Part shown: in pieces, positions 1 through 49,545 of the stretch
How the letters are laid out: each line of letters opens with the position of its first letter
Numbering within the stretch: the stretch's first letter is position 1
Source of the DNA: Patescibacteria group bacterium
GTDB lineage: Bacteria > Patescibacteriota > Minisyncoccia > Phycocordibacterales > JAKFXT01
Assembly: GCA_038063555.1 (NCBI GenBank)
Contig: JBBTUX010000018.1
Coordinates: 1-49,545 of the forward strand
DNA: 49,545 nt
Direction: 5' to 3'
The notes under the pieces: generated by a model
Seen by the model: only the letters and a program-made list of their open reading frames with translations
The model's database searches: none
What the model was told of the DNA's origin: nothing
Program-made: the position numbers and the translations under genes

Positions 1-397
1 CATAAATGAGTAGTTTTGTTTCCAAAATCTTAGCTTGTTTGTCTTTTGCCATACCACCAAAATATTGCTCCATTCCGTTTTCATCTTTGATGGCAAATTT
101 GTCAGTTACGAACCTTCCGAGACTTGTGACGCGTTGTTGTCCGTCTAAAACTTCTAGGTTATCGTCAGAAACTTTATTGAAATAAATCAGTCCTATTGGG
201 TATTCTTTTAAAACTGATTCAATGACGGCCATTTCTCTTTTGCCACCGTCAGAAGCATAGATATAGTTGCGCTGATACTCCGGCTGAATAGTGAGCTTGC
301 CAGATAAGCCAAACAAACCTTTACCTTCAAGTTCGTTATAGACGAACCCTTCGCAAATATCTTTGACGGTAATATTGGTTTTAAGTGTGGTTTTCAT
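1..397 (-). CDS. DUF262 (ParB-like/GmrSD N-terminal) protein, usually fused to an HNH nuclease; runs off the window edge
   Basis: Manual translation [47 protein letters not shown]...LEVLDGQQR; QR and DGQQR motifs of DUF262. Confidence 0.8.
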
Positions 398-398
398 G

Positions 399-1958
399 TT
401 AGTTATTTGATTCTGTGATGTTAATTTTTATCATCAAAACTGTAAACCCATAAAGCCCGAGCTGCTTCTTGGAATTCCTGAAATTTACTAGACTGAAGAA
501 TGGTAACTTTAAATCTTGTTTGCTGGTTCCAATAGCGTATACGATTTTATATTCTTGTGATTTTGGATCATCAGCCGTCACAATACTTTTATGCGAATTA
601 AGAAGTTTACCATTTATCTCGGTCCTAAAATCCTTATCCGTGAGCAATAAGGTGGCTGATACAAGCCCTTGACTAAACAAATGACTCAAAACACTACTCG
701 CGCCGTATTTTTTGACATGGACAAGGTGTTTATCGCTTTTAACAAGATCTGCAAATTCAATTTTGCCTTTTCCAATCAAATTTTTTTGATTGGCTCCACC
801 ATCAAGACACTGGAATGTAGCGTCGTTGGTAGCGACTTCAGTATTGTACACATTTTCATGTTTTGATTGTTGCCAGTCAGGTAATGCAAAAGTTGTATCC
901 AGCGAAAAGTCGTTCTCAACCTTCTTCTTGTAATCCTTGTCGACTCTGTAATATTTACCGGAGACAAGTAGATACTTCTCATTATTAAAATCAATCTCTG
1001 AATACAGACATTTGTAAATTGACCATTCTTTTATCGTTTGATCATCCGTATTTACCTGTTGCACTTTTTTCTTTTTAAGAAGATCGAGGCTAATATTTTC
1101 TTTTTCATTATCGTTTAGCGAATTCTTAAAATCTTCAAAGGTTATGTCCTGATATTCGGGAGCATTATTTCTTGTGTGGTATTTAAAACATTTTGTATGT
1201 TCCCATTCGATAACTTCAGGAATTGCAAGCCAATAAATTACCTCCGTGCTGTTCTCGTTTTTTATTTTCGTAACGATTTTATTATCTAAATCAGATACCA
1301 TTTTCTTATCATTTACAGCGGAAAAATTATCAAACCAATCAAACTTTTCTTTGTACTTGTTGGAAATAAACGCTTTGTATAAATCAAGAAGTACATCGCT
1401 TATCTCGTCGACATTTTTCTTAATAGACAGACTGAGAGCATCCTTACCCACAACATTTTTACCATATAATTCTTGATTCTCTGGCTCACCCACAATTGCT
1501 CGCATGATGTCTTGTTCGACATCAAAACCAAAATCAGCAACCGACCCCACCTTTCCAAGTTGTTCAGAAACATCTTTAAGACCATTCCTAAAGTTCTTTT
1601 TTTCGATCTTCTTTATTTCATTTTTAATGATGCTTAATACTGTCTTGATGCCAAACTGTTCGACAATCACACCATCTTTAAACATCTGCCAACCATGACC
1701 AAATGAGATGCCGAAATAAATATCCTTACTATCATGATTCACTTTTGTTATATATAAACCGGATGCGGTGGAATTTTTCAAATCATCTACGCTCTTGTTA
1801 AAAAAGTTGTTTGTCCATGCTGGTTCTTTTGAAAAAGATTTTTTATAATACAAAACCCCGTTAGTAAAACTCTCTTTCGTATTCGTATCTTTAACAATAT
1901 CAACATGGTCTGTAATACTGTTCTTGATTAAATAAATTGAGAGTTTCTGACTCTTCAT
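399..1958 (-). CDS. TIGR04141/DUF6119-like sporadically distributed protein
   Basis: LSIYLIK N-terminus, [40 protein letters not shown] and LPFFSLVN motifs; start set at MKSQKL just after the MTase stop. Confidence 0.75.
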
Positions 1959-1959
1959 G

Positions 1960-3057
1960 TTATTTTTTGTGTTTGATGAATAATCGCTTGAAAGTTTCCT
2001 TTCCATTCAAGTGCGAACCTCGACCGTAAACGCGATTCTGGTCCTGATCTACGCCACGATTTGAGCCGAGTATCTCAAACTGGTTAGGATTATACTTATC
2101 CAGAAAACTTACTGGAACGCCCATTACTCCTTTGTAATCGCTGGGAATCGCGTCGGTAAACGGCACTTCAATGGCATCGTAGTTATCATACTTATGATAA
2201 GATTTTTTACCTTTAATCTCTTTGTGCTTGCTGTATTTCAAATTCTCTTCCATTGTCATAAGTGGCAACATTTGATGACGACGCCCATGATCAAGATTAG
2301 TAAACCAACAACAATTCCTGAATTTCACTAAGCCGGTTTCGGGATCATATACCCCACCAGCATATTCTCTAGTAATAGGAGTAGAAAAATAAGCATTGCC
2401 AGCATTAAAGCCATTCCCTAACCACATTTTATTTTCTTTTATCCATGGAAAGATTTCTCTGTAAATAATTGCACTTAGATTACCAATAATCACAAACTTT
2501 TTGTTGTAATCAAAAAGTTGTTTTACATATTCGCGAAACAAACTGAATGGTGGATTTGTTGCGATGATATCGGATTGTTTAAGTAAACTCACGCATTCAT
2601 CGCTACGGAAGTCGCCGTCGCCTTCCAGCGGCGTCCATTCGTTATTCTTGTTTGTCTTTAACTGCTTGGCGACATCCTTCAAGTTGAATTCGCCATCGCC
2701 GTCTATATCTTTCACTTCGTTGATAATAAATTTGTTGGCGGTTATCTTGGGACGGCCTTTTGATTTTGTGAGCGTCTTATCATCGCCAAATAACCCTAGT
2801 TGCGTGTTGGCTACAGGCGATGGTTTGTAGCTGGTGGTGATAAGCTGTTTTAATTTAAGCTTGTTGAAATTGAGTACGAAATAGCGAAAGAAATTGCTCT
2901 CGAACGGATCGTCACAGTTGCAATACACCACCTTGCCTCGGAATGCATGGGGATTGTATTCTAGATACGCCTCAATCTCTTTCTGAATATCGCTGTACTG
3001 GGTATAAAACTCATCGTTCTTTACCCGTTTTGCGTTTGTAAGATTTTTATTTGCCAT
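1960..3057 (-). CDS. Adenine-specific DNA methyltransferase, EcoRI family
   Basis: KNDEFYT, VVYCNCDDP, GDGDFRS, TNPPFSLFREY, GVMGVP motifs. Confidence 0.9.
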   Translation of the reverse strand: MANKNLTNAKRVKNDEFYTQYSDIQKEIEAYLEYNPHAFRGKVVYCNCDDPFESNFFRYFVLNFNKLKLKQLITTSYKPSPVANTQLGLFGDDKTLTKSKGRPKITANKFIINEVKDIDGDGEFNLKDVAKQLKTNKNNEWTPLEGDGDFRSDECVSLLKQSDIIATNPPFSLFREYVKQLFDYNKKFVIIGNLSAIIYREIFPWIKENKMWLGNGFNAGNAYFSTPITREYAGGVYDPETGLVKFRNCCWFTNLDHGRRHQMLPLMTMEENLKYSKHKEIKGKKSYHKYDNYDAIEVPFTDAIPSDYKGVMGVPVSFLDKYNPNQFEILGSNRGVDQDQNRVYGRGSHLNGKETFKRLFIKHKK

Positions 3058-3138
3058 AATTTATTTCAAAAGTTCACTACTGGATTCCATAACTGAATTA
3101 TAGCGTTTATTTGAACGCTTCGCGTGCTTAATCTACAT

Positions 3139-3270
3139 GGTCACAAATTCCGCCTAAGGCGGATTTGCGCGACCCCGCCTCGTGATTTTGTCTGCTGACA
3201 AAATATCACTGTGGCCTCATAAATTGTCCGCAAATAAAGCAGTTTATTTGCTTTACACAATTTATGACTC
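3139..3270. repeat. Three stacked imperfect hairpins just downstream of the tRNA-Glu 3' end
   Basis: aattccgcc-taa-ggcggattt; gtgattttgtc-tgct-gacaaaatatcac; tcataaattgt..gcaaataaa/tttatttgc..acaatttatga. Confidence 0.6.
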
Positions 3271-3336
3271 TAGCGGGAGTCGAACCCGCCTTCCATCCTT
3301 GAGAAGGATGTGTCCTAGCCGATAGACGATAGAGCC
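3265..3336 (-). tRNA. tRNA-Glu (CTC)
   Basis: Cloverleaf GGCTCTA...CATCC-TTCTCAA-GGATG...GGTTCGACTCC..TAGAGTCA; no encoded CCA. Confidence 0.95.
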
Positions 3337-3402
3337 TTATTGTCAAAACACGAAATTTACTTTACAGTAAAAACCAGTCAAGAACAACCGAAAGGAAACA
3401 CC

Positions 3403-3519
3403 ATGGACACTCTCCAATGGGTAATCAGCGTTATCGGATACTTCTCGTTCGTTGGTGGAGTAATGGCCGCACCAGTCGCCATTTACTTCGGGGTTAAGCT
3501 TTTCAGGAAACGTCCGTGA
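3403..3519 (+). CDS. 38-aa single-pass membrane microprotein (not in ORF track)
   Basis: AAAGGAAA SD-like site, MDTLQWVISVIGYFSFVGGVMAAPVAIYFGVKLFRKRP*. Confidence 0.55.
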   Translation: MDTLQWVISVIGYFSFVGGVMAAPVAIYFGVKLFRKRP

Positions 3520-3627
3520 GTCAAACTTATGGGCGTTTTTTGTTTGTTTAAATTTCAAAATTAATTTAAAATTAAAAGTGGATACCGTACAATCCTTTCC
3601 ACCCTTTTTACTTTGAGGAAGTGGACC

Positions 3628-3870
3628 ATGAAATTCATCGGGACAAAGAAATTCCTCGGGACAAAATTTATCAAGACGTTTGGCATCAAATCGTGGGCTC
3701 GGCTGAACTGGAGCAGGCTTCAGAGAATGGAGATTGAAGACCTTTTTCCAGAAGAAGTGGAAACAGGGACGGCAGAAATCCGAAAAAACGAAGCCGTCAC
3801 AGTTGAACTTATCAGGACTTTCCTGGACTCAGATCGCTTCACAGCGGACCACATTTGCCCCGTTGATTGA
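3628..3870 (+). CDS. Hypothetical protein
   Basis: GAGGAAG upstream of ATG; followed by a terminator-like hairpin. Confidence 0.45.
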   Translation: MKFIGTKKFLGTKFIKTFGIKSWARLNWSRLQRMEIEDLFPEEVETGTAEIRKNEAVTVELIRTFLDSDRFTADHICPVD

Positions 3871-3940
3871 ACTGTAACGGTTGAGGGTTCAGTCGTAATT
3901 TTGGATTGGATATTCCACTAGGTTTTGAGTCCAGTTGGCA

Positions 3941-3970
3941 AAATGCCCGTAAGGAAGGTACGGGCATTTT
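3941..3970 (+). terminator. Intrinsic terminator-like hairpin
   Basis: aaatgcccgt-aaggaaggt-acgggcattt. Confidence 0.55.
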
Positions 3971-4127
3971 AGATTTTTATAAAAATAAAAATAACGCAGG
4001 CGTTTTTTCTTTTCCAAATTACTTACTCTTTCTTATTCTTATTTTTCCTTATTCTACCATTCGCGCGAATTAGGTATATATAGTATTTTGTTAAAAATAA
4101 AGGTTAATCGGAAAAATAGATGGGATT

Positions 4128-4207
4128 AACCTGTGTTTCGTCTTGGCTCGGATAAAATGTAAAATTAAAATTTTCCAATTCACTCCTCGCTAGCCGAAAT
4201 AAAAAAA
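4128..4207 (-). repeat. Dispersed ~80-bp repeat, family C copy 1
   Basis: Reverse complement closely matches 14448-14527. Confidence 0.85.
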
Positions 4208-4260
4208 GCGCGAGAGGTCCGTAACCGTCTCGCGCTCCTTGATTTCCTACAGCTACTCCT

Positions 4261-4542
4261 TTACTGGAGCCCTGCGTCCCTGCGTCCAATTCCTTCGATT
4301 TCCCCGGCGTAGCGGACTTTGAACTCCTCCCACCATTCATTGATGGGATTTTTCTTTTTTTCTTTTTCGCCCAGCCGCTTACTGTATAGCCATACGAGAC
4401 GATTCCTTGCGGCTTCATCTTGGATCCCCATGGCGTTCAGTGCGCTGAAGTACGCCTGATTCTTATTGTTGCCATCCTTCTTAGCTTGTTCAACGAGACG
4501 GGAGAATTTTTCCAGTGTTTCCTTTTCAGTACGTACTGGCAT
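4261..4542 (-). CDS. Hypothetical protein
   Basis: 93-aa ORF abutting the upstream ORF; terminator-like hairpin 4207-4236. Confidence 0.55.
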   Translation of the reverse strand: MPVRTEKETLEKFSRLVEQAKKDGNNKNQAYFSALNAMGIQDEAARNRLVWLYSKRLGEKEKKKNPINEWWEEFKVRYAGEIEGIGRRDAGLQ

Positions 4543-4544
4543 GA

Positions 4545-4886
4545 CTAACCCCTTCTAGTGACGAGCAGGATTTGCCGGCTCGAATTGACGGGACAGAAAT
4601 CCGCCAAGATGTTCATGCTGGCGCGAATGGCTTTGAAAATTTGCCTCGCCGCCGCCTTGATGCCCCGCCTCGTCTTTCCATAGGCAGGAAGCTCGATTTC
4701 GATGCGCAGGAGATCGTCATGATGAATCACATCCGCTTCCGGCGGCAGTGCTTTCGCAAGTGCTCTCCTTTGCTTTGCCGTCATTTGACCCGCGTTGAGC
4801 ACACAGGCGCCGACGAAAGACTTGCCACCCTCAAGATGCGGTGGGTACAGAATCTCAGCCACAAACTTGTCTCGTTTCATTTTCAT
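4545..4886 (-). CDS. Hypothetical protein
   Basis: GC-richer ORF; start placed at MKMKRDK. Confidence 0.5.
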   Translation of the reverse strand: MKMKRDKFVAEILYPPHLEGGKSFVGACVLNAGQMTAKQRRALAKALPPEADVIHHDDLLRIEIELPAYGKTRRGIKAAARQIFKAIRASMNILADFCPVNSSRQILLVTRRG

Positions 4887-5000
4887 CCCTTTATGAAGTT
4901 TTAGGTAGGATTTCAATTCGGCGTCAAAATGCTTTTTTGCACTTATTAAAACACCGATTACAGCTACCTTGAAGTATAGCACAAAATATATAAAAAATCA

Positions 5001-5041
5001 ACCCCGTGAGATAGGTGAAAAAAACACCATTCTCACGGGGT
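5001..5041. repeat. Short family A-like hairpin (ACCCCGTGAGA...TCTCACGGGGT); may terminate yqeY
   Basis: 11-bp perfect inverted repeat resembling family A ends. Confidence 0.55.
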
Positions 5042-5050
5042 AAATCAGCA

Positions 5051-5524
5051 TTATTCAAACAATTTGTCTACAACTTCTTTTACTAACTTTCCATCGGCCT
5101 GCCCTTTTAATTCAGACATTAAAGCGCCCATAAAAGGCCCAATTTTGGTTTTGTCAGTTACACCTGCCTGCGCAGGCAGGCCCATTTTTTCTTTGAGGGC
5201 TTTGGCTTTACTTTCTATCTCTTCGCGAGAAAGTTGAGGTGGTAAATAGGCCTCAAGAATTTTTAATTCCATTTTTTCTTTATCAACTAAATCGGCACGA
5301 CCTCCTTTAGTAAATTGTTCAATAGAATCTTTTCTCTGTTTTACGGCCAGGCGAATCACTATCAACACCTCTTCATCGCTTATTATTTCTTGTGGCTTTT
5401 TACCTTTGGCTATCATTTGATTGGTAAAGCCAGCAATCAGTCCGCGTAAAACAGAAACATTAAGAGAATCCTTAGCTTTCATCGCTTCTTTAAGTTGTTC
5501 TCTAATTTTTTCAGACAATGTCAT
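5051..5524 (-). CDS. yqeY: GatB/YqeY domain protein with an in-frame palindromic insertion
   Basis: LKEAMKAKD, KQRKDSIEQFTKGGRADL, YLPPQLS, KGQADGKLV. Confidence 0.9.
   Translation of the reverse strand: MTLSEKIREQLKEAMKAKDSLNVSVLRGLIAGFTNQMIAKGKKPQEIISDEEVLIVIRLAVKQRKDSIEQFTKGGRADLVDKEKMELKILEAYLPPQLSREEIESKAKALKEKMGLPAQAGVTDKTKIGPFMGALMSELKGQADGKLVKEVVDKLFE
5163..5180. repeat. 18-bp perfect palindrome inside yqeY (encodes LPAQAG)
   Basis: cctgcctgcgcaggcagg; related to cctgcccgtagcaggcggg at 5633-5651. Confidence 0.8.
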
Positions 5525-5658
5525 CCCATTAGAAAGATACTCGCGAAATTATCCACGAGTTACTTTTAAAAAATTTATTATTTCGACTATTTGTCATATT
5601 GCATTATTATTTATCACCGTCGCAGCATCTTCCCTGCCCGTAGCAGGCGGGTAACGGG
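5525..5658. mobile_element. Family A inverted-repeat element abutting the yqeY ATG; right end interrupted by a nested palindrome
   Basis: cat|cccattagaaagat ... atctt[ccctgcccgtagcaggcggg]taacggg. Confidence 0.7.
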
Positions 5659-5717
5659 ACAAGTAGAATCCATTGTAGCTTAAAAACTAAATTGTGAAAA
5701 GATGTTAAAATATCACT

Positions 5718-6776
5718 ATGAGTACGGCGACGATTATTGTTTTGTTTTTGGGGCTGTTATTTTTGATTTCCAACGGTTTTTTGTTTTGGTATATGACTCG
5801 TAAAAAAGAGGAGAAAAAAGAAGATGGGGGAATGCAACTTTTACTACAACAGATGAATGAATTGACCAGAACGGTGGACAGTAAACTTTTGGAAACATCC
5901 AAACAAATGACAGAATCGCTACACAAAACGGGAGAGACAACAGCCAGAATTGTGGGTGATATTACAGAAAAATTGACTCGATTAGATGAAACTAACAAGC
6001 AAGTAATGTCTTTCACGGACCAGCTTCAAAGTTTGCAAGATATTTTGAAAAACCCAAAACAAAGAGGAGTAGTGGGGGAGTATTATTTAGAAACACTTTT
6101 GAAAAATACTATGCCACCGGGGAGTTTTGAAATGCAATATAGTTTTAAAGATGGGGAAATAGTGGATGCCGTTGTATTTGTCAAAGAAAAGATTATTCCC
6201 ATTGATTCAAAATTTAGTTTGGAAAATTATAATAGGATTGTGGAGGAAAGGGACGAAGCGGAGAAAAAGCGATTAGAAAAACTTTTTGTTAATGATTTGA
6301 AAAATAGAATAGTGGAAACTGCCAAATACATTCGTCCTGCAGAAAACACTATGAGTTTTGCTTTTATGTTTATCCCACACGAAGCTATCTATTATGACCT
6401 TCTCATAAATAAAATTGGGGCGGTAGAAGAGAATACAGAAAATCTTATTCAAAGAGCAGCCGGAAAATACAAAGTGATAATAGTTTCGCCGACATCATTT
6501 TTGGCTTATTTGCAGACGGTTTTACAAGGATTAAAAGCAATGCAAATTGAGGAGAAAGTGACTGACGTTATAAAAAGAGTTGGAGAATTGGGTAAGCATT
6601 TAAAAAGTTATGAGGAATATCATTCTAAAATGGGAAATGCGCTTGGCACGGTAGTAAATCACTACAATTCATCTGGCAAAGAATTTAAAAAATTAGATAA
6701 GGATGTTTTGCGTATTAGCGGAGAGAGTATTGAATTTGAAACCGCTTTAATTGAAGGGCCTGACAAAGACGAATAA
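5718..6776 (+). CDS. rmuC: DNA recombination protein RmuC
   Basis: N-terminal TM, KNPKQRGVVGE, IPIDSKFSLENY, FAFMFIPHEAIY, VSPTSF. Confidence 0.9.
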   Translation: MSTATIIVLFLGLLFLISNGFLFWYMTRKKEEKKEDGGMQLLLQQMNELTRTVDSKLLETSKQMTESLHKTGETTARIVGDITEKLTRLDETNKQVMSFTDQLQSLQDILKNPKQRGVVGEYYLETLLKNTMPPGSFEMQYSFKDGEIVDAVVFVKEKIIPIDSKFSLENYNRIVEERDEAEKKRLEKLFVNDLKNRIVETAKYIRPAENTMSFAFMFIPHEAIYYDLLINKIGAVEENTENLIQRAAGKYKVIIVSPTSFLAYLQTVLQGLKAMQIEEKVTDVIKRVGELGKHLKSYEEYHSKMGNALGTVVNHYNSSGKEFKKLDKDVLRISGESIEFETALIEGPDKDE

Positions 6777-6964
6777 AATTTAGACAAAAAAAGGCCGTCG
6801 CACTGCGACGGCCCGGAATGGACACAGCGAGGGGAACCCGACAGTGTCCAATGGCCTCGGCGGAAAGGCAAAACAACCGCCAAGACCATAAACAATAGCA
6901 CCGAGAATAAAAAGAGTAAATATTGCCTTGCCTTATTAACGTTTTTATGTAAAATAGATTTTCT

Positions 6965-7312
6965 ATGGTTGCCAAAAAGAAAGAGCAGAATAAAGATGAA
7001 TTTGCCGTTATAGCAACGGGCGGAAAGCAATACCGAGTATCTGTCGGAGAGATTTTTACTATTGAAAAAATAAAAGGTGATTTTAAGGAGGGAGATAAGG
7101 TAGTTTTTGATAAAGTATTAATGGTTGATAACGGTAAAGACGCTACAATTGGCGCTCCATATATAAAGGAAGCCAAAGTGGAGGCCAAAATTACAGAAAT
7201 AGGTAAACACAAAAAAATAGATGTTGTTAAATATAAAGCTAAGAGTAGATATTTAAAGACCCGTGGCCACAGGCAACCTTTTTTCAAAATAGAAGTTACT
7301 GCCCTAAAGTAA
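6965..7312 (+). CDS. rplU: 50S ribosomal protein L21
   Basis: FAVIATGGKQYRV, GHRQPF. Confidence 0.97.
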   Translation: MVAKKKEQNKDEFAVIATGGKQYRVSVGEIFTIEKIKGDFKEGDKVVFDKVLMVDNGKDATIGAPYIKEAKVEAKITEIGKHKKIDVVKYKAKSRYLKTRGHRQPFFKIEVTALK

Positions 7313-7509
7313 ATAAAAAACGCCCTCCTCCCAAAGGGCATTTCAGTAATCGTAATAGACGAGGGGGAACCATTGAACCGCCCCGGCAAGAAAAGCCAGA
7401 AAAGCAAGCAAAATCAGTCCGTATATACAATGCAGTATGAACCTTGCCATGGCATACTCCTTTTAGGCATATTTCCTATGGTTCGTTATATAACTATTAA
7501 TACACTTTA

Positions 7510-8127
7510 TCAACCTCTGTTCTTAAGAGCATTTTTTAGAGTTTCGCTATCGGAATATTCAACTTCAAGACCGGTGGAGAGGCCGCGACCCAGTGTTGTG
7601 AATTTAATATTTTTATCAAAAACGATTGGTTGAAGCAGGTTCGTGAGATAAAAAACAGTATTTTCTCCTTCAGCGTTAATCCCGAAAGCAAATATTATTT
7701 CCTTCAAGTCCTGTCCTTTCAATTTGACTTCAATGAGTTTGAGTAATTCTTTTTGACGTATCTTTTTTTCAGGTTCTTTTTCTAAAATTGGTATAGAGCC
7801 ACCAAGAATAAAGTAATAACCATTGTAACCACCACTTTTCTCTACCGCTTCAAAGTCCACGTCTTTCTCCACTATCATAAGCAATTCAGAGTTTCTGTTG
7901 GCGTCATTACAGGTTGCGCAAGTCCCTGATTTACTATTGCCGTTGAAGAAGCGCCGACAGCTATCACAAACTTTTATACCTTTTTTAACTTCCTCGATTA
8001 AAGAGACAAGCTCTTCTATGTAATCCTTGTTTCTAGTCAAAAGGAAATAAACAAAACGCCTGGCCTGGCGAGGACCAATTCCCGGGAAATTTTTGAAAAG
8101 AAAGGTTAATTTTTCAAGGGCAGACAT
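7510..8127 (-). CDS. recR: Recombination mediator RecR
   Basis: FPGIGPRQARR HhH, C4 zinc finger, Toprim, EGENT, GLEVEYSD. Confidence 0.95.
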   Translation of the reverse strand: MSALEKLTFLFKNFPGIGPRQARRFVYFLLTRNKDYIEELVSLIEEVKKGIKVCDSCRRFFNGNSKSGTCATCNDANRNSELLMIVEKDVDFEAVEKSGGYNGYYFILGGSIPILEKEPEKKIRQKELLKLIEVKLKGQDLKEIIFAFGINAEGENTVFYLTNLLQPIVFDKNIKFTTLGRGLSTGLEVEYSDSETLKNALKNRG

Positions 8128-8172
8128 TAAGGAAAGAATTAAGAATATAGAATTAAGAATAAGAAAGAGAAA

Positions 8173-9594
8173 TCAAAAATCTTTGGAGTCACTGCTTTCA
8201 TTGAAATTGCCAAAGCCACTTTTATCAATTGGAATAAAGGTGCTTTTCTTGTCATCAAAATATAATTCTATTTTTCCCGTTGGACCATTTCTGTGTTTTT
8301 CTATCATAATTTCGGCAATGTTTATTTTATCCGAATCCTCTTTATATTTATCTTCTCGGTGAATAAACATAACAACGTCAGCGTCTTGTTCAATGGAGCC
8401 AGAATCTCGTAAGTCCGATAGGCGTGGTTTGCCCCCCCGGGATTCGACGGCACGACTCAATTGTGAAAGCGCTAAAACGGGGACATCAAGGTCGCGCGCC
8501 AAGTGTTTCAAAGAGCGAGAAAGTTCTGTTACTTGTTGCACGGCTGAATCAGAGTTTCGGGTGTTAATTGGGGTCATAAGCTGAAGATAATCAACTATAA
8601 TAAGTCCTAGTCCCTTATCCCTTTTCATACGACGCGCGACAGAGCGCATCTTTAAAATATTATTTCCGGGCTGATCATCTATCACAATTGGAGCGCGGGA
8701 AAGCCTGTCCAAGGCGTCTCGTATTTTTTCCGTGTCTTCCGCAAGAGAAAAACGTCCGGTACGTAAATTCCAAGCATTAACGCGGGATTCGGCTGCGAGC
8801 ATTCTTTGAATAAGTTGGTCACTACTCATTTCAAGTGAAAAAATACAAACAGGGGTATTGTGGAGAGTGGCAGTTTGGCGGGCGATATCCAAAGCAAGAG
8901 CGGTTTTACCCATGGAAGGACGCGCCGCTAAAATAACCAAATCTGATTTTTGAAGTCCCGCTAATTTATCATCCAATTCTCGAAAACCAGTTCTAATACC
9001 ACGGATCTCATCTTTATTGTGATGCAATCGCTCCAAGTGTTCCCAAATTCCCGGAAGGGCATCTTTTAAATCAATAAATTTTTTAACCCCGCCGTGGTTG
9101 GTGAGTTGATACAGTTCGTGTTCGGCTTTTTCTAAAAGCATTTCTAATTCTTCCGTTTCATCATAACCAAGAGAGTTGATTGATTCAGCCGCTCCGATTA
9201 ATTGACGCATCATAAATTTGCGATGCACTATTTCTGCATAATGGCGAATATTGGCAGCCGATGGTGTGGTATTTATCAAATCTGCTAAATAACTGGTTCC
9301 TCCAGTTTGTTCCAAAAAACCCTTTTCTTTTAAACGCGAAGAAAGGGAAAGAAGATCTATAGGTTCACTTTTCGAAAAGAGGTTCAACATTCCTTGCCAA
9401 ATAAGACGGTGTTTCTCCACGTAAAAGGTCTCTGCGTTTATTAGATCTATGACATCAATTATGGCGTCGGGGCGAAGCATCACAGAGCCAAGGAGAGCGC
9501 GTTCGGAATCTATGTTTTGTGGCGGCACACGTAAAACGGAAGAGGGAACGGGGGAGTGAGAAATTTTCTTTTTTTGATAGTTGGAGGAATCCAT
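8173..9594 (-). CDS. dnaB: Replicative DNA helicase
   Basis: PPQNIDSERALLG, AARPSMGKT, VDYLQL, LSQLSR, DLRDSGSIEQDAD; start at MDSSNY. Confidence 0.97.
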   Translation of the reverse strand: MDSSNYQKKKISHSPVPSSVLRVPPQNIDSERALLGSVMLRPDAIIDVIDLINAETFYVEKHRLIWQGMLNLFSKSEPIDLLSLSSRLKEKGFLEQTGGTSYLADLINTTPSAANIRHYAEIVHRKFMMRQLIGAAESINSLGYDETEELEMLLEKAEHELYQLTNHGGVKKFIDLKDALPGIWEHLERLHHNKDEIRGIRTGFRELDDKLAGLQKSDLVILAARPSMGKTALALDIARQTATLHNTPVCIFSLEMSSDQLIQRMLAAESRVNAWNLRTGRFSLAEDTEKIRDALDRLSRAPIVIDDQPGNNILKMRSVARRMKRDKGLGLIIVDYLQLMTPINTRNSDSAVQQVTELSRSLKHLARDLDVPVLALSQLSRAVESRGGKPRLSDLRDSGSIEQDADVVMFIHREDKYKEDSDKINIAEIMIEKHRNGPTGKIELYFDDKKSTFIPIDKSGFGNFNESSDSKDF

Positions 9595-9725
9595 CCTGTA
9601 GTGAGAAATGGCATCGCTTCTTTTTAGAAGCAAGTTGACCAAATTTTAGTTAATTTTATTAAATTCAACCTTTCTGTTCTAATTTTTGATTGGGTTATCA
9701 TCATAATGCCATTTTCTACTACGGG
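9595..9725. mobile_element. Family A element (131 bp) abutting the dnaB ATG, flanked by a 6-bp direct repeat ATCCAT
   Basis: atccat|cctgtagtgagaaatggcat...atgccattttctactacggg|atccat. Confidence 0.85.
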
Positions 9726-9869
9726 ATCCATTGCAAACATTGTATCACGCTAAATTGGTCTCGTTAAAAATTTTAAAAAGAGGAAAAAATGGGGAAAAGA
9801 CAGAAAAACTTGTCAACTTTTAATTATTATTATATAAAACTATACAACGGTACAAATAGGGGATGTCGA

Positions 9870-10184
9870 ATGAACGATTCTCTCGTATTCCTAGTTGTTT
9901 CACTGGCAATTTTGGTGCCTCCGGGTATCGCCTGTGTAAATCTAGAAATTGCCAGAAGAAAGGAGAAAGTCATTGAGGAAAGGGGAGTTTTTATCGAGGT
10001 CCTGGGGCATATGGGTGGAGTTTTTCTTTCCACAGCCATTTCCCATCTTCGCGAAAAGGGAGTGACGGAGTCCAAAGAGAAAATTCTGCGAAGATACGAA
10101 ATTCTCCGCGAGGCCGGATACGTAGAAGGCGGCTCGAGTAACCTCAATGGAGTACACCTTTTCAAGGCAACGGGGAAGGAGTGA
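9870..10184 (+). CDS. Hypothetical membrane-anchored protein
   Basis: AGGGGA upstream of ATG; N-terminal hydrophobic helix; hairpin 10204-10224 follows. Confidence 0.55.
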   Translation: MNDSLVFLVVSLAILVPPGIACVNLEIARRKEKVIEERGVFIEVLGHMGGVFLSTAISHLREKGVTESKEKILRRYEILREAGYVEGGSSNLNGVHLFKATGKE

Positions 10185-10224
10185 AGCACAGTGTTTTTCT
10201 TGGTGCCGGCGCCTAGCGCCGGCA

Positions 10225-11610
10225 TTATTTTTTATAAACTTTAGGACCGCTTTCCAAATCTTCCACAATATATCCTAAATCGCCGATTTCTTGTCGCAAA
10301 ATATCCGCTTTGTCAAAGCGTTTATTTTTTCTAGCCACTTCTCTTTCAGCTACTAGATTTTTTATAATTATTGGAATTTCTTCAGTTTCTTTTTTAAGTA
10401 AAGTAATATTTTCCTTAATTCCTAATCCCAAAACTTCATCAAACTTCAAAGCGGTGGTTAATTTATTCTTTGAGTCAACATCAGATTTTAAAAGTTCGAA
10501 CAATACAGCAACGGCGCGAGGAGTATTCAAATCATCATTAATTGTTTCTTCAAATTTTTTAATCCACGAATTTTCCATATTGCCTCCACTTGAAAGTTCA
10601 GAAAGCATTCTATAAATTCCGTAAAGCGCTTCTTTTGCACCCGAAAGTGCTTCCAATGAAAAATTCATGGGGCTACGATAGTGACTTTGCAAAAGCAACA
10701 TACGATAGGCGATTGGCGAGTATCCTTTTTCAATTAAATCAATAAGGCGGGTGAAATTATTGGCGGACTTAGCCATTTTGTCTTCGTTTACAATGACAAA
10801 AGCATTATGCATCCAAAAATGGACAAAGGCCTTGCCTGTAGCATTTTCTGATTGGGCAATTTCATTATTGTGATGAATTGGTATATGGTCTATTCCGCCC
10901 GTATGAATATCAAAGGTCTCACCTAAATATTTCATACTCATGGCCGAACACTCTATGTGCCAGCCCGGGAATCCTTTGCCAAAAGTCGTGTCGTACCCCA
11001 TGTCGTTAAATTTCCAAAGCGCGAAGTCACGAAAATCCTTTTTCTCATCATTAACAACTATACGTGGTCGGGACTCGTCATTTTTGGCAATGTTTCCCAA
11101 TTTTCCATAATGAAAATCCTTGCTAGTGTCAAAATAAAGCCCATCTTTGGTTTTGTAAGTAAAACCCTTTTTTATTAGCGTTTCTATAAGTTCTTTATCT
11201 TCTTCTATATGGTCACTAGCAAAAGGGAACTCACTCGGTGTTTTTATATTTAAATATTTCAAATCTATTTTAAATTTTTCAAAATAAAAATCAGCCACTT
11301 CTCTCATTGCAGAAAGAGTGAAAGGTCTGCCCTCGCGCTTTAGGGCCTTGGTCATTTTATCTTCACCTTGATCGGCATCACTTGAAAGATGACCTATATC
11401 AGTGATGTTTATAATCTGCTTTACTTTGTAATTATGCCACTCGAATAAACGTCTTAATGTGTCAGCGAAAACATAAGATCGTAAATTACCTATATGGGCA
11501 TAGTCATAGACGGTGGGACCACAATGGTACATTGAAACTTTACCCTCTTCTATAGGGATAAATTTTTCTTTTTGTTTTGAAAGAGTATTGAAAAGAAATA
11601 TATCTTTCAT
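10225..11610 (-). CDS. cysS: Cysteine--tRNA ligase
   Basis: CGPTVYDYAHIGN, DFALWK, PGWHIECSAM, KMAKS. Confidence 0.97.
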   Translation of the reverse strand: MKDIFLFNTLSKQKEKFIPIEEGKVSMYHCGPTVYDYAHIGNLRSYVFADTLRRLFEWHNYKVKQIINITDIGHLSSDADQGEDKMTKALKREGRPFTLSAMREVADFYFEKFKIDLKYLNIKTPSEFPFASDHIEEDKELIETLIKKGFTYKTKDGLYFDTSKDFHYGKLGNIAKNDESRPRIVVNDEKKDFRDFALWKFNDMGYDTTFGKGFPGWHIECSAMSMKYLGETFDIHTGGIDHIPIHHNNEIAQSENATGKAFVHFWMHNAFVIVNEDKMAKSANNFTRLIDLIEKGYSPIAYRMLLLQSHYRSPMNFSLEALSGAKEALYGIYRMLSELSSGGNMENSWIKKFEETINDDLNTPRAVAVLFELLKSDVDSKNKLTTALKFDEVLGLGIKENITLLKKETEEIPIIIKNLVAEREVARKNKRFDKADILRQEIGDLGYIVEDLESGPKVYKK

Positions 11611-11664
11611 ATAAGGACAGGTTACAAGGTCTGGGGTTTAAGGTAAAGTAGCAAAGGAAATTCT

Positions 11665-12579
11665 TTAGAACCAGTTTTTATATTTGAAAAAAACAGCTAC
11701 GAACAAAGCTGTTATAGTCATTATGCCCATAACAATCCAAAAATCGTTTGCGGAACCGACAATTGGAATATAATTTGTATTCATTCCAAAAACTGTCGCC
11801 AAAAATGATATTGGCAAAATTATAAAAGATATAACAGCCAAGGTTTTCATTATCTCATTTTGTTTAGTGGAAAGGAGCGAATTGTTTGTTTCGCGCAATT
11901 CGTTTAAGGTGTCAGTGTTTGATTGAATGGCGCTTTGCACACGAGAGAAAGAACCCAGAATGCCTTTAACATGATAATCAAAATCGCGACCAAAAAACTT
12001 TATGGCGGCAAGCTCAAAAGAGCTCCAGACCTCATCGTGTAAATTCAAAGACTGCTTAAATTGCAATATTTCTCGAGAGACCTTGGAAAGTTCAAGAACC
12101 ATTAATTTTTCGTTTCCCAAAAAAATCCTATCCTCAATTATTTTCAGACGATCAGCCACAAAATCCAATTCATGAGTTAGAGATTTATATAACTTTCTGA
12201 TCATATAGTAGAAAATAAAACCAGCGCTATCACCCATATTGTCTCTGTCCAATATTGAATTAACTTCAAATATTTTTGAAAATTTGTGGATTGGGTCAAT
12301 AGCATCGTATCTTGTCGTAATGAGGAAATCGTGTCCAATAATAAAATCTATCTCTTGGTTGACGTTTTTGGTGTGACTATGATAAATGGCGGGGAAGTGC
12401 AGTATTAAATAAATATAATTTTTGCGAAAATCCACCTTCGGTTTCATTGAAGGTATAAGGAGTTCTTCTGCGATGAGAGGGTCTATTCCATATTTTTGCA
12501 TTAAGTCACGCACCTCTTCTTTTGTCGGGGAGATGGCGTCAATCCAGACCAAATTTTTGTGATTATATGTATTTATCAT
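11665..12579 (-). CDS. corA: CorA family Mg2+/Co2+ transporter
   Basis: Two C-terminal TMs with the FGMN motif. Confidence 0.9.
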   Translation of the reverse strand: MINTYNHKNLVWIDAISPTKEEVRDLMQKYGIDPLIAEELLIPSMKPKVDFRKNYIYLILHFPAIYHSHTKNVNQEIDFIIGHDFLITTRYDAIDPIHKFSKIFEVNSILDRDNMGDSAGFIFYYMIRKLYKSLTHELDFVADRLKIIEDRIFLGNEKLMVLELSKVSREILQFKQSLNLHDEVWSSFELAAIKFFGRDFDYHVKGILGSFSRVQSAIQSNTDTLNELRETNNSLLSTKQNEIMKTLAVISFIILPISFLATVFGMNTNYIPIVGSANDFWIVMGIMTITALFVAVFFKYKNWF

Positions 12580-12709
12580 TGAATATTATTCTATAACAGA
12601 TTTGTTTTTTAAGTGAGCTTTGTTAGGGTATAATTGGCAGCGAGGAAGAAAAGGAAGTCTGCTTATTTTTCGACCGAGCGAACCAAAGATATCTTAATAT
12701 AATTCAAAA

Positions 12710-13978
12710 ATGCGTTCTTGGAACAAATTTAAAGTTTATATTTTGCCTAGCCTTACCGCTGGCGTTCTTATGAGCGTTGTTTTTTCACTGGGGTTTTATG
12801 TTGGTAAAAAAGATGCTCCTACTATTCCGCTTCTTATTTCTACAAGCGCCAATAGTAACAATGTAGATTTAGAATCTTTTTGGAAAGTTTGGGGTATTTT
12901 ATCTGAAAAATTTGTTGGAGAAGGTAAACCAGAAGATGTGGAAAAAATTTATGGCGCTATAACTGGACTTACCGCTTCATACAAGGACCCTTACACCGTC
13001 TTTTTTCCACCGGAAGAATCCAAGGCCTTTAAAGAAGAAGTGGCGGGTGCTTTTGAAGGAGTGGGTATGGAAGTTGGTATTAAAGAAAATCAATTGGTGG
13101 TAGTTTCTCCCATTAAGGGGGCACCCGCAGAAAAAGCGGGGATACACGCCGGTGATAAAATTTTGAAAATTGATGGCAAAGACTCTATCGGTTTTGCAAT
13201 TGACCAGGCGGTGAAGCTTATTCGTGGCAAGAAAGGAACAGTTGTTGTTTTGACAATTTCTCGCGAAGGAAAAAAAGATAATTTGGAAATTAGCGTGATG
13301 AGAGATGTTATAAGTATCCCAACGGTTGATAATGAATTAAGAAAAGATGGGATTTATGTAATAAGATTATATAATTTTTCAGAAATTTCTTTTGGAAAGT
13401 TTAGAGAGGCGCTACGCGGTTTTGTCGATTCGGGGACTGATAAGTTGATTTTGGACTTGAGAAATAATCCGGGAGGATATTTGGAGTCAGCCGTTGATAT
13501 TGCCAGTTGGTTCTTATCACCCGGTAAAGTGGTAGTGAGGGAAGATTCAGGAGACGTGTCAAAAGAAAAAACATATAGAAGTAGCGGCTATAATGTTTTT
13601 AACGATAAATTGAAAATGTTGGTCTTAGTAAATGGCGGTTCAGCTTCGGCTTCAGAAATTTTGGCGGGTGCACTTCATGACCATGGTAAAGCTAGAATCA
13701 TAGGAGAAAAAACTTTTGGAAAAGGTTCTGTGCAAGAGTTGGTGCCAATTTCGGACAAAACTTCGCTAAAAGTGACCATTGCTCGTTGGCTTACGCCAAA
13801 CGGTGTCTCTATTTCAAAACAAGGAATAGTTCCAGACATTGAAATAAAGATGACACAAGACCAATATTTGAAAGAAGGTGACATACAAATGGAAAAGGCG
13901 GCTGAAATTTTGCGTAAAGAAAATGCCACAAGTTCTGGCGAATGGATTTTGAACCTTCCGCAAATAATAGTAAATTAA
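12710..13978 (+). CDS. ctpA: S41 family C-terminal processing protease (PDZ)
   Basis: DPYT, GVG, DLRNNPGG, SASASEI, GEKTFGKGSVQ. Confidence 0.93.
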   Translation: MRSWNKFKVYILPSLTAGVLMSVVFSLGFYVGKKDAPTIPLLISTSANSNNVDLESFWKVWGILSEKFVGEGKPEDVEKIYGAITGLTASYKDPYTVFFPPEESKAFKEEVAGAFEGVGMEVGIKENQLVVVSPIKGAPAEKAGIHAGDKILKIDGKDSIGFAIDQAVKLIRGKKGTVVVLTISREGKKDNLEISVMRDVISIPTVDNELRKDGIYVIRLYNFSEISFGKFREALRGFVDSGTDKLILDLRNNPGGYLESAVDIASWFLSPGKVVVREDSGDVSKEKTYRSSGYNVFNDKLKMLVLVNGGSASASEILAGALHDHGKARIIGEKTFGKGSVQELVPISDKTSLKVTIARWLTPNGVSISKQGIVPDIEIKMTQDQYLKEGDIQMEKAAEILRKENATSSGEWILNLPQIIVN

Positions 13979-13982
13979 AAAA

Positions 13983-14426
13983 ATGAAAGTTATTTTACTT
14001 AAAGATATTCCCAAATTAGGCAGAAAATATGACGTTAAAGAAGTGTCCTCTGGTCACGCTATTAATTTTTTAATTCCGCAAAAACTGGTTGAAACGGCAA
14101 CACCCGAAGCTATAGTTCGTGTTAAAGAGAAACAGGCGGAGCATTTGACTCACTTGAAAGTGCAGGAAGAATTATTAAATAGTAATTTTGAAACGCTCAA
14201 AGAAAAAACTATTATAATAAAAGGAAAAGTTAATGAAGAGGGACACCTTTACGCCAAAATTCATGCGAAAGAAATAATGGAGGCCCTTAAAACAGAGACA
14301 CGTTTAGAGTTGCCAGAGGGGTCTATCATTTTGGACGAACCCATAAAAGAAATAGGGGAGTATTTAATAAAAATCAAGATTAATAGAAAAGAGGGGGAAT
14401 TCAAATTAACAATAGAAAGGGAATAA
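13983..14426 (+). CDS. rplI: 50S ribosomal protein L9
   Basis: MKVILLKDIPKLGRKYDVKEVSSGHAINFLIP. Confidence 0.95.
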   Translation: MKVILLKDIPKLGRKYDVKEVSSGHAINFLIPQKLVETATPEAIVRVKEKQAEHLTHLKVQEELLNSNFETLKEKTIIIKGKVNEEGHLYAKIHAKEIMEALKTETRLELPEGSIILDEPIKEIGEYLIKIKINRKEGEFKLTIERE

Positions 14427-14447
14427 AAAAACTTCCATTTTGGAGGT

Positions 14448-14527
14448 TTTTTTTATTTCGGCTAGCGAGGAGCGAAGTGGAAAATTCTGATTTTACATTT
14501 CATCCGAGCGAAGACGAAACACAGGTT
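14448..14527 (+). repeat. Dispersed ~80-bp repeat, family C copy 2
   Basis: ttatttcggctagcgaggagcgaagtggaaaatt...atccgagcgaagacgaaacacaggtt matches 4128-4207 reverse complement. Confidence 0.85.
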
Positions 14528-14558
14528 CAATACCTCGTCGGTTTGTCGCGGGGAACTT

Positions 14559-14831
14559 TTATTTCACGTTTACCACTTTTTTGATTATTGTTTTTCCGTT
14601 GAAATGAGTTTTTCTTTTTGTGCCGTATGAAACGATACCGTCTTTAGAAGCAAATAGAGTGTGGTCTTTACCGACAGAAACATTGGTACCAGCCATTATG
14701 TGAGTGCCCCTTTGACGCACTATAACGTTACCGATTTTGGCCTTTTCGCCCGCATAAAGTTTAATACCCAAGTATTGGGCATTTGAATCTGATAGGTTTT
14801 TGGCGGAACCCCCCGCTTTTTTACTTGCCAT
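14559..14831 (-). CDS. rpmA: 50S ribosomal protein L27
   Basis: MASKKAGGS, IVRQRGT, GKDHTLFA. Confidence 0.97.
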   Translation of the reverse strand: MASKKAGGSAKNLSDSNAQYLGIKLYAGEKAKIGNVIVRQRGTHIMAGTNVSVGKDHTLFASKDGIVSYGTKRKTHFNGKTIIKKVVNVK

Positions 14832-14887
14832 GGTTTAAATATAAATTTTTGTCTCAATTTTAGCTTGAATAAAGTATAATTTGAGCA

Positions 14888-15247
14888 ATGAAAGAGATTC
14901 TAAGCCATATGAACCCAAAAGGCAAGGATGAGATTATATTGGCTGTAATCATTATTTTCCTTGGTTTAGGCAGTTTCGGTTTGGGACGACTTTCAGTAAA
15001 AGAGGAGCAAAAAGAGCCAGTTTTTATTACAGATTCGCTAAATTTATCAGACGAAGCTACTTCGTTTGCAAACTTTGGCGAAGCAGCGGGGGATAGGGTG
15101 GTGGGCTCAAAAAATGGGACTGTGTATCATTTGCCATGGTGCCCGGGCGCTTTAAAAATAAAGCCAGAAAATCTAATTACTTTTAAAAATGCCGAGGAAG
15201 CTGAAAAGGCCGGTTACACTAAAGCTTTTAATTGTAAAGGACTTTAA
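14888..15247 (+). CDS. Membrane-anchored protein with Ada metal-binding-like C-terminal domain
   Basis: TM then GSKNGTVYHLPWCPG..IKPENLITF..EEAEKAGY..C. Confidence 0.75.
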   Translation: MKEILSHMNPKGKDEIILAVIIIFLGLGSFGLGRLSVKEEQKEPVFITDSLNLSDEATSFANFGEAAGDRVVGSKNGTVYHLPWCPGALKIKPENLITFKNAEEAEKAGYTKAFNCKGL

Positions 15248-15288
15248 AAAAGCTTGAAGCTAAAAGCTTTAAGCTGTAAGCTAGTGCA

Positions 15289-15888
15289 ATGATTGCAATT
15301 GACATAGAAGCTTCAGGAACAAATCCGAATACACACTCCATTATAAGTATTGGCGCGGTTGATTTAAATGATAAAGATAAACGTTTTTATGGCGAATGTC
15401 GTATTTGGGATGGAGCGCATATTTCAGAAGAGGCCACAGCTATACATGGTCTTACTAATGAAGAAATAACTGATAGCAAAAAGCAAAGTGAAGGGGAATT
15501 GGTAGAAAAATTTATGCGTTGGATTGAAAGTTGCAATGATAGAACTTTGCTTGGACAAAATGTCTCTTTTGACAGAGATTTTTTAAAAGCGGCTTGCGCA
15601 AGAATAAATCTTGAATGTTCTTTGGCTCATAGAACTATTGACACTCACTCTCTTTGTTATATGCATATGGTTAAAAGGGGATTAACCCCACCTTTTGATG
15701 AAATAAAGCATCACTCTGCTTTAAATTTAGATAAGGTATTGATATATTGCAGTATTCCGGAAGAACCCAAACCGCATAACGCTTTGACAGGGGCGCTTTC
15801 GCATGCGGAAGTGGCTCACAGATTACTTTATGATAAAAAGTTTTTGCCAGAATTTGATAAATTTGATATACCTTGGTTTCAAAAGTAA
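15289..15888 (+). CDS. DEDDh 3'-5' exonuclease
   Basis: IDIEASG, GQNVSFD, PHNALTGA. Confidence 0.85.
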   Translation: MIAIDIEASGTNPNTHSIISIGAVDLNDKDKRFYGECRIWDGAHISEEATAIHGLTNEEITDSKKQSEGELVEKFMRWIESCNDRTLLGQNVSFDRDFLKAACARINLECSLAHRTIDTHSLCYMHMVKRGLTPPFDEIKHHSALNLDKVLIYCSIPEEPKPHNALTGALSHAEVAHRLLYDKKFLPEFDKFDIPWFQK

Positions 15889-15901
15889 TATAGAAAATCC
15901 C

Positions 15902-15972
15902 CGGGGTGTAGTATAACGGTAGTACGCAAGCATGGGGTGTTTGTAGTCCGAGTTCAATTCTCGGCACCCCGA
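15902..15972 (+). tRNA. tRNA-Pro (GGG)
   Basis: CGGGGTG acceptor stem, CAAGC-ATGGGGT-GTTTG anticodon arm, GTTCAATTC T-loop. Confidence 0.93.
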
Positions 15973-15979
15973 CTCCAGA

Positions 15980-16015
15980 AACCAAAAATCCGCTATCACT
16001 AGCGGATTTTTGGTT
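15980..16015. terminator. Bidirectional terminator hairpin
   Basis: aaccaaaaatccgcta-tcac-tagcggatttttggtt between convergent genes. Confidence 0.75.
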
Positions 16016-16034
16016 TGAAACCTATGACTTTAAG

Positions 16035-16484
16035 TTACACTCCCGATGGTCCTGTTTTGTTTTTGCACCAATATTCATCAATTGAGTATTTTCCAGCGCC
16101 CATTGTAAGTATGGCAAGAGAAGAAGCTAGGATAAGGAGTATAAATTCATATCCGCCGGCTGCCACACTGAAACCCTTACTTATATGAGCGGTAAATAAA
16201 GCTACAACTGCCACTACTGAAAGTAATTTTGAAGCCCAATGTGTACAAAGACCGAGTATTAGGGCGCCACCAGCTATCATTTCAACCCAAATTACGAGTG
16301 GAGCAAAAAATTCAGCGGCTGGAATACCAATGGAAGTAAAGAAACCAGCCACAGCAACATTTCCCATCACAAACTTCGCATAACCGTGATAAACAAAAAT
16401 AGAACCGAGCGCAAGACGCAGAAGCAATTTCCCAGCATCTTGCCAAGAATTTGAACATTTACAAGCATTTAATTTGTTGAACAT
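16035..16484 (-). CDS. DoxX family membrane protein
   Basis: LLLRLALG..F..HGYAK, E..GG, GGYEF, GAGKYSID. Confidence 0.9.
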   Translation of the reverse strand: MFNKLNACKCSNSWQDAGKLLLRLALGSIFVYHGYAKFVMGNVAVAGFFTSIGIPAAEFFAPLVIWVEMIAGGALILGLCTHWASKLLSVVAVVALFTAHISKGFSVAAGGYEFILLILASSLAILTMGAGKYSIDEYWCKNKTGPSGV

Positions 16485-16688
16485 GTATGTTTAAAAATTT
16501 TTAATGACTAAATTATCGCAAATTGAAGGGCAATAGGGAAGTGCTTACGGTAAATGGAAGTTTCGGGTTCAGTGTGGGCTATAACATTTGAAAAAATTGA
16601 AAGCTGTTGTAAGCTGAAAAATGGCAAACGATGGCTTTACAGAGCCGTTATTTAGGTATTGACCAAACGCAGAATTTATTGAGAAGTA

Positions 16689-16717
16689 TTGACAGAGGAA
16701 TGAAAATATGATAGTAT
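16689..16717 (+). promoter_or_regulatory. Sigma70-type promoter
   Basis: TTGACA-17 nt-TAGTAT with TG extended -10. Confidence 0.65.
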
Positions 16718-16855
16718 AGGGGGAAATCAGATAATCTCTGGTTTTTTCGTTTAAGGGCGAAAGTTTGGAACAAAACTTGTTTCAAAAAGAAATTTTTAAA
16801 CGACATTAAAAGTTAAATCACGACCATTATAGGTTTAGCCACAGGAATACTTTTT

Positions 16856-17323
16856 TTGATCTCGAACATTAACAAAGACAATAATCAGCCGGTAAGCGAA
16901 CAAACATCTCTCCCTAAGCAGGAAGAGATGATGCTAAATGAAAACGCTCGTAAAGAAAATAAAAAATACGTTTTCGTTGAAAAAGAAGTTCGCGCCTACT
17001 TCGAAGACATCCCAGAGATGATTGAAGTGGCGTATTGTGAGTCACGTTTCCGCCAAGCGGACACTCTTGGCAATATGTATCGCGGTGTTGTGAATAAAAA
17101 GGACATAGGTGTGATGCAAGTTAATGAACACTATCACCAGGTAGATTCAGAAGAACTCGGGTTTAACATCTATGACTTGAGGGGTAATATGGCATATGCC
17201 AGATATCTCTATGAGAAGGAAGGCCTACAGCCATGGAGCGCCTCTAAACCTTGTTGGGGACCAAAAATAGCCAAGTTAAAAGCTGAAACTAAATTGGCTC
17301 TAGCAAGTAAAAGATCAAAATAA
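16856..17323 (+). CDS. Lytic transglycosylase/lysozyme-like protein; true start uncertain
   Basis: VAYCESRFRQ, DIGVMQVN, GNMAYARYLYEKEGLQPW. Confidence 0.8.
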   Translation: MISNINKDNNQPVSEQTSLPKQEEMMLNENARKENKKYVFVEKEVRAYFEDIPEMIEVAYCESRFRQADTLGNMYRGVVNKKDIGVMQVNEHYHQVDSEELGFNIYDLRGNMAYARYLYEKEGLQPWSASKPCWGPKIAKLKAETKLALASKRSK

Positions 17324-17328
17324 AATCT

Positions 17329-17364
17329 CAAAACCCCTCTCCGCCTTAGGCGGAGAGGGGTTTT
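17329..17364 (+). terminator. Terminator hairpin with CCGCC-TTA-GGCGG core
   Basis: aaaacccctctccgcc-tta-ggcggagaggggtttt; core also at 3150-3162. Confidence 0.7.
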
Positions 17365-17388
17365 GATTTGTGGTAAAATTTACTATAT

Positions 17389-17850
17389 ATGGAGAAAAAT
17401 AGTAGATACGCGGACAATGAAAATAGGGTTGGGTTTTATCCGAGAGAATTTTATGTATTTTGTAATTTTTCTTCTTTTGCTGTGGAATGGAAAGGTGTGC
17501 TTTATATGACATCAGAACACGCTTATCACTCGGAAAAATTTGAGGATGAGGAAATGAAAAAGATGATACGCAATACTCGTTCGGCTCACGACGCACTTCA
17601 ATTCGCCAAAGCAAATAAGGATAGGTGGAGGAAGGATTGGCACGATGTAAAAGTGGGGATAATGGAGCAAATAGTGAGAGTTAAGTTATCACAGCATCCA
17701 TATATAATGAAAAAATTAAAAGAAAGTGGAAATAAAGAAATAGTAGAAGATTCTTGGCGTGATGATTTCTGGGGTTGGGGTGAAAATCACGATGGTCAAA
17801 ATATGATGGGAAAAATTTGGATGAAAATAAGGAAAGAAATTTATGAATAA
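17389..17850 (+). CDS. NADAR family protein (YbiA-like)
   Basis: FCNFS, TSEHAYHSEKF, RKDW..VK..IM, K.SQHP, DDFWG, GQNMMGKIWM. Confidence 0.9.
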   Translation: MEKNSRYADNENRVGFYPREFYVFCNFSSFAVEWKGVLYMTSEHAYHSEKFEDEEMKKMIRNTRSAHDALQFAKANKDRWRKDWHDVKVGIMEQIVRVKLSQHPYIMKKLKESGNKEIVEDSWRDDFWGWGENHDGQNMMGKIWMKIRKEIYE

Positions 17851-17856
17851 TAAAAT

Positions 17857-18510
17857 ATGAAAACGGTGCTTATAACTGGTGCAAGTAGAGGAATTGGTTT
17901 CGCTACAGCTAAGAAGTTTCTAGCTGAAGGTTGGCGGGTAATAGGCACAACCACTAAGAAAGGTCAGACTATTTTTGATAATGCCAATTTTAAACTAATA
18001 CATTTAGACTATTTAAAAGAAGAAACAATTTTGTCGGCAGTAAAAGAAATAGAAGAAGCAATAGATGTTCTTATTAATAATGCAGGAGCGCTTTTTGAAT
18101 CAGAAGATATTATTAAGGTAGATATGGAAATTTTAAGAAAGACACTAGAGGTAAATCTTATTGGTCAAATCTCTTTTACTGAAAAGATTTTACCTATGAT
18201 AAAAAATGGTGGTCAGATTATTAACGTAGGTTCAAGGTCGGCAATACTTAATGAAGAATTGGCTGAAATTGATGCACCAGCCTACAGAATTTCTAAAGTA
18301 GCTATTAATATGTACACGAAGCTTCTCGCCAAGCAATTGGAGAGTAGGGGAATCATTGTTTCCTCAATTGACCCCGGTTCGGTCAAAACCGATATGAATA
18401 CTCAAGCTAAAAAACTTCCTGAAGAAGTAGCGGAAGAAATGTATGCGTTAGCGACAACAAAACATGAATCTGGTCAGTTTTGGAAAAGTGGAAAAAAGAG
18501 AGGTTGGTAA
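17857..18510 (+). CDS. SDR family oxidoreductase
   Basis: TGASRGIG, NNAG, YRISK, PGSVKTDM. Confidence 0.9.
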   Translation: MKTVLITGASRGIGFATAKKFLAEGWRVIGTTTKKGQTIFDNANFKLIHLDYLKEETILSAVKEIEEAIDVLINNAGALFESEDIIKVDMEILRKTLEVNLIGQISFTEKILPMIKNGGQIINVGSRSAILNEELAEIDAPAYRISKVAINMYTKLLAKQLESRGIIVSSIDPGSVKTDMNTQAKKLPEEVAEEMYALATTKHESGQFWKSGKKRGW

Positions 18511-18778
18511 TGAAGGGGAGGGGCTTATTGGGCATAAGTCCCTTATAGAGCAACTTCGCACAATATATCTTTTGCGAAAATACCATAGGGGTGAAATATT
18601 CCCCTTTGTAACATCGCAAAAGATAACGCACATTTTACGTCCTCGCCCATTGGTCGCACCGCAAAATATGCTTGATATAAGAAAAGATAGTGTAGATATA
18701 TTCCCCGACATCGCACAATCTAGTTTAAATAATTAGAAAATAAATTCTATAAAAATCAGGGGAGTCACTTCCCTGATT

Positions 18779-20035
18779 TTAGTAAGGTATTTCAGATAAA
18801 TATTTTTTTGCTAACCCAACTATGTCTGGATACTTTTTAGAATCAATATTATTAACAAACGTTTCGAAATCTTTTTTTGCAAGTACGTAATCTGGTTTAG
18901 CTTTGTAATTTATTAAACCTCTAAAAAATATTAACTGAATTAATTGAGGGTTTTTACTAATTTCTTCAGATATAAATATTTCCAGATCATTTATGACACC
19001 GGGATCTATTATTCCATACGAAGCTTTCCTATAAAACTCAAGAGCTTCTTTTATTTTTCCAATATAGGCATACAAAAATCCTAAATTATACCTCCATAAT
19101 GCAATGTCATTATTATTTACTTTTGGTAAAGTTGATTCTAGTTCAGATATTGCTCCGTCTGTATTTAATTTTTTAAATAACAGCAGGGCGTATGCCAACG
19201 ATCCATATATATTGTCTGGATCTATAATACGAAGTTCATTTAGAATTGATTCAGTTTCAAAAATAGCATCATCTTTTCTTTTCAAACTATAAATGTTATA
19301 CAAATCTTCTATTTTTAAAACTAAACTTCCAATTAAACGAAATCTATTTCTTTTTATTATTTCAGTGACTATGGGATTTTCTACTCCGTTTACTTTTTGT
19401 ATAATCGGTAATTCTGATGAAAGTTCTTTAAAAAGCTTGTAACTAATATTTTTGTCACCAGAAACTTGAGCAGCGGATCCTGAAATAAATTTTATTACAT
19501 ATCCAAGTAAATCTTTGGTCAGTTCAAATCCAAGCAATTCTTTTGTTTCAGGAAAAACTAATTTATTTGGTAAAGAGGTAGAGAAATCTTCAGCTAAACG
19601 CCTTTTGACACTCCCTTTTATAGGAACATGTCTAACAAGACCTTGAAGTTTAAATATATAATTATTCTCTCCATTTATATTTCTCTCTGCCAAACTACCG
19701 AAGACTATTAAGTGGGCTCTAGATCTATTTAGGTATAGTTTCGCCGTTTCGCTGTTAATAATTTTTGAACTTATTGATTCAGGATAGTTTATTATATTAA
19801 ATCTATTAGAAAGTTTAGATTTATCAAGATATTCATTTAGTCCAGCTATTAAATCATTTTCTAATCTGATTTTTTCTTTATTATTTTCAGTTTTAATAGC
19901 AATAATAATTCCTATTTCAAGAGGTTTGTTTTTAGGAACAAATAAACGAGCGAACATTTCCTTACTAAGCTTATGTATTGATGCTACATCTTCGGTTGTG
20001 ACATCAATGTAATAATCTCCATACCCGAACTTCAT
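18779..20035 (-). CDS. Tetratricopeptide-repeat protein
   Basis: YNLGFLYAYIGKIKEALEFYRKA and FFRGLINY..AKKDF TPR-like helices; very AT-rich. Confidence 0.65.
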   Translation of the reverse strand: MKFGYGDYYIDVTTEDVASIHKLSKEMFARLFVPKNKPLEIGIIIAIKTENNKEKIRLENDLIAGLNEYLDKSKLSNRFNIINYPESISSKIINSETAKLYLNRSRAHLIVFGSLAERNINGENNYIFKLQGLVRHVPIKGSVKRRLAEDFSTSLPNKLVFPETKELLGFELTKDLLGYVIKFISGSAAQVSGDKNISYKLFKELSSELPIIQKVNGVENPIVTEIIKRNRFRLIGSLVLKIEDLYNIYSLKRKDDAIFETESILNELRIIDPDNIYGSLAYALLLFKKLNTDGAISELESTLPKVNNNDIALWRYNLGFLYAYIGKIKEALEFYRKASYGIIDPGVINDLEIFISEEISKNPQLIQLIFFRGLINYKAKPDYVLAKKDFETFVNNIDSKKYPDIVGLAKKYLSEIPY

Positions 20036-20099
20036 ATATAAAAAACCCTACACCTCGGGGTATTTTGAGTCAATTTTTACTTATGCACTTTCCCCTCCC

Positions 20100-20384
20100 C
20101 TACAGGCCTAAACTAAAAACTAGCACTATTGGTGTAAGCCAGAAAAATATTTGTAAAAGAGATATGTAAATAGTTTTTTTATTTTGTGGTATATAAGTAA
20201 AAGCAAAATAAATAATTATGGGAATTTGTAATGGTGTAAATAATTGAAAAAGATGCGCCCCAATACCCTCATCAGGATGTGGCGTAAAGCCATGGTCCAA
20301 GTATTCAAAAACTCCACCTAAAAATATTATAAAAATCATTAATAGAGGAATCCAAGCGGATTTCTTTTTTATTAAATCTTTCAT
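20100..20384 (-). CDS. Small membrane protein (HPDEG..AHLFQL)
   Basis: Three hydrophobic segments. Confidence 0.65.
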   Translation of the reverse strand: MKDLIKKKSAWIPLLMIFIIFLGGVFEYLDHGFTPHPDEGIGAHLFQLFTPLQIPIIIYFAFTYIPQNKKTIYISLLQIFFWLTPIVLVFSLGL

Positions 20385-20395
20385 ACTGTATATAA

Positions 20396-20581
20396 CTATC
20401 TTAAATCATAAAAAGAAAAACCCCGCGCGTGGCGGGGTTCGAGAAAGGATCTATTTTGCCAGTGAGCCGCTTCAGCAAACATTCTCCAGAGCGACTGGGC
20501 GAATTTTATTGGGTGGCAAACCGCAAATGTAGCTGTTTGCCACGCTCCAACGGGTGGAAATGTATCGCTGTGGTCTTCCAT
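20396..20581 (-). CDS. Hypothetical small protein
   Basis: GGGAG upstream of ATG; 3' end overlaps a hairpin. Confidence 0.3.
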   Translation of the reverse strand: MEDHSDTFPPVGAWQTATFAVCHPIKFAQSLWRMFAEAAHWQNRSFLEPRHARGFSFYDLR

Positions 20582-20699
20582 GTACTATTTCTCCCGTGTT
20601 AGATTGCTGTTCTTATTTGTATCACCTCATTACCTTTTTTCAAAGGCAACAGAAAACCGCTCCCAGGTTTTCTGTGAAGCGGTTGGTGGTATTGCTTGG

Positions 20700-21131
20700 T
20701 CAGCATGTGATGGTATCGACCTTCCCCTTGACCCATTTGTCGATAAGCTTGTTGCGGGCATCGTGACTTGGGTGGTTTCGGCTAACCTTCCGAGAAGAAG
20801 CGTGGAATTCGCCCCAGTGTGAATCCCCTTTTACCAGGTGGAAACCGAGCCTCTTCATTTCTTTCCCGCACTTCTTCCTGGAGACACCGTTCACTTGGAA
20901 GATGACGCCGGTGCTCAAAGGTGAATTGTTCAGAACTACGAAAAGCCCTTTTTTCGTGGGTTTTCCTTTGCGCCGAGACCTTGCTTTCGTCATGAAGACG
21001 ACCTTCAATCCGTCAGGCGTCCTTCTTGATGCGAGCAGGTAGAAGCCGTAGAAGAGTTCGAATTCCCCACTATGTGTGAGGGGTTTGTTTTGGGCAGCTT
21101 TCATTGCAGACATTTGGCGCATACCTTCCAT
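20700..21131 (-). CDS. Hypothetical basic protein
   Basis: 143-aa GC-richer ORF. Confidence 0.45.
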   Translation of the reverse strand: MEGMRQMSAMKAAQNKPLTHSGEFELFYGFYLLASRRTPDGLKVVFMTKARSRRKGKPTKKGLFVVLNNSPLSTGVIFQVNGVSRKKCGKEMKRLGFHLVKGDSHWGEFHASSRKVSRNHPSHDARNKLIDKWVKGKVDTITC

Positions 21132-21245
21132 AAAAAGTTATCTGGACTGTCTAAAAATAGATTACCTCTACAAAATTATTTGGTCAATTATAAAAAATAA
21201 ACGGCCGAACGCTTGCGTTCGGCCGTCATGTTCGTGGGGAGCCCA

Positions 21246-21647
21246 CTATTTCTGGATTTGAGTGAAGTCCAAGGCGTCTTCATTCCCGCCATCGTCATTC
21301 GCGGAAGCTGGCGGCACCACCTGCTCGACCCCCCTTGCTACCGTTTTTTTACTCGTCGGCTTTGGGTCGAACTTTGTTTTTCTGGACCCCTTCCTTGTCT
21401 TTTTTCCGATGAATGGCAACCACTCCTTGTACAGTCCGGAAGACCAGACCATATAGAGGTGGAAGATGCTCATCAGGAAGCAGATCCAGAAAAACCATTG
21501 GACTGCTGTTTTTGTGCTGGTATCTGGGCCACCCCCAATTTGACTCAGGACATAACCCAGAATTATTGCAGACCAGTAGAAGAACCACCTGATCTGCCAC
21601 TTCTCCCCCCTCAGATGAAAAAAGAAAGCTTTGATATTGTCAATCAT
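21246..21647 (-). CDS. Hypothetical membrane protein
   Basis: GGAGG SD; two TMs; terminator-like hairpin 21201-21226. Confidence 0.6.
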   Translation of the reverse strand: MIDNIKAFFFHLRGEKWQIRWFFYWSAIILGYVLSQIGGGPDTSTKTAVQWFFWICFLMSIFHLYMVWSSGLYKEWLPFIGKKTRKGSRKTKFDPKPTSKKTVARGVEQVVPPASANDDGGNEDALDFTQIQK

Positions 21648-21730
21648 CGGTTAATCCTCCAATCCGTTGATGTGGGCGGAATTGCCCGATTTGTACTCTT
21701 AAAAAACCTTACAATTTATTATTTATTTTG

Positions 21731-22048
21731 TCAATTTGTTGAAGTAAGATCAGGTATTTCTGGTTCTATGCCTGTGCCGCGGCCGGCTTTGAGTGATTTT
21801 AAAGTATCAACAAATGGGTGCCAAGATAAATCGAGCCATATTGTATTCCAGAGATATTCGGCTGGTTTTCGGAGGAATCCATCCCAAACTTTTATAGAAA
21901 TTTCTTTTACAAAGCCGATATTTTCTTGACCAGTTTCAGATTCGGCTATGCCCCGAAGAGAAATTCCAAAATAGCTTAGAGCAAAAATGGCTATCACTAT
22001 GAGAATGATTAGTCCAACCAAACCAGAATTTTTTTGCATTTTCATCAA
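21731..22048 (-). CDS. Hypothetical membrane-anchored protein
   Basis: SGLVGLIILIVIAIFALSYFGISLR N-terminal TM. Confidence 0.65.
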   Translation of the reverse strand: MMKMQKNSGLVGLIILIVIAIFALSYFGISLRGIAESETGQENIGFVKEISIKVWDGFLRKPAEYLWNTIWLDLSWHPFVDTLKSLKAGRGTGIEPEIPDLTSTN

Positions 22049-22097
22049 TTTAATTTTACCTTAAAAATTGTTAGTTGTAAGTTGTTAATTGTTGATT

Positions 22098-23489
22098 TTA
22101 TAAATATAGCATTGGGTTTAAATAGGCGCGAACATCGGCTACAGGAACACGATATGTTCCGCGACAGACCTTGCTTTTAAGATTAGTGATTTGAATACCT
22201 TGGGAAGCAAATAATCCAAAGTGTAAATGAGGTCCCGTGGAATAGCCAGTGTTTCCTGAATATCCTATTAAATCTCCTGTTTCCACCTGTTCACCCTCGA
22301 TCGCCTTTATAAGGGAAAGGTGGGCGTAAATGGTGGAAAGACCGTTACCATGTTTTATAAGTACCCATTTGCCGTATGAGGCGCCTGGGCAAACCGTATC
22401 AGTGTTCCCCTGTCCTTGCACTATGCCGGCAAAGGCCGCTTTTACAGGGGTTCCTGGAGAAGCTCTAAAATCGGCACCATTGTGGCCCCTACCGCTGTAG
22501 ATCGAAGAATTTTGGCGGGCAAAGTCGGTTTGTCCAAAATGTTGGGTAACATATAAAATATCAAGTGGCGGCCGAAGCACTTTGCTTGGCGTGGGATAGC
22601 TAGTAGGGTCAATTAAAAGTTGAAGTTGTGATTCATACTCATCAATTTCTTGCTCTACCGCTAAACGTTTTGCTTCGCGTTCTGCTAAAACCTTTTTGTA
22701 TTCGGACTCTTTATTTTTAGTTTCTTTTAAAATTTGGTCGGTTTGTTTTTTGTTGAACTCAACAATGCTTTTCTGGTCTCCCAATTGATTTTTTAATTTA
22801 GTAAGTTTCTTTTGCTCGGTTTCGGTAGTTGTTCTTGTTTTGGTCAAATCTTCCTTAATGGCAAGGAGGGTTTGGACCCGAGCAGACATACTTTCGTGAA
22901 GTTTGGCAAGTTCAATTCTATTATTCCAAAAAGTGCTTAGGGATTGATTTTTAAGCAAGGCTTCAAGCAGAGAAATGTCATCTATTTCTTTGGCTTTCTT
23001 TATGGTGTTACGAATTCCGTCTTGTTGAACCACTATTGAGCTCTGTTTTTGGGAAATATTTTTAGTTAAAGATTGAATGGTTAAATTGGTGGTCTCTATT
23101 TTTTTATTGGTAACAGAAATGTCGGCTGTTAATTTTTTGCGAGTAAGGTCTAGCGTTTTTAGCTCATTATTTAAAGTTTTTCGTTCTGTGCTTGTTTTTT
23201 GTATTTGTTCTTGATACTGTCTTATTTCTTTTTCCAAATCAGCTATTTCTTGGTTTCGAGAAACTATTTGGGAACGAATTTGGGAAATACTATTTTCTTT
23301 TAGTACACGCGCTTCCTCGGCTTCTTTGGCAGCTATTTCCTCAATGGTTGGTTCGGTTGAAGTGGCTATTTTTTCGGTTGGAACGTTTTCTTGCGCATCC
23401 ACAAAAACAGAGGTCTGCAAAAAAAATAAAAATATAACAATACTTCCCGCAAGTGTTTTTTTTATAAAAAGAACTTTTTTATGCAACAT
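22098..23489 (-). CDS. Coiled-coil M23 family peptidase (murein hydrolase/activator)
   Basis: Signal segment, long coiled coil, HNGAD, YAHL, GNTGYSTGPHLHF. Confidence 0.9.
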   Translation of the reverse strand: MLHKKVLFIKKTLAGSIVIFLFFLQTSVFVDAQENVPTEKIATSTEPTIEEIAAKEAEEARVLKENSISQIRSQIVSRNQEIADLEKEIRQYQEQIQKTSTERKTLNNELKTLDLTRKKLTADISVTNKKIETTNLTIQSLTKNISQKQSSIVVQQDGIRNTIKKAKEIDDISLLEALLKNQSLSTFWNNRIELAKLHESMSARVQTLLAIKEDLTKTRTTTETEQKKLTKLKNQLGDQKSIVEFNKKQTDQILKETKNKESEYKKVLAEREAKRLAVEQEIDEYESQLQLLIDPTSYPTPSKVLRPPLDILYVTQHFGQTDFARQNSSIYSGRGHNGADFRASPGTPVKAAFAGIVQGQGNTDTVCPGASYGKWVLIKHGNGLSTIYAHLSLIKAIEGEQVETGDLIGYSGNTGYSTGPHLHFGLFASQGIQITNLKSKVCRGTYRVPVADVRAYLNPMLYL

Positions 23490-23510
23490 ACTTTAGAAAC
23501 TTAGAATAAC

Positions 23511-24905
23511 TTACCCCTTAAGAAGAGAAATTGCATTTTGTAATCTAGACAAAGTAGCTTCTTTTCCTAGAATTTCTGAAAGTGTAAATGGGTCAGGCGA
23601 CTTTTCTTTCCCAGAAAGGGCCACTCGCATAGGCCAAAGCACATCTCCCCTACCCTTTTCGTTTGCGTAGTCCCAAATCGCCTCTTTTACAGTATCTTTA
23701 TTAATTGTTTTGCTAGCATCTATTTTTTCAATTAAATTAATCACCTTTTCTAAATGTGTTGATAAAATATTTTTATTGCTCTTGTTCTTTTTTGGTAAAA
23801 GAAGTTCTGTCTTGTATTGAGGTTTATCAAATATATAAGAAAGATCACCTCCGTTGCCAAGGTCGCTTATTTCTTTAAGGACATAAATTCTTTCTTTTAA
23901 ATCTGGTAAAAGTCGAGTCAGGCGGTCCTCGCTCCATTCTGGGAGCGAGGTTATTTCTTTGGGAATATAATTTAAAGTTAATTTTTTAAAATCAGCCAAA
24001 GACATTTTTTTCAAATGCTCTCTATTTATCCAACGTAATTTTTCTATGCTGAAGACAGCGCCACTTTTTTGAATTTTAGAAAGAGAGAATTCTTTTATAA
24101 GTTCTTCACGAGTGAATATTTCTTTGGTCGTTCCCGGGTTCCAGCCCAAAAGCGCCAAATAATTTAGGAAAGCATCTGGTAGAATTCCCATCATTTTATA
24201 TTCATTGACGGAAACGGCGCCGTGCCTTTTGGAAAGTTTGCTTTTATCTTCCCCTAAAACAAAAGGAATGTGACAATAAGACGGTCTTGGAGCGCCAATG
24301 GCTTCCTGGATTAGAATTTGTCTTGGGGTGTTATAAATTCCGTCTTCGCCTCTAATTATATGGGTCGCCTCCATTTCAAAGTCATCTACCACAACCGCAA
24401 AGTGATAAAGAGGTTCTTCTATGCTTCGCGCAATAATAAAGTCGCCCAATTCTGTCGTATCGATTGAAATTTCTCCCCGAACAATGTCATTGAAAATTAT
24501 AACCTTTTTTAGATTTTTAAGACGGATCACTCTTAGGGGCGCATCTATTAGGGTTTCAGATGGGTCTTCCGAATCATCATTTTCACTTTTGAATTCGGTT
24601 ACTTTGCTTTCATCTGAATAATAAGCTTTTTCTTCGGCTAAAAGTTTTTCCAAATATTTCCTGTAAACCAAAATTCTCTCTGATTGATGAAAAACTTCGC
24701 TACAATTCATACCAAGCCAATTTAATCCTTCAAAAATATCTTCTTCGAATTCTTTTTTGGAACGAGTTTTGTCAGTATCTTCAAAACGTAAAATCATTTT
24801 CCCGCCGCCATTTTGGGCAAAAAGATAATTGAAAAGAGCTGTTCTGGCACTTCCTATGTGCAATGGTCCTGTGGGGCTTGGCGGAAAGCGGGTAACGATT
24901 TTCAT
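23511..24905 (-). CDS. gltX: Glutamate--tRNA ligase
   Basis: RFPPSPTGPLHIG, RFEDTD, IRGED, KLSKR. Confidence 0.97.
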   Translation of the reverse strand: MKIVTRFPPSPTGPLHIGSARTALFNYLFAQNGGGKMILRFEDTDKTRSKKEFEEDIFEGLNWLGMNCSEVFHQSERILVYRKYLEKLLAEEKAYYSDESKVTEFKSENDDSEDPSETLIDAPLRVIRLKNLKKVIIFNDIVRGEISIDTTELGDFIIARSIEEPLYHFAVVVDDFEMEATHIIRGEDGIYNTPRQILIQEAIGAPRPSYCHIPFVLGEDKSKLSKRHGAVSVNEYKMMGILPDAFLNYLALLGWNPGTTKEIFTREELIKEFSLSKIQKSGAVFSIEKLRWINREHLKKMSLADFKKLTLNYIPKEITSLPEWSEDRLTRLLPDLKERIYVLKEISDLGNGGDLSYIFDKPQYKTELLLPKKNKSNKNILSTHLEKVINLIEKIDASKTINKDTVKEAIWDYANEKGRGDVLWPMRVALSGKEKSPDPFTLSEILGKEATLSRLQNAISLLKG

Positions 24906-24909
24906 ATTT

Positions 24910-26037
24910 TTACATTTCGTGTTTTATGGCTATTTCAAATATAGCTTTGGCAATTTTTCGAGTGGCGTCTGGTTTGGCAAAACCAAGAGCCGATTTTTTC
25001 ATATTTTCTTGCAATTGCTGATTATTCAATATTTTTTCAATTTCAAAATTCAAAATACTGCTTGTCAGATTTTTCTCTTCAATAACACTGGCGGCGCCTG
25101 ACCTCGCGTAGGCAAAAGCATTTTGGGTTTGGTCATGACTAACATCTTCTCCAATCGGAACTACAATTGCTGGCAATCCCCAACTGGCTATTTCAAACAA
25201 AGTGGACCCAGCGCGGGTTACAACGACGGAGGAGACACCGGCGCTCATTCTCAAAGCTAATTCGTTTAAATAAGGAAAGGGGCGGTAGCGAGTGGCATGT
25301 TCGTTTTTTTCTAGAACAACGGAAGCAGTATTCAAAATTTCTTTATAATTCTTCTCACCAGTTTGATGAATAACTTGATATTTAAGAAGCAGTTTTGGAA
25401 TTAAATTCAAAACTACATCATTGAGTTTTTGCGCCCCTTGAGAGCCACCCAAGATGAGAATTATTGGTATTTCTTTTTCAAGTTTTAAAAATTCGTAAGC
25501 ACCATCTTTTATTGGCATAGTCACCTCTTTTCTTACAGGTTGTCCCGTCCAAGCGGTCTTATTTACTTCAAACAATTTGGCAGTTTCTGGATAGGAAGTC
25601 GCAACTCGAGTAGCAAATTTTCCAGCCCAAGCATTAACGCGTCCTGGTATGGTGTCGGACTCATGAATAACTACTGGTATACGGAATAATTTAGCCGCTA
25701 AAAGCGCGGGAAAGGAACCATAACCGCCTTTGCCAACTATAACATCTGGAAAAATATAAAAAACGGAGATTATGGCTCTCAAGACACCAAAAGTTGTTTT
25801 GAAAATATCAAAAAAATTGGCAAAGGAGAAGTAGCGGCGCATTTTGCCAGCGGGAGTCCCTATAAACTCAATTTCATTTTCAAAAAGGAGACGGCTATCA
25901 TACGGACCAGGCGCCATAAAATAAAGCTTGGGTGGTAAAGCGTGTTCTTCTTTGGATATTTTTTGAATTTCTTTGGCAATTGCGATGATTGGGTAAAAAT
26001 GCCCTCCCGTAACACCGCCGGTAAATAATATTTTCAT
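24910..26037 (-). CDS. murG: Lipid II GlcNAc transferase
   Basis: TGGVTGGHFYP, GGYGS, HESD, GGSQGA, RAG, HDQTQNA. Confidence 0.95.
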   Translation of the reverse strand: MKILFTGGVTGGHFYPIIAIAKEIQKISKEEHALPPKLYFMAPGPYDSRLLFENEIEFIGTPAGKMRRYFSFANFFDIFKTTFGVLRAIISVFYIFPDVIVGKGGYGSFPALLAAKLFRIPVVIHESDTIPGRVNAWAGKFATRVATSYPETAKLFEVNKTAWTGQPVRKEVTMPIKDGAYEFLKLEKEIPIILILGGSQGAQKLNDVVLNLIPKLLLKYQVIHQTGEKNYKEILNTASVVLEKNEHATRYRPFPYLNELALRMSAGVSSVVVTRAGSTLFEIASWGLPAIVVPIGEDVSHDQTQNAFAYARSGAASVIEEKNLTSSILNFEIEKILNNQQLQENMKKSALGFAKPDATRKIAKAIFEIAIKHEM

Positions 26038-26122
26038 TGGTTTTGAAAGCTAAACTAAAAACCCCACTAGTCCATGACTGTAGAGTTGAATTATATCAAA
26101 AAACCTCTTTTTTCGCCCACTT

Positions 26123-27226
26123 TTACTGGTTTTTCGGATAACGGGATATATTAAGTAAAATTCCCACTTCGGCAAGCGCCAGCATTAAAGAGGTGCCACC
26201 TTGACTCACGAACACCAAAGGAGTGCCTGAAAGCGGAAAAAGACCAATCATTGAAGCAATATTTAGAAAGGATTGAATAATAATGAGCATAACTATGCCA
26301 ATACCGAGCAATTGCCCAAACGAGTCCTTGGCGTTGCTAGATATTTTAATGCCACGTAAAGCAAATGTAATAAAAAGAAGCATTAAAGCCGTTGTGCCTA
26401 TAAAACCGAATTCTTCTCCGGCGACAGCAAAAATTGAGTCCCCCATTGGTTCTGGTAAGTATTCAAACTTTTGCACACTTTGGCCAAAACCTCGTCCGCC
26501 AATACCGCCGGAACCTATAGCAATTAAGGATTGGTTTATTTGATAACCGGCGCCAAGTTGGTCTGCTATTTCAGGTTTATAAAAAGTTAATATACGCTCT
26601 TTGATATATGGCTTGGTGTAAAAAAGCCCCATAACGGCAATTGTTCCAAGAAATAAAAATAAAATAAAATGTTTCCAATTACCGCCTGAAACAAAAAGCA
26701 TAATGGCGCCCGTTAAAGCAACAATAAAGAATCCGTCAGTGTCAGGTTGCAAGAGAAGAATTGCCCCCACTATTCCTGTAAGGATAATGTAAGGAATCAC
26801 TCCGAGGCGAGAAACTTGCCCCCTGTCTTTAATAGCGGAAAGCCAAGCCGCAAAATATATAACAAAAGCGATTTTCAAGAATTCTCCCGGCTGAAATGAT
26901 ATAGAGGCAAATTCTACCCAACGTTTGGCGCCAGCGTGGGAAAGACCGATGCCGTCAACAAAGACAAGGCATGTCAAAATTATTGCTGAAAGAAATAAAT
27001 AAAAAGAATATTTTCTGTAATTTCTATATGGTAAATTTAAAGTTATGAAAAGAGCTATACTGCCAAAACCCAAACCGAAAACCAATTGTTTCAAAGCAAT
27101 ACTGCTGAAATTTGCTCCTTCACGAGCCAAAAGTCCTAAAGAAGCAGAGGAAAATATTGTAAAACCAAAAACTATTAAAAGTATAGCTATAAAAAAAATT
27201 ACTCGGTCGTATTTATGGAAATTCAT
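26123..27226 (-). CDS. ftsW: SEDS peptidoglycan polymerase FtsW
   Basis: GAKRW, FQPGE..K, LLLQPD, YQ..QS..AIGSGG, LPEP..DSIFAV.GEEFG. Confidence 0.9.
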   Translation of the reverse strand: MNFHKYDRVIFFIAILLIVFGFTIFSSASLGLLAREGANFSSIALKQLVFGLGFGSIALFITLNLPYRNYRKYSFYLFLSAIILTCLVFVDGIGLSHAGAKRWVEFASISFQPGEFLKIAFVIYFAAWLSAIKDRGQVSRLGVIPYIILTGIVGAILLLQPDTDGFFIVALTGAIMLFVSGGNWKHFILFLFLGTIAVMGLFYTKPYIKERILTFYKPEIADQLGAGYQINQSLIAIGSGGIGGRGFGQSVQKFEYLPEPMGDSIFAVAGEEFGFIGTTALMLLFITFALRGIKISSNAKDSFGQLLGIGIVMLIIIQSFLNIASMIGLFPLSGTPLVFVSQGGTSLMLALAEVGILLNISRYPKNQ

Positions 27227-27249
27227 TTTTTATAGTGAGATGAATTATT

Positions 27250-28323
27250 CTAAAGCATTAGAGCAAGCGCTAAACCAAAGATTGCACAAACGACGCTGAC
27301 CACCCAATAACGCATAGTTACTTTATATGGTGGCCAACCGATGGCTTCGAAATGGTGGTGAAGGGGCGCCACTAAAAAGATTTTCTTGTTCCAAAACTTT
27401 TTTGAAATTAATTGAATTATGTTTGAAAGAGTAGTCGCCACAAGTGGCATAGCTATAACGGGTAAAACTATAAGACCGTTTCCCTCCCCTAGTGAGTCGG
27501 TCATAAAAGCGACTATTGAAAGGGCTATTGTTAGACCCATCATTCCTGTTTCTGACATATAAAATCTAGCTGGCGGAATATTAAACCAAAGGAAAGCTAA
27601 AATTGCCCCAACGACAACACCGCAAAAAGCCGCCAGGTCTAATTGCTGTTGATAAAAGGCAATACCCGCATAAGCGCTAAACATAGCCGCAAACACCCCA
27701 CCAGAAAGTCCGTCTACACCATCTATAACACCACCTGAATATATGCCTATAGCCACAATTATGAAAAGTAAAATAAAAAGAGGCCCAATGTAAAAATCTC
27801 CTAATACGGGAAGCCAAATTGTGGCTACACCTAGTTTGAAATAAAACCAAAGAGCGCAAAAAAGTGCAATGAATGAAACTGTCAACAATCTTTTTTTCAA
27901 TGACAAACCACCAGAAAAATGACTACCGGCTCCTTTTATTTCCAAGTAGTCATCAATGAGTCCCACCAGAGAACCTACAAGCATGGCACCTATGGGTATC
28001 CAAGTTTGATTACGACTAAAGAAATCTAATTGAGTAAAAATAGAACCAAAAAACATATAGTCAAGAAACCAAAGTATCATCGCTGTAATAAGAACGGAAA
28101 GCCACACAACCACTCCGCCCATCTTCGGAGTTCCCACTTCTTTTTCTTTATGTAATTGATTAAATATGACCGTCTCTTTACCATCAAGCCCAATTTTTCC
28201 AGCTTTTTTTTTCCACATTTGATATTTGTAAAGGTAGTTGGTCAAAATTGGAGTTAGAACAATTCCTATAATGAAGGAAAGTGTTGTGGGTAAAAAAACT
28301 TTTACAATATCAATTATCATCAT
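27250..28323 (-). CDS. mraY: Phospho-MurNAc-pentapeptide transferase
   Basis: GTPKMGG, GLIDD, DGVDGL, FLWFN..PA, APLHHHFE. Confidence 0.95.
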   Translation of the reverse strand: MMIIDIVKVFLPTTLSFIIGIVLTPILTNYLYKYQMWKKKAGKIGLDGKETVIFNQLHKEKEVGTPKMGGVVVWLSVLITAMILWFLDYMFFGSIFTQLDFFSRNQTWIPIGAMLVGSLVGLIDDYLEIKGAGSHFSGGLSLKKRLLTVSFIALFCALWFYFKLGVATIWLPVLGDFYIGPLFILLFIIVAIGIYSGGVIDGVDGLSGGVFAAMFSAYAGIAFYQQQLDLAAFCGVVVGAILAFLWFNIPPARFYMSETGMMGLTIALSIVAFMTDSLGEGNGLIVLPVIAMPLVATTLSNIIQLISKKFWNKKIFLVAPLHHHFEAIGWPPYKVTMRYWVVSVVCAIFGLALALML

Positions 28324-28325
28324 AA

Positions 28326-28898
28326 TTATTCTTGTTTATTTAAAGACAATGCAATCTCATTATCAATTCGTTCCTTCTCGTTTTTGCGATTCATTAATTC
28401 TTGTTGTAACTCTTTATATTCTGTTAAATCTTCAACTTTGGTAATTCCTAGATACGAAAGTAATTCAAATGTAGCGTTATAAGCATATCCTCTTTTATTT
28501 GGCACGTTTTCTGACCTTTCCACCAGCCCTCTTATGAGGAGATTCCTGACTATGAAGGAAGAATTTACCCCGCGAATATAATCAATTTCGCTTCTTGCAA
28601 CCGGTCCAAGATAAAGAATTATTGATAGAGTTTCTAACCCAGCCTTACCAAGGTCCTTTTGCAATTCTTCTTTAATTAAACTTTCTATTAAAGAACCTGC
28701 TTCCCCTTTGGTTCCAAGCATTATTTCTTCTCCTTTTCTTAACAAGACCACCCCTCTATTGGAGAGATTTTCTTCCAAAATATTCACAGCTTCGCTAATT
28801 TCCGAGATGTTTTTTTTGGTTATTTCCGAAATTTTTTTTATGGATATGGGTTCCCCCTTCCAAAAAAGAATAGCTTCTATTATTTGTGAAAGTTCCAT
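28326..28898 (-). CDS. scpB: SMC-Scp complex subunit ScpB
   Basis: IEAILF..GEP, LETLSIILY.GP..RSEIDYIRGVNS. Confidence 0.93.
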   Translation of the reverse strand: MELSQIIEAILFWKGEPISIKKISEITKKNISEISEAVNILEENLSNRGVVLLRKGEEIMLGTKGEAGSLIESLIKEELQKDLGKAGLETLSIILYLGPVARSEIDYIRGVNSSFIVRNLLIRGLVERSENVPNKRGYAYNATFELLSYLGITKVEDLTEYKELQQELMNRKNEKERIDNEIALSLNKQE

Positions 28899-29010
28899 AC
28901 CATTTAGAAGCTAATTGTGGGCATACACAACTTTTGCTTTACATTAAGTTTTGAATCTCGACCTTTTATCATGAAAGATATTTTATGTTTTAGCCATAGC
29001 TTCTAACGGG
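28899..29010. mobile_element. Family A element (112 bp) abutting the scpB ATG
   Basis: cat|accatttagaagcta...tagcttctaacggg. Confidence 0.7.
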
Positions 29011-29020
29011 GCAAGTATTC

Positions 29021-29758
29021 TTATATTACTCTTGGCACTCCAAGCGAAGCCGTTTCTATTTCAATATCAGCAAAATGTTCTTGTTGGGCAACCGTTACCG
29101 CACCCTGTTTAACAAGTTCTAGCATTGCCAAAAAACCAACTATAATATTTATTCTTTCATCATCTCCACTTTGGTTTTTGGTAAAATCTCTAAAGGATGT
29201 TTTTAAAGATGTTTGAACTCTATCCACAAGGCGGGAAATCATCTCTTCTATACTTATAACTTTTTTAACTATAGCTTGAGGAATTAGTTCTTTTATTTGT
29301 ATAGAATTTATAACATTTTTAATTGATTCCAAAAGACTTTTCTTATTAATTTCTGGTTCAGGAGAAAAGACTGGTTGAAAGTATCTGTTCTCTGATTTTT
29401 GAAAAATTATATTTTTACCAAAATTCTTTTTAACATTTAAACTTAAGTCTCTTATTCTTTGTAGCATTTTGAGACGATATTCTAAATCCTTAATGTCATC
29501 CTGCTCATCAGTGGTTAAAGATAGTGTAGGCAGTAACGATTTTGATTTTATCAAAAGTAGAGTCGAAGCTATTAAAATAAAGTGAGCCATTTTAGCTGGT
29601 TTATATTCCTCTATTCCTTTGACATGAGAAAGAAAATCATCAGTCACTTTGGAAAGTGAGATGTCGTTTATATGTAATTTACGATCTTCTATAAGATTAA
29701 GTAATAAATCCAACGGTCCTTCAAATTGGTCTAGTTTGATAAGAAAATCTTGCGTCAT
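29021..29758 (-). CDS. scpA: Segregation/condensation protein A
   Basis: FEGPLDLLL.LI, L.IKSKSLLP, FLAMLELVK; start at MTQDF. Confidence 0.93.
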   Translation of the reverse strand: MTQDFLIKLDQFEGPLDLLLNLIEDRKLHINDISLSKVTDDFLSHVKGIEEYKPAKMAHFILIASTLLLIKSKSLLPTLSLTTDEQDDIKDLEYRLKMLQRIRDLSLNVKKNFGKNIIFQKSENRYFQPVFSPEPEINKKSLLESIKNVINSIQIKELIPQAIVKKVISIEEMISRLVDRVQTSLKTSFRDFTKNQSGDDERINIIVGFLAMLELVKQGAVTVAQQEHFADIEIETASLGVPRVI

Positions 29759-29762
29759 AGAT

Positions 29763-31073
29763 TTATTCTGAAAGTAGCGTATCAATACGATTTATGTCTC
29801 TGGGGAAGAGAGTTGCTTCTTTTATATTTGAAATTTCAAGCATTCTAGCCGTAAACCTTTCAAGTCCTGTAGAAGAACCTCCATGTGGTGGCATACCAAC
29901 TTTAAAAGCTTGTAAATAGAACGAGAAATTTTCTGGCTTCATTCCCCGCTCTTTAATACGCCTTACCATTTCCTCATAATTATGAATACGCTGACTACCA
30001 CTATTTATTTCTAATCCTCGGAAGAGTAGGTCGAATCCTCTAGAAAGTGGAGCTTCACTTTTTTCTTCATAAGTGTAGAAAGCTCTTTTTACTGTTGGAA
30101 AATGAGTTATAAAAACAAAATCACTGTTATGTTTTTCCTTAGCCCATTCGCAGATTGAACGTTCCTGCTCTGGTTCCATGTCATTTTCGTGTGGTGCGCC
30201 CAAAATGTCTTGTGCTTCATATAATTTAAGAATAGGAAATATCTCTGGGACTAAAGGAGTAGAAACTTTGAATCTGGCAAATATATCTTTGTGTTTTGTC
30301 GTCACTGCTTGGACTACATCTTTAATGACTTTTTCCAAAACATTCATTACGTCTGTGTGGTCCTTTATAAAACCCATTTCAAAATCCATTTGCGTCACCT
30401 CACTTAAGTGCCTAGCAGTAGAGTGTTTTTCTGCTCGAAAAATCTTAGCTATGGTAAAAGGTCTTTCAAAAACTCCCACCATGATTTCCTTATATAGTTG
30501 AGGACTAGTAGCTAAATACGCTACTTTGTTATAGTAATAATCAACTTTGAAAGCTGTCGCTCCCCCTTCAGCATCAGCCCCAGCTAGGGTCGGTGCCTGG
30601 AACTCAGTAAAGTCCTGTTTTCTTAAAGAAGAACGATATTCCTCAAGAATTGTAGCCTGCATAGTAAAAATATCTTTTCCACGCTGTGAGCGTATTGTAT
30701 ATGGAAGGTTGTCTAAATGGGTGTCTAGGTTTAGCTCTGAATTTAACTCAAACGGAACCTCAGCTTTAGATATTATTTTTATTGATTTTATTTCAAGTTC
30801 AATATCACCATTTTGAATTTCAGTGCTCATATTTTTTTCGGGTCGTTTATTTACAACTCCTTCCATTTCAACTACGAATTCTGGACGAATTTCCTTAGCT
30901 ACGGCTATAGCCTCTGTTGCACCGGGTAATACAACTCCCTGCACAGAGCCCGAACGGTCACGAATATCAAAAAACACCATTTTACCCTGGTCACGACGAA
31001 CAGAAATCCATCCTTTTATTAAGACATTTTTACCCACTTCGTTTTTTAAATCTTTTATTAAAACTCTTTCCAT
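29763..31073 (-). CDS. aspS: Aspartate--tRNA(Asp/Asn) ligase, short non-discriminating type
   Basis: OB fold, SPQLYK, FRAE..RHL.E, FDL, SGSQRIH, GMPPHGG..GLER; lacks GAD insertion. Confidence 0.88.
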   Translation of the reverse strand: MERVLIKDLKNEVGKNVLIKGWISVRRDQGKMVFFDIRDRSGSVQGVVLPGATEAIAVAKEIRPEFVVEMEGVVNKRPEKNMSTEIQNGDIELEIKSIKIISKAEVPFELNSELNLDTHLDNLPYTIRSQRGKDIFTMQATILEEYRSSLRKQDFTEFQAPTLAGADAEGGATAFKVDYYYNKVAYLATSPQLYKEIMVGVFERPFTIAKIFRAEKHSTARHLSEVTQMDFEMGFIKDHTDVMNVLEKVIKDVVQAVTTKHKDIFARFKVSTPLVPEIFPILKLYEAQDILGAPHENDMEPEQERSICEWAKEKHNSDFVFITHFPTVKRAFYTYEEKSEAPLSRGFDLLFRGLEINSGSQRIHNYEEMVRRIKERGMKPENFSFYLQAFKVGMPPHGGSSTGLERFTARMLEISNIKEATLFPRDINRIDTLLSE

Positions 31074-31080
31074 AACTTGA

Positions 31081-32067
31081 TTAAAAATCTAAACCTGTTT
31101 GCAAACGAACATCCTTCATGGTTTCACTTGCTTTTCTTTTGGCTTTTTTAGCTCCTTTTTCTAATATCTCTTTTATTTCTTTAGGATTATTCATTAAATT
31201 ATTGTAGATTTCTTTTTTATCTTTTCTCCAATCAATAATAGTGTTATACAAATCATCCTTGGCTTCTTTATAGGAATATCCTCCTTCTTCAAATTTGCTT
31301 CTTAGCAGAGAAACTTCTTTATCATTCAAAAATAACTTATGTATATTAAAGATTATATTTTCATCAGGATTTTTCCTTTCTTCTGGCGTTAAACTATCTG
31401 TTACTATGCTCATTATTAATTTTTTCAATTCCTCTTCACTTCCAAAAAGTGGAATGGTATTGCCTTTACTTTTACTCATTTTTTGACCATCTATTCCGGG
31501 AACTGTGGCAACATTTTCTAAAATATATTCTCTGGGAACTTTGAAGTAATCTATTCCCCATGCGCGATTGTAAAATCCAGCTATATCCCGAGCATATTCC
31601 ACGTGTTGTTTTTGGTCTTGCCCTACGGGCACAGTATTTGCTTGATACATCAAAATATCAGCGGCCATTAAAACAGGATAATCAAAAAGACCCGCGCTCA
31701 CTTCCTTACTTTTGGCCTCGTGATCTTTAAAAGCATGAGCTCTCATTAAATATGGAACAGTTACTACATTATTTAATATGGCGCAAAGTTCAGTGTGTTC
31801 CGGTATATCCGACTGCTTAAAAATAATAGCTTTGTCTGCATCAAGTCCACAAGCAATATAATTAGCCACTATATCTAGTGTTGCCTTGGATAAGGCTTCT
31901 TTATTTTTTACGGTAGTAAGGGCGTGATAATCAGCCACAAAAATATAGGATTCATACTCATTCCCATTTGCCAGAGCTATATTTTGCCTCATAGCGCCAA
32001 AATAATTGCCAAAATGAAGTCGCCCACTTGCCTGTATTCCAGAAACTAAGACCTTTTTATTGTTCAT
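31081..32067 (-). CDS. trpS: Tryptophan--tRNA ligase
   Basis: SGIQASGRLHFGNY, YPVLMAADIL, VPVGQDQ, KMSKS. Confidence 0.97.
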   Translation of the reverse strand: MNNKKVLVSGIQASGRLHFGNYFGAMRQNIALANGNEYESYIFVADYHALTTVKNKEALSKATLDIVANYIACGLDADKAIIFKQSDIPEHTELCAILNNVVTVPYLMRAHAFKDHEAKSKEVSAGLFDYPVLMAADILMYQANTVPVGQDQKQHVEYARDIAGFYNRAWGIDYFKVPREYILENVATVPGIDGQKMSKSKGNTIPLFGSEEELKKLIMSIVTDSLTPEERKNPDENIIFNIHKLFLNDKEVSLLRSKFEEGGYSYKEAKDDLYNTIIDWRKDKKEIYNNLMNNPKEIKEILEKGAKKAKRKASETMKDVRLQTGLDF

Positions 32068-32198
32068 CCTGTAGTGAAAAATGGCATCGCTTCTTTTAAA
32101 AGCAGAAAAACCAATTTTGTATTATTTTAATAACTTTTAACCCTTCTCCCACAGTTTTATAGACAACCACTGCTTCTAATGTAATTTTCTACTACGGG
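32068..32198. mobile_element. Family A element (131 bp) abutting the trpS ATG; sister of 9595-9725
   Basis: cat|cctgtagtgaaaaatggcatcgcttctttt...ttttctactacggg; same length as the dnaB copy. Confidence 0.85.
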
Positions 32199-32295
32199 AC
32201 AGGTTTCCCCTATCCTAACAAAAATTGCTTCCATTTTAAAGTGCGCCTGTATTCATAAATCACCTTTCCAAAATCTTTATAATAATCCCTATAAT

Positions 32296-32562
32296 CTATT
32301 CTAATATTCTCAAGAATTTGAGAATGCTTTGTCCACGGGAAGTAAGTTTTTGACGGACAAAGTTGCCCTCGTATCTTTTTATTAACAGATCAGCAATAGC
32401 CAATCTTCGTATATGTTCAGAGGCAGTTTTGAAATTGATTTTTAATATATCAGCAACTTCCTCAACCGAAAGTTCTGGTTTTCTTTGTAACAAATCCATA
32501 ATTTCAAGCCGTCTATGATTTGCTACTCCTTTTGTGATTCTTTCTGTGCTGCGCCAATTCAT
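32296..32562 (-). CDS. ArsR-like winged-helix regulator
   Basis: KGVANHRRLEIMDLL, LSVEEVADIL..NFKTASEHIRRL. Confidence 0.85.
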   Translation of the reverse strand: MNWRSTERITKGVANHRRLEIMDLLQRKPELSVEEVADILKINFKTASEHIRRLAIADLLIKRYEGNFVRQKLTSRGQSILKFLRILE

Positions 32563-32587
32563 ATTACTAATTTTACTATATTTTTTT

Positions 32588-32629
32588 TATATCTATTCTA
32601 GTATTCTTAAGAATACTAGAATAGATATA
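32588..32629. repeat. Perfect 42-bp palindrome upstream of the HTH gene
   Basis: tatatctattctagtattctt|aagaatactagaatagatata; near copy at 32294-32317. Confidence 0.85.
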
Positions 32630-32648
32630 GGTTGGTTTGTTAAGAGGT

Positions 32649-33359
32649 TTATACAGAAGTTTTTTTGTTTGTGGAGAATAATTTTTTAGGAATTATAAAT
32701 ATACCCAAAATCATTAGACCTGAAATGACAAATATTATATGTCCAGTGAGAGTCTGTATTTCACTTGACGAGGTATGAACCAAAAAAGCTGTAGTTCCCA
32801 TACTTGTTCCCGCTATGCCTATTATCATCAATCTGAAACGGGCATAAGAATCATCAACTATTGTAGCCGCTTGGTAAAAGACATAGTTCCAGAAAAGGCC
32901 ATACGTAAGACTGGATAAACCTATAAGCCATTGAGCTATTTTATTTACATTCCAAAAAATAATACCGGAATCATTAATAAGAGGTGTCCTAAAATCATAA
33001 GACATAATGATTAAAGTTATAGAAGCAATTAGAGTTATAACCAAACTACCAATTGTTGGAAAATTCATGTTTGTAGCATGCTTTGTCATAAAATTTTGAA
33101 CTTCAAGACCAGAAATCTGAACTAAAAAAAGGGCTGCGATTCCTACTATGTATCCAATTGCTAACAAATCAAGATTCCCCGGGTCTATTATTGTTGGTAT
33201 TGAAAAGGCGTATGCGTGCAGTGCTATCCAAAAAGATACAAAAGCGAGCGATAAGCTGGCTCTTTGTTTTGTTTTAAAATAAGAAATGAAAAAGAAAATA
33301 GAAGTTATAAGGCATAGTGTGCCTCCTACCATGAAAAAGAACGTTGTTGTAAATTCCAT
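32649..33359 (-). CDS. Multi-pass (~7 TM) membrane protein
   Basis: About seven hydrophobic segments, architecture like the neighbouring kinase's sensor domain. Confidence 0.7.
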   Translation of the reverse strand: MEFTTTFFFMVGGTLCLITSIFFFISYFKTKQRASLSLAFVSFWIALHAYAFSIPTIIDPGNLDLLAIGYIVGIAALFLVQISGLEVQNFMTKHATNMNFPTIGSLVITLIASITLIIMSYDFRTPLINDSGIIFWNVNKIAQWLIGLSSLTYGLFWNYVFYQAATIVDDSYARFRLMIIGIAGTSMGTTAFLVHTSSSEIQTLTGHIIFVISGLMILGIFIIPKKLFSTNKKTSV

Positions 33360-33378
33360 TTTTTAATTTTAATTCAAA

Positions 33379-35028
33379 CTAAACATTTTTTGCAAATTCA
33401 TTTACTCTATTTATACGTGCTGCTTCTAGATTTTCATCAAACTCTACAAAGAATTGAGAACCACTGCCCTTACCATCTGACGTTACCCAAACACGGCCCT
33501 TATGGCCATTTATAATTTCTTTAACAACATAAAGCCCAAGGCCTGCCCCTGCAACATTTATTTTATTGGCATCCTTTGCTCTGCCAAATTTAGAAAACAA
33601 TTGAGGGATAGTTTCTTTATCAATTCCAACTCCAGTATCAGATATAGAGAAAATAATTTTATTTCTAGCTGGCTCTTTATAAAGACGCACAGAAATTGAT
33701 CCTTTAGGTGTGTATTTAACGGAGTTATCGATTAAGTTTGTAATGACTTGGCGTATTTTATTTACATCAATACTAACAAAGTATGGGTTTTTTTTGTCAG
33801 TTGAAAAGCTAATTTTAAGACCCGCTCTTTGAGCTGTTGCCTCTTGTTCTTCCACGACTATTTTAATCAGTTTTTCAATATCAGCTGTTTCCATATTGTA
33901 TTTCATTGTCCCCTGTTCTATACGAGAAATATTAAGAAAGTCCTCAACCATAACAACTAAAGACATACTGGATTGGAATATTTTATTTATAGCTTCGTGG
34001 ACCCCATAGGTTATTTTTCCATAGGAGCCATCCAAAATAAGCGAAGCATAACCTTTTATAGCCGTAAGAGGACTTCTAAGTTGATGTGAGGCAATAGAAA
34101 CGAATTCTGACTTCAGCTTATCCAACTCTTTAAGTCGAGCGTTGGCAGTTGAAAGATCTTTCGCTAAACGCTCAATCTCTTCCCGAGATTCAACTTCTTT
34201 GATTACACTTTTAATAAGAAAAATTCCAAGAACTACTGTTATTAATAATAGACCACCGTTGATTAACTGATCCTCAGGAGTTTTAGAAAGAAAGGCGCGA
34301 ATTGAAATTGTTATCCATAATGAAAATGTTAGTAATTCTGCAGCAATAACTTTTACATTAAACAGTTTGTGTCTAAGAATTGCGTACGCAGTAAAAGTTA
34401 CAAAAATTATAGTTAACATTGGACCAAGCCAATATAAATCAAAATTACCAAAATATGGGAAAACTATATCAAAAATTAATCCAGAAAATACCGATAATCC
34501 TGTGCCAATGATTATAAAAGACAATCTATATTTGTTTTCTCTATTTTCTACTTTATATCTTTTATAAAAATTTAAATAACTCCATAAAAAGTAAACGAAC
34601 ATCAATAAACCATATATAGGATATATGGGGCCAAAGACAACATTTTTTTCTTCTGAAGTAATATGATTAACGGAGTTTATTGTTAACGGTGAGAAAATAA
34701 TTGAAACAATAAGTAATAAGGTGGGGACAGTTATTGGTATAAAAAAGACACGATAACTATTTTTTGATAAAAATGAATAGCTAAAACGAAGAAAAAATGT
34801 TGATATTAATATACCTGATATGTAAAGAAGTTTTGTTGGAATTATAAGTGTTTCCAAGCTGTCAATTTTTCTGAAAAAAAACATTGAAAGAACCCAAATA
34901 GTTGTACAATAGGCAGCAAGAGAAAAATAAATAGAACCACCGCTGTTCTTTCTATTAATGAAAATAAGAGTAGCTAAAACAAAATTTACCGAAAAAACCG
35001 TAGCAAGGATGACGTTTATGAAATCCAT
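33379..35028 (-). CDS. Sensor histidine kinase with N-terminal 7TM (HisKA_7TM-like) domain
   Basis: ASHQLRSPL H-box, NLIDNSVKY N-box, DTGVGI, GAGLGL; multi-TM N-terminus. Confidence 0.92.
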   Translation of the reverse strand: MDFINVILATVFSVNFVLATLIFINRKNSGGSIYFSLAAYCTTIWVLSMFFFRKIDSLETLIIPTKLLYISGILISTFFLRFSYSFLSKNSYRVFFIPITVPTLLLIVSIIFSPLTINSVNHITSEEKNVVFGPIYPIYGLLMFVYFLWSYLNFYKRYKVENRENKYRLSFIIIGTGLSVFSGLIFDIVFPYFGNFDLYWLGPMLTIIFVTFTAYAILRHKLFNVKVIAAELLTFSLWITISIRAFLSKTPEDQLINGGLLLITVVLGIFLIKSVIKEVESREEIERLAKDLSTANARLKELDKLKSEFVSIASHQLRSPLTAIKGYASLILDGSYGKITYGVHEAINKIFQSSMSLVVMVEDFLNISRIEQGTMKYNMETADIEKLIKIVVEEQEATAQRAGLKISFSTDKKNPYFVSIDVNKIRQVITNLIDNSVKYTPKGSISVRLYKEPARNKIIFSISDTGVGIDKETIPQLFSKFGRAKDANKINVAGAGLGLYVVKEIINGHKGRVWVTSDGKGSGSQFFVEFDENLEAARINRVNEFAKNV

Positions 35029-35029
35029 T

Positions 35030-36109
35030 TTAAATTTCTAGTTTTAATAATACATTTCTTCTATATTCGTATTCTTTTTCATCTATTTCTATTTTTTCAG
35101 CTACAATTTTTCCGGTAAACATAACTTGGAGATTAAACCACCATTTTTCATTATCTAGTATAAAATTCTTTGTTTTAAAAGAATATAAACGGTTAGTTTT
35201 TTCATCTTTAATTACAATAAATGGTAATATATAAAAAAGTACCGTTGTATCTCTCCATCCCCATAATTTCCCTAAAACAATAGGCTTTGTTATTTGTTCC
35301 CAGGCGAGTATATTAAAAGCATTAGCAGATCGTTTAAAAACAAAGAAAGGCCATTTTTCTTCTAGTGAAAGAATTGGGCGGTGAATATCAATCATAGAGA
35401 TAGTACCTCCCTTTTTTAACACAGTAAGTACTTCACTAAGACATTGTATAGGGTTATCTATACCGCCAATTCCAAACATTATTGTTGCACAATCAAAATA
35501 ATTATCTGTAAAAGTTTGAAGTTCACTTTTTTGTAGATTTCTTGCGTCAGCTCTTAAAAATTTTACTGCATTTTCATTGTTTATGAGATTTAGTTTTACA
35601 AGTCTTGGAACTGTCACAGATTTTGCAACATTCAACATTTCTTGACTGTAATCTATTGCACTTATTACCCCCTTCTTATTAAATAATTTCATCATCTTCA
35701 GTATTTCCTCAACCGAAAGTCCCACTCCAGTGGCTACATCTAGTATTTTAAGAGGTTCTTTAGAATGTATTGCATGGGAAACAATATCTATGCCCACCTG
35801 TCTTCTCCACCAAGTATCCCGATAATTTGTTGTAATATGGTGTTTTTGTTCGTACGATTTCGCCTCACGACCATATATTTTCTCAACTTCATCATTATCT
35901 ATTAAATTTTCATCATAATCTTTATACGAAGTACCAATAATTTTCAATCTAAATAAGATAAAAAATTTAAATAAAGAAAGTAAAATTTTGTAATATGAGT
36001 AGTCAAATATACCAATTTCTGTGATTTGAGGTTCATTTAAAAACGGAGGAAGATTTTTCTCCCTTTCAATTATTTGCTTTTTCAAAATTGGGTCAATTTT
36101 TAATTTCAT
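35030..36109 (-). CDS. Class I SAM-dependent methyltransferase (UbiE-like core)
   Basis: ILDVATGVG, IDYSQEML, ADARNL, FDCATIMFG, VLKKGG. Confidence 0.85.
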   Translation of the reverse strand: MKLKIDPILKKQIIEREKNLPPFLNEPQITEIGIFDYSYYKILLSLFKFFILFRLKIIGTSYKDYDENLIDNDEVEKIYGREAKSYEQKHHITTNYRDTWWRRQVGIDIVSHAIHSKEPLKILDVATGVGLSVEEILKMMKLFNKKGVISAIDYSQEMLNVAKSVTVPRLVKLNLINNENAVKFLRADARNLQKSELQTFTDNYFDCATIMFGIGGIDNPIQCLSEVLTVLKKGGTISMIDIHRPILSLEEKWPFFVFKRSANAFNILAWEQITKPIVLGKLWGWRDTTVLFYILPFIVIKDEKTNRLYSFKTKNFILDNEKWWFNLQVMFTGKIVAEKIEIDEKEYEYRRNVLLKLEI

Positions 36110-36112
36110 GGT

Positions 36113-37354
36113 TTAACTAAGTTTTTGACGTTCTTTTAATTTGGCAATGAAATTACGTGTTAAATTTTCTAAAAAATGTTCTTCAAATTTAAACTCCTTA
36201 TCGAATCTTTCTTTTCCAACAATGAGACGGGTGTTTTCCACCACATAGTGATTAGAGTGTAACATATAAAATTTGTAAAATTTAAGTATACGGGCAAAGG
36301 ATTTTAAATCTTTATTGAATATTCCTAAAAATCCAATAAAAGAAAAATAAGAAGCAATTATAATTTCTGGTGCTTTGAATGTTAAAAGTTGTAAATTTAA
36401 ACCAGATAAGGTTTGCTTCGTCACTTCTTCCATTGAAAATGGATTGGGATTTGTAATATGAAATATATTACCCAAAGATTTTTTATTTTTTGCTACAACA
36501 ATCATCCACTCTATTGCGACGTTAACTGGCATAAGATTAAGAAAAACATTCTTTATATAAGGAAAGGGTATAAATGCATGTAAGATATTATTTTTAAAGT
36601 TTAATCCAAAAAATTTACTTAAATTTGGGTGCTTTTTATAAAATTTTGTCATTTTTTGCTTTAAATTTTCCAATCCCGCAATAACTGAGTAGTATCCAAA
36701 AAAACTAAGTGTATGCCGTCTGTATTCAACAAGTATACTGGGACGAAATATTATAAAGGAATTTTTGTTTTCTTTTCCCCATTCAAAAATTATTCGCTCT
36801 GCTTCATATTTGCTTTCTTCGTATGGGTTATTGAAAATGACTGGTTTTACTAAAACATTTTCTTGAATAAGATTTTTATTAATTCGACCATGTATATAAG
36901 CTGTACTTGTATAGTAAATAGGGCATTTTAGAAAAGTTACAAAGGATAATATATTTTCTAAAACAACTATATTATCATTAAAAATTTCTTTTCTTTTTTC
37001 TTCTTTAAAACTTAAATTTGCAGATAAGTGCCAAACGGCATCTATTTCTTTTAACTTTGTTATTTCTGGATGTAAAAGTAAGTTTTTCATGTTTAAATCA
37101 ACTTCAATTACCTGAATTAAATTTTTATCAATCGTAGGTTCAATCTGCTTTAAAATAGAAAAAACCCTGTCATAAGCCCTATGCTCATTTTTTGCTCTGG
37201 TAAGAAAAATTACCTTGTTTCCTTCTGAAAGTAGATCTACGGAAAGACGGGAACCTAAAAACCCAGTACCCCCTGTTACAACATATGTTTTTTGACCACC
37301 AGACTTACTAAAAGGCGGATTAATTTTAATCACTTTTTGGCTCAACATTACCAA
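36113..37354 (-). CDS. Extended SDR / NAD_binding_4 (thioester or fatty acyl reductase-like) protein
   Basis: VTGGTGFLG, WHLSANLSF, TSTAY, NPYEESKYEAE, FRPSIL, LNLMPV. Confidence 0.82.
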   Translation of the reverse strand: MVMLSQKVIKINPPFSKSGGQKTYVVTGGTGFLGSRLSVDLLSEGNKVIFLTRAKNEHRAYDRVFSILKQIEPTIDKNLIQVIEVDLNMKNLLLHPEITKLKEIDAVWHLSANLSFKEEKRKEIFNDNIVVLENILSFVTFLKCPIYYTSTAYIHGRINKNLIQENVLVKPVIFNNPYEESKYEAERIIFEWGKENKNSFIIFRPSILVEYRRHTLSFFGYYSVIAGLENLKQKMTKFYKKHPNLSKFFGLNFKNNILHAFIPFPYIKNVFLNLMPVNVAIEWMIVVAKNKKSLGNIFHITNPNPFSMEEVTKQTLSGLNLQLLTFKAPEIIIASYFSFIGFLGIFNKDLKSFARILKFYKFYMLHSNHYVVENTRLIVGKERFDKEFKFEEHFLENLTRNFIAKLKERQKLS

Positions 37355-37504
37355 AATTATACCAGATTATTACCAATATTGATTTTTTATTTAAAAGTCA
37401 CAGCAAAAAAGAAAAATTGATGAGATGTTGACATTACAATAACGTATATTACCATGTATATGGGTAGAATTTTCTGCTCGGCACTCATTAATAAGGAGCA
37501 TTGA

Positions 37505-37842
37505 ATGACTAAGACCGCAGTTCCCTTACCAAGATTCGACTTGCACAACGTTGAAGAGCCGCACTCAGGGAAAACCACAAGCTTTTCGGTGGGACTCCCC
37601 TGACGGAAGCTCAGATTACTTCTAGTTTGCAGGACTATCGGAAGTTCCTGCAGAATCACAAGGAGAGAGGGACGCCGAAAGAGTTCTTGGTCCCACCGCC
37701 TCACATCGACAGGGTCTGGCATACGCATATGTGTGAGACCCGCCAGTACATCGATGATTGCATGTCGTACTTCGGTCGGATCTTTCACCATTCGGCCGGC
37801 CTGTGCGACGCACATCCGCACCCGGCACGTTACCAGACGTGA
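37505..37842 (+). pseudogene. Frameshifted glycine-rich-domain-like (DUF1399/TIGR04222-type) gene
   Basis: AAGGAG+ATG 37505 frame stops near 37601; -1 frame from 37555 encodes YRKFL..PPPHIDRVWHTHM..TRQY..DC..FGRIFHH. Confidence 0.6.
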
Positions 37843-37911
37843 CAGTTGCAACCCGAGGATGGAAAGTGAGTAAATCACTCTCCATCCTCATCTTTTTTTA
37901 AATTAAAAACA

Positions 37912-38232
37912 ATGACAAAATACATTCTTTGGAAAATAAAACCTGGTAAACGAACCGTTTGGGAAAAATGGTGTAAATCAATTATGACCTCTCATCAACA
38001 AGAAGCGTTAGAAACACTTATTGAAGAAGATTTGGTGCACGAAAAATGTTTAATTTTGGGAAAAGGTGACGAAAGCTATGTGCTTTACAAACATCAATCT
38101 GTCAGGGGTAAGGAAAAAAAACCAGCAAACATGTCTCGTTCTCTAAACAAAAAACATTTTGAAATCCTCTATGAATGTCTAGAGCGTGTGCCTGGCGCTA
38201 CTGTGACTGGGTATGATTTGAAAGTTGGGTAA
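37912..38232 (+). CDS. Hypothetical protein (DUF6176-like)
   Basis: KIKPGK..W..EALETL.EE....E pattern. Confidence 0.6.
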   Translation: MTKYILWKIKPGKRTVWEKWCKSIMTSHQQEALETLIEEDLVHEKCLILGKGDESYVLYKHQSVRGKEKKPANMSRSLNKKHFEILYECLERVPGATVTGYDLKVG

Positions 38233-38357
38233 TTTCAGACATTACTTTCTCGTTCATTACGATTTTATTTAGATATCATATATTACATCTGTAATACGGG
38301 TTGTTTCAGCAATCCCCCTATTATCTATTATTTAGCTGTGAAATGCGGAGAAGGTCG

Positions 38358-38606
38358 TTATTTCGGGTGTTTAATTATTGAAATGATAATGTAATGGGGC
38401 GCAATCACAAAAAAATAGAAACGCCAATCTTTGTCTATTCGCGCCTGCCACAAATCGTTATTGCCTTTATACTTCTTTGTATGAAGTGAAGGATGACGAA
38501 AATCGGAAAAAAGATACTCAAATTGTTTATTAGTTTTCTTTTGAAGAATGGGAGAGAGATTCAGATATTGCTTGAGCGCAGTCAGAGAAAGTTTAACGCG
38601 CATCAT
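38358..38606 (-). CDS. RelE/ParE-family toxin
   Basis: HPSLHTKKY, WQARIDKDWRFYF; overlaps the antitoxin stop. Confidence 0.8.
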   Translation of the reverse strand: MMRVKLSLTALKQYLNLSPILQKKTNKQFEYLFSDFRHPSLHTKKYKGNNDLWQARIDKDWRFYFFVIAPHYIIISIIKHPK

Positions 38607-38853
38607 ATCCCTTGATTTTCTTTTTAAATTCAGAAATTGACCCAAACTCAATAAATTTACCTCGCTTTATGTCATTTAAAGATTTCTCTATGTCACGAAG
38701 CAAGGTTGCTTCGGGAAATTCCGCTCGTTCCAGCACAATACGATTATCATTTTCTGATACTCTAAGCACATCACCTTCAGAGAGATTGAGTGATTCACGA
38801 ATTTTTTTAGGGAGCGTCAATGTCCCCCTCTGCTGTATTTTTATTATATTCAC
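38593..38853 (-). CDS. AbrB/MazE/SpoVT-family antitoxin
   Basis: RGTLTLPKKIRESLNLSEGD; C-terminal SLNDIKRGK. Confidence 0.85.
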   Translation of the reverse strand: MNIIKIQQRGTLTLPKKIRESLNLSEGDVLRVSENDNRIVLERAEFPEATLLRDIEKSLNDIKRGKFIEFGSISEFKKKIKGYDAR

Positions 38854-38907
38854 ATTAGTATAATATCAGATATACAGATTTTCTGCAAATCCGTATAGGC
38901 CCTTAAC

Positions 38908-39594
38908 TTACCTAACTAGCTTTAGTAGTTCTGCAATTCTAGGCATTACTTTCTCGTTCATTATAGTTTTATATTGGTGATAATTATCTATTTTATTGGG
39001 AAACAATTCATCGGGATAAATTGGTTTGCCGAAAACTAATTTCAAATGTTTTTTGAATAAGAAGAAATCTATTAAATTTGCTTGATGTACCCCTATTATG
39101 GCAACAGGAACAATAGGTGTATTTGTTCTGTGGGATAAGAAAGCTGCTCCTCCTTTGAATTCATGCAATTTTCCATCAAAACTTTTGTCTCCCTCTGGAA
39201 AAATTAAAACTGAACTTCCTTTCTCTAGGAGTTTTATATGATAAGGTAAAGACAAATTGTAATCATGCAAACCAATTTTTGCTGGATAGGCCCCCCAAAA
39301 TTTAAAGAAAATACCTCCATAAAAAATTCTCTTGAGCATTCTTTTCAAATTATAAAAAGACGGTTCTCGAGAAACATAAAAAACGGGTAAAAATCTGGAA
39401 AATAAAGGAAATGAAGCCGGCAAAAGTATGGGATCAAGTTCACTAGTATGATTGCTGACAAATATAACAGACCCCTTCAAATCTTTTAGATTTTCTAGTC
39501 CATAAACCTTAAAGTGACCGAAAAATCTTAAAAATATTTGCGTTGGTACCCAAATCAAGTTTTGTAGAAAAAAAGGTATGAATGAAGGAAGCAT
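38908..39594 (-). CDS. plsC: Lysophospholipid acyltransferase (PlsC family)
   Basis: SNHTSELD, IFPEG, FKGGAA, PIVPV. Confidence 0.85.
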   Translation of the reverse strand: MLPSFIPFFLQNLIWVPTQIFLRFFGHFKVYGLENLKDLKGSVIFVSNHTSELDPILLPASFPLFSRFLPVFYVSREPSFYNLKRMLKRIFYGGIFFKFWGAYPAKIGLHDYNLSLPYHIKLLEKGSSVLIFPEGDKSFDGKLHEFKGGAAFLSHRTNTPIVPVAIIGVHQANLIDFFLFKKHLKLVFGKPIYPDELFPNKIDNYHQYKTIMNEKVMPRIAELLKLVR

Positions 39595-39597
39595 GTT

Positions 39598-40071
39598 TTA
39601 TGATTGATTGAGTATGAAAAGCAGTGACAAGAGTCCCCCCAAAGTCCACCAAAAAAGTATATTGGGAATTTCCAAAAGTTTGGCAATTGAAGGAAGATTG
39701 GAAATTATGAAATCTTTATTTATATAAGTTGCTAGAGTTGTGATTAAAAGGCCAGAGAGAACTGCGGTTATCAAAGCCCCTTCAAATACTTTGGGAAGTG
39801 GATTCCAAGGAAAAACAACGGACACCGCCTTACGAACGACAATGTAAACAACAAGTAAAATTATTACAAATAATAAAACTTTGGCTATTTCAGCGCTTGT
39901 TGAACTTTTAGCAAAAGAGAAAAAATTATCGGTAAATGGAATCCTATCATATAGAAAAGCGGATATGGGTATTGAAAAAATAACTGAAATTCCCACACTT
40001 TTCCCGAAATACATAAGGGATAAAAGGACTATGACAAGAAAAACAGCAATACCAATAACATCAAGTGTCAT
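39598..40071 (-). CDS. Hypothetical membrane protein
   Basis: Four to five TMs. Confidence 0.65.
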   Translation of the reverse strand: MTLDVIGIAVFLVIVLLSLMYFGKSVGISVIFSIPISAFLYDRIPFTDNFFSFAKSSTSAEIAKVLLFVIILLVVYIVVRKAVSVVFPWNPLPKVFEGALITAVLSGLLITTLATYINKDFIISNLPSIAKLLEIPNILFWWTLGGLLSLLFILNQS

Positions 40072-40120
40072 GGGTATATTTTACTATAAAATTTGCTTTA
40101 ATTCTTGTATTTTTCCCCAA

Positions 40121-41194
40121 TTACATCCCCTCTTTACGTAAATCTTCTAGAAGTTTTTTGGATTCTTTAGATATTTTTTGTGGAATCGCGATATTTACTT
40201 TTATCAACAAATCTCCCCTATGATTTTTTTCATAAGGCACTCCGCGCCCCTTTACTCTTAGCACTTCGCCATATGCTATTCCCGCTGGAATAGAAACAGT
40301 AAGAGGTCCTTCTAAAGTGCTAACTTTATAATCTGCTCCTAAAAGGGCGTCCGTAAGTTTAACAGAAATGGTTGTTATTAGATTATTACCGTCTCTAGTC
40401 AAAGTTTGATGTTTTTTGACATGAATTCGAACGTATAAATCACCCGCTACCCCATTGGATGATGCTTCTCCCTTTTGGGTTAAACGTATAACTTCCCCAT
40501 GGTCAATTCCAGGAGGCACAGCAATAGTAATTTCTTCCTGTCTTTTCAAAATTTTTTCTCCACGACAAACATTGCATTTTTCCTTTGGTGTTTTACCAAT
40601 ACCCGCGCAAGTGTCGCATTGGCGAGTAACACTTACTGAACCAAAAAAGGAGCGGCGGTTCTCACGGATTTTCCCATTTCCATTACACATCTTGCATTTT
40701 TCCATTGTTGTTCCTGGTTTTCCACCGCTTCCTTTACAAACTTCACAAGTTGATAATTTTGATATGAGAACTTTCCTTTCAACGCCAAAAATACTTTCAT
40801 CAAAAGAAAGTTCCAAATCTATGGAAATATCACGACCGCGATTTACCCTCTCTCGTCCTCCTCCAAAAAAATCTCCAAATATATCCCCTAAATCCTCTGT
40901 ATTTATGTTCCCAAATCCTTGTCCAGAAAAATTACTGAAATCAAAACCGTTAAAACCAGAAAACCCTCCGCCAGCATTACCTCCTTGAAAAGTTTGTCCA
41001 TAGGCGTCATATTCGGCTCTTTTTTTCTCATCGGACAAAACCGCGTAAGCCTCACTGACTTCCTTAAATTTACTACTGTCACCACCCTTTTTATCGGGAT
41101 GATACTTATGAGCCATTCTATGAAAAGCTCTCTTTATATCTTCTTTACTGGATCCTTTTTCCACCCCCAACACATTGTAGTAATTTTTAGCCAT
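40121..41194 (-). CDS. dnaJ: Chaperone DnaJ
   Basis: HPD J-domain, G/F region, four CxxCxGxG-type repeats. Confidence 0.97.
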   Translation of the reverse strand: MAKNYYNVLGVEKGSSKEDIKRAFHRMAHKYHPDKKGGDSSKFKEVSEAYAVLSDEKKRAEYDAYGQTFQGGNAGGGFSGFNGFDFSNFSGQGFGNINTEDLGDIFGDFFGGGRERVNRGRDISIDLELSFDESIFGVERKVLISKLSTCEVCKGSGGKPGTTMEKCKMCNGNGKIRENRRSFFGSVSVTRQCDTCAGIGKTPKEKCNVCRGEKILKRQEEITIAVPPGIDHGEVIRLTQKGEASSNGVAGDLYVRIHVKKHQTLTRDGNNLITTISVKLTDALLGADYKVSTLEGPLTVSIPAGIAYGEVLRVKGRGVPYEKNHRGDLLIKVNIAIPQKISKESKKLLEDLRKEGM

Positions 41195-41265
41195 AGCTTA
41201 GAAAGTTTATTATTTTAATGAAGTGTTTTTATTATATGATTTCATTACTTTATTTCAAGTTTTTT

Positions 41266-43158
41266 CTATTTAGTTTCAGCGTCTCTAATCGGACCATTCT
41301 CCCCGCCATTGTTATCTTTATTATCAGTAGTTTGTCCCTGATTTTCCCCTTGTTTTTGCATGGCTTCGCCTATTTTGGAAAGTTCTTGGGACAGTGTCTC
41401 TAGGGCTTCTTTTAAACCAACCCCGCTATCTTTATTCTTTTTAAGTTCAGCAATTTTACTCTCTATGCTTGTCTTCAAATCAGCAGAAACCTTATCCCCC
41501 GCATCTTTCAGTGACTTCTCGGCCACATATATGAGTTGCTCAGCTTGATTTTTAAGTTCAATTTCTTCTTTTTTCTTTTGATCTTCTGCGCTATGCACTT
41601 CAGCTTCTTTCTTCATTCGCTCAATGTCGACATCCGTTAATCCTGATCTGGCTTCTATTCTTATAGACTGCTCTTTACCGGAAGCTTTATCTTTTGCTTT
41701 TACTTGCAAGATTCCATTAACATCCACATCAAAGGTGACTTCTATTTGAGGCATACCGCGAGGACTAGGTGGTATTCCATCCAAAATGAATCTACCCAAA
41801 CTTTTATTATCGCTCGCCAATGGGCGTTCACCCTGCGTGATATGTATTTCAACTGAAGTTTGATTATCCGCCGCAGTAGAGAAAACTTGCGATTTGCTTG
41901 CCGGTATATGAGTGTTTTTTTCAATCAAGTGAGTGGAAACACCGCCTAATGTTTCTATACCAAGAGAAAGCGGTATAACATCCAATAGCAAAACATCTTT
42001 AACGTCTCCTTGAAGAATTCCGGCTTGAATGGCCGCTCCAATCGCCACCACTTCATCGGGATTAATAGTTTTGTTCGGCTCCTTGCCAAAAAGTTTTTTA
42101 ACAGCTTCTTGTATAGCTGGCATTCTAGTTTGTCCACCAACCAAGATAACTTCATCAATTTCAGAAAACGACAATTTAGAGGCCTCAATAGCTCTTTTGC
42201 TAATTTCAATGGAACGCTCTATGAAAGGCGCCGTTAATTCTTCAAGTTTGGCTCGGCTTAATTTCATTAGTAAGTGTTGTGGACCAGAAGCGCCAGAAGT
42301 TATAAAGGGAATATTTATTTCTGTCTCAACTGTAGTTGACAATTCGTGCTTAGCTTTTTCAGCTGTTTCATCTAACCTCTGCACAGCTAAAGGATCATTT
42401 AAGACATCGATTCCGCTTTCTTTTTTAAATTCCGAGGCAATAAAACGCATTACAGTTTGGTCTATGTCGCGTCCACCAAGATGTGAGTCGCCATCGGTCG
42501 ACTTGACTTCTATAGTGTCATTGCCTTCGCTGTCATGAATAACTTCTAAAATTGAAATATCAAAAGTCCCACCGCCAAAATCAAAGACCGCAATCTTTTC
42601 ATTTTTCTTTTTGTTAAATCCGTAAGCTAAAGCGGCGGCCGTTGGTTCATTTATGATTCTCTTCACATCTAGGCCTGCGATAGCGCCGGCGTCTTTTGTG
42701 GCCTGTCTTTGAGCATCATTAAAATAAGCCGGAACTGTAATAATAGCTTCTGTTATTTTTTCTCCAAGCTTACCTTCGGCATCAGCTTTTAATTTTTGTA
42801 AAATGAGGGCTGATATTTGTTCTGGAGTAAACCAGTTTCCGCCAAGTTGCGCTTTGACTCCTCCATTATCACTTTTCTCTATTTTATACGGAGCATTTTT
42901 CTTATCTTTTTGAACTACCTCCTCGTCGAAAGAGTGACCGATAAAACGTTTTATTCCATAAACGGTATTGCTTGGATTTGTAACCGCTTGCCTTTTGGCA
43001 AGTTGACCAACCAAACGTTCATTGGCCTTAGAAATGGCTACAATCGATGGGGTAGTACGAGTTCCTTCTACGTTTTCAATAATACGTGGCTCACCTCCCT
43101 CTATAATAGCCATGGCTGAATTTGTTGTTCCCAAATCAATTCCTAATATTTTTGACAT
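41266..43158 (-). CDS. dnaK: Chaperone DnaK
   Basis: [30 protein letters not shown]; start at MSKIL. Confidence 0.98.
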
Positions 43159-43329
43159 ATGATTAATTTTTAAGGAGTGGTAACGACTATAAAAATCATC
43201 ACCCAGCACCTTTTAAATTGTTAAATTATTACCTTTTTATTTTGTTTAATGATAGACATGTTACTTAATAAATTTATTTATTGCAATAAGGTGCGGGGTC
43301 CTCAAAAAATATAGTCGCTCTACTCCTTA
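43159..43329. repeat. Family B element between grpE and dnaK
   Basis: Imperfect inverted repeat taaggagtggtaacgactata...tatagtcgctctactcctta; similar to 47408-47584. Confidence 0.75.
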
Positions 43330-43937
43330 TTTTTTGGGAAATATCCAACTATTACTTTCGCCGGTTGAATAACCTTTCCTTTTTGTAAAAATACTGGAGA
43401 AAGAACTTTCGTTATTCTATGGTCTTTTTCTAGGTCCGCAACCTCTTCCTCTCCCACCGCTTCATGCAAATTTGGGTCAAAAAATTCATTTATTGACTCT
43501 TTGATTTCAAGTCCGCGGTTCTCTAGCACCTTCATTAATTGACTATATATGTATTCAACCCCTTGACGCCAGTTTAACGGCACTTCTTCCCATCTTTTTT
43601 TATCAGCCATAGCGGCGCTAAAACTTGAAAGGACTGGTAAAATATCTTTTATCAGAGAACTTTCAGCAAAAGAGACGAAACTCTCTTTTTCAGTGGCAAG
43701 TTCCTTTTTTGAGTTTATAAAATCAGCTTTGCTTCTTTGCCAACCTGAAAGATATTCCGATTTCTCTTTTTCACAATTTTTTAATCTTTCTCTAAGTTCA
43801 CGAAGTTTTTTGTTGGCATTAATATCGCCTTCTTCGCCCTCTTCTAAAATAAGCTCATTTCCCGCGCTGTTATTATTAACCACCGCTTCATCTCCGTTAA
43901 GTTTTTTTTCGTTTTTTGTGTCTTTTTTAAAAATCAT
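43320..43937 (-). CDS. grpE: Nucleotide exchange factor GrpE
   Basis: WQRSKADFIN.KK, FDPNLHEAV, VIQPAKVIV. Confidence 0.93.
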   Translation of the reverse strand: MIFKKDTKNEKKLNGDEAVVNNNSAGNELILEEGEEGDINANKKLRELRERLKNCEKEKSEYLSGWQRSKADFINSKKELATEKESFVSFAESSLIKDILPVLSSFSAAMADKKRWEEVPLNWRQGVEYIYSQLMKVLENRGLEIKESINEFFDPNLHEAVGEEEVADLEKDHRITKVLSPVFLQKGKVIQPAKVIVGYFPKNKE

Positions 43938-43997
43938 AGGGAAAAATATTATTTTTCTAAAAACCAGCCGCAAAGTCAAGCGGGTAAATAATCCACT

Positions 43998-44414
43998 CTA
44001 ACGCTTGCTCCATTGAGGCGCTTTTCTGGCCTTTTTAAGACCAAATTTTTTACGTTCTTTCGCTCTTGGGTCTCTTTTAAGGAAACCGGCGTGTTTTAAT
44101 TCTGGTCTTAAATCTGAATTTAAATCTATAACGGCTCTCGCTATACCGTGTCTTATGGCGTCAGCTTGAGCGGCAATGCCCCCTCCTAAAACCTTGACTG
44201 AAACAGACATAGAATTGTTTAGAGACGCTTTCTTTAGAGATTCTAAAGCTATGTGTTGATGCTCCTTTAAGTGAAAGTAATCAGAAAGTTTTTTGCCGTT
44301 TATAACAAAAGTCGGTTTTGAGTTTTTAGATATGCGAACTCTGGCTATAGCGGTTTTACGACGACCAATGCCTTCTATATATTTATCTTCTTTTGTTTTT
44401 TTGTTTGTATCCAT
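43998..44414 (-). CDS. rpsI: 30S ribosomal protein S9
   Basis: GRRKTAIARV, GGG..AQA, RDPRAKERKKFGLKKARKAPQWSKR; alternative start 44438. Confidence 0.97.
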   Translation of the reverse strand: MDTNKKTKEDKYIEGIGRRKTAIARVRISKNSKPTFVINGKKLSDYFHLKEHQHIALESLKKASLNNSMSVSVKVLGGGIAAQADAIRHGIARAVIDLNSDLRPELKHAGFLKRDPRAKERKKFGLKKARKAPQWSKR

Positions 44415-44443
44415 ATTTTTAATATTCGACTTTATCATAAATT

Positions 44444-44791
44444 TTATTCAGAAACACTTAGGTTCTTAAGCATGGAACTCCTGTGTTTATTTTTAGGAAG
44501 CATACGAGACACAGCGTGGCGAATTAATTCCTCTGTCCCTTTTTGCGATTTAATAATTTTAGCCGTTTTCTGCTTCATTCCGCCAGGATATCCTGAGTAT
44601 CTCGTGTGTGTTAATTCTTCCAATTTACGGTCCGTAATTGAAAGTTTGGAAGCATTTATTATTTTTACTTTATTATTGGGAAACAAGTTTTTACGAAAAG
44701 TCGTAACATTTTTACCCATAAGAATTATGGCCACCTTGCTTGCAAGGCGTCCCAATTTTTGTTCTGTGGCATCTATGGTTTGTTCTTTCAC
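44444..44791 (-). CDS. rplM: 50S ribosomal protein L13 (GTG start, or ATG 44869 inside the element)
   Basis: IDAT...LGRLAS, INASK, YSGYPGG, AV..MLPKN. Confidence 0.95.
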   Translation of the reverse strand: MKEQTIDATEQKLGRLASKVAIILMGKNVTTFRKNLFPNNKVKIINASKLSITDRKLEELTHTRYSGYPGGMKQKTAKIIKSQKGTEELIRHAVSRMLPKNKHRSSMLKNLSVSE

Positions 44792-44891
44792 CCCGTTAGA
44801 GATATGTCCCTTTTCATAAAAGGTTTGATTTATACTAATTTTATTGGATTTTAATTTATTTGTTTCCATAATTTACAGTTTCTCTAACGGG
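44792..44891. mobile_element. Family A element (100 bp) abutting the rplM GTG
   Basis: cac|cccgttagaga...tctctaacggg, perfect 11-bp terminal inverted repeat (TIR). Confidence 0.8.
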
Positions 44892-44911
44892 TCGCCACGC
44901 TTGTTAAATTT

Positions 44912-45262
44912 CTAAACAAATTCAATAACAGCCCTCTCGCTACTGTCACTTTTTCTGATTGGTAATTTAATTATACGGGTGTAACCTCCATTTCTTTTTT
45001 CAAAACGTTTAGCCGTTTCAAAAAGTTTGCTTATAGAAGAATCGTTACTACCTAGACGTGATTGTAGCAATCTCCTTGTTGCTAGAGTATCACTTTTTGC
45101 TTTAGTAATTAACTTCTCAATAATAGGACGAATTTCTTTGGCTTTAGCCAAAGAGGTTTCCATTCTTTGTCTTAGAATAAGAGTGCGTGACAAAGACCTT
45201 AGCAAGGCCTTTCTTTGATTGTCTTCTCTGGCGAAAGCTCGACCTTTTTTGTGATGTCTCAT
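44912..45262 (-). CDS. rplQ: 50S ribosomal protein L17
   Basis: MRHHKKGR, AKAKE, RNGGYTRIIK. Confidence 0.97.
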   Translation of the reverse strand: MRHHKKGRAFAREDNQRKALLRSLSRTLILRQRMETSLAKAKEIRPIIEKLITKAKSDTLATRRLLQSRLGSNDSSISKLFETAKRFEKRNGGYTRIIKLPIRKSDSSERAVIEFV

Positions 45263-45316
45263 ATGTTTTCTTAAGTAAATGTTTGATTAAACAAATATAA
45301 TCACTTTGCTCTTTAT

Positions 45317-46276
45317 TTATTTTAACCCTATGCCGAAACCAGCCAAGGCCTTTTTAATTTCTTGCATTCCTTTACTACCCAATCCATCAATATCCAAAAT
45401 ATCCTCTTCTCTTTTACGAGCTAAACCGCCAAGAGTTCTGATATTAGCGGCATTTAGCGCATTTACCGTTCGAGGAGAAAGGTCCATAGTTTCAATTCTG
45501 GTTTTGAGCAATTCAGGGTCAATCAATTGTTTGATTTCTTTTGAAGCCACAACCTCTTCTTTGACTGGAAGGTCATAATCTTCCTCCTTAAAACCAACTA
45601 TGGACCTCAACTGATTAATCATTATTTCAATTGATTTTTCCAATGCCTCATGGGGCGTAATTATTCCATCGGTCTCTATAAATATTTTTAATCTATTAAA
45701 GTCAGTTCTGTCTCCGACACGCATATTTTCAACTTCATAATTAACGCGACGAATCGGGGTAAAACTTGCGTCAAGGGCTATGGCGCCAATTTCAACACGA
45801 TCTTTCTGTATATTTTCTTTGGAAACGAAGCCTATACCTCTTTCCACTCTCATTTCCGCCTCAAAGGAAGAGTTCTTTTCGGTTAAAGTCGCTATGTACT
45901 GGTCTTTGTTTATTATTTCAACTTGACCAGGCGCCTTTATGTCAGAGGCCTCAACCTTTTTGTTTCCTTTGACAGAAATAGTCAAAGTTTGAGGTTCATC
46001 GGTTAGCATTTTGATGCGAATTCTTTTCAGATTCAAAAGCACCGTCACCATGTCTTCTTTGATTCCGGAAATAGTGGAAAATTCATGACCAACACCGTCA
46101 ATTTTCACATTGGTTATAGCGGCGCCCGGCAAAGACGAGAGTATTATGCGTCTTAAAGAGTTTCCCAAAGTGTGGCCATAACCAGGGTAAAGGCCATCTA
46201 TTTCATAGGTTCCGCTGGTTGCGCTTTCTTCCACAACCTTTGGCTTTGACGGCAAAATAACGTTTATTTCTGACAT
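45317..46276 (-). CDS. rpoA: RNA polymerase alpha subunit
   Basis: GYGHTLGNSLRRIILSSLPG, HEFSTI.G.KED, RVGDRTDF, alpha-CTD. Confidence 0.98.
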   Translation of the reverse strand: MSEINVILPSKPKVVEESATSGTYEIDGLYPGYGHTLGNSLRRIILSSLPGAAITNVKIDGVGHEFSTISGIKEDMVTVLLNLKRIRIKMLTDEPQTLTISVKGNKKVEASDIKAPGQVEIINKDQYIATLTEKNSSFEAEMRVERGIGFVSKENIQKDRVEIGAIALDASFTPIRRVNYEVENMRVGDRTDFNRLKIFIETDGIITPHEALEKSIEIMINQLRSIVGFKEEDYDLPVKEEVVASKEIKQLIDPELLKTRIETMDLSPRTVNALNAANIRTLGGLARKREEDILDIDGLGSKGMQEIKKALAGFGIGLK

Positions 46277-46332
46277 ATTTTAAAAATTAATAATGAATAA
46301 TATTTTACAACAAAATATAATAATAATCAAAC

Positions 46333-46941
46333 CTAACGACTATAAAATTCCAAAACCGGAGAAAGGTCAAAATGAAGCCCTGTTCTTTGATAAGGCGGGC
46401 TCTCTTTTATAGTTCCCTCCCCCTTTTTAGGGTCAAATAAAACCCAATTTGGGGTTGCGTGTTCTTTCAATCTTTCTTCAAGATTTGCAAAAAGAACACT
46501 TTTCTTACTGCCTTCGCGTATTTTCACCAGGTCTCCAATTTTTACATTCATCGAAGGAATCGTTACTCTGGTTCCGTTTAAGGTAATGTGGCCGTGAGAA
46601 ACTATTTGTCTTGCCAGACGTCTTGTCGAAGCAAGTCCCATACGATAAACAACATTGTCTAATCTTTGTTCAAGCATTTGATAAAGATAGTCAACTGGCT
46701 TGATATTTTTTACATCATTGGCTTTGATTATGTAGTTTTTAAATTGCTTCTCCATGATGCCATAGGTATAACGAACTTTTTGTTTTTCCAAAAATTGTTT
46801 GGCGTAATCACTGCGCGCTCCGCGACGTCTTTTGCTTTTACCGCTACGCGCTTCCGAAAGCGCAAACTTTTGCGTTTGACATTTTTCAAAAACACCAGCG
46901 CCCAATCTTTTTCCTATTTTATATTTTGGTCCTACTATCAT
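46333..46941 (-). CDS. rpsD: 30S ribosomal protein S4
   Basis: EKQKVR..YG, LEQRLDNVVYR, ARQIVSHGH, EFYSR. Confidence 0.98.
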   Translation of the reverse strand: MIVGPKYKIGKRLGAGVFEKCQTQKFALSEARSGKSKRRRGARSDYAKQFLEKQKVRYTYGIMEKQFKNYIIKANDVKNIKPVDYLYQMLEQRLDNVVYRMGLASTRRLARQIVSHGHITLNGTRVTIPSMNVKIGDLVKIREGSKKSVLFANLEERLKEHATPNWVLFDPKKGEGTIKESPPYQRTGLHFDLSPVLEFYSR

Positions 46942-46972
46942 ATATTTTATTAATTAATGGGTCGTTAAATTA

Positions 46973-47407
46973 CTAAATACGTCTTGGTTTTTTAGCTTTT
47001 GGTCCATTGTGAGGCATTGGTGTAATGTCTTTTATAGAAAGTAAACCTATGCCTTTACTGCTAAAAGCTCTAACCGCCGCTTCTCTGCCCGCTCCTACTC
47101 CTTTTATTACTACGTCTACATTTTTAACACCAATAGCAGAACCTTTTTCACCAATCAATTCACCAACTTTTGCCGCCGCAAAGGGAGTCCCCTTTTTGGC
47201 ACCAGTAAACCCAAGGGATCCACTGGAAGAGGCGCAAACAGCATTGCCACTTTTATCAGTCAAAAGAACACGCGTATTGTTGTAAGTTGATTCAACGTAA
47301 AGTATACCGACATCTATTCTTTTTTTTGCGGCTTTGGCAAGAGATTTTGCTCGAAGACCTTGGTCCACCTCGCCGCCTGATTTTGAAGCTATTCGTTTTT
47401 TACCCAT
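46973..47407 (-). CDS. rpsK: 30S ribosomal protein S11
   Basis: STYNNT, GFTGAKKGTPFAA, DITPMPHNG; start at MGKKR. Confidence 0.97.
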   Translation of the reverse strand: MGKKRIASKSGGEVDQGLRAKSLAKAAKKRIDVGILYVESTYNNTRVLLTDKSGNAVCASSSGSLGFTGAKKGTPFAAAKVGELIGEKGSAIGVKNVDVVIKGVGAGREAAVRAFSSKGIGLLSIKDITPMPHNGPKAKKPRRI

Positions 47408-47584
47408 ATGGTTGATTTTTAATGAACGATAAGCGACTATAAAAATCACCATCCCGCCCCACTTCGACGGACATTGAGTTATTGCTTATTCGGTTTTTGT
47501 GATTTTGATTAGTCATATTTATGTTATTTGTTGTTTCTGTAAAAGTGGAGCGGGATAATTAAAATATACTCGTTACACTCCTTA
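47408..47584. repeat. Family B element between rpsM and rpsK
   Basis: Shares cgactataaaaatca and start-proximal sequence with 43159-43329; far end cgttacactcctta. Confidence 0.75.
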
Positions 47585-47590
47585 TTTTAA

Positions 47591-47971
47591 TTATGTTTTT
47601 TCTACCGCGCGACGACCTGAACCCATAGTTTTTCTGACATTGCCACGAACGGTGCGGGTGTTGGTTTTGGTTCTTTGTCCCCTTGTTGGCAAATGTTTAG
47701 AGTGACGATTCCCTCTATAAGATTTGATGTCTTTTAGACGTTTAATATTTGAGGCCACACTGCGACGGAGATCTCCCTCTATTTTTAAATTCTCAAGCAA
47801 AGTTTTTATAGAGTTTTCTTCTTCGGTAGTTAAATCTTTTGTTTTTTTAGAAATATCTATCTTTGCATTATCTAGAATAGAACGAGCGGTAGAAATTCCG
47901 ATTCCAAAGAGAGCGGTCAACGCATACTCAATTCTTTTGTTTTCTGGAAGTGTTATACCTACAATACGCAT
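47591..47971 (-). CDS. rpsM: 30S ribosomal protein S13
   Basis: MRIVG, ALT.LFGIG, IEGDLRR, YRG.RH..LPTRGQRTKTN. Confidence 0.98.
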   Translation of the reverse strand: MRIVGITLPENKRIEYALTALFGIGISTARSILDNAKIDISKKTKDLTTEEENSIKTLLENLKIEGDLRRSVASNIKRLKDIKSYRGNRHSKHLPTRGQRTKTNTRTVRGNVRKTMGSGRRAVEKT

Positions 47972-47982
47972 AGAAATTTATA

Positions 47983-48096
47983 TTAACCTTGTCTTTGTTT
48001 ATGTTTAGGATTCGCGCAAATAACATTAAGACGGCCTTTTCTGCGAATCATTTTGCACTTAGCGCAAATTACTTTTACGGAAGTTCTTACTTTCAT
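47983..48096 (-). CDS. rpmJ: 50S ribosomal protein L36 (not in ORF track)
   Basis: [37 protein letters not shown]. Confidence 0.97.
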
Positions 48097-48220
48097 CCCG
48101 TTAGAAATAGGAAACGCGCTTTGGCGCGTTTCCGCAACTTAATTGATAACATTCTCCAAACAATATCGGTAATTTATTTTGTAACTGTGTATATAACATA
48201 ACATTGTGATTTCTAACGGG
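48097..48220. mobile_element. Family A element (124 bp) abutting the rpmJ ATG
   Basis: tttcat|cccgttagaaat...atttctaacggg|attcat; 12-bp TIR; 5/6 flanking direct repeat. Confidence 0.85.
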
Positions 48221-48234
48221 ATTCATTTAATTTT

Positions 48235-48456
48235 TTACATTCTTTTACTTATTTTGGCCTTGTCTTCGTTATATGGGTCTATTTCCATCTCTACCGTGTC
48301 TCCTATCAAAACTCTTATTCGGTGAAGACGCATTTTGCCAGACAAATATCCAAGTATTACTTTTTTACTATCTTTCAATTCAACGCGAAAAAGCGTATTG
48401 GGAAGCGCTTCTATTACGATACCAATCTTTTTTTCCTTTTCTCTTTCAATACCCAT
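48235..48456 (-). CDS. infA: Translation initiation factor IF-1
   Basis: VIEALPNTLFRVEL, YLSGKMR..RIRVL.GD. Confidence 0.97.
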   Translation of the reverse strand: MGIEREKEKKIGIVIEALPNTLFRVELKDSKKVILGYLSGKMRLHRIRVLIGDTVEMEIDPYNEDKAKISKRM

Positions 48457-48494
48457 TAAAAATATTTACAGAACGACAAATCTTACGAATCGAT

Positions 48495-48524
48495 ATCCTA
48501 ACACAAAAACAACTCGCAAGTCAA
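48495..48524 (-). promoter_or_regulatory. Putative sigma70 promoter for infA operon
   Basis: Minus strand TTGACT-18 nt-TAGGAT with TG extension. Confidence 0.45.
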
Positions 48525-48645
48525 CAAAAACAACATCGACAGTTTTCATAACTGTAGTTTGGCCATACTATCATTAGTTATTATGTTGGGTCAAATTAGC
48601 AGAACTCTTACCCCAAGATCGTTCATCAGCAACTTAAAGACTCAA

Positions 48646-48687
48646 CTACATAGGACTGCCCTTGGTATTGCTGCCCTTGGTATTGCT
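48646..48687. repeat. REP-like copy and 14-bp tandem duplication overlapping the RAYT 3' end
   Basis: cataggactgcccttggtattg-ctgcccttggtattg; encodes SNTKGSNTKGSPM*. Confidence 0.75.
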
Positions 48688-49329
48688 ATATTTAAGCCAC
48701 TGGTCAGCGAAATTTTTAAAGCTATCTCGCTTTTCAAAATATTCTGGAAACACTTTTGTATCTAAAATTAGCATTTCTTCACGATCAATACCAATGTAGT
48801 CTAAGTAACTACTAAATTTATAATTATTCAAATATTTCTCAACGTAATCAATATTTTTAATACCCTCCTCTTTCCATTTTGGTTGAATTAATTTTACTGG
48901 ATTTAGAGAAATATAAAAATACAAATATTCTAAATATGAATCTTCGGCCACATGTTGAGCTTTAAATCTATTTTGGAATAACGGTCCAACACGATTATAC
49001 TTTTTGTTAAAATACATAGAATAACCAGTTGCTAATTTTTCCATGAATTTACTTATACCGTTTGGCTTTGTCTCTTTTAATAATAAATGAAAGTGATTTG
49101 GCATTAAACAATAAGAGCCGACGGCTGTTATTTGGCTATTTCTTTTGATTTCCGATAATGATTTGTTTTTTAAATCACGATACACATATCCATTTTCAGA
49201 ATTACTTAAATAAAGAAGTTTCACAAAACGTTGATAATCAGATTTTCTTTTAAAAATCTCTCTTTTTTCAACGCCACGATTATATATGTGATAATATTCC
49301 CCTTCAGATAAAACAATTTTTCTTTCCAT
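48646..49329 (-). mobile_element. REP-associated tyrosine (Y1 HUH) transposase, RAYT/IS200-like
   Basis: YYHIYNRG, YCLMPNHFHLLL (HUH), YFNKKY..VGPLFQ.RF, YISLNPVK, YKFSSY. Confidence 0.9.
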
Positions 49330-49340
49330 AACTTAAATAT

Positions 49341-49392
49341 ACACCAAGGGCATCCCTATGTGTACATTAGCACATAGGGATGCCCTTGGTGT
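49341..49392. repeat. REP doublet: 22-bp perfect inverted repeat upstream of RAYT
   Basis: acaccaagggcatccctatgtg-tacattag-cacatagggatgcccttggtgt. Confidence 0.9.
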
Positions 49393-49419
49393 CTTGGTTG
49401 GTGTCTTGGTGTAGTAGAT

Positions 49420-49494
49420 TTAGAGAGTTTGCGGACAAACCTCTAACGGGATAACCCCTCCCATTAGAGAGTTTGTGGACAAACCTCTAACGGG
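49420..49494. repeat. Two tandem minimal family A hairpins
   Basis: ttagagagtttgcggacaaacctctaacggg and cccattagagagtttgtggacaaacctctaacggg. Confidence 0.85.
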
Positions 49495-49545
49495 ACAAGT
49501 TCATCACCTTCCTAATAGTACCTGGACCAAAGAATCCGGTGCCTT

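Follow-up and report, generated by a model that had tools for sequence, protein, structure and literature searches.

Start-codon-abutting inverted-repeat elements in a patescibacterium and a GIY-YIG nuclease gene as their probable autonomous form

Six inverted-repeat elements in a stretch of 49,545 nucleotides from a Patescibacteria group bacterium (contig JBBTUX010000018.1; hereafter "the window") end exactly at the start codons of six housekeeping genes. They are non-coding, MITE-like copies of 100–134 nt, and the account to which we incline is that a selfish nuclease gene of ~280 bp, leading a life at start sites, is the autonomous form of a family of which these six are MITE-like members. 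A nuclease gene parked in this way is widespread in ultra-small groundwater bacteria, and its lifestyle seems to be undescribed; the literature searched yielded no description of the start-codon rule, in line with the first-pass annotation of the window, which knew of no such system.

The six elements of the window

Reading of the six sites located all six elements and bore out their reported ending at start codons, with the frame corrected to the minus strand, on which all the window features mentioned here lie: in gene orientation the 3′ end of the element directly adjoins the ATG (GTG for rplM), while on the plus strand a CAT (CAC at rplM) comes before each element. Pfam confirmed the host products (YqeY, DnaB, ScpB, TrpS, L13 and L36) and, since the profiles begin at residues 1–6 of these proteins (24 for DnaB), the abutting codons are real starts; the orthologues in the congener G004 begin at the same codon.

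Arms of the CCCGTTAGA/TCTAACGGG type are found at rpmJ, rplM and yqeY. The rpmJ element (48097–48220; 124 nt, class A) has perfect arms of 14 nt, CCCGTTAGAAAT at its 5′ and ATTTCTAACGGG at its 3′ end in gene orientation, and adjoins the ATG of the gene for L36 (47980–48096; 37 aa; PF00444, profile positions 1–38). An upstream ORF of 41 codons (48101–48226) runs from the ATG of the 5′ flank, where ATGAAT (48221–48226) is a direct repeat of the host ATGAA, to a TAA that precedes the rpmJ ATG by 4 nt, the chance of such a read-through being 0.06 with a shuffled interior. The rplM element (44792–44891; 100 nt, arms CCCGTTAGAGA/TCTCTAACGGG) has TGGCGA as its 5′ flank, in which the start codon is not repeated, and adjoins the GTG of the L13 gene (44444–44791); the mechanical ORF list prolongs this gene into the element (141 aa). 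The yqeY element (5525–5658; 134 nt), of a subclass with the 5′ end CCCGTTACCCGCCTGC and with CCCGTTACCCGCC as its 5′ arm, lies between the hexamer ACTTGT (5659–5664) and the ATG of yqeY (5051–5524). At scpB (28326–28898) the ATG is adjoined by a decayed class A element (28899–29010; 112 nt) with a degenerate 3′ arm, whose 5′ hexamer ACTTGC comes just behind the scpA stop codon.

The dnaB and trpS elements, both of 131 nt and class B, have arms of the CCYGTAGT.../...ACTACRGG type, 20–23 nt long. The former (9595–9725) is flanked by ATGGAT upstream (9726–9731) and by the ATGGAT of its host (8173–9594) downstream, with a TGATACAAT box at a distance of 7 nt upstream from the 5′ repeat; the mechanical ORF list prolongs dnaB to a TTG within the element. 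The latter (32068–32198) adjoins the ATG of trpS (31081–32067), and its 5′ hexamer ACCTGT (32199–32204) does not match the host start.

The base-paired stem at the AUG that had been proposed from the first is predicted for four of the six elements, whose terminal stems exceed those of shuffled sequences (z −5.3 for rpmJ, −4.0 for dnaB, −3.1 for rplM and −3.0 for yqeY, the AUG itself being included in the predicted yqeY stem), but not for scpB (z −1.5) and trpS (z −0.8), which are no better than shuffles.

Junctions, empty sites and flanking repeats

Throughout the 672 kb genome to which the window belongs (G000), a start codon, counted when it opens an ORF of at least 35 codons, is found at offset 0 from 25 of 128 arm occurrences, and at offset 1 from one more, compared with 1.28% of 20,000 random positions, a frequency beyond chance. 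Doubt attaches to two of the 25 matches, one a tandem element and the other a GTG ORF of 50 codons, and scpB stands outside them because of its degenerate arm. In both class A and class B the orientation of insertion is strictly specific. That all long copies obey the rule, as originally stated, does not hold genome-wide: C8:3361–3482 adjoins an ATG without a long ORF, C8:33385–33570 and C7:18855–18954 adjoin no start codon, and members of a symmetric subclass are found either 7 nt ahead of ATGs or elsewhere between genes. The junction rule itself is confirmed, the window elements adjoining true start codons.

The alignment of orthologous loci in search of empty sites had been named beforehand as a test. 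When 25 G000 loci were compared with G004 (two others being left out because they gave no BLAST match), 23 proved empty, with an intact start codon and no element, one was filled by an element of another class having the same ATGAAT flanks, and one was uninformative. In G004 all six window sites are empty, rplM has an ATG start, trpS has a TAGGAT box 6 nt ahead of its ATG, and the scpA stop and the scpB ATG are just 5 nt apart; the infA–rpmJ site is empty also in G006 and G003. These data show that the elements are mobile DNA, gained or lost between congeners.

The same comparison bears on the reading of the elements as conserved 5′ leaders or regulatory stems of housekeeping operons, similar to the leaders of ribosomal-protein type, rather than insertions. 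The essential nature of the genes that they precede, the significant stems of four out of six and the conservation of the 3′ arm together with the ATG among families of the order would all suit such leaders; nevertheless, the same element is found before unrelated genes, no Rfam family matches the elements at the gathering threshold or at E ≤ 5, and the empty sites at 23 of the 24 informative loci refute this reading, to which we accord next to no credence.

The suggestion that the element "targets or supplies" initiation codons came close to the truth, in that about half of the copies carry on their 5′ side a direct repeat of the host ATGNN. This repeat always begins at the ATG and is 3 to 8 nt long (the 8-nt case being in G029); the fifth base of the element start agrees with its counterpart in the host at 41 of 44 loci, a value reached in 0 of 10,000 permutations, and all nine copies flanked by ATGGAT or TTGGAT, as read from the listings, precede ATGGA starts, which are those of about 87 of 691 genes. 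On the other hand, some ten G000 copies, including those of trpS, yqeY and scpB, have a 5′ hexamer ACYTGY that does not match the host start, and three have ATTTAT, two of these mismatching it; since such hexamers are also missing from the empty sites, simple target duplication does not fit those copies. Furthermore, ATGRA is about equally common off starts (297 intergenic occurrences versus 258 at starts), so that, if sequence preference and host selection acted alone, insertions away from starts should be more numerous than the few observed.

The surrounding genomic context is leaderless-rich and SD-poor: TAnnnT is most frequent at −12 relative to gene starts (99 of 689 genes versus about 22 at other positions), a peak also found before full-length elements (11 of 47), and SD cores are rare (peak of 20).

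A nuclease gene between the same termini

Relatives carry, within the termini of the elements, an ORF of 269–278 nt coding for a GIY-YIG nuclease of 92–95 aa that starts at the ATG of the 5′ flank (MNPVR...) and ends in ...SLTG-TGA, the TGA overlapping the host ATG (ATGA). The junction, first regarded as a property of a bare MITE, would be inherited from this coding parent. Intact ORFs of 92–95 aa between these termini occur in G024, G025 (two), G029 and G011, and the four submitted to Pfam (all but the second G025 copy) match PF01541 with E values of 2.5e-16 to 3.3e-14. The nearest solved relatives are the UPF0213 proteins 1zg2 and 1ywl and the SLX1 homologue 7wme, the nuclease consisting of the catalytic domain only, of a UPF0213/SLX1-like branch. 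At E ≤ 1e-5 there are 3,427 matching protein clusters, and confirmation was obtained for 516 of 578 genome stretches; among the best 80 loci across Patescibacteria the TGA overlaps an ATG or GTG opening an ORF of at least 50 codons in 56. Ten of these 56 loci were tested and gave eight Pfam families, with profiles beginning at residues 1–6 in eight and sortase and glycosyltransferase domains lying further in; the hosts being of many kinds, the "safe site in essential operons" of the first-pass annotation is too narrow a description. The median dN/dS of 0.15 (367 pairs of 35 nuclease ORFs) and a third-position identity of 0.87 and 0.84 at the two ORF ends versus 0.58 in the middle show that the ORF is under purifying selection and that its ends are conserved beyond coding needs. 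Strong matches to the nuclease profile are found in 10 of 12 genomes with the arm+ATG pattern versus 2 of 19 without it, a co-occurrence with some circularity in it, the counted pattern being itself a part of full-length copies. The one intact arm-bearing gene of G000 (C2:49352–49627) is missing at the orthologous start in G004.

Of the window elements, only the rpmJ type can be traced by homology to the nuclease gene beyond the arms, having in common with full-length copies ~30 nt of the 5′ and ~24 nt of the 3′ end; the yqeY, scpB and rplM elements share with it only the 8–11 nt termini, and for the class B elements of dnaB and trpS the likeness is confined to related termini and the flank rule, 31 genomes having yielded no coding form of this class. 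In 7 of 14 short ATG-flanked class A copies the upstream ORF reaches −7 or +1 of the host ATG, as against 1.02 expected with shuffled interiors.

Given that ATGNN repeats are found in about half of the copies and that the genomes are leaderless-rich and SD-poor, a selfish gene hijacking host signals appears to be the best reading. A unit bounded by inverted repeats of 10–11 nt (CCCGTTAGAGA ... TCTCTAACGGG) lies directly 5′ of the host start codon, having on its 5′ side ATGNN+T, usually a repeat of the first five bases of the host; this flank would give the nuclease ORF its start codon together with the initiation signals of the host, often a leaderless-type −10 box 6–7 nt upstream. At the 3′ end of the ORF (...ACG GGA TGA) the stop is made from bases 2–4 of the host ORF (ATGA), and the host gene would then be translated via termination–reinitiation. 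Copies with internal deletions (100–134 nt) would keep the termini, and therefore the exact junction, and would have multiplied as short elements, many of them retaining an open upstream ORF that ends 4 nt before, or overlaps, the host ATG. The nuclease may move the elements, possibly by acting on the inverted repeats as a structure; the ATGNN repeat might be a target duplication or reflect a homology requirement at ATGAA/ATGGA, and confinement to real starts might result from target preference plus selection on host and element. Reinitiation cannot explain the expression of all hosts, since half of the short class A upstream ORFs stop early and those of class B stop 29–132 nt before the host ATG.

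It is also conceivable, though quite improbable, that there is no targeting at all, the nuclease genes homing between alleles, the short elements having decayed in place and the start rule being a mere footprint. Homing endonuclease genes classically go through invasion, decay and loss in a cycle, several short copies retain both gene ends and an open frame, and one host start bears different classes in G000 and G004. Yet eight class B copies (129–135 nt) align over their full length and the rpmJ copy has two full-length counterparts elsewhere in the genome, these three being 75–81% identical end to end; such alignments between different starts imply that short elements multiplied as such. They also leave only partly right the statement that the interiors are mostly unrelated. 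The initial description of non-autonomous, multi-copy elements bounded by inverted repeats is supported. In addition, G000 has 17 arm+ATG pattern matches versus its single intact gene. As interiors and deletion breakpoints are common to short copies at different genes, decay in place could account at most for single copies such as that of scpB.

Mobilising enzymes and known systems

Candidates for the mobilising enzyme are the GIY-YIG nuclease and the products of five Y1 transposase genes. We know of no way for a 94-aa hydrolytic nuclease to integrate DNA, and this counts against the nuclease as the mover. One of the five Y1_Tnp genes of G000 lies in the window (48646–49329; IS200/RAYT-like, HUH, 227 aa; PF01797, E 1.5e-9) and is a candidate alternative mobiliser; 90–170 nt upstream of it are two short hairpin repeats sharing the termini of the elements (CCCGTTAGAGG...CTCTAATGGG; 49419–49494), the first preceded by ACTTGT. 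Another Y1 gene is followed by a GTTAC-CCCGTAG...CTACGGG-GTAAC hairpin. Y1 transposases could thus move the elements single-stranded, in the manner of REP/REPINs or IS200/IS605-PATEs, with the GIY-YIG ORF as a passenger; insertion would occur in one orientation, directly 3′ of an antisense ...CAT (that is, exactly 5′ of ATG), without target duplication and with a fixed right-end hexamer (ACARGT or ATTCAT on the antisense strand). The strict orientation of both classes agrees with this, as do the ACYTGY copies, which arrived with their hexamer and without duplication, and the GTAG/GTTAG beside the stem in the element arms, REPs having the same motif next to their stem. We nevertheless hold this explanation to be rather unlikely. 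Four genomes with the arm+ATG pattern or class B arms (G004, G011, G016 and G006; completeness 95–99%) gave no Y1 match, and three with 4–5 Y1 genes (G007, G021 and G028) gave no pattern match; each Y1 gene has a different GC-rich hairpin of its own directly beside it; with the NCBIfam RAYT model (REP_Tyr_transpos) the Y1 protein of the window reaches 38 bits, under the 80-bit cut-off; and a fixed right end does not explain why the hexamer follows the host start (41/44) or the 8-nt repeat of G029. Moreover, known REPs lie at the 3′ ends of genes.

With the overlapping stop/start (ATGA) coupling and termination–reinitiation known from textbook operons, the nuclease gene shares an ORF whose stop is either a TGA that overlaps the host ATG or a TAA situated 4 nt ahead of it; unlike an ordinary upstream cistron, it is a mobile insertion whose stop codon is supplied by the host gene. 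Bacterial MITEs, such as the Correia elements of Neisseria and the RPEs of Rickettsia, are likewise short, multi-copy, non-coding and bounded by inverted repeats, and the resemblance extends to co-transcription with genes, stem formation and derivation from a longer coding element with the same termini; here, however, the parent is something other than an insertion sequence with a DDE transposase, and insertion is orientation-specific, exactly at start codons, with a flank repeat of 3 to 8 nt from the ATG.

Free-standing GIY-YIG homing endonuclease genes (on which see PMC2988022) include the seg genes of T4 and the mobile GIY-YIG ORFs that are joined in frame to fungal mitochondrial genes at their ends. 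The likeness lies in a selfish GIY-YIG gene that stands outside any intron, between host genes or up against one, that orthologous sites may have or lack, that uses neighbouring expression signals and that is often decayed. The present gene differs in being a bare 94-aa catalytic domain without a DNA-binding domain for a long homing site, in having terminal inverted repeats and proliferating non-coding derivatives, and in occurring at many genes per genome, always at the start codon, with the ATGNN repeat and the ATGA overlap.

To REPINs with their RAYTs and to the IS200/IS605-derived PATEs (PMC3337134; bioRxiv 10.1101/2022.05.22.493013) the elements are similar in their hairpin repeats, GTAG-like feet, orientation-specific insertion and copies without target duplication, and in the presence of Y1 genes, one beside short hairpins of the same termini. 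Membership among the REPINs, as first proposed, is nonetheless doubtful: the arms are 80–110 nt apart instead of forming a tight doublet, the elements lie at the 5′ starts and not the 3′ ends of genes, the five Y1 genes have each a different flanking hairpin, and elements occur also in genomes without a detectable Y1/RAYT gene. Finally, the non-intron insertion sequences in the rRNA genes of CPR bacteria encode GIY-YIG proteins, are scattered over sites and were judged, in the passages used of PMC11270868, not to have spread by classical homing. Those insertions lie inside rRNA genes, and the same passages make no mention of inverted-repeat termini, start codons or short derivatives; with the start-codon elements they have in common the phylum, the protein family, the non-intron nature and the scattering over sites.

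Position of the elements relative to the start codons

The host genes of all six elements lie on the minus strand and, on the plus strand, CAT (CAC in the case of rplM) directly precedes the first base of each element. Pfam confirms the identity of the six products as YqeY, DnaB, ScpB, TrpS, L13 and L36, and the profiles begin at residue 1–6 (24 for DnaB) of the proteins, so that the codons abutting the elements are the true starts. Mechanical longest-ORF calls overrun into the elements in the case of dnaB (8173–9642, 489 aa) and rplM (44444–44869, 141 aa), a warning to annotators that automatic annotation of such genomes may misplace starts. The termini are of two types, class A (CCCGTTAGA...TCTAACGGG) being found at rpmJ, rplM and scpB and, in a variant with the 5′ end CCCGTTACCCGCC, at yqeY, and class B (CCCGTAGTAGAAAATGGCAT ... 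GATGCCATTTTTCACTACAGG) at dnaB and trpS, where the arms are 20–23 nt long. The arms (terminal inverted repeats) measure 8–14 nt in class A and 20–27 nt in class B, that of scpB being degenerate, and enclose about 80–110 nt of AT-rich sequence predicted to be largely unpaired. Folded as RNA in gene orientation, the terminal stem beats shuffled sequences in four of the six elements (z = −5.3, −4.0, −3.1 and −3.0) and is no better than the shuffles in scpB (z −1.5) and trpS (z −0.8). Since the Rfam search, both at gathering threshold and at E ≤ 5, returned two tRNAs and chance-level matches, none of them on the elements, readings of the latter as ribozymes, riboswitches or leaders were dropped.

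In the genome to which the window belongs (G000; 672 kb, 38% G+C, 20 contigs, the window being contig C18), 25 of the 128 arm occurrences on both strands have, at offset 0, a start codon with 35 or more codons open behind it, as against 1.28% of 20,000 random positions, and one more has it at offset 1; two of the 25 are doubtful, one being a tandem element and the other a GTG frame of 50 codons. The exact abutment on start codons reported by the first-pass annotation is therefore real and highly non-random. Of 31 related genomes, 12 contain a 12-nt “arm + ATG” pattern, with copy numbers from 1 to 20 (17 in G000); the reversed control pattern gives counts of 0 or 1. Long G000 copies without an adjoining gene start are few, and a symmetric subclass, flanked by ATTTAC...GTAAAT-like hexamers, is located elsewhere in intergenic DNA. 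Four symmetric elements of 95–101 nt (CCCGTTAGATATTA...AATTATCTAACGGG; C6:20324–20424, C11:8928–9022, C12:6798–6892 and C12:7313–7407) are followed by GTAAAYT and then by ATG, which thus lies exactly 7 nt downstream and represents a second fixed spacing to starts.

The first-pass annotation had regarded the elements as insertions, and the alignment of orthologous loci in search of empty-site alleles had been set beforehand as the test that could refute this. Twenty-five G000 loci were compared with the full genome of G004, the nearest congener, ~75–85% identical to G000 in genes, two further loci being left out for lack of a usable match. At 23 of the 25, G004 has no element and keeps the start codon; one is filled there and one is uninformative, the match falling on a repeat. 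None of the six window sites is occupied in G004, and the infA–rpmJ spacer, 138 nt long in G000, measures 2 to 7 nt in three other genomes (G003, G004 and G006). Since the orthologous sites are empty, the elements are insertions and not conserved leaders, and the test leaves the original reading unrefuted on this point. The filled locus is the start of a 785-codon gene (G000 C2:57725–57855, G004 C2:31604–31715), where one genome has a class B element and the other a class A element, with identical ATGAAT flanks, the outcome of either a hot spot or a replacement. Contigs from four DNA runs (groundwater metagenomes where the organism is recorded), compared with positions 28500–48400, include many with rpmJ arms and other interiors or flanks; none of these contigs, which cannot show rare variants, bridges an empty site cleanly. 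Tandem arrays, in the order class A, ATGGAT, class B, gene, occur in G000 (C3:26302–26582) and in G024 (loci L068, L069 and L071), and in one hybrid from G024 a 5′ arm of class B is combined with a 3′ end resembling that of class A; these cases suggest insertion beside resident copies and recombination between classes.

A GIY-YIG nuclease gene within the same termini

The start-codon rule has its origin in a very small nuclease gene whose overlap with host starts is widespread among Patescibacteria. None of the six window elements encodes a GIY-YIG domain, and the coding parent was traced by following to its end the frame opened at the ATG of the 5′ flank. At five loci in four further genomes belonging to the order (two in G025 and one each in G024, G029 and G011) the same termini enclose 269–278 nt forming a single open frame of 92–95 codons, ATG AAT CCC GTT AGA (MNPVR) ... 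CTA ACG GGA TGA, the TGA of which coincides with bases 2–4 of the host gene (ATGA). All four copies submitted to Pfam match GIY-YIG (E 2.5e-16 to 3.3e-14) over residues 10–77, that is to say over the catalytic domain alone in a protein of 92–95 aa, and its closest relatives of known structure are an SLX1 homologue and two UPF0213 proteins (1zg2 and 1ywl); the parent is a nuclease of the small, structure-specific GIY-YIG branch and not of the I-TevI type with its DNA-binding domain.

The family, a very large one, takes in 3,427 protein clusters from Kaiserbacteria, Paceibacterota and other Patescibacteria at E ≤ 1e-5, under the names “putative endonuclease” or “GIY-YIG nuclease family protein”. 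In a one-genome-per-species collection at least 516 of 578 pattern matches were confirmed, and among the best 80 loci, those inspected for the junction, 56 have a stop codon that overlaps an ATG or GTG with 50 or more codons open behind it; as to the other loci of these 80, the next start is 3–15 nt downstream in 11 and none was found in 12, contig ends cutting some. The host genes at ten of the 56 loci belong to eight Pfam families (RuvX, Xth-like, sortase, sugar nucleotidyltransferase, epimerase, glycosyltransferase, ABC-2 and histidine phosphatase), a diversity indicating that the nuclease gene has no fixed partner, and in eight of the ten the profile begins at residue 1–6, so that the overlapped ATG is there the real start. 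The nuclease ORF has a median dN/dS of 0.15 (367 pairs, 35 ORFs) and is thus under purifying selection; furthermore, third-position identity is 0.87 and 0.84 at the two ends of the ORF versus 0.58 in its middle, which means that the ends are constrained as nucleic acid beyond what the protein demands. A full-length element of G011 (L085) displays 76% DNA identity across genera (G011, G005 and G000) and, in the five genomes searched for an empty site, was matched without its host flanks, which have diverged too far for a match, a pattern consistent with recent horizontal spread. Close relatives of the nuclease are also found on contigs of genomes labelled Desulfobacteraceae, Omnitrophica, TA06, Planctomycetes and Syntrophales (L112, L133, L143, L157, L160, L162 and L165), owing to either transfer out of Patescibacteria or binning errors.

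The only intact arm-bearing copy in G000 (C2:49352–49627, arms CCCGTACGAAA/TTTTGTACGGG) has a TGA that overlaps the ATG of a 420-codon gene and occupies a site that is empty in G004. The rpmJ element has ~30 nt in common with the full-length copies at the 5′ end and ~24 nt at the 3′ end, and two further short copies of it, 75–81% identical, are present in G000; eight class B copies align end to end, and no coding version of this class was found in the 31 genomes. Homology at the ends, together with the existence of copies related over their whole length, indicates that the short elements are probably deletion derivatives that have multiplied as short elements, an origin shown by sequence comparison for the rpmJ type and inferred for the others from their common termini and common flank rule. 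The MITE-like nature attributed to the elements at the outset is borne out by their inverted repeats, non-coding body, many related copies and presence/absence, and proved incomplete in that the coding GIY-YIG parent had been missed.

Flanking sequences and translation of the host genes

In gene orientation, the base preceding the 5′ arm is T, rarely C, and the five bases before it fall in two states. About half of the copies have on the 5′ side a direct repeat of the host ATGNN, 3 to 8 nt in length: ATGGAT/ATGGAT in dnaB, ATGAAT/ATGAAA in rpmJ and, in other cases, ATGTAT/ATGTAT, ATGAGT/ATGAGA and, once, ATGAGTAAT/ATGAGTAAG. The second state, seen in about 13 copies (trpS, yqeY, scpB and about ten more), is an AYYTRY hexamer (ACTTGT, ACCTGT, ACTTGC or ATTTAT) unrelated to the host start and missing from the empty site, so that it must have arrived with the element or overwritten the site later. 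Hexamers of this type are also present on both sides of the symmetric subclass and before a short hairpin near the transposase gene of the window, and their origin may lie in gene conversion from symmetric repeats or in transport within the mobile unit. The fifth base on the element side is that of the host in 41 of 44 loci, a score reached by none of 10,000 permutations in a set in which 36 of the 44 hosts start with ATGAA; likewise, copies flanked by ATGGAT or TTGGAT stand, on inspection by eye, before ATGGA starts in nine cases out of nine, compared with ~87 of 691 genes having such a start. ATGAA/ATGGA is all that the insertion sites have in common and orientation is fixed, every copy following ...CAT on the antisense strand and the far-end hexamer covarying with the target.

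In G000 ATGRA occurs 297 times in intergenic DNA versus 258 times at gene starts; preference for the pentanucleotide and loss of gene-disrupting insertions do not fully explain the existence of ~25 start-abutting copies and so few others. The bias towards starts may be strengthened by selection on the element, only copies behind a working start being expressed; since the non-coding copies fall outside such selection, some direct targeting cue may also be at work.

TAnnnT peaks at −12 of the gene starts of G000 (99 of 689 genes versus ~22 at other positions), where Shine–Dalgarno cores are rare (peak 20). Many genes are therefore probably leaderless, with the A of the ATG as transcription start, and the motif counts suggest that leaderless or SD-less initiation is of major importance in the organism. 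The TAnnnT box lies 6–7 nt before the ATG at several empty sites, those of trpS and dnaB included, and precedes the element's own ATG in 11 of 47 full-length elements. An insertion accompanied by the ATGNN repeat would keep the upstream ATG as far from the promoter as the host start had been; ribosomes would first translate the nuclease ORF, or what is left of it, and would terminate on the host ATG or 4 nt ahead of it, where they could reinitiate. The frame starting at the flank is open to −7 or +1 of the host ATG in 7 of 14 short ATG-flanked class A copies, against 1.02 expected from shuffled interiors, the three G024 copies among the seven being mutually related. On the other hand, the class B frames stop 29–132 nt early, half of those of class A likewise end too soon, and the AYYTRY copies lack any upstream ATG; reinitiation leaves these copies unexplained, so that translation of their hosts must use some other route, perhaps direct entry, an internal promoter or processing of the RNA at the stem. 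An outward promoter in the 3′ arm was rejected, no TAnnnT being seen by eye at the right distance from the ATG, and so was a conserved class B peptide, the frames from the 5′-flank ATG ending at differing places. Essential genes of these leaderless-rich, SD-poor genomes tolerate 100–280 nt inserted exactly at their start, and reinitiation or leaderless initiation becomes directly testable in an uncultivated phylum.

Mobilization and comparison with known systems

The nuclease, as the only gene within the termini, is a candidate for the activity that moves the elements, and strong matches to its profile occur in 10 of the 12 genomes having the arm + ATG pattern versus 2 of the 19 without it, a comparison that is partly circular; a hydrolytic nuclease alone, however, cannot integrate DNA. 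The other candidates are the Y1 (IS200/RAYT-like) transposases, which would insert the element 3′ of ...CAT on the antisense strand, a type of enzyme that the fixed orientation and the duplication-free AYYTRY copies would suit. G000 has five Y1 genes (48646–49329 of the window, minus strand; C6:30905–31510; C6:33921–34604; two copies on C16), and upstream of that in the window, at 90–170 nt, are two short CCCGTTAGAGG hairpins having the same termini as the elements. Yet each Y1 gene has its own, differing GC-rich hairpin just upstream (49341–49392 in the window), often with related sequence at the 3′ end; the element-bearing genomes G004, G011, G016 and G006 give no Y1 match, whereas G007, G021 and G028 have 4–5 Y1 copies and no arm + ATG pattern. 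Overall, Y1 is present in 9 of the 12 genomes that show the pattern, against 7 of the 19 that do not, and the window protein scores 38 bits with the NCBIfam RAYT model, the cut-off of which is 80.

Two further systems were considered and rejected: integron attC sites, because the core and inverse-core motifs would be in the wrong order (by eye, against the consensus), and a tyrosine-recombinase core site, whose arms would surround a 6-bp overlap of a circular junction, because G000 has a single PF00589 gene and the AYYTRY flanks do not fit. The window also contains, at 32296–32562 on the minus strand, an 88-aa ArsR-type HTH gene with a perfect 42-nt palindrome in front of it (32588–32629) and another palindrome at about 32295–32325. 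At the corresponding position G004 lacks the ~600-nt block that comprises this gene and the trpS element, and copies of the gene exist elsewhere in G004 and at no fewer than four places in G002; from its distribution the block looks like another small mobile or duplicated cassette. A role of the HTH product in binding the arms was discarded, its own palindromes being unrelated to them.

The elements are regarded here as a variant on known kinds, namely a free-standing homing-endonuclease gene and its MITE derivatives. A bolder reading, which we consider a serious possibility though somewhat short of probable, is that they represent a new, minimal autonomous GIY-YIG element that integrates at start codons, mobilizes copies in trans, repays its host by reinitiation and ranks among the commonest selfish elements of Patescibacteria. 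Such an element, of ~276 bp including the inverted repeats, would encode nothing but an SLX1/UPF0213-like nuclease and have neither start nor stop codon of its own; its integration would be specific for start codons, in many cases at the +1 position of a leaderless gene, and a 5-nt ATGAN duplication would supply the ATG upstream and the TGA downstream. The element would thereby capture the transcription and translation start of the host, to be repaid through reinitiation, and the nuclease, acting on the cruciform or hairpin of the repeats, would mobilize the non-coding copies in trans.

Full-text literature searches turned up no account of GIY-YIG genes or inverted-repeat elements associated with start codons; the nearest report concerns insertions, other than introns, that encode GIY-YIG proteins and lie within rRNA genes of this phylum (PMC11270868), and elsewhere a GIY-YIG protein is merely listed among transferred genes (PMC12455944). 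The sequence rule would find its explanation in a concrete and testable form of parasitism, a gene borrowing the start signals and even the stop codon of its host; ultra-small bacteria have thousands of unexplained ORFs annotated as “GIY-YIG nuclease family protein”, which may be linked to mobile DNA, and a 94-aa nuclease that would recognize a defined pair of repeats could have practical interest.

As to known systems, the longer coding element with the same termini that is expected of a MITE exists for class A of the rpmJ type; as to a target duplication of fixed length, about half of the copies have an ATGNN repeat of 3 to 8 nt and about 13 have AYYTRY. REPINs consist of paired REP hairpins which, separated by a short spacer, form one long hairpin; here the arms are ~80–110 nt apart, a departure from that design, although short hairpins of 30–35 nt with the same termini also occur, and the co-occurrence of REPIN and RAYT across genomes breaks down, elements being present in G004, G011 and G016 without a Y1 match. 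IS200/IS605 elements (including PATEs) insert in one orientation, without duplication and on the 3′ side of a constant tetra- or pentanucleotide; in the present elements orientation is fixed, but the far-end hexamer tracks the target. With free-standing GIY-YIG homing genes they have in common an intact catalytic domain, found in the full-length relatives and in the G000 copy on C2, but homing endonucleases possess a DNA-binding module for a long site, whereas Pfam detects here the catalytic domain and no such module. Finally, the ATGA stop/start overlap of translationally coupled gene pairs is also seen here, in the same 56 of the best 80 loci, and reinitiation would be predicted from it.
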